Positions 1 through 64,000 of a stretch of 64,000 nt of DNA are shown piece after piece (position 1 is the stretch's first letter; each line of letters begins with the position of its first letter). Location of the stretch: positions 12,624 to 76,623 of the forward strand of contig JAZQUH010000026.1 in NCBI GenBank assembly GCA_045631185.1, read 5' to 3'. The stretch comes from Alphaproteobacteria bacterium (GTDB taxonomy: Bacteria > Pseudomonadota > Alphaproteobacteria > CAAHEQ01 > UBA3637). The notes under the pieces were generated by a model, which made no database searches, had not been told where the DNA came from, and was given only the letters and a program-made list of their open reading frames with translations. Made by a program: the position numbers and the translations under genes.

Positions 1-377
1 GACAAATTTCATCACGTTTAAAAGCCTCTGTCCAACCACATGCCGTTGTCGTGCCACGTTATGGCAATCGCCCGATCAGTGAAGAAATATCTTCATCCGT
101 TTTGTTTTTTATCGGCATTTATTTAATATCCGTCTGTATTGGCACTTTATTGCTTTCCTTAAGCGGATTGGATGTCATAACATCACTTTCGGGGGCGTTA
201 ACAGCCATTGCCAATGTAGGCCCTGGATTAGGCAATTCCATTGGGCCAGATATGACCTTTGCAGGATTACCGGATATGGCCAAAATTTTAATGTCCTTTA
301 TGATGCTATTGGGGCGTTTAGAGTTTATCACCGTTATTATTTTGTTTGTTCCTTTTTTATGGAGGCGTAATATATGA
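1..377 (+). CDS. trkH: Trk-type potassium uptake protein TrkH, C-terminal part (5-prime end outside window)
   Basis: Frame is open from the window edge. The translation ...LSGALTAIANVGPGLGNSIGP...MLLGRLEFITVIILFVPFLWRR looks like the last pore-loop unit and C-terminus of the TrkH/KtrB family. Confidence 0.75.
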   Translation, partial: QISSRLKASVQPHAVVVPRYGNRPISEEISSSVLFFIGIYLISVCIGTLLLSLSGLDVITSLSGALTAIANVGPGLGNSIGPDMTFAGLPDMAKILMSFMMLLGRLEFITVIILFVPFLWRRNI

Positions 378-616
378 ATTTATTTGAAGAAGCCCAAAAA
401 TTTATGGCCACCCGTCAAAAACCGATTGAAACCGAACAAAGCTTTTTATCAACGAACGAATCAAAGGAAAGCTTTATCAGGGAATTAAAAATGATTTATG
501 AAAACGCCACAAACACAGAAATTGAACGGGCTTTAAATTGGGTAATGGAACAATTCAATCCCCCTTATAATAAATCGGAAATTTTGAAAAAAATTCGCAT
601 CAAATTAGAGGATTAA
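374..616 (+). CDS. hypothetical small protein (80 aa)
   Basis: ATGA start/stop overlap with trkH suggests translational coupling. No recognisable motif. Confidence 0.4.
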   Translation: MNLFEEAQKFMATRQKPIETEQSFLSTNESKESFIRELKMIYENATNTEIERALNWVMEQFNPPYNKSEILKKIRIKLED

Positions 617-634
617 AAGGTCGTTTTTTACACC

Positions 635-663
635 TTGAATTTTTTGATGTTTTCGGGTATAAT
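635..663 (+). promoter_or_regulatory. sigma70-like promoter TTGAAT-N17-TATAAT upstream of the comM-like gene
   Basis: TTGAAT at 635-640, 17 nt spacer, TATAAT at 658-663. AAAGGA Shine-Dalgarno and ATG follow. Confidence 0.5.
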
Positions 664-689
664 CAAATCATCACGAAAGGATGATAGAT

Positions 690-2189
690 ATGTTGGCCAA
701 AACACATTCGGTTGCCTTTAACGGTATTGATGTTTTACGAATTACAATAGAGGTTCAAATTTCACGCGGTATGCCCAGTTTTACCATTGTCGGTTTGGCC
801 GATAAAGCCATTGCCGAAAGCCGTGAAAGAGTACGTTCTGCATTGCATTCCATCGGTTTATCTTTGCCGGGCAGTCATATTACCGTGAATTTGGCACCGG
901 CAGATGTCGTTAAAGAAGGTACTCACTTTGACCTGCCCATAGCGGTAGCGTTATTGGGGGCGATGGAGGTTATTCCCACCGATAAAATTTTAAATACGGT
1001 TATGATGGGCGAGCTTGGCTTAGACGGAACCATTCGTCCCGTATCGGGCATTTTACCGGCCAGCGTGGCCACCATGGGCTATCAAATGGGCTTTGTGTGT
1101 CCCGCCATGCAAGGTGGAGAAGCCGCTTGGTCGGGCAACAAAAATATCGTCCCTGTCAAAGATTTATTGCAACTGATAAATTATTATAAAGGTCAAGAGG
1201 ATATTTTACCACCCAAACCGGCCGAACAAAACACCGTTTCAGCGTATGCATTGGATTTAAAGGATATCAAAGGTCAGGAAAACGCCAAACGTGCCCTGGA
1301 AATTGCGGCTGTTGGCGGGCATAATATGTTGATGATTGGCCCACCGGGTTCTGGTAAATCCATGTTGGCCAGCCGATTGCCATCCATTTTACCGCCTTTA
1401 ACAACTCAGGAAATTTTGGAAATCAGTAAAATCCATTCGGTGGCCGGTCTGTTAAAAGATGGACAATTGATTACACACAGACCTTATCGTTCTCCACACC
1501 ATTCCGCCTCAACACCGGCAATGGTCGGTGGCGGATTAAAGGCAAAACCGGGCGAAATTTCTTTGGCCCACAGGGGTGTTTTATTTTTGGATGAATTGCC
1601 CGAATTTCCCCACCAAACTTTGGAGGCTTTACGTCAACCGATTGAAACAGGTGTTGTATCGGTGGCACGGGCCAATTCGCATATTTCTTATCCCGCACGT
1701 TTTCAATTGATTTCGGCCATGAATCCATGTCGTTGCGGATATCTGGGTGTGGCGGGCAAAACATGTTCACGGGCGCCCAGATGTGCCGAAGAATATCAAT
1801 CCAAAATATCCGGCCCGATGTTGGACAGAATTGATTTGCAAATTGAAGTTCCCCTGTTATCCCCATGGATATTGGGACAATTAGAAGGTGGGGAAGATTC
1901 CGCCACCGTTTTAGCCCGCGTGATTCAAGCACGTGCCTTTCAACAAAAACGTGGGCAAAATGTTTTGAATGCCGAATTGGACGGCACAAAGTTGGAACAA
2001 ACGGCCAAGCTGACAAATGAAGCACGTCAATTATTGATTCAGGCGGCCGAAAAATTCCAACTGTCCGGCCGTGGTTTCCATCGGATGATGCGTCTGGCCC
2101 GTACCATTGCCGATATGGCTTTTTCGGATGAAATTTTACCTGAACATATTTCTGAGGCTTTGGCCTATCGTTTGCCCGAAAGGAAATAA
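690..2189 (+). CDS. comM: YifB/ComM family Mg-chelatase-like AAA+ ATPase
   Basis: N-terminal Lon-protease-like region (ITIEVQISRGMPSFTIVGLADKAIAESRERVRSAL), Walker A GPPGSGKSM, Walker B VLFLDELPEF. The ATG at 690 is spaced better from the SD than the ATG at 681. Confidence 0.9.
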   Translation: MLAKTHSVAFNGIDVLRITIEVQISRGMPSFTIVGLADKAIAESRERVRSALHSIGLSLPGSHITVNLAPADVVKEGTHFDLPIAVALLGAMEVIPTDKILNTVMMGELGLDGTIRPVSGILPASVATMGYQMGFVCPAMQGGEAAWSGNKNIVPVKDLLQLINYYKGQEDILPPKPAEQNTVSAYALDLKDIKGQENAKRALEIAAVGGHNMLMIGPPGSGKSMLASRLPSILPPLTTQEILEISKIHSVAGLLKDGQLITHRPYRSPHHSASTPAMVGGGLKAKPGEISLAHRGVLFLDELPEFPHQTLEALRQPIETGVVSVARANSHISYPARFQLISAMNPCRCGYLGVAGKTCSRAPRCAEEYQSKISGPMLDRIDLQIEVPLLSPWILGQLEGGEDSATVLARVIQARAFQQKRGQNVLNAELDGTKLEQTAKLTNEARQLLIQAAEKFQLSGRGFHRMMRLARTIADMAFSDEILPEHISEALAYRLPERK

Positions 2190-2192
2190 AAA

Positions 2193-3248
2193 ATGAAATC
2201 GGATCCTGTGTTTTTTATCATTCTGTGTTCTTTGATTGTCGGCGGATGTTGTGTGTGGCTGATTCAATTTATCCGACATCGTTTTTTACGCCGGCAACAC
2301 CATTTGCAATTACAATTATTGCACAATATTCCCGTTGGTTTATGCTATGCTCATAATGGTAAAATTTTATTAAATAAGACCTGGCGTTTAATGTGGGATT
2401 TGCCCAAACGTCCCCGCACGATGAAAGACTTAATCCGCCATTTACCAGCGGAAGATAAAAACTTTTTTGTTCAAAATTATAACCTTTTAATTCAAAAAGG
2501 GATTCCCTTTGACGGTCTGATCCATCACGGAAATCAGGTTTTTCATTTAAGGGCTCGTCCTTTTGAAAACAACGCCCGTGTTTTTTGGATAAACGATTTA
2601 TCACGTTATCAGGAAAAATTTGATACCTTAAATCAAAATTACGATCAATTGAATCAACAAAAACAATTGTTGGAAGACGCTTGGGAAAACTTCCCGTTTC
2701 CGACTTTCATCCGTTCGGCCCAAGGTAAGGTCATCTTTGCCAATCAGGCGGTCGGCAAAAATGAAACCAATGAGCTGAATCAATGCCATTGGCAAACACG
2801 CCCCTTTCAATCCGATGATTCAACCTATACTTTAACGTATGGACAGGAAACCAGAACCGAAGAAGAAATGCAATCTATGGTACGGGAAATTGCCACCGCC
2901 CACAGACGTTTGTGCCAAGAACTGCCCTGTGCCGTTTGCCTGTTTAATGCCAAGGGGCATTTGGTGGCGTGTAGCCCTGAATTTGCCCGTTTATGGCAAT
3001 TGGATGAAAGGTGGTTGGATACCCACCCGGATTATGAAGATTTTTGGGATACTTTACAGGAAAAAGGCCTTTTATCCCGTGTGATGGATTTTTCGCAATA
3101 CAAAAAACAGCAACGTGAACAATTTGCGGGGCTCAGCAAAACAGAAGAAATCTTCCTGTATTTGCCCAGCGGTCAGATTATCCGCCGTTTGATGATCCCC
3201 TTTGCCCAAGGTGGTGTCATTTTATTGGACGAAGAAAAAACAGGTTAA
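2193..3248 (+). CDS. membrane-anchored PAS-like sensor protein without a histidine-kinase core
   Basis: N-terminal TM helix (FFIILCSLIVGGCCVWLIQF), then two PAS-like segments (FPFPTFIRSAQGKVIFANQA..., LPCAVCLFNAKGHLVACSPEF...). No HisKA or HATPase motif before the stop. Confidence 0.6.
   Translation: MKSDPVFFIILCSLIVGGCCVWLIQFIRHRFLRRQHHLQLQLLHNIPVGLCYAHNGKILLNKTWRLMWDLPKRPRTMKDLIRHLPAEDKNFFVQNYNLLIQKGIPFDGLIHHGNQVFHLRARPFENNARVFWINDLSRYQEKFDTLNQNYDQLNQQKQLLEDAWENFPFPTFIRSAQGKVIFANQAVGKNETNELNQCHWQTRPFQSDDSTYTLTYGQETRTEEEMQSMVREIATAHRRLCQELPCAVCLFNAKGHLVACSPEFARLWQLDERWLDTHPDYEDFWDTLQEKGLLSRVMDFSQYKKQQREQFAGLSKTEEIFLYLPSGQIIRRLMIPFAQGGVILLDEEKTG
2857..3248 (+). repeat. copy 1 of a ~392 bp direct duplication (3-prime end of the PAS gene)
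   Basis: Near-identical to 3619-4010. Both start at cgaagaagaaatgcaatctatgg and both end at the stop codon. Confidence 0.9.
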
Positions 3249-3265
3249 GAAGAAAGGAAATAAAA

Positions 3266-3484
3266 ATGCAGAAAAAAGGTGATTCTATTTTTAATAATCC
3301 TGGATTTAATGAATGGGTCAGAAATTTTGATGTTAATGATCCTAAGTTTTTAGCGGAAGTCGACAAAAGAAGTAAAACTTCTGAAGCCTATATTAGTGAT
3401 TTGGAAAAAGCCCAAAGGATAGCTGAAAGAAAATCAGATGCACAACGGTGGATTCCTGTCAGAGGCAAAAGAGAAAGAGCTTAA
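3266..3484 (+). CDS. hypothetical small protein (72 aa) inside the insert between the duplicated PAS ends
   Basis: AAAGGA Shine-Dalgarno 7 nt upstream of the ATG. No recognisable motif. Confidence 0.35.
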   Translation: MQKKGDSIFNNPGFNEWVRNFDVNDPKFLAEVDKRSKTSEAYISDLEKAQRIAERKSDAQRWIPVRGKRERA

Positions 3485-3618
3485 GATTCTCTCACTCTAT
3501 TATTTCTAAAACACCGATTAATTTTTCCTTTAAGCCTGTTTCAAATACTCTTGCACAATCTGATCTGTACCAGAAAGTTCACGTTGTAATTTTTCGGCCA
3601 ACAACACATTTTTATTAC

Positions 3619-4010
3619 CCGAAGAAGAAATGCAATCTATGGTACGGGAAATTGCCACCGCCCACAGACGGTTGTGCCAAGAACTGCCCTGTGCCGTTTG
3701 CCTGTTTAATGCCAAGGGGCATTTGGTGGCGTGTAGCCCTGAATTTGCCCGTTTATGGCAATTGGATGAAACATGGTTGGATATTCGCCCGGATTATGAA
3801 GATTTTTGGGATACCTTACAGGAAAAAGGTCTTTTATCCCGTGTGATGGATTTTTCGCAATACAAAAAACAACAAGGTGAACAATTTTCCCAGCTCAGCA
3901 AAACAGAAGAAATTTTCCTGTATTTGCCCAGCGGTCAGATTATCCGCCGTTTGACGATCCCCTTTGCCCAAGGCGGTGTGATTTTATTGGATGAAGAAAA
4001 AGGCGGATAA
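3619..4010 (+). repeat. copy 2 of the ~392 bp direct duplication
   Basis: Offset of 762 bp from copy 1. About 8 amino-acid differences over 126 codons. Confidence 0.9.
3630..4010 (+). CDS. stand-alone PAS fragment, duplicate of the C-terminal third of 2193..3248 (possibly a pseudogene)
   Basis: Intact ORF starting at the Met that is internal in copy 1 (EEEMQSMVREIATAHRRL...). Confidence 0.45.
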   Translation: MQSMVREIATAHRRLCQELPCAVCLFNAKGHLVACSPEFARLWQLDETWLDIRPDYEDFWDTLQEKGLLSRVMDFSQYKKQQGEQFSQLSKTEEIFLYLPSGQIIRRLTIPFAQGGVILLDEEKGG

Positions 4011-4039
4011 AAATTTGCAATTCCTTTAAAATAATAAAG

Positions 4040-4663
4040 TTAGCTGCTTATCAATTTTTGGATAGGTTTATAGCTTAAACGGTGATGTGGTGTAATTCCG
4101 AATTGTTGCAGAGCCTGTTGATGAATCTTGGTGCCGTAGCCCGCATTTTTATCCCAACCATAGGCCGGATATTGTTTGGCCAAATCGGTCATAATCCTGT
4201 CACGTGTTACTTTGGCCAAAATGCTGGCTGCCGAAATGGAAAGACTTTTGGCGTCACCACCGATAATCGCCTGAGCCGGTACGGGTGTTTTTGGGGGCAA
4301 CCGATTACCGTCAACCAAAATATGCGTGGGTTGAAAACCTTTTTGAACCATATCGTCATAGGCACGTTGCATCGCCAAAAAAGAAGCCTGTAAGATATTC
4401 AGATCATCTATTTCTTTGGCCGATGCCTGACCGATACCATAGGCGGGTGTGGAAGCAATAATTTTATCAAATAAAACCTCACGTTTTGCCCCTGTCAATT
4501 TTTTGGAATCGTTGATTTGTTGCATTAAATCATCGGGGCAACCATTCACCCACATCACGCATCCGGCCACAACGGGACCACACCAAGGGCCCCTGCCCGC
4601 TTCATCCAAACCGGCAATTTGACGAAAATCACCCAGCGCAGATTCGTATTGAAAATCGGGCAT
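4040..4663 (-). CDS. rnhB: ribonuclease HII
   Basis: GLDEAGRGPWCGPVVAG active-site motif. Length of 207 aa fits. Confidence 0.92.
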   Translation of the reverse strand: MPDFQYESALGDFRQIAGLDEAGRGPWCGPVVAGCVMWVNGCPDDLMQQINDSKKLTGAKREVLFDKIIASTPAYGIGQASAKEIDDLNILQASFLAMQRAYDDMVQKGFQPTHILVDGNRLPPKTPVPAQAIIGGDAKSLSISAASILAKVTRDRIMTDLAKQYPAYGWDKNAGYGTKIHQQALQQFGITPHHRLSYKPIQKLISS

Positions 4664-4664
4664 A

Positions 4665-5921
4665 TCAGCCTTTCAACCGATGACAAATATCATTATAACT
4701 CATCAGGTTTTGAATCGGACCCAATGCCGCCACTGTCGGTTTTTTCACAAATAAACGACGGGCGTAATCAGCGATATCCGATTTTTGAACAGACATCACC
4801 TGATTCAAAATTTCTTCATCCGAAACAATGCGACCGTAATTCAACATCAAACGGGCATTACGATCAGCATGAGATGAAATTTCTTCGGATTGCATCAACA
4901 ATCGGGCTTTGATTTGTGTTTTTACCCGTTCAATTTCCGAATCCGTTAAAGTATCCGCCACACGCAAAAGTTCATCACACAAAACAGGCATCAATTCGCC
5001 CACTTCTTTTTCACCTGTGCCGGCATAAATATTAAAGATACCCGTATCCGCATCACAATCCGATGAAGCACGAACGACATAAACCAAACCACGTTTTTCA
5101 CGAATTTGTTGAAATAAACGTGAGGTCATACCACCACCCAATATCATCGCCAAAATCTTGGATGTCCAACGATCAGGGGATGCATAGCTTTCACCTTCAA
5201 AACCCAACAATAAATTGACCTGTTCATTGGCACGATTGACATAGCTGGCCCCTCCGGTATATTTGGCGGGTTCGCATTCCTGACCAATGTGTGTATTAAC
5301 ATCATTATATAACGCTTCACAACGTGCCACAAAATCATTATGTTTAACAGCGCCCGAAGCACTGATAATCATACGATTAGATGTATATTGGCGCTGCATA
5401 TATTCCAACATCTTTTCGCTGGTCATTGTGCGAATAACCTCAGGATCACCCCCGATATCACGACCAAACGGTTGGTCGGCATAGGCCGTTTCATCAAAAT
5501 TTTGTGCCACCACATAATCAGGGCGATCCTTATACATACTCAATTCCTGTAAAATCACACCCTTTTCGGTATCTAATTCCTTTTGATCCATTGTGGCATG
5601 CTGGATAATATCCGAAATAATATCCACACCTGTGAGCATATTTTCCTTTAACAAATGCACATAATAGCCCGTCATATCTTTGCCGGTATAGGCATTGATA
5701 TAACCACCGACATTTTCAATTTCTTGGGCTATTTTCAGGGCTGAACGTGTCTTGGTTCCCTTAAAGGCCATATGTTCCAAAAAATGTGAAATGCCGTTTT
5801 CCGAACGTGTTTCATAACGTGAGCCGACACCCACCCAAGTTCCCAAAGAAATTGTTTGTGCATTTTCTATTTCTTCCGTAATAACACGGATACCGTTTTT
5901 TAAAGTTGTAATGTTTATCAT
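4665..5921 (-). CDS. M16 family zinc peptidase (pitrilysin / mitochondrial-processing-peptidase-like)
   Basis: Inverted zinc motif HFLEHMAFKGT. The 418 aa two-domain size fits. Confidence 0.9.
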   Translation of the reverse strand: MINITTLKNGIRVITEEIENAQTISLGTWVGVGSRYETRSENGISHFLEHMAFKGTKTRSALKIAQEIENVGGYINAYTGKDMTGYYVHLLKENMLTGVDIISDIIQHATMDQKELDTEKGVILQELSMYKDRPDYVVAQNFDETAYADQPFGRDIGGDPEVIRTMTSEKMLEYMQRQYTSNRMIISASGAVKHNDFVARCEALYNDVNTHIGQECEPAKYTGGASYVNRANEQVNLLLGFEGESYASPDRWTSKILAMILGGGMTSRLFQQIREKRGLVYVVRASSDCDADTGIFNIYAGTGEKEVGELMPVLCDELLRVADTLTDSEIERVKTQIKARLLMQSEEISSHADRNARLMLNYGRIVSDEEILNQVMSVQKSDIADYARRLFVKKPTVAALGPIQNLMSYNDICHRLKG

Positions 5922-6844
5922 TATGGTTCCAAATAAATAATTTTTAACAATTTATCCCAATAATTTGATAATTTACCACGCCATGTGGTATCAGGGGCCG
6001 CCATTGGGGTATAGGCACCCGCATTATTCAAATACCAACCACCCATGCCAGAGGCCTGAGAATCAACAGAATCAATCCCCCATTGGGCCTGATTGTTTTG
6101 AATATTATGAGAATTCATCATGTCGCCACCCAACATATTCGGCATGGCCACTTGACCAGAACGCAACCGCATCATTGGTGTGGGTTGACCGGCTTTCCAT
6201 GGATCGGGTGTAATGGGACGTTGTTCCATAATACGGCGCTCTTTTGAAAAACGCAATAAGGCATATCCCGAACCACTGCCAATGACTTCACCATCCACAT
6301 AGGTTGTGTAAAAAGCCCCCATACGACGCTGTTCAAAATCAATGTAATCCAATTGGAATTGAATGGAAATACGGCTGGTTCCCGAACGGGTCAACTGACA
6401 TGAAAACAACGGGGATGAAAGTTGCATAATACCACGGCGATATAACGATAAAGAACCATCTGAAACCGTACAGGTCGGATAAAAACCATTGGCCTGAACC
6501 TGATAATCCAAGGTCAAACCATAACCATTTGAACGGGGTTCAACATGAACAATTCGGGCAAAAGGCACATTAAAACGAATCGTTGCCGCCGATGAATAAC
6601 CAAAAAACTCTAATCCATCCTTAATACATGTTCGAGATGCCGGATCCGCTTCACAAAAAACGATTTGTTGAATAGTGGATGGAAATAATGTTGCCAATTC
6701 ATCCACTAATTGATTTTTGGGCGAAAAGCTGACCGGTTGACAGGCGCGCCCACGACAAATCTGAGTGGGATAAGTACTGGCGTCAGCTGTGGCCGAAAAC
6801 ATAGCCATCGCACTGACACTTAAACAAAGAAAAAATTTTTTCAT
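5921..6844 (-). CDS. secreted hypothetical protein (307 aa)
   Basis: Sec signal peptide MKKFFLCLSVSAMAMFSATADA. One-nucleotide overlap (TAATG) with the M16 peptidase start. Confidence 0.6.
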   Translation of the reverse strand: MKKFFLCLSVSAMAMFSATADASTYPTQICRGRACQPVSFSPKNQLVDELATLFPSTIQQIVFCEADPASRTCIKDGLEFFGYSSAATIRFNVPFARIVHVEPRSNGYGLTLDYQVQANGFYPTCTVSDGSLSLYRRGIMQLSSPLFSCQLTRSGTSRISIQFQLDYIDFEQRRMGAFYTTYVDGEVIGSGSGYALLRFSKERRIMEQRPITPDPWKAGQPTPMMRLRSGQVAMPNMLGGDMMNSHNIQNNQAQWGIDSVDSQASGMGGWYLNNAGAYTPMAAPDTTWRGKLSNYWDKLLKIIYLEP

Positions 6845-6865
6845 GTTTCACCCTCTTTTTCTTTT

Positions 6866-6894
6866 ATACTAGCGACAAAAGAAATAAAATGCAA
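6866..6894 (-). promoter_or_regulatory. sigma70-like promoter (minus strand) TTGCAT-N17-TAGTAT
   Basis: Reverse complement reads TTGCAT (6894-6889), 17 nt spacer, TAGTAT (6871-6866), just upstream of the gene starting at 6844. Confidence 0.45.
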
Positions 6895-6900
6895 GCACTT

Positions 6901-7587
6901 TTATTTCTTTTTTGCCTGATAGACAGCCAAAGCTGATAAACTGGCTGTTTCTGCCCTTAAAATCGTTTGCCCCAAATGCCATTCAAAATCGGCATTTTGT
7001 TTTAAAATCTGTTGTTCTTTTTCGCTCCAACCACCCTCAGGCCCCACAAAAAAAGCCGGCGTTTGATCACAATCAAAATCCGCCCCTTGGCCACGTTCGC
7101 TCATCCATATAATACAGGCTTTACCCTTTAATTTTTTCAGCGTTTCATTTAAATCATTCGGTGGCATAATCTGAGGAATGTCCATTCTTTCGCATTGTTC
7201 ACATGCCTCAATCATCACAGACTTTGCATGTTCCAAGTTGAATTTATGCACCACACTGCGTTCGGCCAAAATCGGATAGATATGCGTAACACCCAATTCT
7301 GTAGCCTTTTGCCACACAAAATCCATTGCTTCTTTTTTTATCAAAGCCGGACATAAAATACACTCATTCAAATTGATTTGTTGGCGGATTTGTTTTTGCA
7401 CATTCAAAAAGGCCTTTTTTTTCACATAGCCTAAATGAGCCAACCATTCACCATCACGACCATTAAAGCAAACAATTTCGGCCCCTTCTTTTTGACGCAT
7501 CACATGACACAGGTAGTGCGTTTGAAAGACAGAAAGAGCGATTTGGGCATTTTGTTTTAAATCATCATCAACAAACAAACGAATCAT
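6901..7587 (-). CDS. rsmE: 16S rRNA (uracil1498-N3)-methyltransferase RsmE
   Basis: RLFV... N-terminus and C-terminal GPEGGWSEKE motif typical of RsmE. Confidence 0.85.
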   Translation of the reverse strand: MIRLFVDDDLKQNAQIALSVFQTHYLCHVMRQKEGAEIVCFNGRDGEWLAHLGYVKKKAFLNVQKQIRQQINLNECILCPALIKKEAMDFVWQKATELGVTHIYPILAERSVVHKFNLEHAKSVMIEACEQCERMDIPQIMPPNDLNETLKKLKGKACIIWMSERGQGADFDCDQTPAFFVGPEGGWSEKEQQILKQNADFEWHLGQTILRAETASLSALAVYQAKKK

Positions 7588-9569
7588 TTTTCCCCCGCCC
7601 GAAATAAAACTGCCGTTACATCATCCGACGGTGGCGGTGGCGCATGATTAAAGAAAGCCTGCATAATATCCTTCATCGCCTGATTCACATCCGTTTGACG
7701 CATCATCGGCACAACCATTTTTTGAAGTCCTTCATAGCCTAAGCGTTCACCTTGGGCGTTTGGCGTTTCAATCAATGCATCGCTGTATAAAAACAACATA
7801 TCATTCGGATTCATCTTGACCTTATAGTTTTTATATTTCGGATTGGCCACGATTCCCAAGGGCATGCCTTCGGTGTGTAAAAACAACTTACGACCTTTAT
7901 TGACCAACAATGGATTTGGTGCATTTGCCCCCGCATAAATCATTTCTCTTTTCTTGATGTCAATAACACCTAAAAACAAAGTGGCAAACTGACCACGGGG
8001 CAACAAAGAATAAAGTTGTTTATTCAACTTTTTCAAAAACTCGGCCGGATCCGACAAACGCTTATTCATTTGCGAAAACAGGGCATGCAAGCGGAAGGTA
8101 TTTAAGGCCGCCGCCACACCGTGGCCCGAAAAATCGCATAAATAGACGCATAATTTTGATGCAGAAATCGGATGAATTTGCCAAAAGTCCCCACCCAAAG
8201 CCGAAGACGGGGCAAAGTATTGTGCCACATCCAAGCGATACTTTTTGCGTATATCATCCAAATCTTTCTTATCTGGTAAAATTCCCACCTGCATTTTTTG
8301 GGCCGAAGCCAATTCGGATTCAATTTGCGACAACTGTCTTTCCAAATTTTGAATCAACAAACGATTTTCCAAATGCACACGCACACGGGCAAAAAATTCC
8401 AACGGGTTAATCGGCTTGGTGATAAAATCTGTCGCCCCAGAACTAAACGTCTTTTCACGGGCTTCACGATTATCCGCGGCCGTTTGAATTAAAACAGGAA
8501 TATCAGCCGTGGCTTTATCCTTTTTCAATTCATGCAAAACCTCATAGCCGTTCATACGGGGCATTGTAATATCCAAAACAATCAAATCCGGCTTGAATTC
8601 GCCCACTTTTTCCAAACCGGCCACACCATCGTTGGCCATGGCAACCTGATTGATTCCCATAATACTGAGCAATCGGCCCAACACAGCCTGATTAGACGGG
8701 TTGTCTTCAATGACCAAAACACGGCAAGAAGTTAATTCCGAATCCAATATGTCACGGGATAAAGCTGTTTGATTATCTTCGGGCGTATATTTTTCCGTCC
8801 AATGTGCCGCCGGCGTATCTGTCAATAAAAATGAAAGTGTCACTTCACGACCAAAATCTTCTATCGTACAGGAATCGGCCGTTCCGGCAATAATCCTAAG
8901 CCCCCTGCCCGATTTTGCATAGACACACGAAGTTGTATTCGGTGTACCAACCGAGGTATAACCATCCCCTTCATCACGAATTTTAATTTCCAACTTATTT
9001 TTATCCCAACAGGCCACTATACTCAATGACTTTTGGGCGTAAGACGGATCATTTAACCGATCATGTAATAAGCGAGCATATTCCACAAAATCACGGGCCG
9101 ATTGACGCATAGAACTGTTCACATGCAAATTACCATGAATCAAGCCGTTCACAATAGATTCATGTAATGCAAAATGCACATTTTCAAATTGAGAACGTGA
9201 AAAATGCAAATGTCGATTCAAAGCCCGCATAAAAATTTGCGCAATATTAGCACTGAATATCACCGGACAAGTCAATAAAAAGCTTAAACTGTTGGGCAAA
9301 GTTATTTGAGATGTTTTTTTAAAAAACGATTCAATTGATTCAGATAAAGCCGATGAATCAATAACAGAAGAAACGGGCAAAAAAAACAATTCGGATAACT
9401 TGTCTTCATCCAAATCTTTGGCCAAAACTGCCAATTTTTTGGGGAAGCTTTGTTCCAAACCGTATTTAATCAATGGCTTATCATTACTGGGCCACAAAGG
9501 GGCCTTTAATTTTTTGCCCATTTGGCGAATCGTTTTTATCGGTAAATGATCGCCGGTTAAATAAATCAT
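7584..9569 (-). CDS. multidomain signalling protein: RsbW/SpoIIAB-like HATPase region + receiver domain + PP2C (SpoIIE/RsbU-like) phosphatase
   Basis: HESIVNGLIHGN...IRDEGDGY...GRGLRII (anti-sigma-kinase-like). RVLVIEDNPSNQ...DLIVLDITMPRMNG (REC). GGDFWQIHP...LYSDALIE (PP2C). Confidence 0.75.
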   Translation of the reverse strand: MIYLTGDHLPIKTIRQMGKKLKAPLWPSNDKPLIKYGLEQSFPKKLAVLAKDLDEDKLSELFFLPVSSVIDSSALSESIESFFKKTSQITLPNSLSFLLTCPVIFSANIAQIFMRALNRHLHFSRSQFENVHFALHESIVNGLIHGNLHVNSSMRQSARDFVEYARLLHDRLNDPSYAQKSLSIVACWDKNKLEIKIRDEGDGYTSVGTPNTTSCVYAKSGRGLRIIAGTADSCTIEDFGREVTLSFLLTDTPAAHWTEKYTPEDNQTALSRDILDSELTSCRVLVIEDNPSNQAVLGRLLSIMGINQVAMANDGVAGLEKVGEFKPDLIVLDITMPRMNGYEVLHELKKDKATADIPVLIQTAADNREAREKTFSSGATDFITKPINPLEFFARVRVHLENRLLIQNLERQLSQIESELASAQKMQVGILPDKKDLDDIRKKYRLDVAQYFAPSSALGGDFWQIHPISASKLCVYLCDFSGHGVAAALNTFRLHALFSQMNKRLSDPAEFLKKLNKQLYSLLPRGQFATLFLGVIDIKKREMIYAGANAPNPLLVNKGRKLFLHTEGMPLGIVANPKYKNYKVKMNPNDMLFLYSDALIETPNAQGERLGYEGLQKMVVPMMRQTDVNQAMKDIMQAFFNHAPPPPSDDVTAVLFRAGEK

Positions 9570-9590
9570 TTTTCCCCCATTTTTATTGAT

Positions 9591-10361
9591 TTAAAACAAA
9601 AACTTTTGTGCCTCAGCCAATTCTTCGGGCGTATTGATATCAGCGGGCGCCTCTTCAATCAACTTTACAGACGGCACAATCAACGCATAAATACGCATGC
9701 CGTTTTCCAAAGCACGCAATTGTTCCAATTTTTCTGTTTTTTCCAATACACCCTCGGGTGAAGCAACAAACTTTTTCAATGCATTTAAACGATACACATA
9801 AATACCGATATGCCAATAAGCCTGAGTACAGGCATCCGCATCACGATTAAACGGAACAGGCGAACGTGAAAAATAAAGCGCCTGTGCATAATCCTGACCT
9901 TCCGACAACCCCATGGCAATTTTAACCATAGCGGGATTTTGAATATCTTTCGGATCGGTAATTTTTTTACCAACCGTCATCCAATCGGCACCGGTTTTAT
10001 CCAACAATTCAACCAAGCGCAAATTTAATGCCGGATCCACATTGATACCATCACCTTGAAAATTTACAACCGTATCATACTTTGTTTCATCGGGATCAAT
10101 TTGTTTCATGGCCGCCACAATACGATCCGTTCCCGATGGCAAATTCGCATCGGTTAGAACAGCCTGCGCCCCAAAACTTTGGGCCAATTCTACAATTTCC
10201 TGATCACCAGCCGCAATATAGATGTCTTCTTTGGGATGAACCTTTAAGGCATGTTCATACACATGTTGTAATAAAGGCTTACCATTAATCATAGCCAGCG
10301 GTTTATTAGGCAGACGGGTTGATTTCAATCGGGTTGGAATTAAAACGGCAACTTTGCTCAT
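9591..10361 (-). CDS. kdsB: 3-deoxy-manno-octulosonate cytidylyltransferase (CMP-KDO synthetase)
   Basis: VLIPTRLKSTRLPNKPLAMINGKPLLQHVYEHA N-terminal signature. Confidence 0.9.
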   Translation of the reverse strand: MSKVAVLIPTRLKSTRLPNKPLAMINGKPLLQHVYEHALKVHPKEDIYIAAGDQEIVELAQSFGAQAVLTDANLPSGTDRIVAAMKQIDPDETKYDTVVNFQGDGINVDPALNLRLVELLDKTGADWMTVGKKITDPKDIQNPAMVKIAMGLSEGQDYAQALYFSRSPVPFNRDADACTQAYWHIGIYVYRLNALKKFVASPEGVLEKTEKLEQLRALENGMRIYALIVPSVKLIEEAPADINTPEELAEAQKFLF

Positions 10362-10375
10362 CCTGTTTCTTTCCT

Positions 10376-11773
10376 TTATTGATTAGATTGATTCGTAACA
10401 GTATTTAAATCTATATCTGTTTTTGATTCAGATTTAATTTCTTGAGGGCTATCCTGCTGTTGAACTGATTCAGATGTCAACATTTCTGTTTGTTGTTTAT
10501 CCTCTTGAACTTGTGGCTGAGCTACCATCTCTGAAACAGTTACATTTTCTTCAACCTTTACTTCCTGCTTAACTTGTTCGACTACACCTACTCCAGACAT
10601 CCCAACAGATACAGAAGGCTGTACATTTTCCTCTTGATTTTGGGAACGATTATTGAGATCACAACCTACCATTTTTTGAATATTTGAATAGCCTTTTTCT
10701 GTCAAAATTTTAATTAAACCTTTATGTAAGGCAAAAACGGCCGCTGGACCAGCATAAGTCAACGCAGCCGTATCCAATTGAATTAATGATGCCCCCGAAG
10801 AAATCATGCGATAAGCATCCTCAGGTGTCAAAACGCTTCCATAAGAAATAATCGGCAAGCGACCTTCCAAATTACGATAAAATTGAGCAATTAAAGTAAC
10901 GATACGGTCCTGTAATGGCTGGCCATACATCATACCTGTACGGAAGTTATCCTGAACATTTTCAGGCAACATCTTGGCATTTTTATCCAAAGACAATGGA
11001 CCACCAATAATCACTCCATCAGCACCGCCTTCCAAAAGATTTTGAACAACCAAAGGCACTTCCTGAATTGTGATATCTAACGGTACTTTTACCAAAACGG
11101 GGGGCGTTTGAATCGGAGCCGCCAAACGAACAGCCTCTTTTACTGACTTAATAATCGGTACGATGCTGGCTGCATCCACAATCATCATTGCCAATTCAGA
11201 ATTGGGATGTGAAAAATTCAATGTAATATAATCACAATAAGGTGATAATTTTTGCGCCATCAGAATAAACTCCTCCTGATAAGTAAAATGACGCCCCTGT
11301 TTAATATTTTGTTCCTCAGAATCCGTCGGAATTGCAATATCAACACCAACATAATGAGGCAAGTAACGACGTTTTACAAACCACGGTAAAATTCGCATAA
11401 TTCCTGGATTACGATAACCACGACACACTGACGCAATTGCTTTTTCTTTTTTCAAATAAAGAACATTTTTTTCAGGCATTTCTTTTTCCAAAGTGTAAGG
11501 ACCAAACTCACCAAAAGAATACCCCATAGAAATCAAGGAATCCAAAACATTCCCCTTTTTGTCCACGCCTTCCCCAATTCCTATTGGCGATCGAAATGCA
11601 TGTCCCCATAAATTTACAGATAACACCGGATCATTTGCTGGTTGACGTGGAAATGCACCATCTCGTAACCCCCAATACATCAGTTTATGAGACCATCGGG
11701 GATTAATCAATTGAACTAACCACCAAAAAACACGAAATAAAACATTACCAACACTTGATTGTTCTTTCGACAT
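10376..11773 (-). CDS. divergent class-2 dihydroorotate-dehydrogenase-like protein with an acidic Q/E/V-rich C-terminal tail
   Basis: Aligns by eye to PyrD (GRLPIISYG...AYRMISSGASLIQL, LNFSHPNS, FRSPIGIGEGVDKKG), but several conserved FMN/orotate motifs are altered. About 95 extra low-complexity residues at the C-terminus. Confidence 0.6.
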   Translation of the reverse strand: MSKEQSSVGNVLFRVFWWLVQLINPRWSHKLMYWGLRDGAFPRQPANDPVLSVNLWGHAFRSPIGIGEGVDKKGNVLDSLISMGYSFGEFGPYTLEKEMPEKNVLYLKKEKAIASVCRGYRNPGIMRILPWFVKRRYLPHYVGVDIAIPTDSEEQNIKQGRHFTYQEEFILMAQKLSPYCDYITLNFSHPNSELAMMIVDAASIVPIIKSVKEAVRLAAPIQTPPVLVKVPLDITIQEVPLVVQNLLEGGADGVIIGGPLSLDKNAKMLPENVQDNFRTGMMYGQPLQDRIVTLIAQFYRNLEGRLPIISYGSVLTPEDAYRMISSGASLIQLDTAALTYAGPAAVFALHKGLIKILTEKGYSNIQKMVGCDLNNRSQNQEENVQPSVSVGMSGVGVVEQVKQEVKVEENVTVSEMVAQPQVQEDKQQTEMLTSESVQQQDSPQEIKSESKTDIDLNTVTNQSNQ

Positions 11774-11865
11774 TAAAATCCTCCTGTTTTTATCTTTTTT
11801 GTCGTTTTTTTTGATATTGTATAAAAATCTGAAACAAAGTGCAAGGCTGTTTTTTATAAAAAGTC

Positions 11866-11894
11866 TTGATTTTTTGAAAAAAAAATTGTATACT
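11866..11894 (+). promoter_or_regulatory. sigma70-like promoter TTGATT-N17-TATACT upstream of rpoZ
   Basis: TTGATT 11866-11871, 17 nt spacer, TATACT 11889-11894. Confidence 0.45.
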
Positions 11895-11927
11895 GCTCAT
11901 ATCTGAACATTTTTGAAAGGATTTACT

Positions 11928-12296
11928 ATGGCTCGCGTTACCGTTGAAGAATGCATTAACAAGGTTCCCAACCGCTTTGATTTGGTTTTATTGGCCACTG
12001 GTCGCACAAAATCTTTGGAGGCCGGTGTTCCGTCTGCTTTGGACCGTGAAGATGACAAAAATTCAGTCTTATCTTTGCGTGAAATCGAATCCGGCACAGT
12101 GGATACAACTCAATTGCGTGAATCCGTTATTGCCAATATGCAACGCTACGCCACCAATGTTCAGGATGCTGTTGAAGCTCAGGACTTAAAAGAAGTGGAA
12201 GCTGAAATCGCCGGTGAATCACCCATGTATGGAGATTCAGAATTTGTCGAATCTGATTCTTTCCAAGTTGTAGGGGTAAATGAAATAGACGGCTAA
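11928..12296 (+). CDS. rpoZ: DNA-directed RNA polymerase subunit omega
   Basis: MARVTVEECINKVPNRFDLVLLATGR is the canonical omega N-terminus. AAAGGA Shine-Dalgarno lies before the ATG at 11928. Confidence 0.9.
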   Translation: MARVTVEECINKVPNRFDLVLLATGRTKSLEAGVPSALDREDDKNSVLSLREIESGTVDTTQLRESVIANMQRYATNVQDAVEAQDLKEVEAEIAGESPMYGDSEFVESDSFQVVGVNEIDG

Positions 12297-12325
12297 ATTC
12301 TCATCCAAGGGGAGGGAAAGAGAAA

Positions 12326-14455
12326 GTGCGCCAATACGAATTGATTGAAAAAGTAAAATCTTATCAGCCTTCGGCCGATGAAGATTCTTTGATTCGTGCT
12401 TATGTTTTGGCCAGCAAAGTGCACCACGATCAACGCCGTGAATCAGGCGAACCTTATTTTTATCATCCAACTTCCGTTGCCCAAATTTTGATTGAATACA
12501 AAATGGATGCGGATACGATTATGGCCGCTTTATTACACGACACGGTGGAAGATACCCCAACAGCCTATCAGGATATCGAAACTTTGTTTTCTCATCAGGT
12601 GGCCGAATTGGTGGAAGGTGTTACCAAACTGAATAAAATCCAACTGATTGACGAAGATGCCAAACAGGCACAAAATTTTCAAGAGCTGGTTTTAGCCACC
12701 AGCAAAGATATCCGTATTTTGATGATTAAAATGGCCGACAGATTACACAATATGCGCACTTTATCCGCATGTAATGCCGAAAGCAAGCGCAAACGTATTG
12801 CCATGGAAACATTAAATATCTATGTGCCATTGGCCGAACGAATCGGTTTGCATAAAATAAAAACAGAAATGGAAGATTTGTGTTTTCAAAATCTGTATCC
12901 CGAAGCTTATCAGAAAGTAAAACAACAATTGGCCGAATTTGAAGACAAAGGAAAAAATAAAATCAATACTTTGATTCGACATTTCCAAAAGTTATTAAAT
13001 GACAACAAATTAAAAGCCGAAGTTATCGGGCGAAAAAAAAGCCCCTACTCTGTTTGGAAAAAATTGCAAAAACACCATGGTTCCATGGAAGAAATCTTTG
13101 ACATCATCGGTTTGCGTGTATTGGTCAAAAAAATACCCGATTGTTATAAAGCCTTAGGTATTATCCACACAAACTTTCACGCCATTCCGGGCGGACGCTT
13201 TAAAGATTACATATCCAATCCAAAAGACAGCGGATATCGTTCCTTGCATACAAGCATATTGGGCCCCAATAATCAACGATTGGAAATTCAAATCAGAACC
13301 TATGAAATGAATCAAGAGGCTGATTTTGGATTGGTTGCCCATTGGGAATACAAACAGGGCTTTCATCGTGATGCCCATCAATATCAATGGATGAAAGAGT
13401 TATTGGATTTAATTGCCACCGCCAAAAATCCAAAAGAATTTTTAGAACACACCAAAATGGCCCTTTATCAGGATAAAATATTTGTATTTTCCGATAAAGG
13501 TCAGCTGTTTTCATTAAAACGGGGTGCAACGGTATTGGATTTTGCTTATCAAATAGATATTGCTTTGGGCAATTCATGTGATGGGGCTTTGATCAATGGA
13601 CGCAAAGAAGGTATTGGTTATGTTTTAAAGGATGGTGAAAGTGTTCAAATCCTAACAAAAAAAGTTGAACCTGATCAATCGTGGCTGACACAAGTTACAA
13701 CAGCCTTTGCACGGGCCCAAATTTTGGCAACTTTGCGTAAAAAACAAGCCATTCAAGAACGAGAACAGGTTTTAAATAATATCAAAAAAGCCGCCGAAAA
13801 AGCCCATTTAACTTTTGTAAAAGCGGATTTAAAAAATTGCCTAAAACCTTTAAAGTATAAAACGGTTGAAGCTTTATTGAATGATGTGGTTAAACAAAAA
13901 ATAACCATTCAAAAAATTCTGAACACCTTGCATCCCAATATCAAATCCAGCTTTTATCAAAGAACCATCGGTTTGTTCAAAAAGTTCAAAGATTCATCAC
14001 AGATTGCGCCTATTTTAGGGTTGGCTCAATCGGATAAATTTACATTAGGCAACTGTTGTCATCCTGTTGTGGGCGAATCCATCGTAGCCATAGAGAATAA
14101 AAAACATCACTACACAATTCACACCCGTGATTGCGCCACTTTAAGTCAATATAAAAAATCCCCCGAAAAGTGGGTGGCGGTAGAATGGAATCTGTCGGAT
14201 AAAAACAAAAATAAACAACCCGCCCGTTTACAGATTATATGGAAAACAGGACCAGCCACCATGGGTGTTGTGTTGGATTTATTGGTGAAGCAAAAAGTGG
14301 AAGTTATTCATATGAATACTTTAGCACAAAACGACAAAACAACGGAAATAATGGCCGATATTCAAGTTAAAGACATTAAACATTTAAATAATGTTATTGA
14401 AAAGATGAAAAAGCACCCGAAGATTATTTCTGTTAGCAAGGAGCATGGTCAATGA
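12326..14455 (+). CDS. spoT: bifunctional (p)ppGpp synthetase/hydrolase (RelA/SpoT homologue)
   Basis: HD hydrolase region (HHDQRRESGEPYFYHP...LHDTVEDT), synthetase region (SPYSVWKKL...GYRSLHT), then TGS- and ACT-like C-terminal parts. GTG start. Confidence 0.92.
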   Translation: MRQYELIEKVKSYQPSADEDSLIRAYVLASKVHHDQRRESGEPYFYHPTSVAQILIEYKMDADTIMAALLHDTVEDTPTAYQDIETLFSHQVAELVEGVTKLNKIQLIDEDAKQAQNFQELVLATSKDIRILMIKMADRLHNMRTLSACNAESKRKRIAMETLNIYVPLAERIGLHKIKTEMEDLCFQNLYPEAYQKVKQQLAEFEDKGKNKINTLIRHFQKLLNDNKLKAEVIGRKKSPYSVWKKLQKHHGSMEEIFDIIGLRVLVKKIPDCYKALGIIHTNFHAIPGGRFKDYISNPKDSGYRSLHTSILGPNNQRLEIQIRTYEMNQEADFGLVAHWEYKQGFHRDAHQYQWMKELLDLIATAKNPKEFLEHTKMALYQDKIFVFSDKGQLFSLKRGATVLDFAYQIDIALGNSCDGALINGRKEGIGYVLKDGESVQILTKKVEPDQSWLTQVTTAFARAQILATLRKKQAIQEREQVLNNIKKAAEKAHLTFVKADLKNCLKPLKYKTVEALLNDVVKQKITIQKILNTLHPNIKSSFYQRTIGLFKKFKDSSQIAPILGLAQSDKFTLGNCCHPVVGESIVAIENKKHHYTIHTRDCATLSQYKKSPEKWVAVEWNLSDKNKNKQPARLQIIWKTGPATMGVVLDLLVKQKVEVIHMNTLAQNDKTTEIMADIQVKDIKHLNNVIEKMKKHPKIISVSKEHGQ

Positions 14456-14832
14456 TTTTAGGTATCGGATGCGATATTTTGGATATTAAACGTTTTCAAA
14501 AAGCATGCAACACAGCTTTTATCAAACGTGTTTTTACCGATAGCGAATCAAATTTTGCCAACACATTAAAAGGCAAAAGAAAAACAAATTTTTTGGCCAA
14601 ACGTTTTGCCGGCAAAGAAGCCTTGGCCAAGGCCTGTGGCACAGGTATTGGCGATTTTATCGGATGGCAGGATATTGAAATTTTAAATGATGAAAACGGG
14701 GCTCCAATATTAAAATTATCAAAAAAGGCCCAGAAAAATATCCAAAAAAGATTTGAATGCCGCCAATTTCATACACATATCAGCCTGTCCGATGATAATC
14801 AGGCGATGGCGTTTGTTATTTTGGAAAAATAA
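14452..14832 (+). CDS. acpS: holo-[acyl-carrier-protein] synthase
   Basis: MILGIGCDILDIKRF N-terminus, FAGKEALAKA motif, 126 aa. 4-nt overlap with spoT. Confidence 0.9.
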   Translation: MILGIGCDILDIKRFQKACNTAFIKRVFTDSESNFANTLKGKRKTNFLAKRFAGKEALAKACGTGIGDFIGWQDIEILNDENGAPILKLSKKAQKNIQKRFECRQFHTHISLSDDNQAMAFVILEK

Positions 14833-15273
14833 TTATTCCTCAATCACGGCAACCGGTGGTAAAACAGAGGCATCAATTGTATCGGATGGCGCTTCTTGCG
14901 TGTTTTCGGGCAAAGATTCAATCGTTTCTTTTTCGCTATTTTCTTCCACCTGAATGGCCTCTTGTGTTTCCTCTGGTGTCGATTTAGCCTTTGGTTTCAA
15001 AGCCTGTTCATTTTCAATAGCAATAGCCTGCAAACGAAAATAATGATCGGCATATTGTTGATAAGTTTGCATCAAAACATCATCACCTTGCATTTGGGCA
15101 TCTTTGGCGGCCGCCTGATACTTTTCGGCCAACTGTAAAGCCGTGCCACGCAACTTGCCCAACGGACCCGTGGAATCGAAATTTGTATAGCGGAAAATTT
15201 GTTGCGTTTGATAGGAACGCACAGAACGATTATTGTTATTGTGGCGACGTGCCCGATTATGTTGGTTTTTCAT
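14833..15273 (-). CDS. DUF4167-like protein
   Basis: Arg/Asn-rich N-terminus followed by GTALQLAEKYQAAAKDAQMQGDDVLMQTYQQYADHYFR, as in DUF4167 proteins of alphaproteobacteria. Confidence 0.7.
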   Translation of the reverse strand: MKNQHNRARRHNNNNRSVRSYQTQQIFRYTNFDSTGPLGKLRGTALQLAEKYQAAAKDAQMQGDDVLMQTYQQYADHYFRLQAIAIENEQALKPKAKSTPEETQEAIQVEENSEKETIESLPENTQEAPSDTIDASVLPPVAVIEE

Positions 15274-15333
15274 ATATCCTCTAAATTTTGTAAAATCTTG
15301 GGGAAAAATTCATCCCCGTTCAAAAACACATTT

Positions 15334-15362
15334 ATTATAGCGAATTCAAACGGGGATGTCAA
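15334..15362 (-). promoter_or_regulatory. consensus sigma70-like promoter (minus strand) TTGACA-N17-TATAAT for the DUF4167 gene
   Basis: Reverse complement: TTGACA (15362-15357), 17 nt spacer, TATAAT (15339-15334). Confidence 0.55.
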
Positions 15363-15635
15363 GAAAAAATCAATTTCCACAACTATATCCATTCGTCGTA
15401 CACCAACTTGGACAATAGTTGGGCATACTCATTGTCTGTGTTGGACCAAAGGTATGCCCCGTTGATGATGAATATGAATAACTTTTGCAATAACGTGCAT
15501 ATCTGGCATTTAATATACCACCATCAATATATAAACCTGTCTCAACATCAGCATTTTCCACATCAAAATGCAAGCAAAAAATAATAGAAAAAAATGTCTT
15601 ATAACTAATTTGTTTTTACGATAAAAAAGAAATTG

Positions 15636-18600
15636 TTATGGAATTGATGTTGCTGAATCAACATTCAACACCGCGTTAGGATAATTTTTAATACCTTGAG
15701 ATAATAACGTAAAATCTCCTGTTCCGGCATCGGATGTAGCTTGGCCAAAAGCAGTGGTTGCATTAATTGTCCCCTCATTGCGAATTCCATAAATTCCACA
15801 ATAAGAATCTGTGCAAGAATTTAAATGGGCGTATCCTTCTATATTTGTTGAGTTTAGAATGGCATTATTAAGAGCTAGGGCTACTCCTTGTGTATACGCC
15901 TGGGATGTTGCTTTTCCGATAATCTGGTCAACATTCGATGTTGTCGAACTCTGAAAAAATACCCCAAAGGCATGACATTTATTTCCAGAACATTCTGCTG
16001 TTCCTGAAACAGAAGTTCCTGTTATTTTAGCAGTATTGGAACCGGCAATTCTTACCCCATAAGATTGAGCGTTAGGTATATCTGTTGTTGTACTTCCAAT
16101 AACTTTTTTAACTTTCCAACTCTCCACGACTGAGACACCAGAAGGTTTTGAACTTCCAATTCCTTCGCCTTTTACTGTTTCTGCCGTTAAATTCCAGGCC
16201 CAAACACCATCAAGATATCCATCAGAAGAATTGCTTTCTGCTTTCCCATAAACTTCATTACCTGCTGTGCATGTTCCTGCGCAACTTATTCCTCTGTTGC
16301 TTGTGGTGTTTTCATCCCCTATGGATTCTCCCGTAATGTTGTTTTCGGCGATTAAGGTCCCGTACAAAACATCAATTCCAGAATTGTATTTTGCATGGGC
16401 TGTTATTTTACCAATAACATTTTTGGCTGAAAGGTGTCCTCCACCGATATCAATGGCGGCATTATGATCTGTATTTCCTACACTAATTCCGGTTATATCT
16501 TCTGATACTGTTACATAAGAAGAATCAGAGATAGTAATTCCACTTCCGTTTTGATTTGTGGCGCTTAAATTTTTTACTTTGAAGGTGTTTGCCGATACAC
16601 TTAGTCCACCGTCTATAATTAAATCACAATCAGATAAATCCATGTTTTGGGAAACGACCATATCACCTTTATAGTTGATTTGATTGTCGTTGAATGAAAA
16701 ACCTTCTTCTGTTTGTGATTCAGCATTTAATAAAAGGTATCCCGTATCTAACATTTCTTGACAACACACATTATTACCACACAAAGAAACTTCTACACAT
16801 CCTGTGGAATCTTCGTTTTGTTCATATCCTTCATTACAATAACAAGCAGTATTACCAATTTGATTGCCTTCAACAACGTTAGTGGATGAATTTTCAGGAC
16901 AACCACTGGTTGGACAAGCCATTTCCATTGGACAATTAACGGAATATTTTTTGTTCCTAAAATCATATCCCACCGCATTCTGACCAGACAATCCACCACC
17001 ACCACCAGCAAAAATCTGAATACCTGTATATTGAGAAGAATTAAGCGGTCCCATATTTCCATTATTAAACCAATAAGTGTAACCTGCAGGAGTATATCCC
17101 CAATAATCCGAAACAATTCCATTTCTTTTTAAAGCAGAACAAAAATTATAAGCAGTATCATAGGTAATATCTGTTTTTATAGCGTTATTTTTTACCACTT
17201 CTGTACATTCTACAGCTTTGCATTGACCACTGCACATTTGAGGAGCATTCGAAACATAATCTTCAGGATCAAAACTGCAATATTCTCCGGAATTACAGTC
17301 ATAATTATAAGAACATCCTGTCTCGCAAAGATTGGGTTGACAATTACCCTGGCCATCGCAAAATCCATTATCTGTTCCAAAAGAAGAATTTGTTTTACAT
17401 GATGTTCCAGAAGTTGCATATTCATATTCTTGAACACCATCTTTTGTTTGACAAGAAAGAATACAAGTTGACGGAGTGAAATTTTGACACATATCTAAAA
17501 AACATCCTGTTTTATCTTCATTCAGTTCATACCCTTCGTTACAATAACAAACAGTATTAGCTATTTGATTACCTTCAACAACGTTAGTGGATGAATTTTC
17601 AGGACAGGCACAAGCCGTTCCATTCCAAAGCAATCCTGCGTCACAAGCGCATTTTTCGCCCACTTGACAATTTACACAGGCGCTATGTTGATCATTGGCT
17701 TTTTTCCCAATTTCACAAACAGAACAAGCCGTCACACTGCCTCCAATACTATATTGATCAAATTGAGCACAAAAGACGCAGGTATTTCCGTTTTTGTAAT
17801 AGCCGGCCAGACAGGTAAAACCGTTTGTATCACAAGTGTCCACACCCGTTGTCGGACATTGAACACACGAATTTCCGCTTAAATAATAACCATCTTCACA
17901 TTCTGTCGGATTGCCATCTTCATCACATATTGCAACACCAGTTCCACAGGATGTGCAAGAATTTCCATTTTTATAATATCCGGCCAGACAGGTAAAGCCA
18001 TCATCATCACAAGTAGCAACTCCTGTTGTTGGGCAAGCAATACACAAATTTCCGCTTAAATAATAACCATCTTCACATTCCGTCGGATTGCCATCTTCAT
18101 CACAAGATAAAACATTTGCACCACATGATCTACATCTGATACCATCTTTATAATATCCTTCCTTACATTCAAAACCAGCACTTTGACAATTAATACTGTT
18201 TGTCGGACACTGAATACAAGCACCATTATGTAAAAAATATCCTGGAACACAACCTATGGGATTAAAATTTTCATCGCAAATGGTATTAGGCGGACATTCC
18301 TTGGGTTGAAGATTCCTATCTGGATTTCCCTGAGCAAATCCAGGAAATTTTTCAAAATAAAAAACAGCTTCATTATTGTCACAATTATCATCTTTTTTCA
18401 AAGCACCAAGATCTGATTCAAGTAATAACTCACACAAATGTTTATTTCCCAATGTTGTAATAATCCAAAACCAATCTTTATTTACCAGCCCTATACCATT
18501 TTCGATTTCAAAAAGAGTGTTGTATGGTCCGATTTCTGTACGTTTCATGGGTTTATGTTGTAAACCTGACATATTAATCTGCCGTGCATTTTTAATAGAA

Positions 18601-18746
18601 ATAATACGTTGAGATAAAACATTTGTTTGGCCTTTCAAAGACATTGTATTCCATGTATAAAAAACAACACCGCTGATCAAGCATATGATCGCAATAACCA
18701 ATGTTACCTCTATCAGAGTTTTTCCTCTTTCCTTACTATAAAACAC
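15636..18746 (-). CDS. prepilin-leader cysteine-repeat modular protein, subfamily A, member A1 (1036 aa)
   Basis: N-terminus MFYSKERG|KTLIEVTLVIAIICLISG (Gly-1, Glu+5, hydrophobic helix). Then a small globular module with 2 Cys, tandem CxxC / GYY modules, a lectin-like insert, and a Gly/Asn/Ser/Thr-rich C-terminal half. GTG start 4 nt after a GGAGG. Confidence 0.8.
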   Translation of the reverse strand: MFYSKERGKTLIEVTLVIAIICLISGVVFYTWNTMSLKGQTNVLSQRIISIKNARQINMSGLQHKPMKRTEIGPYNTLFEIENGIGLVNKDWFWIITTLGNKHLCELLLESDLGALKKDDNCDNNEAVFYFEKFPGFAQGNPDRNLQPKECPPNTICDENFNPIGCVPGYFLHNGACIQCPTNSINCQSAGFECKEGYYKDGIRCRSCGANVLSCDEDGNPTECEDGYYLSGNLCIACPTTGVATCDDDGFTCLAGYYKNGNSCTSCGTGVAICDEDGNPTECEDGYYLSGNSCVQCPTTGVDTCDTNGFTCLAGYYKNGNTCVFCAQFDQYSIGGSVTACSVCEIGKKANDQHSACVNCQVGEKCACDAGLLWNGTACACPENSSTNVVEGNQIANTVCYCNEGYELNEDKTGCFLDMCQNFTPSTCILSCQTKDGVQEYEYATSGTSCKTNSSFGTDNGFCDGQGNCQPNLCETGCSYNYDCNSGEYCSFDPEDYVSNAPQMCSGQCKAVECTEVVKNNAIKTDITYDTAYNFCSALKRNGIVSDYWGYTPAGYTYWFNNGNMGPLNSSQYTGIQIFAGGGGGLSGQNAVGYDFRNKKYSVNCPMEMACPTSGCPENSSTNVVEGNQIGNTACYCNEGYEQNEDSTGCVEVSLCGNNVCCQEMLDTGYLLLNAESQTEEGFSFNDNQINYKGDMVVSQNMDLSDCDLIIDGGLSVSANTFKVKNLSATNQNGSGITISDSSYVTVSEDITGISVGNTDHNAAIDIGGGHLSAKNVIGKITAHAKYNSGIDVLYGTLIAENNITGESIGDENTTSNRGISCAGTCTAGNEVYGKAESNSSDGYLDGVWAWNLTAETVKGEGIGSSKPSGVSVVESWKVKKVIGSTTTDIPNAQSYGVRIAGSNTAKITGTSVSGTAECSGNKCHAFGVFFQSSTTSNVDQIIGKATSQAYTQGVALALNNAILNSTNIEGYAHLNSCTDSYCGIYGIRNEGTINATTAFGQATSDAGTGDFTLLSQGIKNYPNAVLNVDSATSIP
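16821..16901 (-). repeat. 81 bp direct repeat, distal copy (inside A1)
   Basis: About 90 percent identical to 17526-17606 and exactly 705 bp (235 codons) away. Encodes CPENSSTNVVEGNQIGNTACYCNEGYE. Confidence 0.85.
17526..17606 (-). repeat. 81 bp direct repeat, proximal copy (inside A1)
   Basis: Encodes CPENSSTNVVEGNQIANTVCYCNEGYE. See partner at 16821-16901. Confidence 0.85.
17769..18218 (-). repeat. in-frame tandem repeat, 177 bp unit, about 2.5 copies (inside A1)
   Basis: atttccgcttaaataataaccatcttcacattc(t/c)gtcggattgccatcttcatcaca recurs at 17871 and 18048. tttttrtaatakccggccagacaggtaaa recurs at 17791 and 17968. Encodes CDEDGNPTECEDGYYLSGN...CPTTGV.TCD..GFTCLAGYYKNGN. Confidence 0.9.
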
Positions 18747-18755
18747 ACTTCCTCC

Positions 18756-20990
18756 CTAATAACAATATCTATTTTGCTGGCACCACGGTATATTTTGACA
18801 TTGAGCCGATTCAGAACTGGTGAAAGGTCCTTCTTCATCTAATTTAACCAAAGAACAACTACTTCCCTTTACTCGAGTAGCATAATTTTGAAGATAATAT
18901 TTTGCATTACCAACAAAAAGTTGGCCCTTTCCTACTTCGCAGGCCCCTTCATATTGAACAACCCGTGTTTTAAGGCTCTCCGAAACATTTCTTCCTACAA
19001 ACAATGAAGCAACTGTATCCACTTGCATATCACCACTGCCATTAATAGAACCACAAACAATAGTTTGAGAATTAATTGATTTTCCTGAATCTTTTATACC
19101 TGCTAAACGAACATTCCCCGTAACCGTCAAATCGCCACCAACCGCTAAATGATTCCAGTTTCTAAAATCTTCATTTATGCTTACATTTAAATTTTTTCCC
19201 ACAAGAATCTTTCCCATATTTAAAACATTATTACCTGCCAAAATATTAATACTACCATTAGGAACTGATATTTCAGCACCAAAATCAACATGGACAGTAT
19301 ATTGATTATCCTCATCAGAATCAGCTCTCTCGTCTGAAATAATAATATCACCATTTTTTGAAATAATTTTTCCCACAGCCTGAATTTGCTCAACAGAAAT
19401 AACACCTTCTGCTTCACCAGAAGAGATAACTGATGCTGTTATATAATCATCACTTTGAACATTATGAACACGACCAGAAACAGACACATAACGTCCAACT
19501 TTAATAGGGCTTAAGACATCCCTTGACGTAAGCAAACTTTCACCAGAAGCATAGCCAAGTATTTTTACTTCAGCTGGAGCAACCAGTTCAAAGGTCATCA
19601 TTGTTAAATTTCCACCAACTTTTAAATTTGCATTTGTATAAAAAGGTCCCATTATTTTCAAATCATCTGAACAAACTATTTTTTTACTGGAAATTCCAAT
19701 TTCTGAATCAGAATCATTTTCATATGTAAAAATTTCATTACCAGAAGAATTTATTACTAAATTTTTTGCAAAAACATTACCCAAAATATATGTTTCTGAA
19801 CCAGTTTCTATTCTCAAGTTACAATCCTGAAAATCCAAATCCTCTTTTATTATTATAGGTTCTGATGAATTTTGAGCTTTCAAGACAACCGTTTCTCCAC
19901 TTAATGAAGCCTTTATATTACCATCCAACGAAATTGAGTTCACCAAAGAAGCACAATCAACATTTTTCACACACGCAGTATGATCCGAATTATGTATATA
20001 ACCATCCGAACAAGGAGTACATTTTGTTGCACCTTCTGCACTGTAATGATTACTGGGACATCTCAGACAACCAGACTGTGTTTTATAATAACCCGCCTCG
20101 CATTTTTCAGAAGAAGTGGATGAAGCGGTCTTATGCCCTGAAGAAGGAGAATAAGAAGAACGCTTAACCGAGGCTGTGGGAGCAGCAACAGAACCAATCC
20201 CCCCTCTACTTCCGGAAACAGCCCCCCCCGTTCCACTACTCGAAGATTGAGAACAAAAACCTGGACCCAAAGTTGAACAGGGAACACAAGCACCATCAAT
20301 CGAATAATAATTAGGAAGACATTCTATAGGTTCTCCATTATCATTACAATTTCTCACACCTTCTCCACAAGTTACACACTCCCCATTGAGCGGACGATAA
20401 CCTATTTGGCATTCAAAAGCTTCACCCTCACAATTTGTACTCTTTTCCGGACATGGTTTACATTTTTTATCAGAAAGATAAAAACCAAAATAACAGTTAG
20501 TAATATTAAATTCCTCATCACATTCCGCATTTGCTGGACAAGCATCAGGTTGATTTTGCATATCGGGATCACCTTTTTGAGTGCTTTTATATTTAGAAAA
20601 ATAAAAAGTTACTTCATGACGAGAAGAACATTTCGCCTTATCAACTCTGATATAATCAATCTCTGAATCAGCCAAATACTTACACAACATTGAATTACCA
20701 ACTGTCACTGTTATCCAAAAGAAATTGGCATTTTTCTTTCCTACACCATTTTCAACCTTTAAAACAGAGCCATTTGGACCTTTTTCAGTTTGAATATCCT
20801 TATCCTCGCTATGAAGCTTTACAGACGCTTCACGAGCCGACTTCACAGAAACAACATATCTAGCAATCGTACGAGCTTCAACTTTTAAACGAGCTGAATT
20901 CCACAAAAAAACTGCAAAAAAACCCAATGATAAAACCGATATTAAAACTAATAACTTCCAATTGATTTTTCCATCTTGAATTAAAAACAT
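18756..20990 (-). CDS. subfamily A paralogue A2 (744 aa) with a degenerate prepilin motif
   Basis: N-terminal 230 aa are collinear with A1 and A3 (ENGVGKKNANFFWITVT..., CxxC modules), but the motif reads DG|KINWK (Glu+5 replaced by Lys). Ser/Gly-rich linker, then a beta-helix-like C-terminal half. Confidence 0.75.
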   Translation of the reverse strand: MFLIQDGKINWKLLVLISVLSLGFFAVFLWNSARLKVEARTIARYVVSVKSAREASVKLHSEDKDIQTEKGPNGSVLKVENGVGKKNANFFWITVTVGNSMLCKYLADSEIDYIRVDKAKCSSRHEVTFYFSKYKSTQKGDPDMQNQPDACPANAECDEEFNITNCYFGFYLSDKKCKPCPEKSTNCEGEAFECQIGYRPLNGECVTCGEGVRNCNDNGEPIECLPNYYSIDGACVPCSTLGPGFCSQSSSSGTGGAVSGSRGGIGSVAAPTASVKRSSYSPSSGHKTASSTSSEKCEAGYYKTQSGCLRCPSNHYSAEGATKCTPCSDGYIHNSDHTACVKNVDCASLVNSISLDGNIKASLSGETVVLKAQNSSEPIIIKEDLDFQDCNLRIETGSETYILGNVFAKNLVINSSGNEIFTYENDSDSEIGISSKKIVCSDDLKIMGPFYTNANLKVGGNLTMMTFELVAPAEVKILGYASGESLLTSRDVLSPIKVGRYVSVSGRVHNVQSDDYITASVISSGEAEGVISVEQIQAVGKIISKNGDIIISDERADSDEDNQYTVHVDFGAEISVPNGSINILAGNNVLNMGKILVGKNLNVSINEDFRNWNHLAVGGDLTVTGNVRLAGIKDSGKSINSQTIVCGSINGSGDMQVDTVASLFVGRNVSESLKTRVVQYEGACEVGKGQLFVGNAKYYLQNYATRVKGSSCSLVKLDEEGPFTSSESAQCQNIPWCQQNRYCY
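20222..20229 (-). repeat. G8 homopolymer tract (C8 on plus strand) inside the A2 coding sequence
   Basis: gccccccccg at 20221-20230 encodes part of SSGTGGAVSG. A second C6 run lies at 20199-20204. Confidence 0.95.
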
Positions 20991-21018
20991 TTTAATCCCC
21001 CTTAGTTAATTAAGATTA

Positions 21019-21047
21019 ACTGTAAAATATTTTTTTTATAAATGCAA
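21019..21047 (-). promoter_or_regulatory. sigma70-like promoter (minus strand) TTGCAT-N17-TACAGT for the A2-A1 operon
   Basis: Reverse complement: TTGCAT (21047-21042), 17 nt spacer, TACAGT (21024-21019). Confidence 0.4.
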
Positions 21048-21069
21048 GCAAAAAATTACAAAAAAACTC

Positions 21070-21098
21070 TTGACTTATACTATTTTTTTTCATATAAT
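21070..21098 (+). promoter_or_regulatory. consensus sigma70-like promoter TTGACT-N17-TATAAT for rimP-nusA-infB
   Basis: TTGACT 21070-21075, 17 nt spacer, TATAAT 21093-21098. Confidence 0.6.
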
Positions 21099-21170
21099 GA
21101 GTTTAACTTTCTGTGTGTTTTGGAGAGTGGGACTTGAAAAAGCCCCACTTTTTTAACAAAAGGGAATAAA

Positions 21171-21656
21171 ATGGAATTGATAAAAAAAGTACAAAATGCT
21201 GTAGAGCCCGCCCTGAACGATATGGGTTATGATGTTGTTCGTATATCCGTTCAAGGAACCACTTTGCAAACATTACAAATTATGGCCGAACGTCAGGACC
21301 GAAAAGAAATGACCCTGGATGATTGTTCACGCATCAGCCATACCGCCAGTGCTTTGTTGGATATTGCCGATCCGTTTGCCGGTAAATGGGTGTTGGAAGT
21401 TTCCTCCCCCGGTATTGACAGACCCTTGGTCAAACCCAATGATTATGAACGCTTTGTCGGTGAACAAGCCAAAATTGAATTAAATCATGAAATCAACAAA
21501 CGCCGTCGTTTTAAAGGAATTATTCAGGGATTTAAGGATGGCTTTGTCCAATTGGATTTTGAAGGTCAAATTATTGCCCTGCCCTTTGATGATATCAGCA
21601 AGGCAAAACTGACTTTCCCAGAAGAAATTTTTAACAACAAAAAAGGAGCAAAATAA
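21171..21656 (+). CDS. rimP: ribosome maturation factor RimP
   Basis: 161 aa directly upstream of nusA. LEVSSPGIDRPL motif. Confidence 0.9.
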   Translation: MELIKKVQNAVEPALNDMGYDVVRISVQGTTLQTLQIMAERQDRKEMTLDDCSRISHTASALLDIADPFAGKWVLEVSSPGIDRPLVKPNDYERFVGEQAKIELNHEINKRRRFKGIIQGFKDGFVQLDFEGQIIALPFDDISKAKLTFPEEIFNNKKGAK

Positions 21657-21657
21657 A

Positions 21658-23172
21658 ATGCAAAATGCAACTTTACCCAGACCAGAACTGATTCAAATGG
21701 CCGATGTGTTGGCCCATGAAAAAGGCATTGATAAATTGGCCGTTTTACATGCGATGGAAGAAGGTATTTCCAAAGCCGGTCGTACAAAATACGGCCCTGA
21801 ATATGATATTCGTACACATATTGATCCGTCAGACGGTTCCATTGAAATGGTTCGTGTTTTGACCATCGTGGAAACAGTGGAAGATGAATTTAAGCAAATT
21901 TCTTTGGCCGAAGCCCGCAAAAACAACAAGTTTGCAAAATTAGGCGAAGAAATCATTGATGCTTTACCACCAATGGATTTTGGTCGTATCGCCGCTTTAA
22001 CCGCCCGTCAGGTGATTATGCAAAAAGTGCGTGATGCCGAACGCAATCAACAATATGAAGCCATGAAAGACAAAAAAGGCCAAATCGTGCATGGTTTGGT
22101 CAAACGTGTGGAAGCCGGCAACTTGATTGTGGAAGTCGGACATGTGGAAACATTGTTGCGCCGTGATGAATTGATTCCCCGTGAATCATATCGTGTGGGT
22201 GATCGCATTCGTGCTTTGGTATTGGATGTACGTCCCGAAATTAGAGGACCTCAGGTTTTCTTGACTCGTTCTCATCCGGATTTTGTAAAAGCTTTATTTA
22301 AGGCCGAAGTACCCGAAGTTTATGACGGTACAATTGAAATTAAATCTGTATCCCGTGATGCCGGTTCCCGTTCAAAAATCGCCGTGTATGCATCTGATTC
22401 AACAGTGGATGCCCGTGGTGCTTGTATCGGTATGCGTGGTATTCGTGTTCAAGCCGTCAGCACAGAATTACAGGGTGAAAAAATTGACGTGGTTACTTGG
22501 TCGGCCGATCCTGCCACCTTTATCATCAATGCTTTGGCACCCAATGAAGTGTTGAAAATCGTGATTGATGAAAATGCCAAAAACGTGGAAGTTGTGATGA
22601 ACGAAGATCAATTGTCTTTGGCCATCGGTCGCCGTGGACAGAACATCCGTTTGGTCAGCCAATTGACCGGTTGGCACATTGATATGATGACCGAAGCCCA
22701 AGAAGCCGAACATCGTCAAAACGAAACAAAAGAACGTGTTGAATTGTTCATGAGCGCTTTGGATATTGATGATATGATGGCCCACCTGTTGATTCAGGAA
22801 GGTTTCGCATCCGTGGAAGACATTGCCTATATCGCTTTGGAAGAACTGACCGACATTGAAGGTTTTGATGAAGGTTTGGCCACAGAATTGCAAAATCGTG
22901 CAAAGGCCTATTTGGTTGCCAAAGAAGCCAAAATCACAGAACGTTTGAAAGAATTGAATTTGGCCAAAGATCTAACCGAATTTGAAGGATTAGATAACGA
23001 ATTATTGGTTAAATTGGGCGACAAAGGCATTAAATGCTTGGATGATTTGGCTGATTTAGCCGGTGATGAATTAATGGAAATTGCCGGTAATATGACAGAA
23101 AAACAAGCAAATGAGATGATTATGAAAGCTCGGGAGCATTGGTTTAGTGAAGAGACACAATCACAGAAATAA
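21658..23172 (+). CDS. nusA: transcription termination/antitermination factor NusA
   Basis: S1 and KH regions (GQIVHGLVKRVEAGNLIVEVG..., LSLAIGRRGQNIRLVSQLTGW) plus C-terminal acidic repeats. Confidence 0.95.
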   Translation: MQNATLPRPELIQMADVLAHEKGIDKLAVLHAMEEGISKAGRTKYGPEYDIRTHIDPSDGSIEMVRVLTIVETVEDEFKQISLAEARKNNKFAKLGEEIIDALPPMDFGRIAALTARQVIMQKVRDAERNQQYEAMKDKKGQIVHGLVKRVEAGNLIVEVGHVETLLRRDELIPRESYRVGDRIRALVLDVRPEIRGPQVFLTRSHPDFVKALFKAEVPEVYDGTIEIKSVSRDAGSRSKIAVYASDSTVDARGACIGMRGIRVQAVSTELQGEKIDVVTWSADPATFIINALAPNEVLKIVIDENAKNVEVVMNEDQLSLAIGRRGQNIRLVSQLTGWHIDMMTEAQEAEHRQNETKERVELFMSALDIDDMMAHLLIQEGFASVEDIAYIALEELTDIEGFDEGLATELQNRAKAYLVAKEAKITERLKELNLAKDLTEFEGLDNELLVKLGDKGIKCLDDLADLAGDELMEIAGNMTEKQANEMIMKAREHWFSEETQSQK

Positions 23173-23488
23173 AAATCCCAAAACGGTTGTCGGAACGCGC
23201 ACCTGTTTTGTATGCAAAACGATTGCCCCACGTGAACAAATGTTGCGATTCGTGGGGCGACCGGGTCAGGTTGTGCGTTTTGACGATCGGGAAATTTTAC
23301 CCGGTCGGGGTATGTGGTTGCATGCCAATTGCGATTGTTTAACAAAAGCCATTGAAAAACGTATCTTTTTTAAAGCCGCCAAAGGGACGGTCAAAATCCC
23401 CGAAAATTTAATGGATGATGTCAGGGAAAAACTGGTCCATCATCCCGAAAAACAAATCCTGTTTAATCAAGGAGGTATCCATGAGTGA
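23147..23488 (+). CDS. YlxR/DUF448 family RNA-binding protein
   Basis: [19 protein letters not shown]...GRGMWLH motif, in the conserved position between nusA and infB. GTG start overlapping the nusA end is tentative. Confidence 0.7.
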
Positions 23489-25880
23489 AAAATTGACTTT
23501 ATCCGGAAAAACACTTTCTTTGGGTGGCACTTTACGACCCAATGCCGGTGCACGCACAGGTGTTCAGGTGGAAGTGCGCAAACAACGCCGTGTAATCAAC
23601 ACCGAACAAAAACCGGCTCAATTGTCCGAAAATGCCGCGCAAAAATTAAAATTGTTGCAAGAGGCACAAAAAGTGGCTGAACATGCCAAACAATTGGAAA
23701 TGGAACGTAAAGCCAAAGAAGAAAAGGCACGTCAAGAAGCCGAAAGAAAAGCTTTGGCCGAAGCCAAACGTCAAGCAGAATTGGCCGAAAAGCAAGCCAA
23801 ACAGGAAAGCATGGAATCCGCCACAAGTTTTAATGATAAAAAACACAATAACAATGATAAGGACGATAACGAACTTTCCCCAAAAAAACAAAAAGAATTT
23901 GAACAGATGATGAATAAAAAAGCATCATTTGAACAAAAACGTCAAGGGAAAGTGAACTTAAACGCCTATAAACAATATCAACCGGCCGAAGATGATGACG
24001 GGGACGATGAAAATGGTCCACGCCGTCACAGACGTTCTTTGGCATCCATTAAACGTGCCAAAGAAAAGCAATATCAAAAATTCTTGAACGCCCAAAAGGG
24101 ACCCGCCGAAAAGGTCATTCATGATGTTGTGATTCCCGAAACGATTACAGTTCAAGAATTGGCCGTCCGTATGGCCGAAAAAGGCGCTGATGTGGTAAAA
24201 ACTTTAATGAAGATGGGGATGATGGTAACCATTACCCAAACCATTGATGCCGATACAGCCGAATTGGTTGTCACCGAAATGGGGCACCGTGTTAAACAAC
24301 GTGTGGCCGAATCCGATGTGGAAAATGTTTTAAAACGTGAAGAAATCCCACAAGATCAATACCTGCCCCGCCCGCCTGTCGTAACGGTTATGGGACACGT
24401 GGACCACGGTAAGACATCTTTGTTGGATGCCTTGCGTTCCACACACGTGGCCACAGGTGAAGCCGGTGGTATTACACAACATATCGGTGCTTATCAGGTT
24501 GTTTTGGCCAACAAACAACGCATTACATTTATTGATACACCGGGGCATGAAGCCTTTACCGCTATGCGTGCCCGTGGGGCCCAAATTACAGATATCGTGG
24601 TTTTGGTGGTTGCCGCCAATGACAGTGTGATGCCCCAAACCGTGGAAGCCATTCACCATGCCCAAGCGGCCAAAGTCCCCGTTATTGTGGCCATCAATAA
24701 AATTGATGTACCAGGTGCAAATCCACAACGTGTACGCACCGATTTATTACAACACGGTATTGCCGTTGAATCCATGGGTGGTGATGTGTTAGAAGTGGAA
24801 GTTTCCGCCAAACAAAGATTGAATTTAGATAAATTGGTGGATGCCATTTTATTACAGGCCGAAATGTTGGATTTAAAAGCCCCGCAAGTGGGACCGGCTG
24901 AAGGTATCGTGGTGGAAGCCCGTATGGATAAGGGACGTGGTTCTGTGGCTACCGTCTTAATGCGTACCGGTACTTTACATATCAGTGATATTTTTGTGAC
25001 AGGTCAACAATGGGGTCGTGTGCGTTCTTTGACAAACGCCAAAGAAGAAAAGCTGACAACGGCTGTGCCGGCTCAACCTGTGGAAGTGGTCGGTTTGAAC
25101 GGAACACCTTCGGCTGGTGATGATTTTGTGGTGGTCAAAGATGAAAATACCGCCCGTGAAATTTCAGCCTATCGTGGTCGCAAAGCCCGTGAATTATTAA
25201 ACATCAAACGCTTGGGCGGTACCGAAGGTTTATTGGCCAAAATTAAAGCCGGCGAAATGAAAGAAGTGCCTGTTTTAATTAAAGCCGATGTGCAGGGTTC
25301 TGTGGAAGCTTTGGTGGGTATCTTATCCAAAATCAAAAATGATGAAGTCAAAGTCAATATTATGCATGCAGCCGTCGGCGCCATCAATGAAACAGATATC
25401 ACTTTGGCCCGTGCCAGCCATGCTATCGTTATCGGCTTTAACGTACGTGCCAATCCGGCCGCCCGTGATATGGCCAAACGTGACGGTGTGGATATCCGTT
25501 ATTATTCCATCATCTATGATGTGGCCGATGATATGAAAAAGGCCGTGGAAGGTTTGTTAACTCCAGAAGAACACGAAAAGATTTTAGGCCATGCCGAAAT
25601 CCGTCAGGTTATTTCCATTTCCAAAGTGGGTAAAATTGCCGGCTGTATGGTGACCGATGGTATGATTAAACGCGGTTCGAAGGTCAGATTGTTGCGTGAT
25701 AACGTTGTTATCTTTACGGGTGATTTGGATCAATTAAAACGCATGAAAGACGATGTCAAAGAAGTTAAAGAAAGTTTTGAATGCGGTGTTAAATTGGCCA
25801 AATATGACGACATTAAAATTGGTGATGTCATTGAATCATTTGAAATTGAAAAAACAGCGGTTAAATTCGTTGCAAAATAA
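23481..25880 (+). CDS. infB: translation initiation factor IF-2
   Basis: GGAGG Shine-Dalgarno before the ATG at 23481. K/E-rich N-terminal region. G domain [26 protein letters not shown]. Confidence 0.95.
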
Positions 25881-25902
25881 AAACGAATTTGAAATTTTAA
25901 AA

Positions 25903-25927
25903 GCCTTCCAAAATGGGAGGCTTTTTT
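25903..25927 (+). terminator. rho-independent terminator after infB
   Basis: GCCTTCC-aaaat-GGGAGGC stem-loop followed by TTTTTT. Lies between convergent genes. Confidence 0.7.
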
Positions 25928-25954
25928 ATTAAGTTAAACAGAATAAAAAGAAAT

Positions 25955-26839
25955 CTAAACTTTTAATTTTTCGGCCTCTAATGCTGATGCCTCTAACACA
26001 GATTCCGGTATTGTAATTTCAGGATGATTGGATTGCATATATTCAACATATTTGTATTCCACATATTTAAATAAATCAACCACATCTTGAACTTTTTGAT
26101 AATCGCATGGGTGTTGTGTTCTGGCCTGATAACTTTCAACTAAAGCTTTGCCCCATTGTTCGTTTGTTCGACCCCAAAAACGCCCCAAATCAGCATGCCT
26201 GTCCGAAACAGAAGCAAAAGAAAAATCGATGATACCACTGACATGTCCATTATCAATCAAAACATTGCCAGGATTAAAATCGCCATGGATAATTGCCGGG
26301 GCTGTATTTTGCATTTCCATGGCACATAAAGAAGAATGTTTTTGTAAATCATAATCCCCCTGATGCACCGTTGCAAGACCGGCCAAGAAATCCCCCAAAC
26401 TTTCTTTGATTTCATGTGGCATATCTGAAGTTGGAATCGCATGCAGTTCCTGTAAAAACAGGCTCAAATCTTCAATGATTTTGGCGCGTTCATTATTGCC
26501 CATTTTATCCATTTGAGAAGTCAGCGATTGTCCTTTAATCTTGTTATGAACGGAAAAAGGTCTATTTTGGCTCATATTCAATTGCATATCCGGGGTCGGC
26601 AAACTGACTTTGCCCTTTAAAAAAGAGCAAAATATACAATCTTTTACCATCATACGGGCAAAAAATAAATTTCTGGGAAAACGAAAAATATAATCTTGCA
26701 CTTCACCCTTAACATCCATCGTTATGTTTGTCCAACCTGTTTGGATAACATCTGCATGAACCAAAACATCTTTGCCCATCAAATTTTCACGTATGACGTT
26801 TTCCAGTTCATTTTCATCCGGGGTAAAAAAGTTATACAT
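25955..26839 (-). CDS. aminoglycoside-phosphotransferase-fold (APH / choline-kinase-like) kinase
   Basis: Catalytic loop HGDFNPGNVLIDN and IDFSFASV (DFG-like) motifs. Confidence 0.75.
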   Translation of the reverse strand: MYNFFTPDENELENVIRENLMGKDVLVHADVIQTGWTNITMDVKGEVQDYIFRFPRNLFFARMMVKDCIFCSFLKGKVSLPTPDMQLNMSQNRPFSVHNKIKGQSLTSQMDKMGNNERAKIIEDLSLFLQELHAIPTSDMPHEIKESLGDFLAGLATVHQGDYDLQKHSSLCAMEMQNTAPAIIHGDFNPGNVLIDNGHVSGIIDFSFASVSDRHADLGRFWGRTNEQWGKALVESYQARTQHPCDYQKVQDVVDLFKYVEYKYVEYMQSNHPEITIPESVLEASALEAEKLKV

Positions 26840-27671
26840 CTTCTGACTCCATTAAATTTTTCATCCATTTTTTCTTGGCCTGTAATAATGTTTCCGGATT
26901 TCCAACGGGAAAATCCATCTGGCGATATTCTTGCAATACCTGAACGGCCAAAGGATCGTTCAAATGTGTTTTTTGAATCGGATCCGTCAAATGATGCGCC
27001 CATAAAATCAGCGTATCTCTTTCGGTAAAAAGTCCCGATTTTGTTAAAGCTGATAAACAAGGTGCCAAGGCATTATAAAAATAATCAGATGAACTCATCT
27101 TGACAATACGGCCTGTTGCTTGTTGACGTTGTTGAATAAAAAAATCAGATATCTTGCGTGGCACACATAAAACATGGGTTTGAATTTTATAATTCATTTT
27201 TTTTGCCAGCGTCATCAGGTAAAGATCAATTTCGGGTTCCAACAAAGTCATATCAAAAATAATATTTACCTGATTTAAAATACAGTGCTTATAAAACATC
27301 ACCAATGCCCTAAGCGCAAAACCGTTTGTTTTTTCCCGTATTTGATCTGGGCATTGTTGTTGCCATTGTTGATATTGTGGATGAAAAGGCGCAAAAGCCC
27401 CCACATTGATTTTGATTACATCTTTATTTTGAAGTGCATTTTCCAAAGCCGGTACCAATTGTGAAGATTTTCCCGAACCTGATTGACCGGCCACCCGAAT
27501 TAAAAACGGATTTTTTTGACCAATTATTTGACTTTGAAAATGCTGGATAATTTGATTTAAGGGCACTTTGTCCAGTAAATCTTCCTCGCACGGAAAAATT
27601 CGCTGAATAGCCTTAAAGGCCTGATTTTCCAATGCGACAAAAGAAGAATCCTGTAAAAAATGTATATCCAT
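26832..27671 (-). CDS. zeta-toxin-like / AAA P-loop kinase family protein
   Basis: Walker A VAGQSGSGKSS at the position and overall size (279 aa) typical of zeta-toxin-domain proteins. 8-nt overlap with the downstream APH-like gene. Confidence 0.5.
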   Translation of the reverse strand: MDIHFLQDSSFVALENQAFKAIQRIFPCEEDLLDKVPLNQIIQHFQSQIIGQKNPFLIRVAGQSGSGKSSQLVPALENALQNKDVIKINVGAFAPFHPQYQQWQQQCPDQIREKTNGFALRALVMFYKHCILNQVNIIFDMTLLEPEIDLYLMTLAKKMNYKIQTHVLCVPRKISDFFIQQRQQATGRIVKMSSSDYFYNALAPCLSALTKSGLFTERDTLILWAHHLTDPIQKTHLNDPLAVQVLQEYRQMDFPVGNPETLLQAKKKWMKNLMESEDV

Positions 27672-27767
27672 TTTCTCTCTCTTTTTTTAATAGGTGAATT
27701 ATAACGTATCACTATTGAAATATCAATAAAAAAACACAACAAGATATTAAGATAAAAAATAATACCA

Positions 27768-27803
27768 TCAAAAAAATAAATCAGCCCCAAAATTGAGGCT
27801 GAT
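27768..27803 (-). terminator. rho-independent terminator (minus strand) after B1
   Basis: ATCAGCC-N10-GGCTGAT stem-loop followed on the minus strand by TTTATTTTTTT. Confidence 0.65.
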
Positions 27804-27808
27804 AATTT

Positions 27809-28996
27809 TTATGCCGGAACACACTTACTTCCATTCCAAACAGGACGAGTAGCAGGGCAACAGGCCCCATATTGATGTCCTCTAGGTCTAAATCCAATAT
27901 CCGTATACACTTCATCTTCTGTGCAACAACGACCAACATTATCACCAAAATTGTTATTCGGACAATCAATCACACAATGATCATAATAATCATAGAGCGA
28001 AAAACTGATTCCAGGACATTTATTACAACCTGAAGAACTCCAATATGATGTTTGAACTCCACAGGTTATACACTGCCCCCATCCATCATAAAATTGGCCT
28101 GGTCCAGTACAAGGTTTATCACAACTTTCGCCCCAACCAGCATCTGATGTTAAAATTCGTACTCCTCCACATTGCTCAACACATTCTAAATTTTCCTCAT
28201 GAGTTTGATGGTGTGTGTATGCACCAGAATCACAGGATTGACATTTTGAAGCCTGATAGGAATAAAAAAAGCCGGGCGGACAACTTTCCAAAACACAAGC
28301 ATTGTTTCGGAAAACATATCCAATTCCCTCGTAAGTACATTTTGAACACTCTGCCTCAGAATCAGCGGAAAACTCTGTATAATCCTGAAAGAATGTCGGA
28401 CATTCTATACAAGTTCCTCTTGCTGATAACACAGGTTTATTCGGCGGACAAGAGTTATCACACAATGGTTCAGGAAAACAACGAGACATATTGCAATGAG
28501 CGCAATAACCGCAATCTGCATCAGAAGAACATTGTGCTTCACTTGATTTTAGTTCTTTTTGATACACTAAAGAAACCGTTGCATTATCAACACATTCTTC
28601 TGGATAAAAAGCAAAAATCGAAGTTCCAACACCCGCACTAAGCTTAGCATGTTTACAGACGTCTTTTTCAACACCTGAAACAGATAAAACAAAATAATTA
28701 TCTGTATGCTTAGCTATTTGCCCAAGATCATTTTTTACTTCTGTAGAAAAAGTACCATATCCTGATGTGTTGAATTCTGAAATATTAGGATCTTTTTTAT
28801 TTACCATTTGAATAGAAACAGAGGTTGCACGCAAAGAAGCCTCATGTAATAATGTATTTGCCTTACTTTTTGCCATTGAAGTTGTATAACCATATATTCC
28901 CCCAATACTCAAAACACCAATAACAGCTAATACACCCAACATTTCAACCATTGAGCGACCAGATTCTGGTTTTAGTTTTTTTCGACTAAAATACAT
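27809..28996 (-). CDS. prepilin-leader cysteine-repeat modular protein, subfamily B, member B1 (395 aa)
   Basis: MYFSRKKLKPESG|RSMVEMLGVLAVIGVLSIGGIYGY leader and helix. Pilin-like module with 2 Cys, then about 220 aa of CxxC / CPPGFF modules. Confidence 0.8.
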   Translation of the reverse strand: MYFSRKKLKPESGRSMVEMLGVLAVIGVLSIGGIYGYTTSMAKSKANTLLHEASLRATSVSIQMVNKKDPNISEFNTSGYGTFSTEVKNDLGQIAKHTDNYFVLSVSGVEKDVCKHAKLSAGVGTSIFAFYPEECVDNATVSLVYQKELKSSEAQCSSDADCGYCAHCNMSRCFPEPLCDNSCPPNKPVLSARGTCIECPTFFQDYTEFSADSEAECSKCTYEGIGYVFRNNACVLESCPPGFFYSYQASKCQSCDSGAYTHHQTHEENLECVEQCGGVRILTSDAGWGESCDKPCTGPGQFYDGWGQCITCGVQTSYWSSSGCNKCPGISFSLYDYYDHCVIDCPNNNFGDNVGRCCTEDEVYTDIGFRPRGHQYGACCPATRPVWNGSKCVPA

Positions 28997-29591
28997 AACG
29001 CCACCCCAAATAAATCATATGTTGAATACCTTCAAAAGAAACATTTTGTTTTTCTGAATCTTTAAATTTTTTATCCCCAAGATCCACATAACGATACCCT
29101 AAATCCAAACTCATCCGGCGATTAAGAGCAAAACTCAAACCTCCCCCAACATTCCACGCCATACCAGAAATATCAGAGCTGATACCAGGATCGGCTTTGA
29201 TTGTTCCCGAGTAATGACCAAGTCCTAAATTAACAAAAGGCATTACAGAACGAGACATAGGAAGTTCATAATACAACTGTGCACTATACATTTTATTTTC
29301 AAACTGATAATCACTCAAATCCGCTTTCGTATTAAATGCAAATTCAGCAGCCAAACGTAATCCTCCAAATTTAGCTCCCAAAGCAATATCAGCATTTAAG
29401 CCAGAATCTTTATCTGAAGTTGGCTCATTTTTAAAAACAGGCGAACGTGGACCCGATTTACCCTCTGTGATATTCATTCCTGCCATAGCCCCCACATAAA
29501 AGCCACTAAGCTGACGTGGCGTATAAGCGTAAACCACAGAAGTAAAGGATAACGCACCCATAAAAACAAAGCTCAACAAATAACGCATCAC
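28986..29591 (-). CDS. small outer-membrane beta-barrel protein (OmpA-like / OMP_b-brl type)
   Basis: Signal peptide, alternating amphipathic strands, terminal ...YLGWRYVF. 11-nt overlap with the B1 start. Confidence 0.75.
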   Translation of the reverse strand: MMRYLLSFVFMGALSFTSVVYAYTPRQLSGFYVGAMAGMNITEGKSGPRSPVFKNEPTSDKDSGLNADIALGAKFGGLRLAAEFAFNTKADLSDYQFENKMYSAQLYYELPMSRSVMPFVNLGLGHYSGTIKADPGISSDISGMAWNVGGGLSFALNRRMSLDLGYRYVDLGDKKFKDSEKQNVSFEGIQHMIYLGWRYVF

Positions 29592-29622
29592 AACCTCCCC
29601 TTTTAAATGGATAGATGCGTAA

Positions 29623-29651
29623 ACTGTACCAACATTTTATGTTAGTGTCAA
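29623..29651 (-). promoter_or_regulatory. sigma70-like promoter (minus strand) TTGACA-N17-TACAGT for the OMP-B1 operon
   Basis: Reverse complement: TTGACA (29651-29646), 17 nt spacer, TACAGT (29628-29623). Confidence 0.5.
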
Positions 29652-29667
29652 GAAAAATTTATCAAAA

Positions 29668-31182
29668 TTATCCCAAAAACGGAAACAGTGGTTGCGGAAC
29701 CGTGATCTGTCCGGATGAAAGTTGTTTTACTTCAAACTGAGCTGTCGGCTTTTGATTGACAGCCATTGATTGCAAAATGGATTCAGAGGCCTTTGGCATC
29801 AACGGATACAAAGCAATCGCAATTAAACGCAAGGCATCCAATGTGGTATAAACAACCTGTTTAAAACGTTCCATTTGGGCGGGATCTTTGACCAAAACCC
29901 AAGGTTCGTTGTTGGCAAAATACGTGTTTAAAGCATTACTGGATTCCATCACCTTATTTGCCAATTCAATAGCTGTTTCCAAGGTAATGTCTTTTTTGTA
30001 AATGGATGTAAAATCCGATGCGATTTTTTGAAGCAACGCTTCATCATCTGAGGCCAAAGAAACATCAGCCGGAATAGAGCCTGCCAAGTTTTTATCAACC
30101 ATTTTTAACACACGCATTTGCAGGTTGCCCAAAGAATTGGCCAATTGCTTATAACCTTGCTTTAACAGACCGATACTGATGGGTGAATCGCTGGTCACGC
30201 CCATGTTGTTTATCAGGTAAAAACGCAACGGTTCAACACCCATGATATCAATCACCTCGTTCGGGTCAACCACATTACCCAAAGATTTGGACATTTTAAC
30301 ACCGCCTTCACCAATCCAATAACCATGTACAACACAATGTTTTACCGGATCAATACCGATGGCCTTTAGCATAATCGGCCAATACACACAGTGCGGTTTC
30401 AAGATATCTTTGGCCAATAAATGGTACGAATTTTGCCAATATGAATTAAAGTCAGCATTTTCACCCCATTTCAAAATGGAAATATAGTTGATTAAAGCAT
30501 CAAACCAGATATAGGTCACAAAATCCGAATCAAACGGCAATTCAATACCTAACCAAACACGATTTTTGGGACGGGAAATACACAAATCATCCAAAGGTTC
30601 TTCCAACATACCCAAAACTTCTTTGGCATAATTGGCCGGCGTAATCCAATCCGGATGAGAAATAATATAGTCCTTTAACCATTGACGATGGGGTTCCAAA
30701 CGGAAAAAGTAGTTTTCTTCGGAAACAACCTTAGGTGCCTTTTTATGATCCGGACACAAACCATTTTCATCCAAATCCGTTTTCTTTTTGAATTGTTCAC
30801 AACCTTCACAATACAAACCTTCATAGGATTTTTTAATAATCAAACCACGATCATATAAATCCTGTAAAACACGACGGACAACGTTTTTATGATCATCACA
30901 GGATGTACGAATAAAGTGGTCATAATTTAAATCCATCCGATCAAACAAATCTTTAAACAACTGACTTTGTTGAGCCAAAAAAGTATCAATCGGCAAACCG
31001 GAGGCTTCACATGAATGTTGGTTTTTTTGACCGTGTTCATCCGTACCGGTGGAAAAAAAGACTTCATTACCCTTCATTTGTTCAAACTTTTTAAAAACAT
31101 CCGCCAAAATCGTGGTATAGGCATGACCGATATGCGGAGCGCCGTTTGTATAATAAATAGGTGTGGTAATATATTTTTTCAT
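29668..31182 (-). CDS. metG: methionine--tRNA ligase (short form without the C-terminal tRNA-binding domain)
   Basis: HIGHAYT and KMSKS motifs. Start placed at MKKYITTPIYY (ATG 31182), which follows an AAAGGA Shine-Dalgarno. Confidence 0.92.
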   Translation of the reverse strand: MKKYITTPIYYTNGAPHIGHAYTTILADVFKKFEQMKGNEVFFSTGTDEHGQKNQHSCEASGLPIDTFLAQQSQLFKDLFDRMDLNYDHFIRTSCDDHKNVVRRVLQDLYDRGLIIKKSYEGLYCEGCEQFKKKTDLDENGLCPDHKKAPKVVSEENYFFRLEPHRQWLKDYIISHPDWITPANYAKEVLGMLEEPLDDLCISRPKNRVWLGIELPFDSDFVTYIWFDALINYISILKWGENADFNSYWQNSYHLLAKDILKPHCVYWPIMLKAIGIDPVKHCVVHGYWIGEGGVKMSKSLGNVVDPNEVIDIMGVEPLRFYLINNMGVTSDSPISIGLLKQGYKQLANSLGNLQMRVLKMVDKNLAGSIPADVSLASDDEALLQKIASDFTSIYKKDITLETAIELANKVMESSNALNTYFANNEPWVLVKDPAQMERFKQVVYTTLDALRLIAIALYPLMPKASESILQSMAVNQKPTAQFEVKQLSSGQITVPQPLFPFLG

Positions 31183-31260
31183 TGCTTGAAATCCTTTCAA
31201 AAAAATTTGCATAAATAATACCAATTTTCCCCCAAAAAATCAAGATTATTATTGCAAGAA

Positions 31261-31287
31261 TAAAAAAAGCCCCAAAAAAATGGGGCT
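31261..31287 (-). terminator. rho-independent terminator (minus strand) after the GDYXXLXY gene
   Basis: AGCCCCA-N6-TGGGGCT stem-loop followed on the minus strand by TTTTTTTATT. Confidence 0.7.
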
Positions 31288-31312
31288 AATATTATTCAAA
31301 AAACAAGAAGTA

Positions 31313-32182
31313 CTAGTTACAAATTACGCCACCAGCCCAGGCATAACCATCACCACGAACCATTTTTTGAATAGCACATTCTTGGCCCATATGAACAACA
31401 GTTAATCCTTCTGTCCAATATTGTTGGTCTGGATTTGCCTTTGGCAAAAATGCAAATTGAAGACAGTTCTGTTCAATTTCATAGGCTGGCACCAATTTTT
31501 TTCCAATACTGGCACACCATGACTTTGCGGAATCATACGATAAATATCCCCAATTACAGTTTCCAGGATTATCACGATCCTCTTGACTTTCAAATGCTTC
31601 ACGACACCAAGATTTTAAATCGTTCGGCTTATTATAGAAAAATTCTATACCGTTTAAAACAATCTTTTCTGGGTTCGTTTTTTCACATTTATTGGGCGTA
31701 TGCATTCCATTTGAATTACAAAAATAACCACTATTTATACCACCACAATCACTTTGACTGTAACAAGTTTTATTCTTATAAGTCGGATTTTTTATAAATT
31801 CTTCCCAAAGCTGACCTTCTATTAACAATTCCTTTGCCACCGAACGAAAACCTTTTTGATAGGCAAAAATGACCGATGTTTCAAAATTATTATTAATAAA
31901 ACGCTCTAATTCACGGGCTTTATTTTCCGGCACATAGAAACGAGTTGCATTCCTGAAATCAGACATAGGACATACCCCATTCCAACCAGCCTGATAACAA
32001 TTTGCTTTTGACCAATCAATTCGAAAATCAATATAATGGCCTGAAAGTAAATTGCGCGGATCATAACCTGTTATCGGTAAAACAACTTCTGTTGCATTTT
32101 TCACGAAATAAGCATAATACATCGCCCAACAACACATCCCGATAAAAGGGATAAACAGAAAAAGTGTTTTAATTCTATTCAT
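31313..32182 (-). CDS. GDYXXLXY-domain protein fused to a cysteine-rich lectin-like C-terminal module
   Basis: N-terminal TM helix, then PITGYDPRNLLSGHYIDFRIDW (GDYXXLXY-type motif). The C-terminal 150 aa (CYSQSDCGG...SYDSAKSWCASIGKKLVPAYEIE...YWTEGL...GGVICN) resemble modules in A1 and B3. Confidence 0.7.
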   Translation of the reverse strand: MNRIKTLFLFIPFIGMCCWAMYYAYFVKNATEVVLPITGYDPRNLLSGHYIDFRIDWSKANCYQAGWNGVCPMSDFRNATRFYVPENKARELERFINNNFETSVIFAYQKGFRSVAKELLIEGQLWEEFIKNPTYKNKTCYSQSDCGGINSGYFCNSNGMHTPNKCEKTNPEKIVLNGIEFFYNKPNDLKSWCREAFESQEDRDNPGNCNWGYLSYDSAKSWCASIGKKLVPAYEIEQNCLQFAFLPKANPDQQYWTEGLTVVHMGQECAIQKMVRGDGYAWAGGVICN

Positions 32183-33128
32183 GTTTGATAAATCCTCTGA
32201 TGAACTCTTGAATCTGCTTGAAATAATAAGTATACAATCCCACCCCTGTCAACAAAATTGTTCCGAATACAATTAACATGATGCCGATACTTGTCAAATT
32301 ATAGTAAGCATTCCAGAATAACAAGAAAATACGCCACGCAGCAAATATAAACAAATAATTATAATAACGCACAACACCATCTTCTGTCTTAGGCGTATTT
32401 AAGGCAAAAATCAAAAATAAAGTTGTTGTTATCACACCAACGATTCCTGCACCAGAATTAACAGAAATATCACCAACGTACAAAAAGAAAACAGATGCAA
32501 TAAATGCTAAATCACGTATAAATTTAGCTCTTCTACCATTAAAAAAGTGACTGGTCATCATTACAATAAATAAAATTCCCACCACGGTCATATAGTTCAT
32601 ATCCCAAATGATATCCCAAATGGAAAAGCCTAATAAACCAACAGAACACAATGGTAGTAATTTATATTTTGTAAAGAAAGTTAACGGAAGTGAAAGTCCC
32701 CACCAAGCCATACTTCCTTCTTGCCATGAAAGACTTAGATGGTAACTTTGTTGTACCAACGCAATATTACCACCAACCAATAAGAATGAAATAAACAAGA
32801 ACGCTTCCATCCACAAAGGTTTTTCATTTTTTTGAAAATATGTGGTGGTTACCAATGACGCAACCAAAAACGCCAAACCAGCCCCAACTTTTAAAATCGC
32901 AGGGATTAGAGCCCAATTAGCAGCAATAATCAAACCTAAACCAGCTAAGATACTAAAAATACCCAATAAAACAATCGAAAATAAAATACGCTTTTTGATT
33001 TTTTCAAAATCTGGCTCTTCTGCTTTTGTATTTTTTTTCGATGTTATTTTTTTCATCGCCATAGAATATTCACGTTCTGTCAATATCCCTTTTTTCTTCA
33101 TACGAATTAAATCTTGTTGTGTTGTCAT
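32175..33128 (-). CDS. DUF2157-like polytopic membrane protein
   Basis: N-terminal soluble SHOCT-like segment (LIRMKKKGILTEREY), then about 9 TM helices. Gene pairing with a GDYXXLXY protein is typical. Confidence 0.6.
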   Translation of the reverse strand: MTTQQDLIRMKKKGILTEREYSMAMKKITSKKNTKAEEPDFEKIKKRILFSIVLLGIFSILAGLGLIIAANWALIPAILKVGAGLAFLVASLVTTTYFQKNEKPLWMEAFLFISFLLVGGNIALVQQSYHLSLSWQEGSMAWWGLSLPLTFFTKYKLLPLCSVGLLGFSIWDIIWDMNYMTVVGILFIVMMTSHFFNGRRAKFIRDLAFIASVFFLYVGDISVNSGAGIVGVITTTLFLIFALNTPKTEDGVVRYYNYLFIFAAWRIFLLFWNAYYNLTSIGIMLIVFGTILLTGVGLYTYYFKQIQEFIRGFIKHE

Positions 33129-33157
33129 TTTGTCTCCTTTTGTTTACAAGATACTTC

Positions 33158-33187
33158 ATACTATCATACACAATTAAACAGTGTCAA
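33158..33187 (-). promoter_or_regulatory. sigma70-like promoter (minus strand) TTGACA-N18-TAGTAT
   Basis: Reverse complement: TTGACA (33187-33182), 18 nt spacer, TAGTAT (33163-33158). Confidence 0.45.
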
Positions 33188-33190
33188 GAA

Positions 33191-36100
33191 TTATTTTATT
33201 TTTCCTTCTTCTAATAACTTCTTAGCTGTTTGATAATCAAACTTACCGGTTCCCAAAACTGGTGGATTCTTCATATAAATAACATTTTTTGGAATCCACA
33301 ATTCACTAAATCCTTTTTCTTTAAAGAATTTCCTAAGTTCAACCACAGAAGGTTTTGCACGATTTGTAATCAGAATTAACTGTTCGCCTTTTTTTTCATC
33401 CGGTTCTGTTATAATTCCCTGAACAGCCCCCGAATAAAGTTGATCTACAGCTTGTTCAACCGAAGTTAAAGAGACCATTTCTCCTGCAATTTTTGCAAAA
33501 CGTTTGGCCCTGCCTTGAATAGAAATAAAGCCATCTTCATCAATGCTAACAATGTCGCCGGTATCATACCAATGGTCCTTTGCGGGCTGCAATTTACCAG
33601 GCTTATCTGCTTTCATATAACCCAACATAACATTATCCCCTTGAACCCATAATTGCCCCCCATTCTCAACACCAACAACAGGTTTTATTTTATAATTTAT
33701 ATGGGGTACAAAACGTCCTACTGTTCCCATTTTTATATTCATGGGTGTATTAAGAGATAAAACAGGAGCTGTTTCAGTAGAACCATAACCTTCCAAAATA
33801 CGAACACCAAACTTTTTCATCCATAAATCTGCTGTTGTTTCCTTTAGTTTTTCTCCGCCAACGACCGCATATTTCATATTAAAGAAATCATAAGGATGCC
33901 CCATACGACCATATCCAAAGAAGAAAGTATCTGTACCACATACGATTGTTGCGTTAGTATCATAAACAAGTTCCGGCACAATGCGATAATGAAGTGGTGA
34001 GGGATAAAAGAAAGTTTTAATTCCCGACAAAAGTGGAATTACAGTCCCAACCGACAATCCGAAAGAATGAAACATCGGTAATGCATTAAAAAATACATCA
34101 GACGAATTAAAGGCCATAATGCTGGTAATCTGATAACGATTAGCCTGTAAATTTTTATGTGAAAGTAAAACAGCCTTTGGCATCCCTTCTGAGCCAGACG
34201 TAAAAAGGACAACCGCTGGTTTATCCGCTGAATTTTTAGATTTATATTCATTTAAATATCTGGTAAAACCTTTTATTTTGTCAAACAAAGAAATATGTTT
34301 TGAAAAATCTTCCAAATAAACAACCTTTGTTCCATTTTCGCAAATTGATTTTTCTACTTCTTCCAAATGTCCTAAATGAATAAAAAGCTTTGAAGTAATT
34401 ACTGTTTTTACTTTAACAGTATTTATACAAGAAACAATTTGTTGAATTCCTTGTGAAAAATTCAACATAACCGGAACTTTATCCACAGACTGTAACGCAA
34501 AGAAACTGACCACATTTGCCAATCCATTTGGCAACATTAAAGCAACATATTCTTCACTAAATGCTGATTCATAAGCCTTTCCCAACACATATGCTTTTTT
34601 TAGCAAGTTTTTATAGGTTAAAGGTTTACGAGAAATATCTTCAGCAATTTTTTGTTCCCAACCATACAATTCAGCCGATTTTAATAATGAATTAAACAAG
34701 TGCTCATTAATATTAGATGTTTCATACATCATATTTGCCATCAAATCATATAATTGCATAGAGATATAATGTCTTTGATCGCGTCCAACAACACCTTCAG
34801 GAATCGTGAATTTTCTGGGTGGCAAAATAGTCATACTGATTTTGGGAAAAGTCCTGGTTTTAAGCTTATTTTTCAAATATGAAAATTTACTGAACTGGGC
34901 ACCACTAATACGCACAGGTACAATTTTAGCATCAGCCTTTTGTGCCACAACACCAGCCCCTTCATACACTTTCATCAATCCACCCGTCACACTGATACGT
35001 CCCTCTGGAAAAATCATAACCTTTTTATTTTTCTTGACCTCGTTTATCAAAGAACGAATAGCCATCGGATTAGTGGGATCTAACGGATATAAATCGACCA
35101 ACAATCCGAACGGTTTAATAAACCATTTTTTTGCCCAATCCGTATTAATGGCAAAGGTTACTCTGTCTGGCATAAATGTAGCAATCAACAAACCATCCAA
35201 CAGCGAGGTATGATTTGCAACCAATAAAACACGTTGACCAGCCTTTTTAAAATTCTTAATACCTTCCAAATGAACCCGAAAGAAAAGACCGAATATCCCC
35301 TGTAAAACAGAACGAAGCAGTGCGTCCGGTAACAATTTACAAATATAAAAAAACACACCTATACTAGCAATTGCAACCAATAAAAACAGTTGTGGTATTG
35401 TCAAACCTATTGAGAGCAAAAAAATTGCCAAAATAGAAATACCCGCCATACCAGCTGCATTCAAAATATTATTACCCCCTATTACCGTAGCAGTATACGC
35501 TTTAGGTGCTTTAGCCTGCATTAAGGCGTTAAGAGGAACAATATACAATCCACCGAAAAAGGCCAAGAAAAACAGGGATAAACTAATCCCAAAAGCGCTT
35601 GGTCTTTCAAAAAAGAAATCTGACAATCCGACAACATCACCAAATACAGGGTAATTATTTGTTAAAGCATATAACATATAAAAACAAAAACCAATACCCA
35701 ATGCCGAGATGGGAACATAAGTTGTGTGAACTACTTCTTTCATTAATCTTTCACAAGTTAAAGAGCCAAATGCCACACCGACAGAAAATAAAATTAAGAA
35801 AAATGTAATAACTGTATTGGATACATGTAAAATATTACCTGATAAGGGATAAATCTGAACCGCTATAAATGCGCCTATTGTCCAGAACCAAGTTGCACCC
35901 AAAATAGAACGAAAAACAATCTTATTTTTGTATATAAAAGAGAGGTTTTCCTTGATTGCTTTGAAAATATTTTTTGAAACAACTGCTTTGGGACGGGCTG
36001 GTTTTGCCTCAGGGATATACCAAGCAGAAGTTGCCCCAACAACAGCCAAACCAATCAAAAGTAAAATTGAACATTCAATCGGTAAAAGCGTTCCAATAAT

Positions 36101-36565
36101 CAAACCCAACAAAATTGCCACATAGGTAGACGCTTCCACATAGGCATTACCAGCCACCAATTCAGAAGGTTTTAACTGTTGCGGTAATAGAGAGTATTTA
36201 ACAGGTCCAAAAAAGGCGGATTGCGCACCCATTAAAGCCAATAAAACAATTAACCATTGTAAACTTTGAAAGATATAAACAACAGCAACACCTAACATTA
36301 AAATAATCTCAATCACTTTTAACGTGCGCGCCACGCGAGATCGATCATATTTATCAGATATTTCACCCGCAGTTGCAGAGAACAAAAAAAATGGAATAAT
36401 AAAAAGAGCTGCAATAACATTAGACAAAACGTCTGCCTTTTCAGCCATACGCAAAGTCACCAGCATTAACAAGGCATTTTTAAACAGATTATCGTTTAAC
36501 GCCCCAAAAAATTGAGTAAGTAATAACGGTAAAAAACGTCTGGATTTTAAAAGGTTATCAGTCAT
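33191..36565 (-). CDS. aas: fused lysophospholipid transporter (MFS) / acyl-ACP-phospholipid O-acyltransferase / acyl-ACP synthetase (LplT-Aas type)
   Basis: About 12 N-terminal TM helices, PlsC motif ANHTSLLDG, AMP-binding motif LFTSGSEGMPKAV. 1124 aa. Confidence 0.85.
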   Translation of the reverse strand: MTDNLLKSRRFLPLLLTQFFGALNDNLFKNALLMLVTLRMAEKADVLSNVIAALFIIPFFLFSATAGEISDKYDRSRVARTLKVIEIILMLGVAVVYIFQSLQWLIVLLALMGAQSAFFGPVKYSLLPQQLKPSELVAGNAYVEASTYVAILLGLIIGTLLPIECSILLLIGLAVVGATSAWYIPEAKPARPKAVVSKNIFKAIKENLSFIYKNKIVFRSILGATWFWTIGAFIAVQIYPLSGNILHVSNTVITFFLILFSVGVAFGSLTCERLMKEVVHTTYVPISALGIGFCFYMLYALTNNYPVFGDVVGLSDFFFERPSAFGISLSLFFLAFFGGLYIVPLNALMQAKAPKAYTATVIGGNNILNAAGMAGISILAIFLLSIGLTIPQLFLLVAIASIGVFFYICKLLPDALLRSVLQGIFGLFFRVHLEGIKNFKKAGQRVLLVANHTSLLDGLLIATFMPDRVTFAINTDWAKKWFIKPFGLLVDLYPLDPTNPMAIRSLINEVKKNKKVMIFPEGRISVTGGLMKVYEGAGVVAQKADAKIVPVRISGAQFSKFSYLKNKLKTRTFPKISMTILPPRKFTIPEGVVGRDQRHYISMQLYDLMANMMYETSNINEHLFNSLLKSAELYGWEQKIAEDISRKPLTYKNLLKKAYVLGKAYESAFSEEYVALMLPNGLANVVSFFALQSVDKVPVMLNFSQGIQQIVSCINTVKVKTVITSKLFIHLGHLEEVEKSICENGTKVVYLEDFSKHISLFDKIKGFTRYLNEYKSKNSADKPAVVLFTSGSEGMPKAVLLSHKNLQANRYQITSIMAFNSSDVFFNALPMFHSFGLSVGTVIPLLSGIKTFFYPSPLHYRIVPELVYDTNATIVCGTDTFFFGYGRMGHPYDFFNMKYAVVGGEKLKETTADLWMKKFGVRILEGYGSTETAPVLSLNTPMNIKMGTVGRFVPHINYKIKPVVGVENGGQLWVQGDNVMLGYMKADKPGKLQPAKDHWYDTGDIVSIDEDGFISIQGRAKRFAKIAGEMVSLTSVEQAVDQLYSGAVQGIITEPDEKKGEQLILITNRAKPSVVELRKFFKEKGFSELWIPKNVIYMKNPPVLGTGKFDYQTAKKLLEEGKIK

Positions 36566-36645
36566 GTAATATCTCCATATACTAAGTGAACGATTTTAAT
36601 CATAAATTAAAATTTTATAAAAATCAACAAGAATTAATATTTTAC

Positions 36646-36674
36646 TTGACAAAAACAAAAATCACTTGCAGAAT
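36646..36674 (+). promoter_or_regulatory. possible sigma70-like promoter TTGACA-N17-CAGAAT for A3
   Basis: TTGACA 36646-36651, 17 nt spacer, CAGAAT 36669-36674. Confidence 0.35.
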
Positions 36675-36720
36675 AAAATGAATAAGAATTATCGTGCAAA
36701 GAACATAAAAAGGGGTTATA

Positions 36721-39366
36721 ATGCGCAAAACAGAATCGGGACGCTCTATTTTAGAAACGACACTGGTGATTGCTATCATTGTACTGTTAGTTGCAGGGAC
36801 TGTCACTGTATGGAATGTTTTTAAAGAGAAAAATCAAGTTCGTTCTTTGGAGGAACGATTGGTTGCCTTACGTTCAGAACGTCAAACCAATATTATCCCT
36901 AATTTAAGAAAACGATTAAAGCGGACAGAAGATGGGCCTTTTGAAACTCAAATCGAAATGGAAAATGGCATTGGCGATGTCAATAATGATTATTTTTGGA
37001 TTGTTGTAACAACACCTACTGTATCGCTTTGTAACGCATTAGAATCTGTGGATTCTGGAACGTTAAAATCTTCCAAAATCGAAAATTCATGCGCCGAAGA
37101 AAAAGCCATCACTTTTTATTTTAAAAAATTTGATAAAGCAGTCGGCGAACCTGATAAAACAAAACAACCAACAGATTGTCCTCTAAACGCTGTTTGTAAT
37201 GAATATTTAGAGGTCGTCAGTTGTAAAGATGGTTATTACCTATACCAAGGTGAATGTCTTCAATGTCCTGAAAACTATTCTATATGCAGCGGTATTAATT
37301 TCAGTTGTGGTGAAGGAAAATATCACGATAAAGCCTCTAATTCTTGTTTAGCGTGTAATAACAATGCAATTAAATGTGATGAATCAGGAAATCCATTAGA
37401 ATGTGGAAATGATTATTTTATGAAAAGAGATACTCAGGAATGTGTTCGTTGTCCTGAAATCGGTTTACAATTATGTGATACTTATACTTTTATATGCGAA
37501 GATGGTTACTTTAAATCTGGCGATATTTGTGATTACTGTGGAGATGGAATAAGCAAATGTGATATAGATGGTTCACCATTAGAATGCAAAGAAAACTATT
37601 ATATCATTACAGCAAATGGAGTAACAACATGTGAACAATGCCCAACGGTTGGTGTGTCACAATGTGATACCGATGGTTTTATATGTCAGGAAGGTTTTTA
37701 TAAAAAAAATAATTCTTGTATATCCTGTGGTACGGGAACAGAATCTTGCGACATAAATGGTGCTCCCCTAAAATGTAAAGATGGCTATTATCTTAAAACA
37801 GTAAACAACACTAAGCAATGCAATCAATGTCCAACAGAGGGCGTTGACAGTTGCACAACAAATGATTTTTCGTGTAAAATTGGTTATATAAAAGATAGCA
37901 ACAATGGTTCGTGTAACTGTAAAACAAATGGTCAACTTGGTAATGAATGTAGTGAACTTTGTTCAAATTCTTGTGCTGTTGGTTTTTGTAGCAATAATAA
38001 GTGTGTCCAAGAAACATGTCGTAAAACAGGCGATATAAACACCAATATTCTAATTACTTGTGATGCGGGACAAGTCTGTTTAGAAAACGGTTCTTGCGCA
38101 AGTGCTTGTCCATCTGGATATAATTCAGATGGTTATTGCTGTCCAGAAGGACAAAAATGGGATTCTGAAAATAAAATTTGTACTAATTGTCTGCAGGGTG
38201 CCGCATGTGGTTGCCCCCAAGATACACCTATTTCCGATGGTAATGGAAACTGTATTGCAAATTGTCCAGAAAACAGCTCTCGCACTGTTATAGAAGGCAA
38301 ACAAATCGGTACAACAGGATGCTATTGTAAAGAAGGATATCAAGTTCATGAAGATGGCTGTCTTTCTGTATGCCTGGGCGGTGCAGAATACACCACAGTA
38401 GAAAATGCAAAAGGAGAAGCCACTAACCTTGAAAATTGCTATTGTCCAGAAAACAAACCCTATTGGAATTTGGGAAGCGAAGAATGTACAGAAACTCAAG
38501 TGACAGATTGTACCGGCACTTTAACGGATGACGGAGCTTGTTGTCCCACTTACCGTGTTTATCAATCCGGGGAAGAAAATCTTTGTTGTAATTTAACATG
38601 CGAAAGCAACAGTCAAGTATTAGATATACAAACTTGTTCTTGTTTAGGATGTACAGGGGAAGGTTGTTGTCCAACAGGCAGTATTTTGTGTAATTTACAA
38701 TGTTGTGATATTGGTGCTGCATGCAACACAACCTCTCACCAATGTTGTGAAATTGGGGAAGTAGTCCTTAACGGTTTTTGTTGTCCTTTTGGCACAACCG
38801 CTGCCACATCAAATGGATGTTGTGAACCGGGGCAAAAGGTTATCAATAATCTTTGTTGTGATGTGGATGATTTAGATACCACGACTGTTAATCCTGAACG
38901 CACGGCATATACATGTTGTGACGGGGTTACTTTTGATTGGACAGGATATATAAATTGGATATCTTCTTATAGAGAAACATATAAGATTTGTTGCTCTGAA
39001 GGTAGTGGTGGTTATGCATATAATGATAAAAAATGCTGTGGCGAGGGAGAAACCGTTGTTGATGGACATTGTTGCCCGGCCGGCAGTACTCACTATGCCC
39101 CTGATGCTGATGGAAAATATATTTGCTGCAGTGATGATTTATATTCTGACTATGAAAAGAAATGCACCGATGGTGTTGAACGTTGGGTGGTCATCAGCGA
39201 ATGTTCCAAATTAAAAATCAGCTGCCCAAGAACTTCTAAACGTGCCTGCGGTTTGGATTGTTGTGAAGGCGATGAAAATTACTGTAATTTGGATGTTGAT
39301 ACAGGACTTTATTATTGCTGTAAAGACAGACATGAAGAAATAACTCAATGCGAAAGTAATTTATAA
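36721..39366 (+). CDS. prepilin-leader cysteine-repeat modular protein, subfamily A, member A3 (881 aa)
   Basis: MRKTESG|RSILETTLVIAIIVLLVAG. N-terminal module collinear with A1/A2 (ENGIGDVNNDYFWIVVTT). CxxC / GYY modules, then a CC-doublet-rich C-terminal third. Confidence 0.8.
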   Translation: MRKTESGRSILETTLVIAIIVLLVAGTVTVWNVFKEKNQVRSLEERLVALRSERQTNIIPNLRKRLKRTEDGPFETQIEMENGIGDVNNDYFWIVVTTPTVSLCNALESVDSGTLKSSKIENSCAEEKAITFYFKKFDKAVGEPDKTKQPTDCPLNAVCNEYLEVVSCKDGYYLYQGECLQCPENYSICSGINFSCGEGKYHDKASNSCLACNNNAIKCDESGNPLECGNDYFMKRDTQECVRCPEIGLQLCDTYTFICEDGYFKSGDICDYCGDGISKCDIDGSPLECKENYYIITANGVTTCEQCPTVGVSQCDTDGFICQEGFYKKNNSCISCGTGTESCDINGAPLKCKDGYYLKTVNNTKQCNQCPTEGVDSCTTNDFSCKIGYIKDSNNGSCNCKTNGQLGNECSELCSNSCAVGFCSNNKCVQETCRKTGDINTNILITCDAGQVCLENGSCASACPSGYNSDGYCCPEGQKWDSENKICTNCLQGAACGCPQDTPISDGNGNCIANCPENSSRTVIEGKQIGTTGCYCKEGYQVHEDGCLSVCLGGAEYTTVENAKGEATNLENCYCPENKPYWNLGSEECTETQVTDCTGTLTDDGACCPTYRVYQSGEENLCCNLTCESNSQVLDIQTCSCLGCTGEGCCPTGSILCNLQCCDIGAACNTTSHQCCEIGEVVLNGFCCPFGTTAATSNGCCEPGQKVINNLCCDVDDLDTTTVNPERTAYTCCDGVTFDWTGYINWISSYRETYKICCSEGSGGYAYNDKKCCGEGETVVDGHCCPAGSTHYAPDADGKYICCSDDLYSDYEKKCTDGVERWVVISECSKLKISCPRTSKRACGLDCCEGDENYCNLDVDTGLYYCCKDRHEEITQCESNL

Positions 39367-39403
39367 TTTTATACAGCTGAAAGAATATAATGTATTGAAA
39401 ATA

Positions 39404-39435
39404 CCTATATCTGGTACTTATGTGCCAGATATAGG
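39404..39435. promoter_or_regulatory. perfect 11 bp inverted repeat abutting the Shine-Dalgarno of the RND adaptor gene
   Basis: CCTATATCTGG (39404-39414), 10 nt, CCAGATATAGG (39425-39435). GGGGGG Shine-Dalgarno at 39434-39439, GTG start at 39445. Confidence 0.5.
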
Positions 39436-39444
39436 GGGGAATGC

Positions 39445-40527
39445 GTGAAAAAATATCTTTTAATTATCATTTTTGTTTTGTGTTTGGGCGGGATTGCTTT
39501 TTATTTATGGCATCAAACAAAGCCAAAAAAAATTGCCGATAAAAGCGAAAAAATCGTTTTGCCTGTTCATACATTAAAAAATCAATCTTTTACCTATACG
39601 GAAAGTTATATCGGTTCGGTTCAGGCCATTCAATCGGTCAATATCGTTCCTTATTTATCAGGGTTTTTGGATCAGGTTTTGGTCAAATCCGGCCAAGAAG
39701 TGATACAAGGCGAAACCCTGTTTATGTTGGATCAACGTATTCCAACGGCCGATTTGAATCAAGCCAAAGAAGCCGTTCAACAGGCCAAAGCCACACGCAC
39801 CAATGCGCTAAACTTTTATGAAAGGATGAAAAACACTCAGGAACAAGCCATATCACCCACCGAATTGGAACAGGCCCAAACAAAATTTCAAGAAGCCGAT
39901 GCGGCCTATCAAAAAGCAATTGCCGCCCAAAATCAAGCACAAACATTATATGATTACAGTGTCATTTTGGCGCCCATCAGTGGTTGGGTGGGCAACATTA
40001 CCGCCACCATCGGTGAATACTTATCCCCCAATGGGAAAGTTTTGGCGACCATTATTGCCTTTTCCCCCATTCGCCTGACCTTTTCTTTACCCTTGGCCAA
40101 CTATCCGCCCAAAATGCCGTTAAATCAAGCCACATTAGAGATTGTTTTGGAAAATGGTAAAAGTGTCTATTTTGAAAACTTTAATCTTTTACAGGATAAT
40201 CAGGCCGACAAGACAACCGATTCCATTTCAATGTTTGTGGATGTTGATAATGAAAATCGCCAGTTTGTCCCCGGTGCCTATATTGAAGTACGGTTTTTAT
40301 TCAAACAAACAGGAATTTTGGCGAATAAAGATTGGATTATGCTAACACCAAACGGGGCCGAAGCCTATGTTTTAAATCATCAGATTATTGAAAAAAGAAG
40401 TGTTCAAATTATTGGTGCCATTCAAAATCAATACTGGATAACCGGTTTAAACGAAGGCGATAAAATCATTACCGTTACCGTTTCACCCTATCAAATCGGG
40501 CAAAAGGCCGAAGGAGTTGAACAATGA
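39445..40527 (+). CDS. RND efflux periplasmic adaptor (membrane fusion protein)
   Basis: N-terminal anchor, lipoyl / alpha-hairpin pattern (ETLFMLDQR...VILAPISGWVGN). 4-nt overlap with the RND gene. Confidence 0.85.
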   Translation: MKKYLLIIIFVLCLGGIAFYLWHQTKPKKIADKSEKIVLPVHTLKNQSFTYTESYIGSVQAIQSVNIVPYLSGFLDQVLVKSGQEVIQGETLFMLDQRIPTADLNQAKEAVQQAKATRTNALNFYERMKNTQEQAISPTELEQAQTKFQEADAAYQKAIAAQNQAQTLYDYSVILAPISGWVGNITATIGEYLSPNGKVLATIIAFSPIRLTFSLPLANYPPKMPLNQATLEIVLENGKSVYFENFNLLQDNQADKTTDSISMFVDVDNENRQFVPGAYIEVRFLFKQTGILANKDWIMLTPNGAEAYVLNHQIIEKRSVQIIGAIQNQYWITGLNEGDKIITVTVSPYQIGQKAEGVEQ

Positions 40528-43500
40528 ACTTCTCATCCTTTTTCATCTCACGTCCACGCTTTGCCGGCGTTATTGCTTTGGTTATGATATTGGCGGGCAC
40601 CATTGCGGCTTTCGTTTTGCCTATTTCGCAATACCCCAATATCACGCCACCGCAAATCGTAATATCGGCCAATTATCCCGGTGCCAATGCATCCGTTTTG
40701 GCCGATACCGTTGCTACACCGATAGAAAATCAAATCAATGGTGTGGAAGGAATGTTATATATGTCGTCCACCACAACCGATACAGGGCAATATAGTTTGA
40801 CTGTTACTTTTGATGTGGGAACGGATCCGGATATTGCCCAAGTCAAAGTGGAAAACAGATTGGATAAAGCCAAACCTTTTTTGCCCGAAATTGTGGTTCA
40901 GGAAGGTTTAGATGTTGTGCAACAATCGGCCAACATTTTGGCCTTTATTACTTTAAGTTCCCCCAACGCAACTTATACACCGCTTTATTTAAGCAACTTT
41001 GCCTTTACACAAATACAAAATCCGTTTAAACGTATTGCCGGCATGGGGGATGTCAATATCTATGGTCCACAACACAGTATCCGTATTTGGTTGGATGTCA
41101 AAAAAATGAATAGCCTGCAATTGACATCCGATATGGTTATTCAGGCGATTGAATCCCAAAATCAGGTGGCCAGTGTGGGATCATTATCATCGTCCCCTGC
41201 CCCTGAAGGAACAAATCAGGTGCTTTCTTTAACCAGTAAAGGGCTGTTAAAAGACGTGGCCGATTTTGAACAAATTGTCATTCGGGCCAATTTAAACGGT
41301 GGTTTGGTACGATTAAAAGATATTGCCCGTATTGAATTGGGGGCCGACAATTATCAAATCAGCGCCAGCTATAATAACCAACCGTCCGTTGTGATGAGTT
41401 TGACACAATTGCCCAATTCCAATTCTTTGCAAATCATGAAAGATTTAAAAAAAGAAATGGCCCAATTAAAAAAGAGTTTTCCCAAAGATATGGAATTTGA
41501 AATTGTCTATGATTCCACCACCTATGTTCGGGCCAGTATTCAGGCGATTTTAATGACCCTGTTTTTAACCTTTTTATTGGTGATGGCGGTTGTTTATGTT
41601 TTTTTGCAGGATATCAAAGCCACATTGATTCCCATGATTACCATTCCTGTTTCTTTAATTGCTACTTTTATGGTGATTTACGCATTGGATTTTGATATCA
41701 ATATCTTAACTTTATTTGCCATGATTTTAGCCATCGGTTTGGTGGTGGATGATGCCATCGTTGTGGTGGAACGGGTGCAATATTTGATTCAATACAAAAA
41801 TATGTCAGCCTTACAGGCATCACATCAGGCCATGAAAGACATCACTTCTTCTGTGATTGCCACTACTTTGGTTTTAATGGCTATTTTTATTCCGGTGGGT
41901 TTAATGGCCGGCATGACAGGAAAAATATATCAACAATTTGCTGTCACTTTATCAACGGCTGTTTTCTTTTCTTCGGTCAATGCATTGACATTAAGTCCCG
42001 CCCTGTGTGCCATCTTTTTAAAAAATCCGTCAAATAAAAAATTCAAATGGAAAGTATGGTTTGATAATCTGTTAAACAAAGCAGAAAGCATATATGTGAA
42101 ATGTGTGCGTTTTTTATGCGATCACCTGAAAACCAGTTTGATAATTACTTTTTCCGTGATTGTTTTAATTGTCAGTTTATTTATTCGGGTTCCTCAGGAA
42201 TTTATCCCCCAAGAAGATCAGGGTATCATTTTGGCCAGTATTCAATTACCATCCACCGCCAGCATCAATCAAACACAAAACTTATTAAAACAAATGTCCG
42301 ATCAAGCACGCAAAATGAAAGGCATTCAATCTTTCATCAGTATTGCCGGCCACAGCATGTTATCGGCCAGCGGTGAAAATATCGCCATGGCGGCCATCGT
42401 TTTAACACCTTGGGATGAACGGGATAAATCAGGGCTTTCCATGGAAAAGATTTTAAATGAATTGAATCAAAAATTTGCCTCATCCCATCAGGCTCAAATA
42501 AACTTTTTTGCCATGCCCTCCATCCCCGGTGTCGGTAATGCCGATGGTATCAGCTTTCAAATCAATGCATTGGACCAAAATACCACACCTGATGAATTGG
42601 AAAAAGCCTTAACAAAAGTTTTGAACTTTATCAATGAAAACAAACTTTTTGCTTTTGGCTTTTCGCCATTTACGGCCGATACGCCACATGTTTATTTGGA
42701 TATCAATCGAACAAAATTATCCGCCTATCAGGTTTCCTTGGCTGATTTATTTTCTGTTTTGCAAAATAATTTAGGTTCACGATACGTCAACAACATCACC
42801 TTGGACGGACAAATCAACAAAGTCATTGTTCAGGCCGATTTTAACGCCCGACAAGACATTTCGGATATTGAAAAACTTTATGTGCCGAATGCATCGGGCC
42901 AATTGATTCAAATCCAAAACTTTTTAAGCGAAAAAATTGTTTTAATGCCCAAAATCATTTACCGTTTTAATCAATACCCCAGTGCCGGCATCACCGCCCA
43001 AACAGCGACTCATGTCAGTTCGGGAACCGCCATAAAATCATTACAGGATTTTGAAAAAAGTTTAGGCAATAAATTTTCCTTTGCCTGGACGGGACTCACC
43101 TTACAGGAAGTTGAAACTGCCGGATTGGCTTTGATTTTAATTACATTGGCACTGATTTTTTCTTATTTATTTTTGGTGGCGTTATATGAAAGTTGGTGGA
43201 TTGCCTTTGCGGTTATTTTAACCAATATCTTTGCCATAGCGGGGGCGCTTATCGGGCTTGAAATTTGGGGATTGTCATTCAGTATTTATGCCCAACTGGG
43301 GATTGTAATGCTGATAGGATTGGCCAGCAAAAACGCCATTTTAATCGTCCAATTTACCACCACTTACCAACGATCGGGCATGGATACGATTCAGGCCGCC
43401 GTTAAAGGTTCTGGCGAACGATTTCGGGCGGTTTTGATGACGGCTTTAACCTTTATATTGGGAACCTTTCCGATGGTGGTTGCCTCAGGTGCCGGTGCCG

Positions 43501-45026
43501 CCAGCCAACGTTCCATCGGAACCACCGTTTTTTGTGGAATGATTATGGCCACATTGGTGGGAATTTTATTTGTGCCGGTTTACTTTGCAGTCTTTGATAA
43601 AATATCATTAAAATTTACCCCAAAAAAGCAAATCCAAAAAATTGCCACTGTTTTATTATTGGGCGTATTTTTAACATCCTGTATGGTGGGCCCCGATTAT
43701 GAACGGCCTGAGTTTTTTACCAATTCTGAAATTGAACAGGCTTTAAATATATCGGGCGAAAAAGTCCCCGAATTTTCACCCAAAGATTTTAAAGATAAAA
43801 CGTTGGATACTTTAATTGAAAAAGCCCACCAAAACAGCCCGACATTAAAAACAGCCCTGTGGCGATTACATCAATCACGGGCATCCTTAAATATTGCGGG
43901 GGCCGATTTATTGCCCACATTGGATGCATCGGGACAATATAACTTTGTCAAAGATAGCAAAAATATGGGCTTGATTTTACAGGACAGTTATTATCGGGTT
44001 GGTCTGGACGTTGCCTGGGAATTGGATTTATTCGGTGGTAAACGCCGGCGTTTACAGGCCGAACGGGCCAATTTGAAATCAGCCCTTTATGCCGTGCAAA
44101 ATACCATGCTTTCTTTAACGGCCGAAGTTGCACGCCTTTATATTCAATCCCGCACGGTTGAAGAATTGATTCGTCAAACCAAAGAAAATATCCGATTGCA
44201 AAGTGAAATGACCGAATTGGTAAGGGATAAACAAAAAACAGGGTTGGCCAGTGAACTTTCTTTGCAACAGGCCCTTTATTTATTAAAAAATACTTCTGCC
44301 ACTTTGGCCGATTTGGAATATCAACAAACCGAAACAAACAACGCTTTGGCTTTGGCGTTGGGGGAATTGCCGGGGACAGTGGAAAAAATTATTAAAAAGG
44401 ATAAAAATTCCCTTATCACCCGTCCGTTTGATTATGACTTGGATAAAATAACGACTATCCCCAGCACGGTTTTACAAAATCGGCCGGATGTGAAAGGGGC
44501 CGAAGAAAATCTAATCGCCCAAAATGAATTGGTGGGTGTGGCCGTGGCCGATATGTTCCCCAAAATCAGCTTATCGGCTTTGTTCGGTTTTGAATCGTTG
44601 GAATGGAATAAGTTGTGGCGAAATGACAGCTTGGCGCATACCATCACACCAAACATTACTACGCCGATTTTTCATTTTGATGCTTTGCGGCAAAATGTTA
44701 AAATTCAAAAGGCGATTAAAGAAGAACAAATATTGGCCTATCAACAAACATTATTACAGGCCGCCGGTGAAATCAAAAACGCAATGGTGGCATTGATTCA
44801 AGAACGCAAACGGTATCAGGATTTACGGGAAACCTATCAACACGCCGATAATGTGGCCCAGTTGATGCAAAGCAAATATAAAAACGGTTTGATTGAATAT
44901 ACGGATGTTTTACAGGCCGAACAAAACCGTTTGCAATCCCAAATGCAAATGATTAAATCATCGGGCGCCCTTTATACCGATTTAATCCGCTTTTACAAAG
45001 CCATCGGTGGGAATGAAGCCAAATAA
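40524..45026 (+). CDS. RND (AcrB/HAE1-type) inner-membrane pump fused in frame to a NodT-type outer-membrane-factor lipoprotein (1500 aa)
   Basis: Residues 1 to about 1030 are AcrB-like (MNFSSFFISRPRFAGVIALVMILAG...). At about 1033-1053, KKQIQKIATVLLLGVFLTSC is a lipoprotein signal with lipobox LTSC, followed by MVGPDYERPEF and a full OMF. No stop and no ATG/GTG with SD between the two parts. Confidence 0.8.
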   Translation: MNFSSFFISRPRFAGVIALVMILAGTIAAFVLPISQYPNITPPQIVISANYPGANASVLADTVATPIENQINGVEGMLYMSSTTTDTGQYSLTVTFDVGTDPDIAQVKVENRLDKAKPFLPEIVVQEGLDVVQQSANILAFITLSSPNATYTPLYLSNFAFTQIQNPFKRIAGMGDVNIYGPQHSIRIWLDVKKMNSLQLTSDMVIQAIESQNQVASVGSLSSSPAPEGTNQVLSLTSKGLLKDVADFEQIVIRANLNGGLVRLKDIARIELGADNYQISASYNNQPSVVMSLTQLPNSNSLQIMKDLKKEMAQLKKSFPKDMEFEIVYDSTTYVRASIQAILMTLFLTFLLVMAVVYVFLQDIKATLIPMITIPVSLIATFMVIYALDFDINILTLFAMILAIGLVVDDAIVVVERVQYLIQYKNMSALQASHQAMKDITSSVIATTLVLMAIFIPVGLMAGMTGKIYQQFAVTLSTAVFFSSVNALTLSPALCAIFLKNPSNKKFKWKVWFDNLLNKAESIYVKCVRFLCDHLKTSLIITFSVIVLIVSLFIRVPQEFIPQEDQGIILASIQLPSTASINQTQNLLKQMSDQARKMKGIQSFISIAGHSMLSASGENIAMAAIVLTPWDERDKSGLSMEKILNELNQKFASSHQAQINFFAMPSIPGVGNADGISFQINALDQNTTPDELEKALTKVLNFINENKLFAFGFSPFTADTPHVYLDINRTKLSAYQVSLADLFSVLQNNLGSRYVNNITLDGQINKVIVQADFNARQDISDIEKLYVPNASGQLIQIQNFLSEKIVLMPKIIYRFNQYPSAGITAQTATHVSSGTAIKSLQDFEKSLGNKFSFAWTGLTLQEVETAGLALILITLALIFSYLFLVALYESWWIAFAVILTNIFAIAGALIGLEIWGLSFSIYAQLGIVMLIGLASKNAILIVQFTTTYQRSGMDTIQAAVKGSGERFRAVLMTALTFILGTFPMVVASGAGAASQRSIGTTVFCGMIMATLVGILFVPVYFAVFDKISLKFTPKKQIQKIATVLLLGVFLTSCMVGPDYERPEFFTNSEIEQALNISGEKVPEFSPKDFKDKTLDTLIEKAHQNSPTLKTALWRLHQSRASLNIAGADLLPTLDASGQYNFVKDSKNMGLILQDSYYRVGLDVAWELDLFGGKRRRLQAERANLKSALYAVQNTMLSLTAEVARLYIQSRTVEELIRQTKENIRLQSEMTELVRDKQKTGLASELSLQQALYLLKNTSATLADLEYQQTETNNALALALGELPGTVEKIIKKDKNSLITRPFDYDLDKITTIPSTVLQNRPDVKGAEENLIAQNELVGVAVADMFPKISLSALFGFESLEWNKLWRNDSLAHTITPNITTPIFHFDALRQNVKIQKAIKEEQILAYQQTLLQAAGEIKNAMVALIQERKRYQDLRETYQHADNVAQLMQSKYKNGLIEYTDVLQAEQNRLQSQMQMIKSSGALYTDLIRFYKAIGGNEAK

Positions 45027-45028
45027 GA

Positions 45029-45334
45029 TTATTGTTTCAAATCGTTTTCTTTTAACAACAATTCTCTTTGTTCATATAAATTTTCCAATTGTTCTTCCAT
45101 ACGTTCAATTCGAACGGAATAAACCTTAAGTCTTGAACGATTACCCTTTTCTTCTCCAGCTCTTTTCCCTTCCGTTTTGGCATTTTTTAATTGCGTTTCG
45201 TTTAATCTTTCTAATCTCGTTTCAAGTGATTGGATTTTTTCTTCCAAAACTTGCAATTTCGTTTTTTCTTGTGCATATGCCATATTCGTCACCAAGCACA
45301 AAGAACAAATAAATGTAAAGATTGTTTTTTTCAT
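45029..45334 (-). CDS. small secreted coiled-coil protein (101 aa)
   Basis: Signal peptide MKKTIFTFICSLCLVTNMAYA, then heptad-like E/K/L-rich sequence. An AAGGAG Shine-Dalgarno lies directly after the B2 stop. Confidence 0.6.
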   Translation of the reverse strand: MKKTIFTFICSLCLVTNMAYAQEKTKLQVLEEKIQSLETRLERLNETQLKNAKTEGKRAGEEKGNRSRLKVYSVRIERMEEQLENLYEQRELLLKENDLKQ

Positions 45335-45348
45335 ATTAGACTCCTTTT

Positions 45349-48180
45349 TTAATTTTTAATACATTTATGGGTTATTGGATCTTCACGGTATGAAGATGTA
45401 ACAACTTCAGTGGCTCTTATATCCAATTCACCAACAGCCACGTGAATGCTCGAAGACTTTGTCCCACTGACGGACCAAGATGACAATACTTTCAAACGCC
45501 AATAAGAATGAGCAGTAGGTGAATTCACCGACACAGTATAAGAAGCACCAGATTCATTGGAGGGATTTGTTCCCGTGGCAACCGTTATCCAATTTGAATT
45601 ATTATCAGAATATTGCAATTCAAAATCCGCAACACCCAAATTTCCCACACCTCCAGAACCATATATTCGATTATGAATAACAATAGAAATTATTTTTGTC
45701 GGTGTTTTCGTATACCAAGACAACCATTTATTTGATTCTTCTCGAGTATGCCAACAATCTATTTCTGGGTTGCTATTAATCTTGTCAAATGCCCGCCATG
45801 CCTTTCTGTTGCTGTCTATTTCAGAAGAAGCCTGTGTTGCAAACGCACTGACTCCAAACGTACCATTACTGGTCAATTTAGGCTGACTCCATTGAGTCTC
45901 TATTTCTCCCACACAATTGGCACAATCAGTGGTACAAGTACCATTGGAACACACTTCACACAAACCAGTACAATCTTCATTCACCGTACAGCTTTGACCA
46001 ACCGTAGCATTTAAGCATTGACATGAACCAAGGTAAGAACAATCGGCGGTTTGCGGTTCTGAGCATTTAATACATTCCGTGGATGAACAATCAGCATTTT
46101 CATTTGTATCTATACATACACCCGCACCACGAACAAAAGGTATCTTTATTTGTTGGGTATTGGTACATACCGTACAATTATAATCATTACATTCATATTG
46201 TTGATTGTTGTCCACACACACGCACGAACCGTATTTGGCACAAACAGGGGTTTGATCATCGCTACATTCAATACAATCGCCCGAATTATTGCACGCCATA
46301 TTACCACATGAACACACGCCATCGGAACAATCCAACATCCGGCCCGGATCACACGGCAAACACATTGTTTCATTGCAAACCGCCTCTTTACCCGCCGGCA
46401 AGCAAATACAAATGGAACCGTCTTCATTGCATCCTGGGTTTTCATCCGCTTCACAGAAAATACATTGTTTTTGTGAACAATATCCTGTTTTATCATTTGG
46501 AACACAGATACAATCACCCGATTGTTCACCTTCGCAACAGGTTTCTTCGGCTTGGGTACAATAGGCTGTTTCACCTTCCTCACAAACAATGCATTCACCA
46601 TGGTTTTCATAACATGAACAATAATCACCACCCTTGGTACATTCAACATTGGTGGTACCAGCATCCACACATATACATTCGGACACGTCATGTGAATATT
46701 GGGGACATTTTAATTCCTGACCTGAGGCACATTTTTTGCAAAGATCTCCATATTCACCCGTACATATAATTTCTTCACTTTCGTCTAAACATTCACATTT
46801 ACTTTCAGGAGGTTCATAATAACCACCAGAAGTCCAACAACGGGCTTTTTTATCCGACGGACATGAAATACAGGCATCACCTTCACCATAATAGTAGTCA
46901 ACGCACGCACTTTCTGCATTTTCCGGCACGCACTTGCAACCCGAAGATACAGAAGAATAACACCACATACAATTATCAACATACTCCGGACAAATGGCTT
47001 TTTGTCCCTCAGGACAAACTGTACATACATCTGATGTCAAAGAACCACAACCGCATGAATCATAACCATCAATACAATCGGCTGTTTCACCATCTTTTAT
47101 ACAAGCACACCCAGCGCCAGAACACACTCTGGTTTCACCGGGACCACAAAATGTACACACGGAATAATCATCACATTGGGTGTTTTCATCGGAATAAACA
47201 CATGCACACCCTCCCCCTGGTGTGGTCCAATCTACGGCATTTGCACAAACGGGTGTTTGATCCTGAGGACAACTCACACAACTGTGCGAACTACAATCAT
47301 AATTATTACCGCAAACGCATGGTGTGTGTTCATAGTCTCTGTAAGAATCGCTATCAGAATAACCAGAACAATGTGCTGGTCCTTGTTCGGCCGTACATTG
47401 AACACAATAAGGTGTTCCATATCCTCCAACACAATCATAGGTATCACCATCGGCAACACAAATTATTTGACCATTATCTAATTCAGATTCAACACAATCC
47501 ACGCACTGTCCCTTACGACATGTTTGCCCTTCATCACACAAAACATCAGAACAACAATCCGAAGGATTTGACAAACAGGCGGAAACGCCATTGCCTGCAT
47601 CCTCACACCAATATGCATTATTTGCTTCACACTCTTCAGGATTATTAATGCTATTCAAAAGCTTTTTCGTTGACAAATCCCGATTATATACCACTGCCAT
47701 TTTTGCCGATTCATAGCAATCATTGGCAGAGGTCATCGGGCTGCGCTCACGTGATTGCAAAGAACGAATAGTCTGATTATTACCGCCACTGCCCACAATA
47801 CCAAACACTCTTTTACAAACATTTTTGGGAACACCATCCATAATAATGGCAAATTGCCAATCATCCGGCCCCGGTGGCGTTGAAAACTTTGAGGGTTTTC
47901 CAATTGAAAAATTAATACCATCTACATAATCTGAATTTTGGGAATATTCTGACAATGTCGGTGCAAGTCCCAACATCATTGATGAAGAAACCGTTGCCGC
48001 ACGTAAAGTCACTTCATGCATCAAATTATTGGCTTTGTAACGTTCCATTGCTGTTTTATATCCCGCAACACCACCCACGGATAAAACACCCATAACAGCC
48101 AACACACTCAACGTTTCAAGCATCGTGCGACCATATTCTGTAATCTTTTTCTTTTTTAATAACGTTACAGACTTTTCCAT
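45349..48180 (-). CDS. prepilin-leader cysteine-repeat modular protein, subfamily B, member B2 (943 aa) with a C-terminal discoidin-like domain
   Basis: ...KKKKITEYG|RTMLETLSVLAVMGVLSVGGVAGY. Pilin-like module. About ten C-x2-C-...-C-x-C-[VIL] modules. C-terminal AWRAFDKINSNPEIDCWHT...FELQYSDNNSNWITVATG...YWRLKV...GELDI resembles an F5/8 type C domain. Confidence 0.8.
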   Translation of the reverse strand: MEKSVTLLKKKKITEYGRTMLETLSVLAVMGVLSVGGVAGYKTAMERYKANNLMHEVTLRAATVSSSMMLGLAPTLSEYSQNSDYVDGINFSIGKPSKFSTPPGPDDWQFAIIMDGVPKNVCKRVFGIVGSGGNNQTIRSLQSRERSPMTSANDCYESAKMAVVYNRDLSTKKLLNSINNPEECEANNAYWCEDAGNGVSACLSNPSDCCSDVLCDEGQTCRKGQCVDCVESELDNGQIICVADGDTYDCVGGYGTPYCVQCTAEQGPAHCSGYSDSDSYRDYEHTPCVCGNNYDCSSHSCVSCPQDQTPVCANAVDWTTPGGGCACVYSDENTQCDDYSVCTFCGPGETRVCSGAGCACIKDGETADCIDGYDSCGCGSLTSDVCTVCPEGQKAICPEYVDNCMWCYSSVSSGCKCVPENAESACVDYYYGEGDACISCPSDKKARCWTSGGYYEPPESKCECLDESEEIICTGEYGDLCKKCASGQELKCPQYSHDVSECICVDAGTTNVECTKGGDYCSCYENHGECIVCEEGETAYCTQAEETCCEGEQSGDCICVPNDKTGYCSQKQCIFCEADENPGCNEDGSICICLPAGKEAVCNETMCLPCDPGRMLDCSDGVCSCGNMACNNSGDCIECSDDQTPVCAKYGSCVCVDNNQQYECNDYNCTVCTNTQQIKIPFVRGAGVCIDTNENADCSSTECIKCSEPQTADCSYLGSCQCLNATVGQSCTVNEDCTGLCEVCSNGTCTTDCANCVGEIETQWSQPKLTSNGTFGVSAFATQASSEIDSNRKAWRAFDKINSNPEIDCWHTREESNKWLSWYTKTPTKIISIVIHNRIYGSGGVGNLGVADFELQYSDNNSNWITVATGTNPSNESGASYTVSVNSPTAHSYWRLKVLSSWSVSGTKSSSIHVAVGELDIRATEVVTSSYREDPITHKCIKN

Positions 48181-48203
48181 AAAAACTCTCCCTTATAGGG
48201 TGT

Positions 48204-48233
48204 ATATTATCTTACTATTTAACCTATTGTCAA
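48204..48233 (-). promoter_or_regulatory. sigma70-like promoter (minus strand) TTGACA-N18-TAATAT for B2
   Basis: Reverse complement: TTGACA (48233-48228), 18 nt spacer, TAATAT (48209-48204). Confidence 0.45.
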
Positions 48234-48340
48234 GCAATAATTAAAAAAAAAGATATATCAATGAAGATTTTCTATAATCCTTCAAAAGATTTTGGCACCT
48301 TTAACTGGACTTTTATTTAAAAATTACATATAATAAAGAC

Positions 48341-50167
48341 ATGTTGACGCTGGCGCATATCAGATTACAAATGGGAAACCAACTGTTGTTGGAAGATGCT
48401 TCCGTTTCAATTTCTGACGGATTAAAAGTTGGGATTGTGGGCAAAAACGGATGCGGAAAATCAACCTTGTTCAAGGTTATATTGGGGCAATTGGATAATT
48501 TTTCCGGTGATGTAGAAATTCCCAAAAACAAAAAAATTGCCTATGTGGAACAGGAAATTCAAGATCTGAATGAATCTATTTTGCAATTTGTTTTATCGCG
48601 TGATAAAGTTTTAATGAAATGGCGTACAAAATTACAATCCGCCGAACCTCATGAATTGCCAGAAATTATGGAACAGCTATCTTTTTTGCGCAGTGATTCC
48701 GCCGAAGCCAGAGTGGCCGAAATTTTATCTGGTCTTGGATTTTCTCAATCGGATTTAAGTCGACCTGTGCATGATTTTTCCGGTGGTTGGCGAATGCGAT
48801 TGGCTTTGGCCGGTGCTTTGTTTCAAACTTCGGATTATTTGTTATTGGATGAACCCACCAACCATTTGGATTTAGAGGCCGTTTTGTGGTTATCCGAGTA
48901 TTTAAAAAAGTATTCAGGCACATTATTGATTATCAGTCATGATAAAGATTTGTTAAATACAATATGTAATCATATTTTGCATTTTGAAGGAAAGCAACTT
49001 TCTTTATATCGTGGTAATTTTGATACCTATCAGGCCAACTTTACCTTAAAGCGGGAAAACCAATTAAAAATGGCCGAAAAACAAAAAGCAAAACGGGAAC
49101 ATTTGCAATCATATATTGACCGTTTTCGTTATAAAGCCACTAAAGCAAAACAAGCACAAAGCCGTATTAAAATGTTGGCAAAATTAAAAGAAGAACCTAT
49201 TGTGGATTTAGAACCGACAGATGTTTTTTCTTTTCCCGAAACACAACTGTTACCTGCTCCCTGTTTAAAGATTCAAGATGGTTCCTTTTCATATGTGGCC
49301 GATATTCCCGTTTTAACAAAATTGAATTTAACCATCGGGAATAATGATCGAATTGCTTTGTTGGGAAAAAATGGAAACGGCAAATCCACCTTGGCAAAGC
49401 TGATGGCTTCTCAGTTGATTTTGAATGATGGTACCTTAACAAAATCACCCAAATTTAAAGTCGGATTTTTCAATCAGCATCAAAATGAAGAATTACCACA
49501 ATCTGAAACACCTGTTTCATATTTAAGTCCGATGATGTTGGGAAAACGTGAATCAGAAATTCGTTCTTATTTGGCCGGATTTGGATTGATGGCGGATAAA
49601 GCCATTACACAAATTCGATATTTGTCAGGGGGCGAAAAGGCCCGTTTATTGTTGGCCAAAATTTGTTTGGATAAGCCCCAGATTTTAATTTTGGACGAAC
49701 CCACCAACCATTTGGATATGCAAGGTCGGGAAGCTTTGGCCGATGCCTTAAACACTTTTAACGGTTCGGTTGTTTTAATAACACATGATTTTCATATATT
49801 GGAATCTGTTTGCGATACTTTGTGGATTGTTGATAAACACACCTGCAAAGAGTTTGACGGTGATTTGCAAGATTATAAAGATTTATTGCTGGCTAAAACG
49901 AACAAAAAAGAACCCGATAAACCACAAATAGCAAAGCCGATTTGCCAAAAAGACAAAACAGAGAAACTGCCCTATATCAAAAAGCATTTGAAGGAATTGG
50001 AAAAGCTGGTTGATTCATTACATGTTCAACGCGATGGGCTGATTCAATCATTGATTCAGCCAAATCAAGTGGATTTTGCAAAGATTCAAAAACAAATCAA
50101 AGAATTGGAAATGCAAATTGCACAAGCGGAAAACGAATGGACAATCTGGGCCGATAAAATGCCATAA
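48341..50167 (+). CDS. ABC-F family ATPase (two fused ABC cassettes, no membrane domain)
   Basis: Walker A GKNGCGKST and GKNGNGKST, signatures FSGGWRMR and LSGGEKAR, charged inter-domain linker and C-terminal coiled coil. Confidence 0.9.
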   Translation: MLTLAHIRLQMGNQLLLEDASVSISDGLKVGIVGKNGCGKSTLFKVILGQLDNFSGDVEIPKNKKIAYVEQEIQDLNESILQFVLSRDKVLMKWRTKLQSAEPHELPEIMEQLSFLRSDSAEARVAEILSGLGFSQSDLSRPVHDFSGGWRMRLALAGALFQTSDYLLLDEPTNHLDLEAVLWLSEYLKKYSGTLLIISHDKDLLNTICNHILHFEGKQLSLYRGNFDTYQANFTLKRENQLKMAEKQKAKREHLQSYIDRFRYKATKAKQAQSRIKMLAKLKEEPIVDLEPTDVFSFPETQLLPAPCLKIQDGSFSYVADIPVLTKLNLTIGNNDRIALLGKNGNGKSTLAKLMASQLILNDGTLTKSPKFKVGFFNQHQNEELPQSETPVSYLSPMMLGKRESEIRSYLAGFGLMADKAITQIRYLSGGEKARLLLAKICLDKPQILILDEPTNHLDMQGREALADALNTFNGSVVLITHDFHILESVCDTLWIVDKHTCKEFDGDLQDYKDLLLAKTNKKEPDKPQIAKPICQKDKTEKLPYIKKHLKELEKLVDSLHVQRDGLIQSLIQPNQVDFAKIQKQIKELEMQIAQAENEWTIWADKMP

Positions 50168-50220
50168 TAACTATCTTCTATAAATTTATAAAACAAGTGG
50201 AAAATCAACGGAGTTACATC

Positions 50221-50339
50221 TTTGGGTACAGCGTGCTTTGCGAATACCGAGCAAAACATTTAGAGGATTTCAAAAAGTTGGCGTTAAAGGTGGAACTTTT
50301 AAAATTTTAATTCAGGATGTCAACGTCCCAAATTAATTG
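50221..50339 (+). repeat. repeat R1, copy a (~119 bp)
   Basis: Aligns with 52018-52135 over the full length and with 50754-50815 over the first ~62 bp. Confidence 0.85.
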
Positions 50340-50425
50340 TCTCTTAAAATTTGACTTTCTTTTAATTTGTGGTATAATAACCTAAGAATTCAAAAATTAT
50401 TAACAGATATAAAAGGAGTTATCAA

Positions 50426-50707
50426 ATGGATTATGGACCACCATCAACCCCAAAAGATTTAGAACGTCAAAAAAGACAAGATGATAAAAGACATAAGAAA
50501 GAGAGAAAAGAAATAGAACGTAAAGCTTTGGAAGGCGTTATGTCTTTATTAGGGTGTTCTAAAGAGGAAGCAAAAGAGAAATTAAATGAAATTTGTAATG
50601 AGAGGCTAAAAGAAGCTATCAAAGAACAAAAAGCCCCATTAAGAAGAAGACCTTCTCAAATAAGTCTGCTATCTCAAGCTTTGGCAAAAAGACGTGAAGG
50701 TCGCTGA
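50426..50707 (+). CDS. hypothetical basic K/R/E-rich protein (93 aa)
   Basis: AAAGGAG Shine-Dalgarno before the ATG. Highly charged helical sequence. Lies between R1 copies. Confidence 0.5.
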   Translation: MDYGPPSTPKDLERQKRQDDKRHKKERKEIERKALEGVMSLLGCSKEEAKEKLNEICNERLKEAIKEQKAPLRRRPSQISLLSQALAKRREGR

Positions 50708-50753
50708 TATATTGACAAATGTCTCAGAATGTGATGCTATCACTCATATCTTA

Positions 50754-50815
50754 TTTGGTACAACGTGCTTAGCGAATACCGAGCCAAACATTTAAATGAT
50801 TTCAAAAAGTTAGCA
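50754..50815 (+). repeat. repeat R1, copy b (truncated)
   Basis: tttggtacaacgtgcttagcgaataccgagccaaacatttaaatgatttcaaaaagttagca. Confidence 0.8.
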
Positions 50816-50835
50816 CAACAAATATAAACTCCTAT

Positions 50836-51795
50836 TTATCTTCCATTTACTAATGGATGTGGAATTTCGCATTGATGCTTAGAGCTTAGCTTTGTTGTTA
50901 TATTTGGATTAACAACTTTTGTATTATAAAATCGAATGCCGGGTGTATTTGAAAATAAAGGGCTTATTGTCCCAACGCACTTTTGAGAAAACAATGTATA
51001 TATCATTTGTCCGAGTGTTGGTTTTTGAGCTTCATAAAATTCCTCTAATTTCTTAAATACATTCAACAAATGTGGCGGAAACTCTAGTCCAACAGGCAGA
51101 GAATCATTACCTACTGAAATTCTTTTTTTCAATACGTCAAAAGAAGTCATTCTGCTGTCAAAAAGGCGATCATCTAATTGAACAGGTGTTCTCGAGTTGA
51201 GTGGTGCATCTTTTTTCAGGCCTATATCCAAAAAATCATCCTCTCGGATTTTGCCATCTTCATGGTAAGGATAAAGAAGGATTTTATAATAATTTCTGTT
51301 CAAATCACCGGTTGGAAAAATTTCTTTTTTATCAGCTAATTGTTTAATTTCTTCTGGAGTATGTTCAGCCGGATTAAAACCACTCACTTTTCCATCAATT
51401 GATTGAAACCAATTGATTTCGCCTACCTCTGAAATCGCTGCTAAATAAGTCAGCCCATTACTCATCTTGATTTGTGAAAACATAGGACGCCCTGGCATTG
51501 CAAAAGTATTTGTATGAGGCATCGGTAAAGTGTTTTGGGGCATACAATAAAAAAAATGTAAAAACTTATCTATTGTCTTTTTTTCTAAAGGTTCTTCTGG
51601 AGTTGTATAAATTCGCTTTATTTCTTGAATGCTAGCGGGTTCTATAATTTTATCTGCAATCGTTTTTTGGGTATAGAAAGTGGCTTTCTTAAAAAATGCC
51701 CCAAAACAAAAAAGATGTTTTATATCTTCAAAAGGGCTACTCTTTTTGACACTTTTTGAAGAATTAACAGTTACGGAATAATTTGCAGTAGACAT
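50836..51795 (-). CDS. hypothetical protein (319 aa)
   Basis: Long ORF with no signal peptide and no recognisable motif. Bounded by R1b and R2a. Confidence 0.55.
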   Translation of the reverse strand: MSTANYSVTVNSSKSVKKSSPFEDIKHLFCFGAFFKKATFYTQKTIADKIIEPASIQEIKRIYTTPEEPLEKKTIDKFLHFFYCMPQNTLPMPHTNTFAMPGRPMFSQIKMSNGLTYLAAISEVGEINWFQSIDGKVSGFNPAEHTPEEIKQLADKKEIFPTGDLNRNYYKILLYPYHEDGKIREDDFLDIGLKKDAPLNSRTPVQLDDRLFDSRMTSFDVLKKRISVGNDSLPVGLEFPPHLLNVFKKLEEFYEAQKPTLGQMIYTLFSQKCVGTISPLFSNTPGIRFYNTKVVNPNITTKLSSKHQCEIPHPLVNGR

Positions 51796-51871
51796 TCAAA
51801 CAACCTTTCATTTAGGTGACAACATGATTTTAACCTAAAATATTATAAAAGTCAATTTTTTCCTGGAACTC

Positions 51872-52025
51872 TCGTCGGACTCGAACTTGAATAAGTTATT
51901 GTTTTTAAAGTACTTTGCATTTAAGAGTTCGATAAATTACGGTTTTTAAGGTTTTTTCTTACCCACACAAATGCTTGGAAACAAATAAAAAAACCACCCG
52001 ATTGGGTGGTTTTGATTTTTGGTAC
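51872..52025 (+). repeat. repeat R2, copy a (~154 bp)
   Basis: Aligns with 53401-53571 (cggact(c/t)gaacttgaataag ... tttaagagttcgataaattacgg ... gcttggaaa ... hairpin ... ttttggtac). Confidence 0.8.
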
Positions 52026-52135
52026 AGCGTGCTTAGCGAATACCGAGCCAAGAATTTAGAAGATTTCAAAAAGTTGGCATTGGAAATTGACCTCTTAAAA
52101 TTTTAATTCAGGACGTCGACATCCCAAATTAAATT
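52018..52135 (+). repeat. repeat R1, copy c (~118 bp)
   Basis: See copy a. Starts at the ttttggtac that ends R2a. Confidence 0.85.
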
Positions 52136-52157
52136 TTTTCCACCACGGAAAAAACTC

Positions 52158-53312
52158 TTACTCAAAGATACACTCTTTTCCCACATATTTACGGTTTGGA
52201 CATTTATCACATTCTTGTTTGGAGCTTTTATAATTTCTTACTGCTTCAAAATGGGTCATTCCACCGCCAGTAGTTTCTCTAAAAATATCTCCACTGCAAG
52301 GAATACAGGTTCCTGTCTCATTTTTAAAAGATTCTTTTGGACATTCTTTCAGACTACACCTATTTTGACTATATTCGCGATTAGAACATAGTAAACATTC
52401 TTCTTTAGAACTTTCGTGGTCTAGTGGGTCACCACAGCGCAGACAATATCCATCTTTATGTTTAAATTTCCCTTCTGGGCATTTTTTTAAAAAGCACATG
52501 TGTCCATCGTATTCGCGATTAGCACACTTTGAACATTCTTCTTCATCAGTACCTAATCCATACCATCCGCCTCCAAAAACGGGGTTCTTCTCTTCAGAAC
52601 ACTTAACGCAATGACAAGCTTGATAAAATAAATTATATCCAATGAATTCATTTTCTCCACATTTACATTTTTCTTTAATTTTAGCGATTAAATTTTCTTT
52701 TTTTAAACGACATTGACCATGATCTGCAATATATTCACGATTGGGACATTCATTACATACAGATTGTTGAACAAAATAATAATCTCCATCATTATCACAA
52801 GCAAAACAATCCAATCTGTCTGTTTTTATCATTCCATCTGGACATTTTTTTAAAGCACAGTATCCGTTCGTATTTTCACGATTTGGGCACAAATCGCATA
52901 TTTTGGGAGATACTTGAACAGCATTCAAAAAATTGCAATCATGGTCTGCCATCGGTTTATCTTTTAAAACACAAAAACCATCTACATATATATGTTCTGA
53001 ACATCTTCTGCACTCCTCTTCAGTTGTGATGGTATTATATGAATGGTCACAAGAGTTGCACCACCAATTATATTTTCCTAGTTGGTTTAATCCTCTGAAC
53101 TCATTTTTTTTACACTTTATAACACAGTCTCCATCTATATATTCCCGATCAGAGCACTTAATACATTCTGTTTCTTCTATATCTTGAACTCCAAAAAATG
53201 AATTACAAGATAAACATTTCCCTTTATATACAACTGGCCTATCAGCTGGGCATTCTATTGCTAAAACAGGAAACGAAAAACATAATAATAATAAAAAGAA
53301 TAATTTTTTCAT
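52158..53312 (-). CDS. Sec-signal cysteine-repeat protein (about 384 aa) built from EC-x2-C-x-NREY ... C-x-LK-x-CP-x-G modules
   Basis: MKKLFFLLLLCFSFPVLA signal peptide; the ATG at 53312 follows a GGGAG Shine-Dalgarno. About 8 repeats such as EEECSKCANREYDGHMCFLKKCPEGKFKHKDGYCLRCG. Confidence 0.7.
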   Translation of the reverse strand: MKKLFFLLLLCFSFPVLAIECPADRPVVYKGKCLSCNSFFGVQDIEETECIKCSDREYIDGDCVIKCKKNEFRGLNQLGKYNWWCNSCDHSYNTITTEEECRRCSEHIYVDGFCVLKDKPMADHDCNFLNAVQVSPKICDLCPNRENTNGYCALKKCPDGMIKTDRLDCFACDNDGDYYFVQQSVCNECPNREYIADHGQCRLKKENLIAKIKEKCKCGENEFIGYNLFYQACHCVKCSEEKNPVFGGGWYGLGTDEEECSKCANREYDGHMCFLKKCPEGKFKHKDGYCLRCGDPLDHESSKEECLLCSNREYSQNRCSLKECPKESFKNETGTCIPCSGDIFRETTGGGMTHFEAVRNYKSSKQECDKCPNRKYVGKECIFE

Positions 53313-53400
53313 AAAATCTCCCTTTCTCTTTTTCATTATCGTACCAGATTATTTCATAAAACACAATGGGTTATTTTATTTGCGATTAGATTTTGGGGTT

Positions 53401-53571
53401 CTTGCCGGACTTGAACTTGAATAAGATATTGATTTATAAAGAAATAATTTTTAAGAGTTCGATAAATTACGGAAATAGGCACTTTTGGAAGGGGTGTTTA
53501 TCGAACCCTTATAAAGGCTTGGAAAATAATAAAAAAACAACACCCAAGATGGGAGTTGTATGTTTTGGTAC
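53401..53571 (+). repeat. repeat R2, copy b (~171 bp), abutting tRNA-Leu
   Basis: See R2 copy a. Its terminal ttttggtac is the tRNA 3-prime end. Confidence 0.8.
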
Positions 53572-53652
53572 CTCCAGCCGGACTTGAACCAGCACCTTAT
53601 CACTAAGAGCAGATTTTGAGTCTGCCGCGTCTACCAATTCCGCCATGGAGGC
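53566..53652 (-). tRNA. tRNA-Leu (anticodon CAA), 87 nt with long variable arm and encoded CCA
   Basis: Reverse complement GCCTCCATGGCGGAATTGGTAGACGCGGCAGACTCAAAATCTGCTCTTAGTGATAAGGTGCTGGTTCAAGTCCGGCTGGAGGTACCA folds as a cloverleaf. It has a 7 bp acceptor stem, anticodon loop CTCAAAA and T-loop TTCAAGT. Confidence 0.93.
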
Positions 53653-53666
53653 ATAAGGTGAGTGTT

Positions 53667-53695
53667 ATTATACAAAAATTAAATCCGTCTGTCAA
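53667..53695 (-). promoter_or_regulatory. consensus sigma70-like promoter (minus strand) TTGACA-N17-TATAAT for tRNA-Leu
   Basis: Reverse complement: TTGACA (53695-53690), 17 nt spacer, TATAAT (53672-53667), 14 nt upstream of the mature tRNA 5-prime end. Confidence 0.65.
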
Positions 53696-53850
53696 GAGAT
53701 AATTTTATTTTTTTATAAAAAAATTTTTACTTGATTTTTTTGACAAAATATCCTAATCTAACCTCACCAACAAGGAGGAATACAATGGAAGATCGTTTTT
53801 AATAGCCCTATACATGGATAATTTCAATTATTAATTAAAGGATATCTGAT

Positions 53851-54168
53851 ATGAAAAACATTGGCGAATTAATGTTAAAAGCACAAAAAGTGCAATCTCA
53901 AATGAGTATTTTACAAACCAAAATGGAAGGCATGGCCTTTGATGGTCAAGCCGGTAATGGTTTGGTTAAAATTACTTTGACTGGTCGTGGCTATCCCACC
54001 AAAGTCCAATTGGATGATTCTGTTTTGAACGACAAAGAAACTTTGGAAGATTTGATTGTTGTGGCCATTTCTGATGCCCGTGAAAAAGCGGACAACTATA
54101 TGGAAACAGAAATGGAAAAAATGCAAAACGCATTGGGCTTGCCTCCGGGATTCAAAATGCCCTTTTAA
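53851..54168 (+). CDS. ybaB: YbaB/EbfC family nucleoid-associated protein
   Basis: 105 aa directly upstream of recR. Typical N-terminus and ...GLPPGFKMPF C-terminus. Confidence 0.9.
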   Translation: MKNIGELMLKAQKVQSQMSILQTKMEGMAFDGQAGNGLVKITLTGRGYPTKVQLDDSVLNDKETLEDLIVVAISDAREKADNYMETEMEKMQNALGLPPGFKMPF

Positions 54169-54176
54169 GGAATAAC

Positions 54177-54770
54177 ATGCCCGCAAAAGAAATTGAATCT
54201 TTAATCGGTTTGTTTGCGCGCTTGCCAACCCTTGGCCCCCGATCCGCTCGGCGGGCCGTTTTGTCGTTGTTGGATAATCCCAAGGCGCAAATGATGCCGA
54301 TGATTCAGGCGATGCAGGCTGTGGTTGAAAACATTCAAACCTGCCCTATATGCGGAAATTTTGACACACAAAGTCCTTGCAATATCTGTGCCAATGATAA
54401 GAAAAACAAAAAACAGGTCTGTGTGGTGCGGGATATAGCCGACTTATGGGCCTTGGATCGGGCAAACATCTTTCATGGCGTGTATCATGTGTTGGGCGGT
54501 GTTTTATCGGCGCTGGACGGCGTTGGCCCTGATGATTTAAATATAGAAAAATTAATTGGGCGGATTCAAATGGGCGAGATTGAAGAGGTTATTTTAGCCC
54601 TGCCCGCCACAGTAGATGGACAAACAACAGCCCATTATATTGCCGACCGATTGAGCAAGTATCCCGTTCAGCTGACCACTTTGGCCCGTGGTGTGCCTGT
54701 TGGGGGCGAGCTGGATTATTTGGATGACGGTACTTTGCAAATGGCCCTGAAATCCCGCAGAAGTTTGTAA
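54177..54770 (+). CDS. recR: recombination protein RecR
   Basis: Helix-hairpin-helix N-terminus (LPTLGPRSARR), zinc finger CPICGNFDTQSPCNIC, Toprim region. Confidence 0.95.
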   Translation: MPAKEIESLIGLFARLPTLGPRSARRAVLSLLDNPKAQMMPMIQAMQAVVENIQTCPICGNFDTQSPCNICANDKKNKKQVCVVRDIADLWALDRANIFHGVYHVLGGVLSALDGVGPDDLNIEKLIGRIQMGEIEEVILALPATVDGQTTAHYIADRLSKYPVQLTTLARGVPVGGELDYLDDGTLQMALKSRRSL

Positions 54771-54782
54771 AAAAAATGGAAC

Positions 54783-54811
54783 AAAAAAAGCCCCGAGGAT
54801 TCGGGGCTTTT
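54783..54811. terminator. bidirectional rho-independent terminator between recR and the DUF2934-like gene
   Basis: AGCCCCGA-ggat-TCGGGGCT stem-loop flanked by an A-run and a T-run. Confidence 0.75.
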
Positions 54812-54824
54812 AAATTGATTAAAA

Positions 54825-55001
54825 TTACCGAGAACGTGAACGCCCCTGTTTTAATGTTTTCATATTCTTTTTGGGTTTTCCGTCTACTTTGACGACAGCC
54901 TGATACCAAAAAGCATCCGGTTGCCCCATAGGTTTGCCGGCATCCAGCCACATATAATAGGCTGTTTCACGAATCAGTTGTTCTTTATTTTTTTGTGTCA
55001 T
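54825..55001 (-). CDS. small DUF2934-like protein (58 aa), below the ORF-track length cutoff
   Basis: My translation: MTQKNKEQLIRETAYYMWLDAGKPMGQPDAFWYQAVVKVDGKPKKNMKTLKQGRSRSR. A GGGGAG Shine-Dalgarno precedes the ATG. The IRE.AY..W...G.P.G....W motif is typical of DUF2934. Confidence 0.6.
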   Translation of the reverse strand: MTQKNKEQLIRETAYYMWLDAGKPMGQPDAFWYQAVVKVDGKPKKNMKTLKQGRSRSR

Positions 55002-55140
55002 GGAATTTTTCTCCCCTTTTTTAGGTTACATTTTTAAAAGTGGGATCGAATGTCGTTTTTTTTCAATTGTCGGAAAGTATGGTATTTTATTGTTGCAAAA
55101 AAAATTATTTTTATCTAAACTGATAAAAAAAGAGGGAAAG

Positions 55141-56484
55141 ATGCGTTTTAAAATTTTAATTTTTTCTTTAATGTTGTCCACTTCATCCTTTGCGATGGAT
55201 CCGTTTTCCGTGTATTCACAAAATGCCCCCGAAGGATGTGTATCCGGTTTGGATACAAATAAAGAAGTGGATTTAGCCAATTTGATTCAAATTGCCATTT
55301 GTAATAATCCGGCATTGAATCGTGATTTTATGTCGGTTAAATCACGCGAGGCGGATTTGGGCGCCACAAAATCGGAATATCTGCCCACTGTCAGCGCTTC
55401 GGCCGGTGCCGAAAAAAATTTCAGCAAAAATCAAGATGATGATAAAACCGCAAAGTCTAACCCTTATTCGGCCAATGTCGGTATCGGTTGGTTGATTTAT
55501 GATTTTGGTCGCCGTGGGGCCACCACCGATCAAATGCGTGCTTATTTGGAATCAGAATCTTTTAATTACAATTCGGCCTTGCAGGAATTGGTTTTGAATG
55601 TCAATCAGGCTTATTTTGATTTACTGTCCAATCAGGAAGTTTTAAAGTCGGCCCAAGAATCGGTTAAATCCTATAAAAAATCATATGAAGAAACGTCAAA
55701 GCGTTATCAATTGGGGATGGTTTCTTTAAGCGATAAATTGTTGGCGCAAACAACTTATCAAAAATCGGAATTGGCTGTTTTACAGGCACAAAACGCCATT
55801 GAAAAATCGGCGGCGACTTTGGCCGCATTGTTGAATTTGCCGGCCGATACCAAGTTTGATTTGGTCTTGCCCAAACGGGATAAAGACAACGATATTACCA
55901 AGTTGCAAACGGATATGACCGTGCAACAAATGATGGAAACAGCGGTTCAGTTGCGGCCCGAAATGAAAAGCGCTCTCAGTTCACAGGATGCTGCCCGTTA
56001 TGGTATAGACATTGCCAAAACCGGCCATTATCCAACGATTTCGGCCAAAGGTTCAGCCGGTTATAATGATTCATGGCAAGATAGCCGTCCCTATCAAATG
56101 TCGGCCAATGCCGGTCTGTCTGTTTCTGTGCCTATTTTTGATGGTTTTAAAACAACCTATGGTGTACAAAAAGCACGCTTCCAATACAAAAAAGCCGAAG
56201 CCGGTGTGCAGGATATTAAAGAAAGTATTCAAAAAGAAGTCTTTAATGCTTATCAGGATTATACAACGGCCGTTTCTTCATACAAAGTCAATCAGGAAGT
56301 TTTGAAATCGGCCAAAGAAAGCGAACGTGTGACTTTTGTATCCTATCAGGCGGGCAAAGAAAGTATCTTAAACTTACTGACAGCTCAGGCGCAGTTGGCA
56401 GATGCCCGTCAGGGGTTGGCGGTTTCATTTTACGGCGTTTTAACCGCCAAAGCCAAACTTTACCGTGCCATTGGTCAGTTTTAA
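55141..56484 (+). CDS. tolC: TolC-family outer-membrane efflux protein
   Basis: Signal peptide MRFKILIFSLMLSTSSFA. Two internally repeated OEP halves. Start placed at the ATG at 55141 rather than the upstream in-frame start. Confidence 0.85.
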   Translation: MRFKILIFSLMLSTSSFAMDPFSVYSQNAPEGCVSGLDTNKEVDLANLIQIAICNNPALNRDFMSVKSREADLGATKSEYLPTVSASAGAEKNFSKNQDDDKTAKSNPYSANVGIGWLIYDFGRRGATTDQMRAYLESESFNYNSALQELVLNVNQAYFDLLSNQEVLKSAQESVKSYKKSYEETSKRYQLGMVSLSDKLLAQTTYQKSELAVLQAQNAIEKSAATLAALLNLPADTKFDLVLPKRDKDNDITKLQTDMTVQQMMETAVQLRPEMKSALSSQDAARYGIDIAKTGHYPTISAKGSAGYNDSWQDSRPYQMSANAGLSVSVPIFDGFKTTYGVQKARFQYKKAEAGVQDIKESIQKEVFNAYQDYTTAVSSYKVNQEVLKSAKESERVTFVSYQAGKESILNLLTAQAQLADARQGLAVSFYGVLTAKAKLYRAIGQF

Positions 56485-56512
56485 TTAAACTGAAATCTAC
56501 CCTCCAATAAAT

Positions 56513-56535
56513 AAGTCTGCCACAAGGGCAGACTT
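56513..56535. terminator. stem-loop between the convergent tolC-like and B3 genes
   Basis: AAGTCTGCC-acaag-GGCAGACTT (9 bp stem). T-rich tail on the minus strand. Confidence 0.55.
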
Positions 56536-56565
56536 AAAGTAAAAAAGTAATTTTAAATGCGGGGG

Positions 56566-57651
56566 CTAACGAACACACAAAAAATCGTAGCTGGCACGAG
56601 CATCGGCGCTGATGTTGCGCATGCCGTTCTCGACATAGTACGCAGAATAGGAATCATACACATCCGCTGTCCATAAAGTATGACCGAATTCAAATCTTAA
56701 TGCACCATAAACGGTACCATCTGTGGGGCAAGGTTCATACACTAGACTACCTTCACAGCCCAAATCGGATAAGCTGACCATACGCATATTTAAGGACGCA
56801 CAAACATCATTGGCTGTCCACCAATTAGGAATACAAGATCCACCATGATCTGAGCCGGTATATTTTTTACCATCGCTGATATCTATATCATACAGCCCAC
56901 AACCCGATACAGACTGACATACGCCAGAGGTTGAGGGTGGTGCGACTTGAGGAAACTGACAATATTCCCCTTTATCGCAATCCGCATAAGATGAACAGGT
57001 ATTATCATCACCTTTGGATTCGCATGTGCCCTCTTTATAAACGGTACCGGATGTTTCGCAATAACACATACTGTTATCCGCCAAGGTGGTGGCATAACCG
57101 CCCGCACCTTCCGTGGATGTCCCCGTCGGACAAGGAGAGGTTTCTGGAATACCTTCATTACCTTCACTTTCCGGCTTATCATTTGCCGATAAATCCTTGT
57201 TAAATGTTAAAATGGCAATCAAATCACCATCTTCATTATTGACGCATTCTACTTCACGCACAACGGAACGGGAACCACCGGCCATCGATTGCATTTGTTG
57301 ACATAATTCTTCATCCAACCCTTCCAAAGTCAAGGTAAACTGTTCATCAGATCTCGCATAATCCGTATAACCATCCGGTCCTTTTACAGTATTGGATATT
57401 GTAACACCACCACCCAAATCATTATCAAAAGCATCATTTGTCAAATCTTCCAAATTACCTGAACCTATTTTGGTGGCAACATCCGTAGCACGCATAGAGG
57501 CCTGATTCAATAAATTATTGGCTAAAGCCTTTCTGACAGCAGCTTTATATCCCGCAACACCAGTGACACTTAAAACACCGATAATCGCCAACACGCCCAG
57601 CATTTCAACCATAGAACGGCCTGTTTCGTTTGTTTTTATTAAATTTTGCAT
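56566..57651 (-). CDS. prepilin-leader cysteine-repeat modular protein, subfamily B, member B3 (361 aa) with a lectin-like C-terminal module
   Basis: MQNLIKTNETG|RSMVEMLGVLAIIGVLSVTGVAGY. Pilin-like module with 2 Cys, P/S/T/G/E linker, then CSSYADCDKGEYCQF...NWWTANDVCASLNMRMVSLSDL...YDFLCVR. Confidence 0.8.
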   Translation of the reverse strand: MQNLIKTNETGRSMVEMLGVLAIIGVLSVTGVAGYKAAVRKALANNLLNQASMRATDVATKIGSGNLEDLTNDAFDNDLGGGVTISNTVKGPDGYTDYARSDEQFTLTLEGLDEELCQQMQSMAGGSRSVVREVECVNNEDGDLIAILTFNKDLSANDKPESEGNEGIPETSPCPTGTSTEGAGGYATTLADNSMCYCETSGTVYKEGTCESKGDDNTCSSYADCDKGEYCQFPQVAPPSTSGVCQSVSGCGLYDIDISDGKKYTGSDHGGSCIPNWWTANDVCASLNMRMVSLSDLGCEGSLVYEPCPTDGTVYGALRFEFGHTLWTADVYDSYSAYYVENGMRNISADARASYDFLCVR

Positions 57652-57684
57652 TTTTATCTCCCTTTATTGTTTGTTAATATCTCC

Positions 57685-57713
57685 ATACTATCTAACTCTT
57701 ACCACCTTGTCAA
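57685..57713 (-). promoter_or_regulatory. sigma70-like promoter (minus strand) TTGACA-N17-TAGTAT for B3
   Basis: Reverse complement: TTGACA (57713-57708), 17 nt spacer, TAGTAT (57690-57685). Confidence 0.5.
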
Positions 57714-57799
57714 GCGTTTTATCCGGATTAAAATAAAAAAAGACTAGACCTTATCTTAAAAAAAGAGTATAATTATCAAAAATTTAAGGAGAGTGCCTT

Positions 57800-57988
57800 A
57801 TGGAACAAATTAAAAATGCTTTAACCGGATTGGAACAGGCGGTGTTGAAATTGGAATCCGCCGTCCATAATTCAAAAAAAGAACAAGGAAAATCGCAAGA
57901 ACAAATCGTTCAATTAAAGGCTGTCATCCGCCGAACACATGATCGACTGGATAAAGCTTTGATTGATTATCATAAGGGGGAAATTTAA
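57800..57988 (+). CDS. small coiled-coil protein (DUF4164-like position upstream of zapA)
   Basis: 62 aa helical protein immediately abutting zapA, as commonly seen in alphaproteobacteria. Confidence 0.55.
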   Translation: MEQIKNALTGLEQAVLKLESAVHNSKKEQGKSQEQIVQLKAVIRRTHDRLDKALIDYHKGEI

Positions 57989-58303
57989 ATGGCAGTTGTA
58001 TCTTTAAAAATCGGGGGACGTTATTATAAATTTTCCTGTAATGATGGGCAAGAAGCCCATATGCGTGAATTGGCGGACCAACTGGATAAACGGGCCGAAG
58101 CTTTAACAAAATCAATCGGCTTTATGCAGGAAGGTCAATTATTGGCAATGATTTGTTTGTTATTGGCCGAAGAAAAACAACATCTGGCCAAAGAAACAAA
58201 TGCCGAATTACAGGTTCAAGCCGCCGATCAAATCGCCGATTGTTTAAATAACCTAGCCCTGAAAGTCAATGTGTTGGCCGAAAGTTTAGAAGGAAAAGAA
58301 TGA
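57989..58303 (+). CDS. zapA: cell division protein ZapA
   Basis: VSLKIGGRYYKFSCNDGQEAHMRELADQLD...LLAMICLLLAEE pattern typical of ZapA. Confidence 0.85.
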   Translation: MAVVSLKIGGRYYKFSCNDGQEAHMRELADQLDKRAEALTKSIGFMQEGQLLAMICLLLAEEKQHLAKETNAELQVQAADQIADCLNNLALKVNVLAESLEGKE

Positions 58304-59109
58304 AAATCTTATTTTGCGGTGATGTTTCAGGACAATCCGGCCGAAACAGTTTGAAAAACTTTTTACCCGCCTTAAAAGAAAAATTTAAATTTGACGCTTT
58401 GATTGTCAATGGGGAAAATGCCGCCCACGGTTTGGGTATCACACCAAAAATTTACAAAGAATTGTGCCGAATGGGGGCCGACGTTATCACAATGGGCAAT
58501 CACACCTTTGACAAAATGGATGTGGTTAAAATTTGGGCCGAAGATAATGTATTGGTTCGCCCTTTGAATTATCCCGAAAACACAGTCGGAAAAGGCTGGC
58601 AAATCATCAATGTCGGCAAAAAACGTTTGTGCGTGGTACAATTATTGGGCCGTGGCTTTATGCATTGCAAATTGGAATTATCCGATCCGTTCAAAGATAT
58701 CCAAAACTTTATCCAAGCCCATAAAGACGAATATGATTTATTGATTGTGGATTTTCATGCCGAAACAACCGCCGAAAAAGTGGCCATGGGTTATTTGTTG
58801 GACGGCCAAGCCCTTTTGGTAGTTGGCACCCATACACATATTCCCACCAACGATGCCCATATTTTGGAAAAAGGTACAGCCTATATTACGGATGTGGGTA
58901 TGTGCGGTGATTACACTTCCGTTTTGGGAATGACACGGGAAAGTGCTTTTTCACACTTTGGTTTTGGGCAAAGGATGGCATGGGAACCGGCCGTCAATAA
59001 ATCCACACTGTGTGCCGTTTTGGTGGAAGTAGATACAAAAACCAATCTGGCCAAAAAGATTAAACCCATAATTTTGGGCGATACACTTGAAAATACATTG
59101 AAATTATGA
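58300..59109 (+). CDS. YmdB-like metallophosphoesterase (TIGR00282 family)
   Basis: MKILFCGDVSGQSGR...VNGENAAHGLGIT...GNHTFD metallophosphatase motifs. Confidence 0.85.
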   Translation: MKILFCGDVSGQSGRNSLKNFLPALKEKFKFDALIVNGENAAHGLGITPKIYKELCRMGADVITMGNHTFDKMDVVKIWAEDNVLVRPLNYPENTVGKGWQIINVGKKRLCVVQLLGRGFMHCKLELSDPFKDIQNFIQAHKDEYDLLIVDFHAETTAEKVAMGYLLDGQALLVVGTHTHIPTNDAHILEKGTAYITDVGMCGDYTSVLGMTRESAFSHFGFGQRMAWEPAVNKSTLCAVLVEVDTKTNLAKKIKPIILGDTLENTLKL

Positions 59110-59153
59110 TAAAATAAACTCATTCAAAAAAACATTTAACAAAGGATATTAAA

Positions 59154-59894
59154 ATGGCAGGACATTCACAATTTAAAAACATCATGAACCGTAAAGGCGC
59201 CCAAGATAAAGCCCGCGCCCGTATCTTTTCAAAATTGGCCCGTGAAATTACCGTGGCCGTCAAAACAGCCGGTGCTGATCCCAACGCCAACCCACGTTTG
59301 CGCTTGGCCATTCAAACCGCACGCAGCGAAAATATGCCCAAAGATAACATTGAACGCGCCATTCAAAAAGGTTCACAAACCGCCGATACAACCAATTATG
59401 AAGAAGTCCGCTATGAAGGATACGGCCCCGGTCGTGTTTGCATTATTGTGGAAGCTTTAACCGATAACCGTGCCAGAACAGCCCCCAATTTGCGTGCTAT
59501 CTTTACCAAAAAAGGCGGTTCCTTCGGTGATACGGTTTTGTTTAACTTTGAACACATCGGCTATATTGAATTTCCGTTGAATGTGGCCAGTGCTGATGCT
59601 ATGTTCGAGGCTGCCTTAGAGGCCGGTGCCGATGATGTGCAAACAACAGAAACAGCCCATGAAATTTCATGCCAGCCCAACGATTTGGCCCAAGTGCGTG
59701 ATGCTTTGGAAAAAACATTCGGTACACCCAATGTGGCCCGTATGGATTGGAAACCGACCGTAACGGCCCCTGTGACAGATTTGGAAACCGCCCAAAAATT
59801 GATGGCTTTTGTGGAAGATTTGAACGAAGATGATGATGTCCAACGCGTCATCACAAATGCCGATATTTCGGATGATATTTTGGCCCAGCTGTAA
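59154..59894 (+). CDS. yebC: YebC/PmpR family DNA-binding transcriptional regulator
   Basis: MAGHSQFKNIMNRKGAQDKARARIFSKLAREI canonical N-terminus. Confidence 0.93.
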   Translation: MAGHSQFKNIMNRKGAQDKARARIFSKLAREITVAVKTAGADPNANPRLRLAIQTARSENMPKDNIERAIQKGSQTADTTNYEEVRYEGYGPGRVCIIVEALTDNRARTAPNLRAIFTKKGGSFGDTVLFNFEHIGYIEFPLNVASADAMFEAALEAGADDVQTTETAHEISCQPNDLAQVRDALEKTFGTPNVARMDWKPTVTAPVTDLETAQKLMAFVEDLNEDDDVQRVITNADISDDILAQL

Positions 59895-59915
59895 TTTTTA
59901 ATTCAGGGGGAAATA

Positions 59916-60395
59916 ATGCGCATTTTGGGATTGGATCCGGGCTTGCGTCATACGGGTTGGGGGGTTGTGGATAAATCGGGCAACCGCTATACCTTTGTCG
60001 GTGCCGGTGTTATCAATCCCGATGTCGGATTAGAATTGGCAAACCGTTTGGCCGAATTACACATTTCTTTGGAAAAAATCATCAAAGACTTTTGTCCCGA
60101 TACCGTGGCGGTGGAAGAAACCTTTGTTAATAAAAACCCGAACTCCACCTTAAAATTGGGGCAAGCCAGAGGTGTGGTTTTAATGACGCCCGCCAAGATG
60201 GGGCTGAGTGTGGCCGAATATACCCCCAATCAAATCAAAAAGACAATCACCGGCGTGGGACATGCCGAAAAACATCAGGTGGATATGATGATCCACCGAT
60301 TGATTACCAATGTCCCCGAAAAAATGCCCCCTGATGCGTCGGATGCCTTGGCCATTGCCCTGTGCCATGCCTTTCAAAATCCAGCGTTCAAATAG
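59916..60395 (+). CDS. ruvC: crossover junction endodeoxyribonuclease RuvC
   Basis: MRILGLDPGLRHTGWGVV...VAVEETFVNKNPNSTLKLGQARG motifs. Confidence 0.93.
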   Translation: MRILGLDPGLRHTGWGVVDKSGNRYTFVGAGVINPDVGLELANRLAELHISLEKIIKDFCPDTVAVEETFVNKNPNSTLKLGQARGVVLMTPAKMGLSVAEYTPNQIKKTITGVGHAEKHQVDMMIHRLITNVPEKMPPDASDALAIALCHAFQNPAFK

Positions 60396-60466
60396 CCGTT
60401 TTTTTATTTGCATTTTTAAAAATATTTTTTTATACTCAAAGTATAATAACACGAAAGGATATTACA

Positions 60467-62164
60467 ATGCCTATAAAAGCAGAAATGCAAGAACTAAAAT
60501 CTTCCCCCGAATATTATGATGTTACCCCCGAAGGTCAAAAAGCCATTGAAAAAAAAGATTGGAAAACTTTGTTGAAAAACGTCAAATTTTGTGCACCGGG
60601 GTTTAATCAAAATATCGTAACATTGGAAGAAGGCATATTAACCGAGCTTAAAAGCAAAGAAATTGGACGAGAATATGGATATCCATACGATCAGATTATA
60701 CCATATGAATATGATAAAATAGATAAAGCAGATTTATTCCAACATATTGAAGTCAAAGATTTGGGTGATGATTTAATGGCCATTGCTTGGTTAGATTGTG
60801 TTGAAGCCAGCGTGAATAAATTTGGCGGAATTGGAAAAGAACAACGGATGGATGGTTTTATTATTGATACAAAAAACAAACAAATCGTTCAACGGTTATA
60901 TAATGATTTTAAAACAATTAAGGCACATTCCAGTAAAGATTTTCATGATGAAAAGAATCGTTACTCCCGATATGTGGTTTGTTGCCCCGAAGAAGCAGAA
61001 TTACCCCAAAAAGAAGAATATCGTTCTGGTGTATTTTTAAAGTGGGATCCTATATACGGAAAACTTACAACCGCATGGTTAAATCAAAAAAAAGATTCTT
61101 GCAATCCGATTGCGTTTCATATACCAGAACGTCACGAAATTGAATCAAAATGGAAGGAAACAACATTCAAAAAGGGGATTGCATTCAATGATTATGATTT
61201 AATCAAAGAATCCCTTGAAGCCGGTGCAAGTCCAGACATAACAATTTTGGAAAAACATTACTCCAGTCGCCGCATTCGTCCTCGCGATTATACAACAGCT
61301 TTACATAGATTTGTCAAACAGAGAAAATACGGAAGAAGCCCCCAAAAAGAATTGAAAATCGTTGATCTTTTATTGCGTCACGGGGCATCTTTAAACAACC
61401 ACGACTGTAGCGTGTACGAACCCGACGGCCCCAACGACAAACCCGAATATAATGGAGGAAGATGGATTGAAGATACGACCGTTTTAACGCAAGCCGTGGT
61501 GGATAATGATTTAGAAATGGTTAAGCTATTGATTAATCACGGTGCCGTTCCTTCTGAAAAAGATCTCAAATGTGCTGAAAAACATTGCCCTCGTGATCGC
61601 GGTTGGGCAGTCACAAAGGGTAATGTAATGTATGAATTATTACAAAATACAATAAAGAAAATAAAAAGAGATGAGACAATTAAACGACAAGTATCTCAAC
61701 GAAAAGGACAACGACAAGAATTGGCCCAAATGCCCAAAAAAGAACGCAAAAAATCAACGTTGATGAAAACTTTACAAGAAGGAAGTTATGAACGTAATGA
61801 AAAGGCCAACGAATTAAAACAGGCCCGAAAAGAGCGTGATTTCAAGGCCAAAGAAGAAATCAGACTGCAAAAAGAAAAAGCCTTTAAGGCACATGTCGGT
61901 CTTTTAAAACAAAGAAAAAAAGCCGACCCCAAACGTTCCACTATTGTGGCGACCTTGGATAAATTAAATACTTTGGCACCCGATAGAATACGCAAAACGG
62001 TCAAAGAAACAATGGTCAGAGATTATCACAGCAAAATTGCCAAACCTGAACCACAGGAAAAAGCCAAACCGCAAGTCAGCAATGAACCGCCCAAAAGCCA
62101 AACCAATAAAAAAACACAACAAAAAGGAATAATGTCACGCTTGTTTGGTGGAGGACGAAAATAA
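60467..62164 (+). CDS. ankyrin-repeat protein with a long basic K/R/E-rich C-terminal tail
   Basis: ANK-like units (DLIKESLEAGASPDI, TALHRFV...VDLLLRHGASLNNHD, TVLTQAVVDNDLEMVKLLINHGAVPS). Start at the ATG at 60467 after a GAAAGGA Shine-Dalgarno; the longer ORF from 60362 would overlap ruvC. Confidence 0.75.
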   Translation: MPIKAEMQELKSSPEYYDVTPEGQKAIEKKDWKTLLKNVKFCAPGFNQNIVTLEEGILTELKSKEIGREYGYPYDQIIPYEYDKIDKADLFQHIEVKDLGDDLMAIAWLDCVEASVNKFGGIGKEQRMDGFIIDTKNKQIVQRLYNDFKTIKAHSSKDFHDEKNRYSRYVVCCPEEAELPQKEEYRSGVFLKWDPIYGKLTTAWLNQKKDSCNPIAFHIPERHEIESKWKETTFKKGIAFNDYDLIKESLEAGASPDITILEKHYSSRRIRPRDYTTALHRFVKQRKYGRSPQKELKIVDLLLRHGASLNNHDCSVYEPDGPNDKPEYNGGRWIEDTTVLTQAVVDNDLEMVKLLINHGAVPSEKDLKCAEKHCPRDRGWAVTKGNVMYELLQNTIKKIKRDETIKRQVSQRKGQRQELAQMPKKERKKSTLMKTLQEGSYERNEKANELKQARKERDFKAKEEIRLQKEKAFKAHVGLLKQRKKADPKRSTIVATLDKLNTLAPDRIRKTVKETMVRDYHSKIAKPEPQEKAKPQVSNEPPKSQTNKKTQQKGIMSRLFGGGRK

Positions 62165-62172
62165 GCCCAAAA

Positions 62173-62202
62173 AACACCCTGATTTATTCGGGGTGTTTTT
62201 TT
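62173..62202 (+). terminator. rho-independent terminator after the ankyrin gene
   Basis: AACACCC-N11-GGGTGTT stem-loop followed by a T-run. Confidence 0.6.
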
Positions 62203-62371
62203 ATGTCCAAATAGAAAAATTTTTCAAAAATCACAACATATAGAACATAAACCACTACATCTTGTGTTTTGGGAAAATATTTTTCTTTTCCCGTAAAAGT
62301 TGGTTGAATTTTATGACAGATTGGGCTAGCATACAAACAACAATCAATTTTTAACCTAAAATAAGGGGCAA

Positions 62372-63769
62372 ATGATGCAGGACACAGCGAATTTTCAGCT
62401 TGAATGGCAACAAATGTGCCAACAGCTGTCAGATCAGTTGAAAGATCTGGCTGTGATGCGTTGGATGTCCCGTGTGGTACCGGAATTGACCGATGGGAAT
62501 CGTTTGAATGTTTGGGCACCCAGCCCTTGCATTTGCGAATTGGTACAAATGCGATATGGTGAAGCGATTCGTGCATGGTGGCAAAATAAAATCCCCAATG
62601 CATCTGTCTTTGTCGGGATAAAAAAAATCGAATCAACACCTGTGGTGCAACCCATTATTTTAAACAAACCTTTGATTGCAACCCCTAAGGTGGAAAAACC
62701 AGCACCCGCAAAAGTTGTATCCACCTTTATTGAAGATGATATTTACAGCCAATTTTTGGATAAAACACATACCTTCGATTCGTTTGTGGTGGGGCCATCC
62801 AATGAATTTGCCTATGTGGCCGCCAAACAAATCGCCGATGATGATACCGTAGCCTTTAATCCTTTGTATTTACAGGCCGGTGTGGGGTTGGGTAAAACAC
62901 ACCTGATGCATGCCATTGCGTGGCGCATCAAAGAACAACACCCCGAAAAAACGGTCCTATATTTATCATCCGAACAGTTTTTACAACGATTCTTGCGCTC
63001 TTTGCAATCCAAGGACATGAACGGCTTTAAGGAATTGTTCCGAAATGTGGATGTGTTGTTGGTGGATGATATTCAATTTATCGTGGGTAAACAACGTACC
63101 CAGGAAGAATTTTTCCACACCTTTAATAATTTAATTGCACGGGGCAAAAAAATTATCTTGTCCGCCGATTCGGCCCCGATGGAACTGTGTGGGATTGAAG
63201 AAAGATTGCAAACACGAATCGCCCAAGGTTTGGTGGTAAATATTCAACCGGCCGCCTATGAATTACGATTGGGGATTTTAAATCAAAAATTAAAGCGTTT
63301 GGGGTCTGATTTGGATAAAGAAGTTTTATCTTTCTTGGCCAAAAACATTACCTCTAACGTGCGTGAATTGGAAGGCGCTTTAAAACGGTTGGTCGCCCAT
63401 CGTCAATTATTGGGCGGTGAAATCACTTTGGATTCAGCCAAACGTATTTTAAAGGATATTTTGCATACCATGGAACGTCAGGTGCGCGCCCCCGAAATTC
63501 AACAAACCGTGGCCGATTATTATCGTCTGACCTTGAAGGATTTACGTTCCACACGCCGTGATCGCGCCATTGCCCGTGCCCGTCAGATGGCCATGTATTT
63601 GACCAAGTTGATGACACCGATGGCTTTGCCCGATATTTCCAAGTTTTTTGAACGTGACCATACAACCGTTATGCATGCCGTCAAAACCATTGAAAATTTA
63701 TTGACCAGAGATAAACAACTGGCCCAAGATAAAGAAGCTTTGATGAATCAACTGAAAGCCATTAAATGA
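62372..63769 (+). CDS. dnaA: chromosomal replication initiator protein DnaA
   Basis: AAA+ Walker A GVGLGKTHLMHA, Walker B LLVDDIQF, C-terminal DNA-binding FERDHTTVMHAVKTIE. Confidence 0.95.
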   Translation: MMQDTANFQLEWQQMCQQLSDQLKDLAVMRWMSRVVPELTDGNRLNVWAPSPCICELVQMRYGEAIRAWWQNKIPNASVFVGIKKIESTPVVQPIILNKPLIATPKVEKPAPAKVVSTFIEDDIYSQFLDKTHTFDSFVVGPSNEFAYVAAKQIADDDTVAFNPLYLQAGVGLGKTHLMHAIAWRIKEQHPEKTVLYLSSEQFLQRFLRSLQSKDMNGFKELFRNVDVLLVDDIQFIVGKQRTQEEFFHTFNNLIARGKKIILSADSAPMELCGIEERLQTRIAQGLVVNIQPAAYELRLGILNQKLKRLGSDLDKEVLSFLAKNITSNVRELEGALKRLVAHRQLLGGEITLDSAKRILKDILHTMERQVRAPEIQQTVADYYRLTLKDLRSTRRDRAIARARQMAMYLTKLMTPMALPDISKFFERDHTTVMHAVKTIENLLTRDKQLAQDKEALMNQLKAIK

Positions 63770-64000
63770 TGTCACCTTTTCAAAATCCTTTTATGCTGGG
63801 CTTTGATGATTTAGAGGATTTATTGTTTCGTGTTTCCAAAGGGGCTGATTCTTTTCCACCATACAATGTGGAACAGATTGATGAAGATTTATTACGGATG
63901 AGTTTGGCCGTTGCCGGTTATTCAGAAGATGATTTGGATGTAACACAGGAAAACAATCAGCTGGTCATTCGTGGCCATCAAGAACATGATGAATCACGCC
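63766..64000 (+). CDS. Hsp20/IbpA family small heat-shock protein (3-prime end outside window)
   Basis: My translation: MMSPFQNPFMLGFDDLEDLLFRVSKGADSFPPYNVEQIDEDLLRMSLAVAGYSEDDLDVTQENNQLVIRG. This is the alpha-crystallin pattern PPYN...AVAGF/Y...L.I.G. Overlaps the dnaA stop. Confidence 0.8.
   Translation, partial: MMSPFQNPFMLGFDDLEDLLFRVSKGADSFPPYNVEQIDEDLLRMSLAVAGYSEDDLDVTQENNQLVIRGHQEHDESR

Follow-up and report, generated by a model that had tools for sequence, protein, structure and literature searches.

Why does a 64-kb stretch of alphaproteobacterial DNA (the window, i.e., the whole stretch that was analysed) carry, among housekeeping genes, six genes for cysteine-rich proteins that begin like prepilins, and what could these proteins do? 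The six ORFs announced by an earlier sequence-only reading are all found in the ORF listing, at exactly the positions below, and they add up to 13,098 bp, which is 20.5% of the window and agrees with the one fifth initially proposed. They are as follows, the slash in each leader standing after the Gly at -1.

w1, 15636..18746, minus strand: 1036 aa, modular pilin-like protein of subfamily A, leader VFYSKERG/KTLIE; pilin module (~1-150), CxxC..GYY repeats with a period of ~29-30 aa (~150-430), a further Cys-rich part, then a Cys-poor C-terminal ~400 aa
w2, 18756..20990, minus strand: 744 aa, subfamily A paralogue with the degenerate leader DGKINWK; Cys repeats are followed by a Ser-rich linker and by a C-terminal region poor in Cys
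w3, 27809..28996, minus strand: 395 aa, subfamily B, leader ...KPESG/RSMVE; pilin module, then a Cys-rich extension of ~240 aa (32 Cys)
w4, 36721..39366, plus strand: 881 aa, subfamily A, leader MRKTESG/RSILE; pilin module, then a Cys-rich extension of ~730 aa (103 Cys, 11.7%)
w5, 45349..48180, minus strand: 943 aa, subfamily B, diverged leader ...ITEYG/RTMLE; 99 Cys over the full length; between the pilin module and a C-terminal discoidin domain lies a Cys-rich region of ~600 aa
w6, 56566..57651, minus strand: 361 aa, subfamily B, leader MQNLIKTNETG/RSMVE; pilin module, linker, small Cys-stabilised beta-hairpin region and a C-terminal lectin-like domain

A six-frame scan of the whole window for G-x4-E with a hydrophobic stretch gave seven matches. 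Five of them are N-termini of the family (GKTLIE, GRSILE, GRTMLE and, twice, GRSMVE); the remaining two fall on membrane segments inside AcrB-type and MFS-type proteins. The leader motif attributed to all six proteins is present, followed by a hydrophobic helix, in five; in w2 it is degenerate, the Glu at +5 having become Lys. The Arg or Lys at +1, which the sequence-only reading found odd, is real: Arg occupies this position in 112/112 and 50/57 members of two sets of homologues, and Gly-1, Arg+1 and Glu+5 are almost invariant over more than 160 homologues. As far as these homologues indicate, Arg+1 is a lineage-wide trait. The surprise is nevertheless softened, since the +1 residue varies among type IVb pilins, even if we know of no precedent for Arg. 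The leader can be followed most easily in w6.

57460..57651, minus strand: class III-type signal peptide and alpha-1 helix of w6 (residues 1-64)

Compared with that of w3, this leader shows 10 synonymous changes and one non-synonymous change in 18 codons, which argues for purifying selection on the peptide rather than recent gene conversion. The two prepilin profiles put forward for recognising such leaders did not recognise them, Pfam N_methyl giving 14.2 and 11.3 bits (cut-off 21.2) and TIGR02532 giving 13.7 (cut-off 16.3).

Such an N-terminus could also be an uncleaved signal anchor of pilin ancestry, the proteins being tethered to the inner membrane as periplasmic or envelope proteins that never polymerise. 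This would fit with the lack of any A24 prepilin peptidase in all the sequence sampled (the window and ~1.4 Mb of related loci), with the unusual character of Arg+1 in a peptidase substrate, and with w2 and its homologue P0123, which are full-length despite the loss of Glu+5 in the former and of the leader Gly as well in the latter; some members at least therefore function without the motif. However, the near invariance of Gly-1, Arg+1 and Glu+5 and the selection acting on the leader at the amino-acid level are hard to explain for a plain anchor. Furthermore, the identical segment is found on major pilins encoded by a pilus operon in relatives, which must be cleaved and polymerised, and the lectin-like and discoidin modules described below make little sense in the periplasm. 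For the family as a whole, we hold an uncleaved anchor to be distinctly unlikely. The case of w2 is different: given its lost Glu+5 and the lost Gly-1 of its homologue, it is probably neither cleaved nor polymerised, and it may serve, anchored in the membrane, as a partner of w1, the gene just downstream, which begins 9 nt past the stop codon of w2.

Beyond the leader, the two N-terminal subfamilies recognised by the sequence-only reading are both found, as is the pair of Cys that it gave to each module (e.g., C104/C124, C117/C136). In the three subfamily A paralogues, E81, N82, G83, G85, N88, F92, W93 and I94 are invariant; the subfamily B motif GRSMVEMLGVLA.IGVLS..G..GY is exact in w3 and w6 and diverged in w5 (GRTMLETLSVLAVMGVLSVGGVAGY). 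Profile-profile comparison by hhalign aligns A with B at 99.3% over 166 columns, and aligns A and B with the operon pilins of relatives at 98.9% over 113 columns and 99.9% over 122 columns, respectively. These matches run past the helix into the head, as far as the first Cys. On these alignments, the two subfamilies are homologues of one another and of short pilins of the bundlin/PilS type. In the same way, a profile search of the PDB places the leader and alpha-1 of w6 in register with type IV pilins, Glu16 falling on Glu5 (8tob, E 7e-4). AlphaFold models of w6 and w4 (pLDDT 85 and 94) both show an N-terminal helix of 51-52 residues and a beta-sheet head.

36721..37170, plus strand: N-terminal pilin-like module of w4 (hhalign 98.9% to operon pilins; AlphaFold2)

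The AlphaFold2 model of w4 residues 1-165 (36721..37215; pLDDT 94.1) contains a helix from 6 to 57, five beta-strands and two short helices, together with Cys104 and Cys124. Foldseek found no significant pilin match for it, the best hit being ARPC2 (E 0.055); for the N-terminal model, C. difficile PilW came out with a prob of 0.60 and S. Typhi PilS with ~0.2. The pilin origin initially proposed for the N-terminus is thus borne out by the profiles and by the helix-and-sheet models but not by fold comparison, and on the former we regard the N-terminal modules as pilin-derived.

No pil or gsp gene is found in the window by Pfam or phmmer, as the sequence-only reading had stated. A possible machinery is found in related Alphaproteobacteria from gut and rumen, where metagenome-assembled genomes (MAGs) carry a cluster of TcpQ/BfpG, secretin, PilO2/BfpC, T2SSE/BfpD, T2SSF/BfpE, pilins and BfpF (seen in five genomes that represent GTDB species and on six metagenome contigs). 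In phmmer searches, its proteins match BfpD (1e-92 to 2e-97), BfpE (~1e-62 to 2e-64) and BfpB (6e-51 to 6e-60), and its pilins pass the thresholds of PF08805 PilS (4.9e-18) and PF05307 Bundlin (4.9e-14) and share the GRSMVEMLGVLAIIGVLS leader with the window family. For the ATPase of the cluster, 2,719 homologues were found at E<=1e-50, and identity is 82-97% for the top 120, pointing to a system that is conserved and functional. The operon was not seen in what was read of the genome itself, that is, the window and a contig of ~10 kb from the same species. A further link comes from the rimP-nusA-infB operon, which is flanked in the window by w2/w1 and w3; in a related locus (L032) whose NusA is 74% identical, it is flanked by a BfpF-like ATPase and a family member of 374 aa.

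These relatives also bear on whether the proteins are ordinary pseudopilins of a type II secretion system (T2SS). One relative is named "type II secretion system protein" by NCBI, relatives are named "pseudopilin PulG" by JGI, and there are weak, sub-threshold NCBIfam matches to GspH and PRK10574. However, a length of 361-1036 aa and adhesin-type cargo do not suit pseudopilins, the best profile relatives are type IVb pilins, and no T2SS-specific genes were found in the window or in the related loci, nor any GspC/L/M/K-type components in the relatives. We consider this explanation highly improbable.

The cargo itself is uneven. Cys makes up 4.2-11.7% of the whole proteins; in the 32 remaining ORFs of the window it amounts to 1.35%. 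The extensions do not consist almost wholly of cysteine repeats, as had been proposed, since the C-terminal ~400 aa of w1 and w2 are Cys-poor. The suggested likeness of the repeats to furin-like, ephrin-receptor-like or protist surface-antigen modules finds no support, since none of the furin-like, ephrin-receptor-like, GCC2_GCC3, EGF or VSP models fits (best VSP, E 0.27). Profile searches gave no PDB relatives by sequence either, which leaves these repeats without Pfam or PDB relatives. Guesses of lectin and F5/8 type C domains proved right for w6 and w5, that is, for two of the six proteins only.

45472..45834, minus strand: F5/8 type C (discoidin, galactose-binding-like) domain of w5 (residues 783-903)
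56572..57003, minus strand: C-type-lectin-like (CTLD/Link-type) fold of w6 (residues ~217-360; Foldseek)

The w5 domain scores above cut-off with PF00754 (35.0 bits; cut-off 28.2) and PF22633 (39.0 bits; cut-off 27.8). The w6 domain matches, by Foldseek, the C-terminal domain of Bd2740 (prob 1.00, TMt 0.59-0.60), the MGL CRD (0.98), Lcl (0.94) and LYVE-1 (0.89), and its PDB profile matches include langerin (E ~0.05). Inspected by eye, this domain shows neither an EPN/QPD nor a WND calcium/sugar motif. By profile and by model, the two folds are of adhesin/lectin type.

Each locus was also credited with its own promoter. TTGACA-N16-18-TAnnnT-like sites are present upstream of w4, w5 and w6, but of these genes only, and they are consensus matches.

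36646..36674, plus strand: promoter-like site upstream of w4, TTGACA-N17-CAGAAT
48204..48233, minus strand: promoter-like site upstream of w5, TTGACA-N16-GATAAT or N18-TAATAT
57685..57713, minus strand: promoter-like site upstream of w6, TTGACA-N17-TAGTAT

As for the others, w2 lies directly upstream of w1, and the start of w3 overlaps by 11 nt an upstream gene for an OMP beta-barrel (28986..29591). The family counts 121 members, whose mature forms range from 43 to 1633 aa, across 79 sampled loci. Close homologues are 70-83% identical over the N-terminal ~165 aa and differ in their C-terminal modules, the pattern expected for a carrier module with swapped cargo. All relatives come from gut or rumen MAGs, which supports the host-associated lifestyle already suspected, here that of an uncultured gut alphaproteobacterium.

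This size and dispersal could suggest that the class III signal and the type IV filament machinery serve export or surface anchoring, for example through a short pseudopilus-like stub or a surface layer, without the proteins being subunits of a long pilus. Analogues would be the Sulfolobus sugar-binding proteins with class III signals and T2SS-like piston display. No sampled modular member lies inside a pilus operon, the bulk of the cargo argues against frequent building into a thin filament, and the database names "type II secretion system protein" and "PulG" point the same way. However, these names label the N-terminal motif in a generic way, and the only type IV filament system found in the relatives resembles BFP, having a retraction ATPase and major pilins of the bundlin/PilS type and none of the GspC/L/M/K-type components. 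Export or anchoring of this kind seems unlikely to us.

We rather think it probable that all six are genes for modular pilin-like proteins of type IVb, forming a repertoire of minor or tip pilins that act as adhesins, most likely alternative adhesins displayed on a retractable pilus of the bundle-forming type. Each would combine a pilin module of ~150 residues (class III-type signal peptide with Gly-1, Arg/Lys+1 and Glu+5, alpha-1 of ~50 residues, disulfide-bonded beta-sheet head) with grafted binding cargo, namely cysteine-rich rod-like repeats, a C-type-lectin-like domain or a discoidin domain. A prepilin peptidase would cut after the Gly, and the hydrophobic alpha-1N would tether the protein to the inner membrane, leaving its cysteine-rich modules to fold and become oxidised on the periplasmic side. 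The BFP-like machinery of the lineage (secretin, BfpC/PilO2-like protein, BfpD extension ATPase, BfpE platform and BfpF retraction ATPase) would then assemble the pilin module into the filament, where it would be a minor or tip subunit of low abundance. A retractable filament of short bundlin/PilS-type major pilin would therefore present one of many adhesin heads to host or other cell surfaces in the gut. It should be added that disulfide-rich cargo of up to ~900 aa would have to pass a secretin, a point counted against the pilin-adhesin reading.

Among known systems, BFP of enteropathogenic E. coli and the PilS thin pilus of R64 and S. Typhi resemble the cluster of the relatives, which has BfpG, B, C, D, E and F in BFP order and bundlin/PilS-type pilins; as in type IVb pilins generally, +1 is not Phe. 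The cluster differs from them in being chromosomal, in being conserved in commensal gut Alphaproteobacteria and in including neither a prepilin peptidase (BfpP/PilU) nor a lytic transglycosylase, and the window proteins differ in their Arg+1 and in lying outside any such operon. In the PilV shufflon of R64, alternative C-terminal segments behind a constant pilin N-terminus set binding specificity; the window family shares the constant pilin N-terminus with alternative C-terminal segments. However, R64 swaps its C-termini by site-specific DNA inversion at one locus, whereas the alternatives of the window are separate full-length genes scattered among housekeeping genes, where no shufflon or recombinase was seen. 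The C-terminal domain of w6 has the same fold as the Bd2740-type fibre tip of Bdellovibrio and as CTLD/Link domains, but the sequence identity amounts to 10-13%, its carrier is a pilin instead of a trimeric fibre, and it shows no canonical calcium/sugar-binding motif.

CofB, TcpB and LngB of enterotoxigenic E. coli and Vibrio cholerae, which are considered to be binding subunits located at the pilus tip, also join a type IVb pilin domain to beta-rich C-terminal domains. They are single-copy, encoded inside the pilus operon and devoid of cysteine-rich repeats, unlike the window family, and CofB came up only as a non-significant Foldseek match (rank 32, prob 0.05). These proteins are discussed together with the modular type IV pilins of Streptococcus sanguinis, in which the added module is of the vWA type (PilB) or a lectin (PilC; Raynaud et al. 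2021, PMC8179133) and which provide an experimental precedent for both the architecture and the adhesin role. In the modular pilins as in the window family, a small N-terminal pilin module is followed by a linker and a binding module that is not pilus-specific, with a proposed role in tip-exposed adhesion. The window family differs in being type IVb-like, from a diderm, with an invariant Arg+1, in its mostly unclassified cysteine-rich cargo, and in being multi-copy and dispersed, with 6 genes in 64 kb instead of one or two within an operon. It also escapes the IPR012902/PF07963 signature on which the published catalogue of modular pilins (>1,200 proteins, 264 architectures, lengths up to 860 aa; PMC8179133) was built. 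Since grafted pilins were already described there, there is less novelty than initially assumed, and the family is best regarded as a large, unusual variant of the modular-pilin idea rather than a new category.

The six genes in which the sequence-only reading had recognised one common plan were recovered in the ORF listing at exactly the coordinates claimed:

w1: 15636..18746, minus strand, N-terminal module of subfamily A
w2: 18756..20990, minus strand, N-terminal module of subfamily A
w3: 27809..28996, minus strand, N-terminal module of subfamily B
w4: 36721..39366, plus strand, N-terminal module of subfamily A
w5: 45349..48180, minus strand, N-terminal module of subfamily B
w6: 56566..57651, minus strand, N-terminal module of subfamily B

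Their total length is indeed 13,098 bp, which is 20.5% of the window and agrees with the one fifth announced. The best-supported reading of w1-w6 is that they are modular type IVb pilins.

These genes are placed among housekeeping genes, outside any compact operon with a secretin, an ATPase, a platform protein and a peptidase. The absence of pil and gsp genes from the window was confirmed with Pfam and phmmer; the remainder is ordinary housekeeping and includes genes for a ChlI-like ATPase, RNase HII, SpoT, rimP-nusA-infB, MetRS, an RND pump, RecR, YebC, RuvC and DnaA. Only 9 nt separate the stop of w2 from the start of w1. The gene upstream of w3 (28986-29591, minus strand) encodes a small outer-membrane beta-barrel protein (OMP_b-brl/Opacity-like), overlaps the w3 start by 11 nt and is probably co-transcribed with w3. 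A promoter had been proposed for each locus: TTGACA-N16-18-TAnnnT-like sites are present upstream of w4, w5 and w6, but none was seen at w1, w2 or w3. An origin of the six genes by horizontal transfer was considered, but their GC contents (0.356-0.436) lie on both sides of the value for the remaining window sequence (0.392) and give no compositional signal of transfer.

Between infB and w3, the gene of a zeta-toxin-like kinase (26832-27671) and that of an APH-family phosphotransferase (25955-26839) overlap each other on the minus strand. Preceded by a membrane-fusion protein gene (39445-40527), an ORF of 1,500 aa (40524-45026, plus strand) is an unusual pump-channel fusion, made of a complete AcrB-type RND transporter (ACR_tran, residues 3-1024) and, at the C-terminus, a TolC-like outer-membrane-factor region (OEP) that runs to residue 1495. 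The part of the window with the lowest GC content (0.33) holds two ORFs without Pfam match, of 319 aa (50836-51795) and 392 aa (52158-53336), both on the minus strand, and adjoins the only tRNA gene of the window, tRNA-Leu(CAA) (53566-53652, minus strand). With its Bac_DnaA domains, the ORF at 62372-63769 (plus strand) is dnaA. Since cumulative GC skew is lowest around 52-58 kb, the right end of the window may contain, or be close to, the origin of replication. An ankyrin-repeat ORF (60362-62164, plus strand) located between ruvC and dnaA is a strain-variable insertion. It is absent from two same-species contigs, L093 and L094, whose alignment to the window jumps from 60395 to 62209, and L095 carries a 539-aa variant of it.

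A six-frame scan of the window for Gly-x4-Glu with a hydrophobic stretch returned seven places. Five are the N-termini of w1, w3, w4, w5 and w6; the remaining two lie inside the RND pump and an MFS fusion protein, where they form membrane segments. The leader, initially attributed to all six proteins, is therefore carried by five of them but not by w2, which reads DGKINWK and has Lys in place of Glu at position +5 from the predicted cleavage site. Over its first ~175 aa, w2 shares 30-42% identity with w1 and w4, of which it is clearly a paralogue; in its homologue P0123 the Gly of the leader is lost as well. The class III leader (Gly, Glu+5, about 20 hydrophobic residues) is carried by 112 of the 120 homologues of type B and by 57 of the 62 of type A. 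The Arg noticed at +1 in place of the classical Phe or Met is a trait of the lineage rather than a peculiarity of the window: it occupies this position in all 112 B-type and in 50 of the 57 A-type motif-bearing homologues. Two classical GFTLIE pilins are among the weakest matches of the A profile search. The leaders of w3 and w6 differ over 18 codons by ten synonymous and one non-synonymous changes. As these differences are mostly synonymous, recent gene conversion of the leaders is ruled out and the leader peptide itself appears, from codon comparison, to be under selection.

Both subfamily motifs are real and each N-terminal module of w1-w6 contains two Cys, as had been noticed. Standard pilin signatures miss the family. 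For w1-w6, the N_methyl profile PF07963 gave 14.2 and 11.3 bits for a cut-off of 21.2, TIGR02532 gave 13.7 bits for a cut-off of 16.3, and neither PF08805 (PilS) nor PF05307 (Bundlin) matched any of the six proteins. In the same way, only 6 of 66 w6 orthologues match N_methyl at E<=0.01, and eight of the 66 weakly match PilS (best 9.5e-5). Several independent lines nevertheless tie the N-terminal module to type IV pilins. The profile of the 66 w6 orthologues matches solved type IV pilins of the PDB in register (E 7e-4), with MVEMLGVLAIIGVLSvgGiagY of the w6 profile aligned with LIELMIVVAIIGILAAIAIPQY of the pilins and Glu16 placed on Glu5. AlphaFold predicts a helix at residues 14-64 of full-length w6 (pLDDT 85), and a helix at residues 6-57 with five strands for residues 1-165 of w4 (pLDDT 94); in both models, an N-terminal helix of 51-52 residues precedes a small beta-sheet head that holds both Cys. 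Foldseek with the w4 N-terminal model returned no significant match to a pilin structure and nothing below E 0.05, C. difficile PilW having a probability of 0.60 and S. Typhi PilS about 0.2.

A BFP-like type IVb pilus cluster was found in related bacteria, in five species-representative loci (L046, L052, L061, L072 and L073) and six metagenome contigs (L087-L092). It successively encodes TcpQ/BfpG, secretin/BfpB, PilO2/BfpC, an unassigned protein of about 480-510 aa, a BfpD-type ATPase, a BfpE-type platform protein and one to three short pilins, followed at most loci by a BfpF-type retraction ATPase. This order agrees with that of the annotated operons used as references, those of BFP and of a plasmid type IVb pilus. 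With a limit of E<=1e-50, 2,719 homologues of the cluster ATPase were counted, the best 120 being 82-97% identical, and at the sequence level the pilus operon of the relatives is strongly conserved.

The short pilins of this operon, which match PF08805 PilS (4.9e-18) and Bundlin (4.9e-14), bear a leader identical to that of the family, GRSMVEMLGVLAIIGVLS. Profile-profile alignments (hhalign) relate subfamily A to subfamily B (99.3%, 166 columns) and both to the operon pilins (A, 98.9% over 113 columns; B, 99.9% over 122 columns), and these matches continue beyond the helix into the head. The N-terminal modules are thus homologous to the operon pilins. The first operon 'pilin' (L087:12829-13389; L046:9266-9934), which matches Bundlin/PilS weakly, is without any Gly-x4-Glu motif, a situation that parallels the degenerate leader of w2. 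Named homologues of w6 are annotated as 'MAG: type II secretion system protein [Alphaproteobacteria bacterium]' or 'pseudopilin PulG'. That w1-w6 would be ordinary pseudopilins of a type II secretion system is extremely improbable: they reach only 13.8 bits with GspH (cut-off 80) and 16-19.5 bits with PRK10574 (cut-off 138), the loci have no match to Gsp C, D, L, M or K, and there is no gsp operon context.

In the sampled loci, the operons of relatives hold short pilins only, with no modular member inside, and the same-species contig reached via DnaA is without pilus genes; the pilus machinery was found in related species, not for the genome of the window itself. A partial link between a pilus gene and the window is given by the related locus L032, whose NusA is 74% identical to that of the window: its rimP-nusA-infB operon is flanked by a BfpF-like ATPase gene and a family member, and w2/w1 and w3 flank the same operon in the window. 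That w1-w6 could be displayed without long pili is clearly unlikely. Searches for an A24 prepilin peptidase with phmmer, a small HMM (BfpP, plasmid A24 peptidase and GspO) and a GxGDxK-plus-TM filter were negative for the window, for the ~1.4 Mb of related loci and for the surroundings of the operon. The peptidase search and the leaders both bear on the possibility that the N-terminus stays as an uncleaved signal anchor; this is likely for w2 at least, with its degenerate leader, and very unlikely as an account of the family, most members of which keep the class III leader.

In two contigs, the type IVb cluster and a VirB-type operon for type IV secretion, which comprises TrbC/VirB2 copies and VirB4, stand back to back (L087:1-4949; L090:1-4910). 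At another locus (L001:12250-21044), a VirB-type operon has a lectin-type family member as neighbour at its VirB11/VirB10 (2,147 aa)/VirB9 end. Three species (L046:12891-16994; L087:15696-19785; L090:15875-19990) encode, downstream of the pilus cluster, a phosphoribosyltransferase, a Redoxin/AhpC-TSA-type thiol-disulfide protein, and then a trio of VWA protein, PP2C phosphatase and Ser-Thr kinase. The redoxin could be relevant to the folding of disulfide-rich pilins.

Beyond the pilin module, all six proteins have a Cys-rich extension. Whole-protein Cys content is 4.2-11.7% in w1-w6 versus 1.35% in the other 32 large ORFs of the window, and the CxxC..GYY units of w1 recur with a period of 29-30 residues. 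The extensions had been described as almost entirely made of cysteine repeats, but in w1 and w2 the final ~400 aa contain few Cys. The comparison to furin-like, ephrin-receptor-like, GCC2_GCC3, EGF or VSP repeats found no Pfam or NCBIfam match at threshold. For such repeats, Pfam at E<=1 returned only VSP (0.27) and NCD3G (0.0094; 16.2 bits versus a cut-off of 38.9), both in w2, and the likeness of the Cys stretches to furin, ephrin and VSP repeats is one of resemblance only. With the C-terminal extensions of w1, w4 and w5 as queries, sequence searches of the PDB yielded no meaningful match.

Two cargo folds could be assigned. The C-terminus of w5 is an F5/8 type C (discoidin) domain, as the proposed profile check revealed above the gathering threshold (PF00754, 35.0 bits versus 28.2; PF22633, 39.0 versus 27.8). 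The C-terminal ~145 aa of w6 are predicted to adopt a C-type-lectin-like fold. Foldseek with the whole w6 model, whose matches were dominated by this C-terminal domain, retrieved the C-terminal domain of Bdellovibrio Bd2740 (probability 1.00, TMt ~0.6), MGL, LYVE-1 and Legionella Lcl (0.9-0.98) and TC14; overall, the C-type-lectin-like matches have probabilities of 0.9-1.0, TMt of 0.43-0.60 and E-values of 6e-3 to 0.2. Weak PDB profile matches of w6 to langerin and the mannose receptor (E 0.05-0.6) agree with this fold. The Lectin_C profile, suggested as a check, matches neither w6 nor its 65 orthologues in Pfam, and no EPN/QPD or WND Ca2+/carbohydrate motif is visible by eye in the w6 sequence. 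An HMM of the w6 module detects 57 copies in 33 ORFs of related loci. As it finds none in w1-w5, the by-eye impression of a lectin-like module in w1 was dropped. Because close w6 homologues keep the first ~165 aa at 70-83% identity while their C-terminal modules are quite different, these proteins appear to be a conserved carrier with swapped cargo.

The family is large. At E<=1e-3, w6 has 2,313 homologues, and the scan of one genome per species gave at least 597 matching stretches. The best 80 of these belong nearly all to uncultured Alphaproteobacteria or proteobacterium MAGs, two being in bins labelled Acidaminococcaceae and Gastranaerophilales; the sources are the gut or rumen of human (Hadza, Nepal), pig, roe deer, goat, sheep, buffalo, yak, rabbit and mouse. 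Far fewer relatives have the N-terminus of subfamily A, for which an exhaustive profile search gave 62 representative clusters and a word-indexed homology search no match. The sampled loci contain 121 family members, with mature lengths of 43-1,633 aa and frequent tandem arrays of three to five. A seventh member (L093:10635-11801, minus strand; 388 aa; leader MQNETG followed by RSLVEILGVLAIIGVLS) lies ~7.5 kb past the right end of the window on the same-species contig L093 (~97% nucleotide identity).

This 106-kb contig ends at window position 57687, inside the promoter-like region of w6, and in another assembly w1 is represented by P0121, a truncated form of 181 aa. Family genes may be points where assemblies break or where strains differ from one another. 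At another locus (L022:16001-18179), four very small pilin genes (120-131 aa), a minus-strand tandem of three and a single plus-strand gene, occupy ~2.2 kb; they share an identical NENGRSMVEMLGVLAIIGVLS leader and adjoin a 322-aa lectin-type member. The family thus spans tiny pilin-only to giant modular proteins.

For w1-w6 as modular type IVb pilins, the class III signal would be cut after the Gly, alpha-1N would serve as inner-membrane anchor while the cargo folds and is oxidised in the periplasm, and the pilin module would then enter a BFP-like pilus as a minor or tip subunit. Such an entry would lead to the display of alternative adhesin heads, presumably ligand-binding, on a retractable filament. 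In its widest form, dozens of giant tip or minor subunits, each exchangeable for another, would share one conserved BFP-like machine in a combinatorial display of adhesins ('one pilus, many heads'), with dispersed full-length genes, an Arg+1 class III signal and a peptidase that is unusually divergent or not of a recognised A24 type, the latter being proposed because none was found beside the operon or in the sampled DNA. This wide form is a tentative possibility, on the unlikely side.

Metagenomes of the human gut, Hadza and Nepal samples among them, widely contain these uncultured Alphaproteobacteria, which are also widespread in livestock, rabbit and mouse guts. To our knowledge, almost nothing is known about their attachment to anything. 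If the modular-pilin reading is true, about one fifth of the window encodes a set of alternative heads with which a retractable type IVb pilus would adhere; this pilus class is otherwise best known from enteric pathogens (BFP, TCP, CFA/III). The modular-pilin concept would then be extended to a family of thousands missed by standard pilin signatures, to cargo of far greater size (at most 1,036 aa here, 2,356 aa in one homologue), to a +1 residue that is new, and to unclassified disulfide-rich repeat modules and bacterial C-type-lectin-like heads, the ligands of which are directly testable.

Modular pilins, which join to a pilin module at least one extra module that is not pilus-specific, have already been published. 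For two of them, PilB (vWA) and PilC (lectin) of S. sanguinis, experiments support a role as adhesins, and an InterPro survey listed more than 1,200 modular pilins in 264 architectures, the largest of 860 aa (PMC8179133). In w1-w6, the extra modules are the F5/8 type C domain of w5, the C-type-lectin-like domain of w6 and the Cys-rich extensions of all six. The literature searched gave no published description of pili from this lineage. Functional analogues of w1-w6 exist in two minor pilins of type IVb pili, CofB and TcpB, and in the PilV shufflon of R64. Compared with the published modular pilins, what is new here is the type IVb, diderm and gut-commensal setting, the Arg+1 residue of a family to which the standard signature is blind, the unclassified disulfide-rich cargo, and the copy number and dispersal of the genes among housekeeping genes.

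Follow-up and report, generated by a model that had tools for sequence, protein, structure and literature searches.

Two neighbouring genes of the window (the whole 64-kb stretch of DNA that was analysed) are interpreted here, with moderate confidence, as a co-transcribed pair, in which A1 is a variable modular-pilin adhesin and A2 a conserved pilin-derived paralogue, probably an uncleaved membrane anchor. A1 retains what is needed for docking via Glu5 and for cleavage behind the Gly; most likely it would enter the inner membrane, undergo processing by prepilin peptidase and be displayed on a type IV filament, as a minor subunit or at the tip, with its beta-solenoid and lectin-like modules as the putative adhesive end. 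The N-terminus of A2 has been remodelled, with Glu5 lost, no conserved Gly and an 18-residue hydrophobic stretch flanked by Lys residues, so that A2 is most likely neither cleaved nor polymerised. It would probably be an N-in, C-out membrane-anchored protein, and the conserved beta-solenoid that it carries would be kept in the envelope. The features of both genes are collected in Table 1.

Table 1. Features of the A2-A1 unit, in positions of the window.
Feature	Position	Strand	Description
Candidate promoter of A2-A1 unit	21019..21047	(-)	TTGCAT-17-TACAGT; putative function
Shine-Dalgarno of A2	20996..21003	(-)	AAGGGGGA; read from sequence
A2 CDS	18756..20990	(-)	744 aa, ATG start; pilin-derived paralogue, class III motif degenerate
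A2 residues 8-56	20823..20969	(-)	Long N-terminal helix, pilin alpha1 equivalent (AF2); hydrophobic 13-30; +5 Lys (alignment)
A2 residues 57-145	20556..20822	(-)	Pilin-like beta-sheet head; AF2 strands 66-132; family-invariant Cys103 and Cys121
A2 residues 146-246	20253..20555	(-)	Stalk: Cys-rich beta-hairpin repeats (AF2 hairpins)
A2 residues 247-294	20109..20252	(-)	Ser/Gly-rich linker, disordered; pLDDT < 50
A2 residues 295-346	19953..20108	(-)	Second Cys-rich module, NCD3G / CaSR-like
A2 residues 347-744	18759..19952	(-)	Beta-solenoid-like module; conserved C..WC..N..C motif at end
GGAGG Shine-Dalgarno of A1	18751..18755	(-)	Within 9-nt A2-A1 gap; read from sequence
A1 CDS	15636..18746	(-)	1036 aa, GTG start; modular type IV pilin-like protein
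A1 residues 1-55	18582..18746	(-)	Class III signal-like leader MFYSKERG, then KTLIE and hydrophobic alpha1 helix
A1 residues 56-148	18303..18581	(-)	Pilin-like head; by homology to modelled A2 head
A1 residues 149-415	17502..18302	(-)	Cys-rich repeats; first CPENSS module at end
A1 177-nt tandem duplication (repeat D1)	17778-18131		Inside Cys-rich repeats; 80% identity
A1 residues 416-615	16902..17501	(-)	Inserted module, possibly C-type-lectin-like
A1 110-nt direct repeats (repeat D2)	16797-16906 and 17502-17611		Bracket the 416-615 insert; 87% identity
A1 residues 653-1036	15639..16790	(-)	Cys-capped beta-solenoid-like module

The window encodes six paralogues of an unannotated family, A1 and A2 among them, whose members are built of an N-terminal type IV-pilin module, a Cys-rich stalk and variable distal modules. 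The pilin module comprises a class III-like signal with the pattern G/[RK][ST]xxE (the slash follows the Gly), the alpha1 helix, which is hydrophobic, and a small beta-sheet head in which one Cys pair is conserved; the stalk next to it is thin, and the distal modules are swappable and may be Cys-capped beta-solenoids, a lectin-like domain or, as found in paralogue D, a discoidin domain. The signal followed by a hydrophobic run is present in five of the six paralogues, and a six-frame search of the 64 kb for G-x4-E with a hydrophobic run gave six matches, five of them at N-termini of family ORFs. A profile of the N-terminal module matched 18 sequences of the PDB (best E 1.4e-4), all 18 of them type IV pilins, and the family Gly and Glu were aligned to G(-1) and Glu5 of the solved pilins. 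The initial annotation had described A1 and A2 as collinear over ~230 residues; the collinearity holds and extends to about 340 (A1 30-358 vs A2, 32% identity over 332 aa, E 1.8e-46). The family can be described as lineage-specific, modular and type IV pilin-like; all its known members come from uncultured Alphaproteobacteria that probably live in the gut.

The ORF coordinates agree with the reported lengths of A2 (744 aa) and A1 (1036 aa) and with their separation by 9 nt (18747-18755), the junction being ...TGT TAT TAG GGAGG AAGT GTG. The GGAGG, which had been said to overlap the A2 stop, begins immediately 3' of the TAG, 4 nt 5' of the A1 GTG, and it is the extended GGGAGG that shares 1 nt with the TAG. 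No terminator was found between A2 and A1, where the gap leaves no space for one, and the promoter scan gave no site of at least 9/12, either upstream of A2 on the minus strand or in the 3' end of A2 and between the two genes. The promoter proposed at 21019-21047 fits the consensus at 7/12 positions, under the scan threshold, but it stays a reasonable candidate for the A2-A1 unit, because the arrangement TTG...-17-TAnnnT is kept at the equivalent position 5' of the A2 orthologues in two other genomes (L006 and L002). The L006 equivalent of the A2 Shine-Dalgarno site is GAGGGAGG. The tandem itself is seen again, with the genes 15 nt (L006) and 14 nt (L007) apart, in two other genomes, and the distal modules of the gene in the A1 position differ from genome to genome. 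The short gap with its Shine-Dalgarno, the lack of an internal promoter of at least 9/12 and the recurring linkage suggest, in line with the annotation, that A2 and A1 are likely co-transcribed from a promoter upstream of A2.

The C-terminal halves of both proteins switch, as had been noted, from Cys modules to Cys-poor tracts of Gly, Asn, Ser, Thr, Val and Ile, which is confirmed by composition: Cys content is 11.5% in residues 151-665 of A1 vs 1.9% in 666-1036, and 10.7% in residues 151-346 of A2 vs 2.0% in 347-744, and the share of the six residues rises to 57% (A1) and 52% (A2) in the C-terminal parts. The AF2 model of A2 347-744 is all-beta with pLDDT mostly > 90 and that of the A1 C-terminal module has pTM 0.82, with pLDDT > 90 for model residues 20-200; both halves are thus confidently predicted to be all-beta and solenoid-like. 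The top Foldseek matches of the two models are mostly beta-helical (solenoid), chiefly right-handed parallel beta-helices, and include tailspikes, HxuA, HMW1, EtpA and pectate lyase; however, these are non-significant (best E 0.05-0.07, none at E <= 0.001). From the proposed resemblance to beta-helix adhesin passengers the predicted fold class therefore stands, but neither a significant match nor an autotransporter barrel nor a TPS domain was found. The A1-type and A2-type modules have a homologous entry segment in common (hhalign E 1.5e-5). In A1 653-1036 there is an entry motif, INYKGDMVVSQNMDLSDCDLIIDG, followed by ~25-residue repeats and SYC close to the end, and this module has only 8 relatives, all weak, among 1.8 billion representatives. 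The 416-615 insert of A1, present in P0008 and absent from P0002, gave weak C-type lectin domain matches in a profile search (E 3e-4 to 0.3). A2 295-346 scores 16.2 bits with Pfam NCD3G, under its cut-off, and was aligned by Foldseek over 58 columns to the calcium-sensing receptor cysteine-rich domain (probability 1.0, E 0.05).

The annotation also allowed for A2 being a decaying copy. A reading of A2 as a pseudogene, or as an A1 duplicate in decay, is highly improbable and effectively refuted: its sole support is the lost Glu5 together with the weaker motif, and against it stand an intact 744-codon ORF and full-length orthologues with 66% (P0042) and 50% (P0043) identity, 745 and 741 aa long. 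A partial orthologue has 52% identity, stops and frameshifts are absent from all of them, and within the 347-744 module the identity is 53-64%. The syntenic slot (rimP, A2, ..., DUF4167, acpS) is conserved, and nine cluster members with at least 90% identity come from independent samples. The dN/dS values, approximate since dS of A2 pairs is ~1 or more and near saturation, range from 0.11 to 0.32 (0.25 for A2 vs P0042, 0.11 for L007 vs P0043), with 0.25 in the N-terminal helix, a minimum of 0.08 in the Cys-rich stalk 146-246 and 0.65-0.8 in the linker 247-294. Judged by sequence comparison A2 is the more conserved of the pair; for the A1 C-terminal module there is no close relative anywhere. 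In P0020 a C-terminal module of the A2 type (23% identity) is joined to a canonical NENG/RTMLE N-terminus, which indicates that A2 is derived from a canonical member; since it is clearly conserved despite the lost motif, A2 is a functional variant rather than a gene in decay. Its function might be that of a GspK-like initiator or tip pilin, cleaved after Gly7 to become the first subunit, a place in which Glu5 is not required, and priming or capping a short fibre that incorporates A1, although we consider this unlikely. The two N-termini are as annotated, MFLIQDG/KINWK in A2 with Gly(-1) and Lys at +5, and MFYSKERG/KTLIE in A1 with both G(-1) and Glu+5. The premise that loss of Glu+5 bars assembly is not supported: GspK-family minor pilins found at the tip, proposed as first subunit, naturally have no Glu5 (PMC5207764), Glu5 is dispensable for prepilin processing, and pilins mutated at this residue remain able to co-assemble, giving mixed filaments (PMC4471445). 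Gly is present at the aligned -1 position of A2 and P0042, whose leaders may be cleaved after it, the AF2 model of A2 is still a pilin "lollipop" (helix 8-56, then beta-sheet 66-132, in pilin topology), and the gene directly 3' of A2, in what appears to be the same operon, encodes a canonical family member. Yet the A2 clade keeps neither Glu at +5 (K, K or L) nor Gly at -1 (G, G or N), and Gly(-1) is absolutely critical to processing (PMC4471445). The Asn at -1 belongs to the SIG60-type orthologue and is stable over six population variants, of which four have an identical N-terminus and two a single conservative V/I change, against up to 50 differences at other residues. Further, the leader MFLIQD has no basic residue, Lys occupies +5 where the GspK family has a hydrophobic residue, the modelled head (AF2) has no inserted alpha-domain, gspHIJ-like small minor pilins are missing close by, and the SIG60 orthologue is solitary, with no A1-like pilin gene downstream.

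Doubtful as well is the notion that the whole family is unrelated to filaments, so that the pilin-like N-terminus would serve every member, A1 included, only to anchor an envelope or periplasmic protein in the membrane or to direct its export, and the G/E motif would be an inherited relic. Type IV filament genes are absent near any family member at the loci examined: neither the 64-kb window nor the flanks of related loci encode a prepilin peptidase, assembly ATPase, platform protein or secretin, so that filament assembly is only inferred. The curated pilin HMMs stay under their cut-offs on A1 (N_methyl, 14.2 vs 21.2 bits; TIGR02532, 13.7 vs 16.3 bits) and do not match A2, and an archaeal precedent exists in the Sulfolobus bindosome, whose class III signal proteins are not classical pilus subunits (PMC4471445). 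Every canonical family member has Arg or Lys at +1, which is unusual among prepilin peptidase substrates; the processing of A1 is thus an assumption. On the other hand, among 16 aligned members with an overall identity of 15-40%, Gly(-1) is kept in 15 and Glu5 in 13, which argues for ongoing selection on the processing/assembly motif, and its loss is confined to one clade, that of A2. The PDB matches of the profile are all true pilins, and genes of minor or modular pilins are commonly unlinked to pilus genes.

The preferred reading, a modular-pilin adhesin with an anchored paralogue, may be set beside several known systems. Big paralogous expansions of prepilin-type N-terminal proteins occur in Planctomycetes/Verrucomicrobia (DUF1559) and Elusimicrobia; as in the A1/A2 family, many dispersed genes per genome encode pilin-type N-termini that carry unrelated C-terminal parts, and these genes are unlinked to the machinery, but the phyla and the C-terminal domains are other ones, Phe at +1 is canonical and curated HMMs recognise them. 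In ComZ of Thermus thermophilus the solenoid is inserted in the pilin beta-sheet and binds DNA, whereas in A1 and A2 it is C-terminal, Cys-capped and placed after the stalk. ComZ, a competence pilin whose beta-solenoid is proposed at the pilus tip (PMC6561018, PMC8179133), nevertheless likewise uses such a solenoid as functional module of a pilin; the A1 and A2 models have no sequence or significant structural similarity to it (Foldseek). GspK and XcpX are, like A2, large and pilin-like with Glu5 naturally absent (PMC5207764), which shows that a protein of this kind can lose Glu5 and still work. GspK differs by its hydrophobic +5, retained Gly(-1), alpha-domain in the head and position as last gene of the gspHIJK cluster, whereas A2, with Lys at +5, a Gly not conserved in its clade and no alpha-domain, is the first of two genes amid housekeeping genes. 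The type IVb initiator minor pilins CofB and TcpB resemble A1 and A2 in having a pilin module, a flexible linker and beta-rich C-terminal domains at the tip (PMC5207764, PMC8179133); however, both keep Glu5, are located in pilus operons and end in beta-repeat and beta-sandwich domains in place of Cys-rich stalks and solenoids. With the parallel beta-helix passengers (autotransporters such as Hap; the TPS exoproteins HxuA, HMW1 and EtpA) the predicted fold class is common, and these proteins rank among the best Foldseek matches, which are non-significant, but since A1 and A2 have no Sec-type cleavable signal, C-terminal beta-barrel, TPS domain or TpsB partner gene, their export route must differ.

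In the modular type IV pilins of Streptococcus sanguinis (Raynaud et al. 2021, PMC8179133) the added module is a vWA module for PilB and a lectin module for PilC. Compared with these, A1 and A2 are larger by a factor of two to three, have a long Cys-rich stalk between pilin and distal modules, and come from a diderm alphaproteobacterium. They have Arg or Lys at +1, lie under the IPR012902 / N_methyl thresholds and have no known pilus operon, and are known here from sequence and predicted structures. What they have in common with PilB and PilC is that functional modules are grafted onto a pilin module, which is N-terminal and has a signal of class III type, and a proposed role of the distal modules in adhesion, with an expected location at the tip. 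Many modular pilins are missed by domain databases (PMC8179133).

The adjacent minus-strand genes A2 and A1 are joined by a junction that reads TAT TAG GGAGG AAGT GTG, from which a gap of 9 nt follows: GGAGG begins directly after the A2 stop codon and its end is separated from the A1 GTG by 4 nt. A separate Shine-Dalgarno sequence, AAGGGGGA, precedes the A2 ATG by 5 nt. The Shine-Dalgarno sequence inside the gap, together with gaps that are equally tight in two other genomes, suggests that A2 and A1 would be read as one transcription unit. The evidence from scans is supportive, not decisive, since the counts of sites found by the sigma-70 and terminator scans equal shuffle expectation and the scans therefore carry little weight. 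The former found no minus-strand promoter-like site of at least 9/12 in the last ~500 nt of A2 and the latter no terminator-like site at the A2-A1 junction; a 12/12 promoter appeared only after A1, at 15334-15362 on the minus strand (TTGACA-17-TATAAT), ahead of the DUF4167 gene (14833-15273). The promoter proposed in the initial annotation, at 21019-21047 (TTGCAT-17-TACAGT), agrees with only 7/12 consensus positions and lies beneath the scan threshold, but the arrangement TTG..-17-TAnnnT is kept at the equivalent place upstream of two A2 orthologues, and the site is retained here as a candidate. Rfam and tRNA scans returned nothing within the A2-A1 locus.

Coordinates of the A2-A1 pair, of the repeats inside A1 and of the other family members in the window
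Feature	Position	Strand	Description
A2 CDS	18756..20990	-	744 aa, ATG start
A1 CDS	15636..18746	-	1036 aa, GTG start
A1 177-nt tandem duplication	17778-18131		DNA repeat inside A1
A1 110-nt direct repeats	16797 and 17502		87% identity; bracket insert at residues 416-615
B	36721-39366	+	tblastn family member, G/[RK][ST]xxE N-terminus
C	27809-28996	-	tblastn family member, G/[RK][ST]xxE N-terminus
D	45349-48180	-	tblastn family member, G/[RK][ST]xxE N-terminus; F5/8 type C (discoidin) domain at end
E	56566-57651	-	tblastn family member, G/[RK][ST]xxE N-terminus; ends in lectin-like domain related to A1 insert

With A1 and A2 as queries, tblastn uncovered four additional genes of this pilin-like family in the window, namely B, C, D and E. 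A six-frame search of the window for G-x4-E with a hydrophobic run returned six matches, of which five mark the N-terminal ends of A1, B, C, D and E. Since the Foldseek search with the whole A2 model told nothing about the pilin head, a sequence profile of 16 N-terminal modules was compared with the PDB; 18 sequences matched, all of them type IV pilins (E from 1.4e-4 upward; Geobacter PilA-N, PAK PilA, PilE, TcpA, PpdD, MshA), and in the alignment the family Gly falls on G(-1) and the family Glu on Glu5. No Pfam or NCBIfam model attains its cut-off on the pilin module of any family member: A1 scores 14.2 bits against N_methyl (PF07963, cut-off 21.2) and 13.7 bits against TIGR02532 (cut-off 16.3), A2 has no match to either, and no curated pilin match was obtained for B, C and E (thresholds E <= 0.01 for B and E, E <= 0.001 for C). 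The curated N_methyl models probably miss the family because its +1 residue is Arg or Lys; in known pilins this position is usually occupied by Phe, Met, Leu or Val. All relatives that have a source name are 'MAG: Alphaproteobacteria bacterium', and the GapR, TrcR and DUF4167 neighbours agree with an alphaproteobacterial source. A literature search found nothing on pili in RF32-type gut Alphaproteobacteria.

B, C, D and E are scattered among housekeeping genes, and in every canonical member Arg or Lys stands right after the putative cleavage Gly (e.g., at 18725, 28960, 36739, 48132 and 57621). An outer-membrane beta-barrel gene (28986-29591, minus strand) overlaps the start of C by 11 nt, and the two may form another small operon tying the family to the envelope. 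The same strand carries an overlapping pair (25955-27671) of a zeta-toxin-like kinase (26832-27671) and an APH-family phosphotransferase (25955-26839). An HlyD-type adaptor gene precedes a single plus-strand ORF of 1500 aa (40524-45026), which contains a full AcrB-type RND transporter (3-1024) and an OEP/TolC-like outer-membrane-factor domain (1313-1495); it is uncommon for inner- and outer-membrane components to be fused in this way. Between ruvC and dnaA there is a 600-aa ankyrin-repeat protein (60362-62164, plus strand); such proteins are typical of host-associated bacteria. Ahead of rimP, a leader on the plus strand (21099-21173) contains a GC-rich hairpin with a U-run after it (GAGAGUGGGACUUGAAAAAGCCCCACUUUUUU; fold z-score -3.2). 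This element comes after a strong promoter-like site (21070-21098, 11/12), precedes the rimP start and is almost invariant in two other genomes; it resembles an attenuator that would act on transcription of the rimP-nusA-infB operon.

The class III signal is a hydrophilic leader of 6-26 residues with Gly(-1) at its end; in type IV pilins Glu is found at +5, ~21 mostly hydrophobic residues form the N-terminal half of alpha1 and a beta-sheet head follows, and the protein, served by a dedicated prepilin peptidase, assembly ATPase and platform protein, is incorporated into a filament (PMC4471445). Both N-termini read as initially described (MFYSKERG/KTLIE in A1 and MFLIQDG/KINWK in A2, the slash marking the putative cleavage site). 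The A1 leader consists of 8 residues, two of them basic, its Gly aligns with the G(-1) of solved pilins, and A1 has Glu at +5, whereas A2 does not. The leaders of the A2 clade, i.e., A2 and its full-length orthologues P0042 and P0043, are of another kind: that of A2 (MFLIQDG) is without a basic residue, that of P0042 (MFLVRDG) has a single Arg, and P0043, the orthologue of the SIG60 type, has Asn at -1. In the alignment of 16 members Gly(-1) is present in 15 and Glu5 in 13, the exceptions for Glu5 being exactly the A2 clade (Gly/Lys at -1/+5 in A2 and P0042, Asn/Leu in P0043). The P0043-type N-terminus, MKEHSENFRL[V/I]LK, is kept across six population variants in which up to 50 other positions differ.

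It had been assumed that Glu+5 is needed for assembly, but according to the literature its loss need not keep a pilin out of filaments: Glu5 is dispensable for processing, and Glu5 mutants cannot homopolymerise yet co-assemble with wild-type subunits (PMC4471445), while tip pilins of the GspK family are naturally without it (PMC5207764). The loss of Glu5 alone thus says little. Gly(-1), in turn, is absolutely critical for prepilin processing (PMC4471445), and the Gly lost in one orthologue, together with a leader that is not basic, points to A2 as a putative uncleaved signal-anchor.

The suggestion that A2 is a decaying copy has to be abandoned. Its two full-length orthologues (745 aa, 66% identity; 741 aa, 50% identity) and a partial one at a related locus of another genome, L007 (52% identity), contain no stops and share the slot adjoining rimP-nusA-infB. 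According to the Nei-Gojobori method, dN/dS is 0.25 for A2 and P0042, an approximate value since dS of 1.07 is near saturation, 0.11 for the partial orthologue and P0043, and 0.25 for the N-terminal helix of A2 alone; values of 0.65-0.8 are confined to its disordered linker. On the strength of intact orthologues, synteny and dN/dS the pseudogene reading is rejected. A metagenome scan with the A2 alignment gave no further orthologues, and among GTDB species genomes the SIG60 MAG was the only match. As to the origin of this lineage, the family homologue P0020 joins an A2-type C-terminal module (23% identity, the same C..WC..C ending) to a canonical N-terminus, NENG/RTMLE, which indicates that A2 arose from a canonical family member.

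The AlphaFold model of full-length A2 (mean pLDDT 79) begins as a pilin lollipop, in which a 49-residue N-terminal helix (8-56) precedes a small beta-sheet (66-132; strands 66-70, 76-81, 90-96 and 126-132). A pilin helix with a beta-sheet head is thus predicted for A2, with which A1 is collinear; the reported collinearity stands, although the extent of ~230 residues was too short, since residues 30-358 of A1 align with A2 at 32% identity across 332 aa (E 1.8e-46). The head of the A2 model is followed by beta-hairpin Cys repeats (150-240), a disordered Ser/Gly linker (247-294), another Cys module and an all-beta region (~347-744) with pLDDT mostly above 90. The C-terminal module of A1 (641-1036) is likewise predicted to be all-beta (pTM 0.82), with pLDDT above 90 for fragment residues 20-200 and an unreliable stretch of the last ~30 residues. 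The composition switch was borne out, as Cys makes up ~11% of the middle parts of both proteins and ~2% of their C-terminal parts, where G+N+S+T+V+I climbs to 52-57%.

Both C-terminal models are confident and built of short periodic strands. Foldseek gave no match at E <= 0.001 for the A1 module or the whole A2 model. The best 50 matches of the A1 module were mostly beta-helical (solenoid), chiefly right-handed parallel beta-helices (e.g., phage tailspikes, HxuA, HMW1, EtpA, pectate lyase, polygalacturonase and PfbA; TM-scores <= 0.39), and the whole A2 model, swamped by short Cys-domain matches, matched HxuA, Hap, EtpA and a gut-metagenome beta-helix weakly. Because the models are all-beta and the best matches mostly beta-helical, though none at E <= 0.001, a beta-solenoid is supported as the predicted fold class. 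The initial annotation had likened these regions to beta-helix adhesin passengers, of which a resemblance in predicted fold class survives and membership of the autotransporter or TPS systems is rejected: neither A1 nor A2 has a Pfam or NCBIfam match for a translocator barrel or TPS domain, the models of A2 and of the A1 module end in beta-hairpins or a low-confidence tail and not in a barrel, the matches to the secretion domains of HxuA and HMW1 have E >= 0.05, and there is no TpsB-like neighbour of A1/A2.

Relatives of the A1 module are few. A word-indexed search, which missed even A1 itself, found none, a metagenome contig scan found no close ones, and exhaustive HMMER over 1.8 billion representatives gave 8 weak matches (best 2e-10), mostly restricted to the entry motif and first repeats. 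These define a module type with the entry motif ITYxGDMxVxxxLDISxCDLxVxG, ITGxA...GI..xGTIxA repeats of ~25 residues and a YYC ending. Some proteins carry this module more than once, and in two cases it stands behind canonical GRSMVEML pilin N-termini. What it has in common with the A2-type module is limited to the entry segment (hhalign local E 1.5e-5, 74 columns). The Cys-rich repeats resemble eukaryote-type ones, and this is a likeness, not membership, for among Giardia VSP, GCC2_GCC3 (PF07699), NCD3G and TNFR-like repeats no Pfam gathering threshold was attained: A2 scores 16.2 bits against NCD3G (PF07562, cut-off 38.9), the homologues P0020 and P0005 score 21.2 and 17.5 bits against VSP (PF03302, cut-off 31.4), and A2 has a local Foldseek match to the CaSR Cys-rich domain (probability 1.0, E 0.05).

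The second gene of the tandem is variable. At the related locus L006 the A2 orthologue is followed after 15 nt by the fragment of an orthologue of the second gene, starting MYRAEKG/RTLLE, and then by the contig end, and on L007 the partial A2 orthologue is followed after 14 nt by P0002, the positional counterpart of A1, and then by DUF4167 and acpS; at a third locus, L008, the homologue P0008 precedes the same two genes. In SIG60-type genomes DUF4167 comes directly after the A2 orthologue, with no A1-like gene. Since both branches from the deepest split within the A2 clade include the tandem, the ancestral state was probably a tandem, of which SIG60 has lost the second gene. A1 and P0002 are 61% identical over residues 6-420 and beyond that have only an entry segment in common. 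Within the aligned part (P0002 at 1273-3780 of L007), alpha1 is 22% identical with dS 1.35 and the Cys repeats 77% identical with dS 0.40. This mosaic similarity hints at recombination or gene conversion between genes of the family. P0008 combines an A1-like central insert (62%) with a P0002-like C-terminal module (32%). The insert, absent from P0002, gave weak profile matches to C-type lectin domains in the PDB (E 3e-4 to 0.3); it occupies 16902-17501 on the minus strand, between two copies of a CPENSS...CYCNEGY unit.

How might such a pair work? A1 would be inserted by SRP/Sec and cut after Gly8; it would then be displayed as a minor or tip subunit, with the thin stalk and the solenoid or lectin-like modules serving as an adhesive end. 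A2, co-expressed with A1, would stay uncleaved in an N-in, C-out orientation and display its conserved solenoid in the envelope. The chief weakness of display through a pilin pathway is that prepilin peptidase, assembly ATPase and platform protein, i.e., the pilus or T2SS machinery, were found neither in the 64-kb window nor in the fetched flanks of relatives; Arg or Lys at +1 in all canonical members, unusual for a prepilin peptidase substrate, is an additional one. A broader reading regards the pair as a division-of-labour cassette derived from pilins, in which A2 is a conserved, uncleavable, membrane-anchored scaffold and A1 a cleavable, fast-diversifying partner, the distal modules of A1 are swapped between strains by recombination in the Cys-repeat/CPENSS segments, and the whole family, with its unusual G/[RK][ST]xxE signal and eukaryote-like Cys-rich stalks, constitutes an undescribed display system of gut Alphaproteobacteria, perhaps without a classical type IV pilus. 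This broader reading is speculative and rather unlikely to hold.

The family itself is an expanded, unannotated set of very large modular pilin-like proteins from uncultured animal-gut Alphaproteobacteria, to which Pfam and NCBIfam are blind. Modular pilins are believed to account for the many functions that simple type IV filaments acquire; to our knowledge very few have been studied, mostly in monoderm bacteria. The A2 lineage is a natural experiment, in which the motif for cleavage and assembly is lost and purifying selection persists, and it can show what a pilin module does once it is no longer a pilin. For annotation, loss of Glu5 should not be equated with pseudogenisation. One orthologous slot provides a clear example of distal-module swapping, a pattern to be anticipated where diversifying pressure acts on adhesins that bind hosts or glycans.

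Among known systems the nearest kind is the modular pilin, defined as an N-terminal pilin module with at least one module not specific to pilus biology (PMC8179133), a class that includes ComZ with its beta-solenoid (PMC6561018) and CofB/TcpB (PMC5207764). A1 combines a pilin module (1-148), Cys-rich repeats, the lectin-like insert and the predicted beta-solenoid, and A2 a pilin-like module, Cys-rich repeats, a linker and a predicted beta-solenoid. The proteins of this locus differ from known modular pilins in their size, cysteine-rich stalk, Cys-capped type of solenoid module and G/[RK][ST]xxE signal, in belonging to a dispersed multi-copy family of a diderm alphaproteobacterium, and in that one conserved lineage, A2, is without the class III motif. 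The GspK family has a hydrophobic residue at +5 in place of Glu, with Gly(-1) kept; its gene lies at the 3′ end of the gspHIJK or minor pilin cluster and an alpha-domain is inserted in its pilin beta-sheet (PMC5207764). A2 and P0042 combine Gly with Lys at +5, and in P0043 a Leu at +5 goes with Asn at -1. Unlike the GspK gene, A2 comes first in its unit of two genes, which is flanked by rimP and the DUF4167 gene, and its model contains no alpha-domain.

What the first reader, a model, noticed from the sequence alone, without database searches (positions are those of the whole stretch)
45029..48180. B2: pilin-like head, about ten C-x2-C ... C-x-C modules, a discoidin-like tip, and a coupled small secreted coiled-coil gene
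After the pilin-like module, B2 has about ten repeats of a 35-40 aa unit. Examples are CVSCPQDQTPVC...CACV, CTFCGPGETRVC...CACI, CKKCASGQELKC...CICV, CIFCEADENPGC...CICL, CIECSDDQTPVC...CVCV and CIKCSEPQTADC...CQCL.

It ends in ~190 aa (45349-45920) whose pattern fits an F5/8 type C (discoidin) carbohydrate- or lipid-binding domain: AWRAFDKINSN...CWHT...WLSWY...IISIVIHNR...FELQYSDNNSNWITVATG...YWRLKVL...VGELDI. A rigid disulfide-rich stalk ending in a binding domain is the logic of a tip adhesin.

A 101 aa signal-peptide coiled-coil protein (45029..45334) follows 14 nt downstream, with its Shine-Dalgarno right after the B2 stop.
Basis: partly seen in the sequence, partly recalled or inferred. 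Interest (0 to 1): 0.65.

Follow-up and report, generated by a model that had tools for sequence, protein, structure and literature searches.

The report
Stalked lectin-tipped type IVb pilin
An uncultured gut alphaproteobacterium encodes a 943-residue pilus subunit built from a type IVb pilin handle, a long disulfide-rich stalk and a sugar-binding (CBM32/discoidin) tip, followed by a conserved small secreted helper gene; it is a new variant of the known "modular pilin" adhesins, not a new kind of system.

Summary
ORF 45349..48180(-) encodes a 943-aa protein.

- **Leader:** a prepilin-type leader (G17|R-T-M-L-E).
- **Head:** the model has a 51-residue alpha-1 helix and a beta-sheet. Its best PDB fold matches are all type IVb pilins (CofA, TcpA).
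- **Stalk:** 11 strict plus 1-2 degenerate C-x2-C-x7-C...C-x-C modules. The protein holds 99 Cys.
- **Tip:** the C-terminal domain passes the Pfam cut-offs for F5/8 type C. Its model (pLDDT 88) superposes on galactose/GalNAc-binding CBM32 modules and on phage tail-fibre discoidin domains.
- **Small gene:** a 101-aa signal-peptide plus coiled-coil gene follows after 14 nt, with AAGGAG in the spacer. The same pairing occurs in 4 of 4 loci of the B2 clade, in different neighbourhoods, and in 0 of 8 other family loci.

The tip behaves as an exchangeable cassette: it is 26% identical to the orthologue's tip, against 74% for the stalk.

Best reading: a modular, probably tip-located, type IVb minor pilin adhesin. 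It belongs to a large family with an invariant Arg at +1, which Pfam and NCBIfam pilin models do not call as pilins.

Not tested here: pilus incorporation, the ligand, co-transcription and the partner's role.

The parts
48206..48233 (-). Sigma-70-type promoter-like site, TTGACA-16-GATAAT (11 of 12 matches), about 25 nt upstream of the B2 start
   Evidence: sequence. B3 has a similar GCTTGACA...GATAGTAT site upstream. This is a consensus match only.
48186..48194 (-). Shine-Dalgarno sequence AAGGGAGAG of B2
   Evidence: Sequence read.
45349..48180 (-). B2 ORF, 943 aa: modular type IVb-like pilin
48130..48180 (-). Class III (prepilin-type) leader, residues 1-17: MEKSVTLLKKKKITEYG, ending in Gly
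   Evidence: Sequence. G(-1), R(+1) and E(+5) are invariant in 117 family members.
47632..48129 (-). Pilin module, residues 18-183: hydrophobic alpha-1N, alpha-1 helix 19-69, four-stranded sheet, conserved Cys122-Cys155 pair
   Evidence: AlphaFold model at pLDDT 76.8. Foldseek top hits are CofA 9iuf (E 1.2e-3) and TcpA 8uhf. The Cys pair is nearly invariant.
47407..47631 (-). Clade-specific Cys-rich neck, residues 184-258 (YWCED...GGYGTPYC); the best-conserved part within the B2 clade
   Evidence: Identity to P0003 is 64% here, against 42-44% in the head and 36% in the stalk.
45913..47406 (-). Disulfide-rich stalk, residues 259-756: 11 strict C-x2-C-x7-C-x(n)-C-x-C modules plus degenerate ones
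   Evidence: An HMM built from the modules finds 11 copies in B2 and none in shuffled sequences or the other Cys-rich proteins of the window.
45352..45912 (-). Tip, residues 757-943: F5/8 type C (CBM32-like) beta-sandwich and a conserved tail YREDPITHKC; only two Cys (809, 940)
   Evidence: Pfam. AlphaFold model at pLDDT 87.9. Foldseek against PDB finds CBM32 and F-lectins. Foldseek against BFVD finds phage F5/8 type C proteins.
45335..45348 (-). 14-nt spacer holding the Shine-Dalgarno AAGGAG of the small gene; no promoter-like or terminator-like site
45029..45334 (-). Small partner ORF, 101 aa: Sec signal peptide (residues 1-21, AYA|Q) and a helix-loop-helix coiled-coil region
   Evidence: A profile of the four partners matches only generic coiled coils and helical bundles in the PDB.

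Best explanation
B2 is a modular type IVb-like pilin that most likely acts as a pilus-tip adhesin.

Proposed steps, with their status:
1. Inferred from the motif: the leader is cut after Gly17 by a prepilin peptidase. This leaves R-T-M-L-E and a hydrophobic alpha-1N helix that anchors the protein in the inner membrane.
2. Inferred: about 49 disulfides form in the periplasm. They rigidify a stalk of roughly 570 residues made of 11-13 six-cysteine modules.
3. Inferred by analogy with the minor pilins CofB and TcpB and with published modular pilins: the pilin module is taken up by a type IVb pilus machine encoded elsewhere. Uptake is probably at the tip, because the C-terminal mass is too bulky for the shaft.
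4. The fold is shown, the ligand is not: the CBM32/discoidin domain at the far end binds a glycan. Candidates are host mucin, diet or another microbe.

The tip is an exchangeable cassette shared with short pilins of the same family and with phage tail-fibre proteins.

The small gene that follows encodes a Sec-exported coiled-coil protein and is probably translated from the same mRNA. It is specific to the B2 clade. I take it to be a periplasmic or secreted assembly or partner factor for this clade's head and neck, not for the tip. Its actual role is unknown, and I put about 0.3 on this particular role.
For: **Head**
- G17|RTMLE followed by a hydrophobic helix.
- The model has alpha-1 (residues 19-69) and a beta-sheet.
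- The top nine PDB fold hits are all type IVb pilins, at probability 0.97-1.00 for the first seven.
- The best PDB sequence hit is TcpA alpha-1, though not significant at E 0.52.
- phrog_3433 'pilin' matches at E 0.002.
- Paralogue B3 hits the PpdD model at E 8e-4.
- The Cys122-Cys155 pair is conserved.

**Tip**
- Two Pfam discoidin models score above cut-off.
- The pLDDT-88 model matches Gal/GalNAc/LacNAc-binding CBM32 modules with TM up to 0.77.
- The same subfamily occurs in phage tail proteins: phrog_17517 and phrog_16348, BFVD, 16 viral contigs, and a 550-aa ORF that follows a possible tail-fibre gene (judged by eye, not searched) in L091.

**Modularity**
- The same head and tip occur without a stalk in 350-470-aa proteins.
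- The same head and stalk occur with another tip in P0003 and P0004.
- Against P0002 the tip is 26% identical and the stalk 74%.

**Partner**
- Present in 4 of 4 clade loci, with a 12-14 nt spacer and a Shine-Dalgarno sequence.
- Absent from 8 of 8 other loci.

**Published precedent**
- Modular pilins: PMC8179133.
- CofB with CofJ: PMC6048534.
Against: - No pilus machine, prepilin peptidase or major pilin lies in the window.
- B2 does not match TIGR02532 / IPR012902 or any Pfam pilin family.
- Arg at +1 has no characterised precedent that I know of.
- The Foldseek E-values for the head are modest (1e-3, TM 0.44).
- Stalk and neck together hold 95 Cys, an odd number, so at least one is unpaired or the domain borders are off.
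- No expression data cover the junction.
- The CofB lectin domain proved to bind a protein rather than a sugar (PMC6048534), so a lectin fold does not prove glycan binding.
Confidence: 0.68

Rival explanations
1. The prepilin-like N-terminus is only an export or anchoring signal. B2 would be a pseudopilin-like or membrane-anchored surface protein that is never polymerised into an extended pilus. It might be a substrate or cap of a short type II-secretion-like pseudopilus, or a cell-bound adhesin.
For: - The genes of this family are scattered singly among housekeeping genes, far from any machine.
- There are hundreds of family clusters with very diverse C-termini: 860 hits at E<=1e-10, counting hits to the head and hits to the tip domain alone.
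- Arg at +1 is atypical.
- No pilin HMM is matched.
Against: - The head's fold matches are to true type IVb pilins of assembled filaments, not to pseudopilins.
- Glu at +5 and the full alpha-1 helix are kept invariant. That is expected only if the helix packs into a filament core.
- A protein anchored in the inner membrane could not present its tip outside a diderm cell without a secretin.
Confidence: 0.17
2. The small downstream protein is a CofJ/TcpF-type secreted colonisation factor. It would be exported by the pilus and docked on the tip of a B2 trimer.
For: - It has a Sec signal peptide and is encoded in cis with a type IVb-like minor pilin that carries a lectin-fold tip.
- There is published precedent in PMC6048534.
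Against: - The partner tracks the head and neck clade, not the tip type. It is present with discoidin tips and with non-discoidin tips, and absent from short pilins that carry the same tip.
- Its mature N-terminus is a charged helix without the key aromatic residue of CofJ and TcpF.
- At 79-123 residues it is all coiled coil, not a globular protein like CofJ (about 35 kDa by my own recollection).
Confidence: 0.1
3. The small ORF is an independent envelope coiled-coil protein, similar to Lpp or YqhH, that merely sits next to B2.
For: - Weak NCBIfam similarity to YqhH, E 0.046.
- Generic coiled-coil composition.
Against: - The pairing is kept in four loci with unrelated flanks, while the sequence diverges to 21-46% identity.
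- It has no lipobox.
- There is no promoter-like site in the 14-nt spacer.
Confidence: 0.08

Closest known systems
Modular type IV pilins (Streptococcus sanguinis PilB with a vWA module, PilC with a lectin module; Raynaud et al. 2021, PMC8179133)
   Same: An N-terminal pilin module carries a grafted ligand-binding module and is predicted to sit at the tip. The paper's InterPro census already lists one IPR012902-IPR000421 (pilin plus F5/8 type C) protein.
   Different: - B2's head is type IVb-like and has Arg at +1.
- It is not recognised by the IPR012902/TIGR02532 signature.
- A stalk of about 570 residues, 11-13 modules and roughly 49 disulfides separates handle and tip.
- The organism is a diderm gut alphaproteobacterium.
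- A dedicated small partner gene follows.
Type IVb minor pilins CofB (ETEC CFA/III) and TcpB (V. cholerae TCP), with their secreted partners CofJ and TcpF (PMC6048534, PMC5207764)
   Same: A type IVb pilin domain is joined by a linker to beta-rich C-terminal domains that end in a lectin fold. They sit at the tip and have a Sec-exported partner encoded in cis.
   Different: - CofB's tip is an H-type lectin, whereas B2's is CBM32/discoidin.
- CofB has a beta-repeat domain instead of a Cys-rich stalk.
- cofB lies inside the pilus operon, whereas B2 stands alone.
- B2's partner is a small coiled coil without the aromatic N-terminal hook.
R64 thin-pilus adhesin PilV with shufflon-selected C-termini (own knowledge, not checked here)
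   Same: It is a type IVb minor pilin whose exchangeable C-terminal segment sets binding specificity.
   Different: R64 swaps tips by site-specific inversion at one locus. Here the tips differ between paralogues and orthologues, and no shufflon is seen.
CBM32 / F5/8 type C modules of gut glycosidases (C. perfringens GH89, NanJ, GH84C) and phage tail-fibre discoidin domains
   Same: The fold is the same and the Pfam family is matched.
   Different: Here the module is attached to a pilin rather than to an enzyme or a phage fibre. Sequence identity is only 15-28%. The ligand is unknown.

Membership tests
Type IV pilin (class III signal peptide protein) | Short basic leader ending in Gly, Glu at +5, and about 20 hydrophobic residues that begin a roughly 50-residue alpha-1 helix | tested here: met
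   The N-terminus reads MEKSVTLLKKKKITEYG|RTMLETLSVLAVMGVLSVGGVAGY. The model has a helix at residues 19-69. G, R and E are invariant in 117 relatives.
Type IV pilin (class III signal peptide protein) | Match to the N-methylation-site signature (TIGR02532 / IPR012902; Pfam N_methyl) | tested here: not met
   B2 has no NCBIfam hit at E<=0.1. It has no Pfam pilin family at E<=1. None of 117 relatives matches one at E<=0.001. The +1 residue is Arg, not Phe, Met or Leu.
Type IV pilin (class III signal peptide protein) | Alpha/beta-roll globular head with an antiparallel sheet and a disulfide-bounded region | tested here: met
   The model has four strands and the Cys122/Cys155 pair. The Foldseek top nine are type IVb pilins, best E 1.2e-3, TM 0.44.
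Type IV pilin (class III signal peptide protein) | Processing by a prepilin peptidase and polymerisation by a type IV pilus machine | not testable with these tools
   The whole-genome search was shut. An earlier unchecked note (e1-4732505) reports a BFP-like type IVb operon elsewhere in the genome.
Type IVb minor pilin of the CofB/TcpB type | Encoded inside the type IVb pilus operon | tested here: not met
   B2's neighbours are an RND-OMF efflux gene and an ABC-F gene. Orthologues sit in unrelated contexts.
Type IVb minor pilin of the CofB/TcpB type | C-terminal H-type lectin or beta-sandwich domain that trimerises at the tip | tested here: inconclusive
   The tip is a beta-sandwich of the CBM32/discoidin type, not the H-type. 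The oligomeric state was not tested.
F5/8 type C (discoidin) / CBM32 | Score above the Pfam gathering threshold | tested here: met
   PF22633 scores 39.0 against 27.8. PF00754 scores 35.0 against 28.2.
F5/8 type C (discoidin) / CBM32 | Galactose-binding-domain-like beta-sandwich fold | tested here: met
   Model at pLDDT 87.9 and pTM 0.82. There are 219 PDB matches at E<=1e-3, led by CBM32 modules.
F5/8 type C (discoidin) / CBM32 | Carbohydrate (or lipid) binding | not testable with these tools
   This needs glycan arrays or ITC on the recombinant domain.
CofJ/TcpF-type secreted partner (for the small ORF) | Flexible mature N-terminus with a key aromatic residue that docks into the minor-pilin trimer | tested here: not met
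   The mature N-terminus QEKTKLQVLEEKIQSLETRLERL has no aromatic residue and is helical in character. The defining feature is taken from PMC6048534.

The most novel reading that the evidence does not exclude
The small coiled-coil protein could be a dedicated oligomerisation or assembly chaperone, or a tip cap, for stalked pilins of the B2 clade. It would dock on the unusually conserved Cys-rich neck, much as phage tail-fibre assembly proteins are encoded just downstream of their fibre gene. In this reading the pilin family and gut phages draw receptor-binding discoidin cassettes from a common pool. A single type IVb pilus could then be re-armed with phage-like receptor-binding tips.
Probability: 0.15. 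Interest if true: 0.7.

Novelty: new variant of a known kind. Interest (0 to 1): 0.5.

Why it matters
The gut alphaproteobacteria that carry this gene are uncultured, and as far as I know little is known about them. They appear widely in MAGs from ruminant and human guts.

B2 shows that they hold a large family of type IVb-like pilins with an invariant Arg at +1. The search returned 860 cluster representatives at E<=1e-10, counting hits to the head and hits to the tip domain alone. Pfam and NCBIfam pilin models do not call these proteins as pilins, so a census built on the IPR012902 signature would probably miss them.

B2 is an extreme case of the "handle plus functional module" design:
- about 49 disulfides in one pilin;
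- a CBM32-type tip that has been swapped between orthologues and is shared with phage tail fibres;
- a clade-specific secreted partner.

It offers concrete, testable material on how one pilus machine can present many adhesins, on what these bacteria stick to in the gut, and on how very long disulfide-rich pilins are assembled.

Tried and rejected
**Searches that were closed or came back empty**
- Whole-genome search for a prepilin peptidase and pilus machine: the tool was shut.
- GTDB genome-contig scan with the B2 alignment: no relative found.
- JGI metagenome scan: one 1.2-kb fragment only.
- RNA runs across the B2/small-gene junction: none. The one metatranscriptome (X20) holds only internal B2 pieces.
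- Tandem Repeats Finder: no DNA-level repeat.
- Literature search for this lineage's pili or for pilin-discoidin proteins: nothing specific.

**Weak or non-significant matches**
- PDB sequence searches for head and tip: only non-significant hits. TcpA scored E 0.52 and the F-lectin FBP32 scored E 0.067.
- tblastn of the tip against cultured-phage genomes: only four weak partial Pseudomonas-phage hits.

**Readings considered and dropped**
- F-type lectin membership: dropped, because I see no fucose-binding His/Arg motif of the HX(24)RGDCCGER type. The motif is recalled from my own knowledge and was checked by eye only.
- The small ORF as a lipoprotein: rejected, because no lipobox is conserved.
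- The small ORF linked to the stalk module type: rejected, because P0010, P0016 and P0020 carry B2-type modules but no partner.
- The small ORF linked to the discoidin tip: rejected, because P0005, P0007 and P0153 have the tip but no partner.
- Positive selection on the stalk: not supported. dN/dS is 0.26, although all 26 strain differences lie there.
Full report
**1. What is there**

The window carries an intact 943-codon ORF at 45349..48180 on the minus strand and a 101-codon ORF at 45029..45334 on the same strand.
- B2 is 10.5% cysteine (99 Cys). Housekeeping ORFs of the window have 0.3-2.6%.
- Upstream lies a near-consensus sigma-70-type site, TTGACA-16-GATAAT, at 48233-48206. The Shine-Dalgarno sequence AAGGGAGAG follows.
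- The B2 stop codon is followed by AAAAAGGAGTCTAAT and then the ATG of the small gene. The spacer is 14 nt and has no promoter-like or terminator-like site.
- The small gene's stop lies 2 nt from the stop of the convergent RND gene.

**2. Organism**

NusA of the window is 96% identical to that of an "Alphaproteobacteria bacterium" MAG (SIG60). It is 70-92% identical to dozens of MAGs from cattle, sheep, goat, yak, rabbit and human guts. Named relatives (Micavibrio, Holosporales) reach only 54-57%. The runs that hold the B2 sequence are bovine-gut, gut and faeces metagenomes. The host is therefore an uncultured gut alphaproteobacterium.

**3. Head**

The N-terminus reads MEKSVTLLKKKKITEYG|RTMLETLSVLAVMGVLSVGGVAGY. 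It has a basic leader ending in Gly, Glu at +5 and a hydrophobic helix.
- An AlphaFold2 model of residues 1-215 was built on a 16-sequence alignment. Mean pLDDT is 76.8, and above 85 for most of the globular part.
- The model shows one continuous helix at 19-69, then four strands and a short helix.
- Foldseek against the PDB returns only type IVb pilins in the first nine places. These are CofA in the ETEC filament (9iuf, E 1.2e-3), TcpA in the V. cholerae TCP filament (8uhf), and CofA crystals. Salmonella Typhi PilS follows further down.
- The best PDB sequence hit, although not significant (E 0.52), is the alpha-1 segment of TcpA.
- Cys122 and Cys155 are nearly invariant across relatives. This fits a pilin-type disulfide.
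- B2 does not match TIGR02532 or any Pfam pilin model. The +1 residue is Arg.
- In 129 of 160 collected relatives the motif is G-R-[ST]-[ML]-x-E. G, R and E are invariant in a 117-member alignment.

**4. Stalk**

Between residues 259 and 722 there are eleven strict modules C-x2-C-x7-C-x(n)-C-x-C. Each is usually preceded by one more Cys 4-6 residues upstream. One degenerate copy lies at 669 and one terminal knot at 741-756.
- Spacing is 29-50 residues.
- There is no nucleotide-level repeat.
- An HMM built from the eleven modules finds 11 copies in B2, P0001 and P0002, and 5-8 copies in P0003, P0004, P0010, P0016, P0020 and P0100. It finds none in the other Cys-rich proteins of the window (A1-A3, B1, the Sec-type protein at 52158..53336) and none in shuffled sequences.
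- Pfam has no model for the module.
- The region 184-756 holds 95 Cys, an odd number. At least one is therefore unpaired or pairs outside the region.

**5. Tip**

Residues 783-903 score above the gathering cut-offs of PF22633 (39.0 against 27.8) and PF00754 (35.0 against 28.2).
- A model of residues 745-943, built on nine sequences, has pLDDT 87.9 and pTM 0.82 and is a beta-sandwich.
- Foldseek gives 219 PDB matches at E<=1e-3. They are led by CBM32 modules of C. perfringens GH89, NanJ, GH31 and GH84C bound to galactose, Tn antigen or LacNAc. F-type lectins and the galactose oxidase N-domain follow (TM on target up to 0.77).
- The same sequence subfamily (W-x-QP-x-LTSNG...AWRAFD...DCWHS...WLSWYT...YWR) occurs in tandem in proteins that match phrog_17517 "tail protein" and phrog_16348.
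- It also occurs in 16 IMG/VR contigs. One is a 550-aa ORF that directly follows an ORF I took, by eye only, for a tail-fibre gene.
- The best BFVD hit is a Siphoviridae "F5/8 type C domain" protein (E 4e-13).
- The fold and its family are established. The ligand is not.

**6. Modularity**

A profile search of 1.84 billion cluster representatives gave 4914 hits at E<=1e-3 and 860 at E<=1e-10.
- The head is the N-terminal module of proteins of 135-1044 aa.
- The B2-type tip closes 350-470-aa proteins that have the same head and only a short Cys knot (P0005-P0013, P0153).
- P0010 has the head and 8 or more stalk modules but no tip.
- P0003 and P0004 have head, neck and stalk, then a different tip that Pfam does not recognise.
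- Against its 65%-identical orthologue P0002, B2 is 59-65% identical in the head, 74-77% in neck and stalk and 76% in the last 17 residues, but only 26% in the tip.
- B2's tip is 52-53% identical to the tips of the short pilins P0153 and P0005. The tip has therefore been exchanged as a cassette.
- Between the window and a 97%-identical strain (L004), all 26 amino-acid differences lie in neck and stalk. None lies in head or tip, and every Cys is kept. Stalk dN/dS is 0.26.
- Of 117 head-bearing relatives, Pfam recognises a domain in very few. Thirteen have a discoidin domain.

**7. The small gene**

| Pilin | Locus | Partner length | Spacer |
|---|---|---|---|
| B2 / P0001 | window, L004 | 101 aa | 14 nt |
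| P0002 | L001, L002 | 101 aa | 11 nt |
| P0003 | L003 | 122 aa | 12 nt |
| P0004 | L089, L090 | 145 aa | 13 nt |

- All four partners have MKK or MFK followed by a hydrophobic signal peptide, then a charged, Cys-poor helical region. Each spacer holds a Shine-Dalgarno sequence.
- The flanking genes of the four loci are unrelated.
- The L001-L003 and L089-L090 contigs come from the same two samples, so they may be paralogues in one related genome.
- Partner sequences diverge quickly (46% and 21% identity to the window's copy).
- A profile of them matches only generic coiled coils and helical bundles in the PDB.
- The partner is absent downstream of three short discoidin-tipped pilins, of three pilins with B2-type stalk modules (where terminators follow instead), and of B1 and B3 in the window.
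- It therefore tracks the B2 clade. That clade is defined by its head and by the strongly conserved neck (YWCED...GGYGTPYC...SDSDSYRDYEHTPCVCG). The neck is 64% identical even to P0003, where the head is 42-44%. The partner tracks neither the tip nor the module type.
- Co-transcription could not be tested. Metatranscriptome X20 holds three short contigs inside B2 and none over the junction, and no RNA run was found for the junction.

**8. Mechanism**

Shown:
- the architecture;
- the folds of head and tip;
- family-wide conservation of G(-1), R(+1) and E(+5);
- tip-cassette exchange;
- the conserved gene pair.

Inferred:
- cleavage by a prepilin peptidase;
- oxidative folding in the periplasm;
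- uptake by a type IVb machine encoded elsewhere. An earlier unchecked note of this scan, e1-4732505, reports a BFP-like operon without pilins in the same genome. I could not verify it because the genome search was shut;
- location at the tip, because about 900 residues hang from the pilin module. This is the argument made for modular pilins in PMC8179133 and shown for CofB in PMC6048534;
- glycan binding by the tip.

The partner is most simply a periplasmic or secreted factor that acts on the clade-specific head and neck, in assembly, oligomerisation or capping. A CofJ-like docking on the tip is unlikely, for the reasons given under the rival explanations.

**9. Comparison and novelty**

B2 fits the published concept of modular type IV pilins. 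The InterPro census in that paper already lists one pilin-F5/8 type C architecture. It also parallels the type IVb minor pilins with lectin-fold tips and cis-encoded secreted partners.

It differs in these respects:
- the Arg at +1 and a head that Pfam and NCBIfam pilin models do not match;
- a disulfide stalk of 11-13 modules;
- a CBM32-type tip related to phage tail fibres, rather than an H-type lectin;
- a stand-alone genomic position;
- a small coiled-coil partner.

I rate it a new variant of a known kind. Earlier notes from the same genome (e1-3525985, e1-4732508, e1-1066763) describe sister proteins and reach the same general reading. This finding adds the discoidin tip, the cassette swap, the phage link and the clade-specific partner gene.

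Noticed in passing
window 40524-45026 (+): A 1500-aa ORF fuses a complete AcrB-type RND pump (PF00873, 978 bits) in frame to an outer-membrane factor (PF02321). Its stop lies 2 nt from the stop of the convergent small gene. The same fusion is present in strain L004.
   Followed up: no
window 15636-20990, 27809-28996, 36721-39366, 56566-57651: Five more genes with pilin-type N-termini lie in the same 64 kb. There are two head types. A-type heads start G(K/R)(T/S)(L/I)(I/L)E, although the 18756..20990 ORF has no clear G-x-x-x-x-E motif and was grouped here only by its overall look. B-type heads start GRSMVE. Their Cys-rich bodies differ from B2's: none is hit by the B2 module HMM.
   Followed up: partly
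window 45349-48180 compared with L004 8001-10832: All 26 amino-acid differences between the two strains fall in neck and stalk (residues 214-735). Synonymous divergence there (0.085) is 3-5 times that of head and tip. This hints at recombination or relaxed constraint confined to the stalk.
   Followed up: partly
window 45322 and 45353 (run X2): In one gut metagenome, two contigs match up to the B2-stop/small-gene-start junction and then run on into unlike sequence. This may be a strain variant with a breakpoint at the module border, or an assembly artefact (table 7).
   Followed up: no
L003 4609-6655: Next to the P0003 pilin-partner pair lie a thioredoxin gene and a soluble lytic transglycosylase gene. 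Both could plausibly help a disulfide-rich pilin that must cross the envelope.
   Followed up: no
L004 595-4479 compared with window 50197-53700: Beyond the shared ABC-F gene and the 319-aa gene, strain L004 carries a serine recombinase and two ParB/RepB genes. The window has a Cys-repeat secreted protein and tRNA-Leu at that place. This flank is a variable island between strains.
   Followed up: no
L108 5170-5550; L110 1-353 and 2090-2460: Pilin genes of related MAGs are flanked by copies of a short repeat that translates to ...RLLRHFIPRNDG.... Gene callers turn it into spurious small ORFs.
   Followed up: no
P0015 (1044 aa): In this protein with an A-type pilin head, the B2-type discoidin domain sits in the middle, between two copies of another roughly 230-aa domain. 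The tip cassette therefore also moves between the two head families.
   Followed up: no
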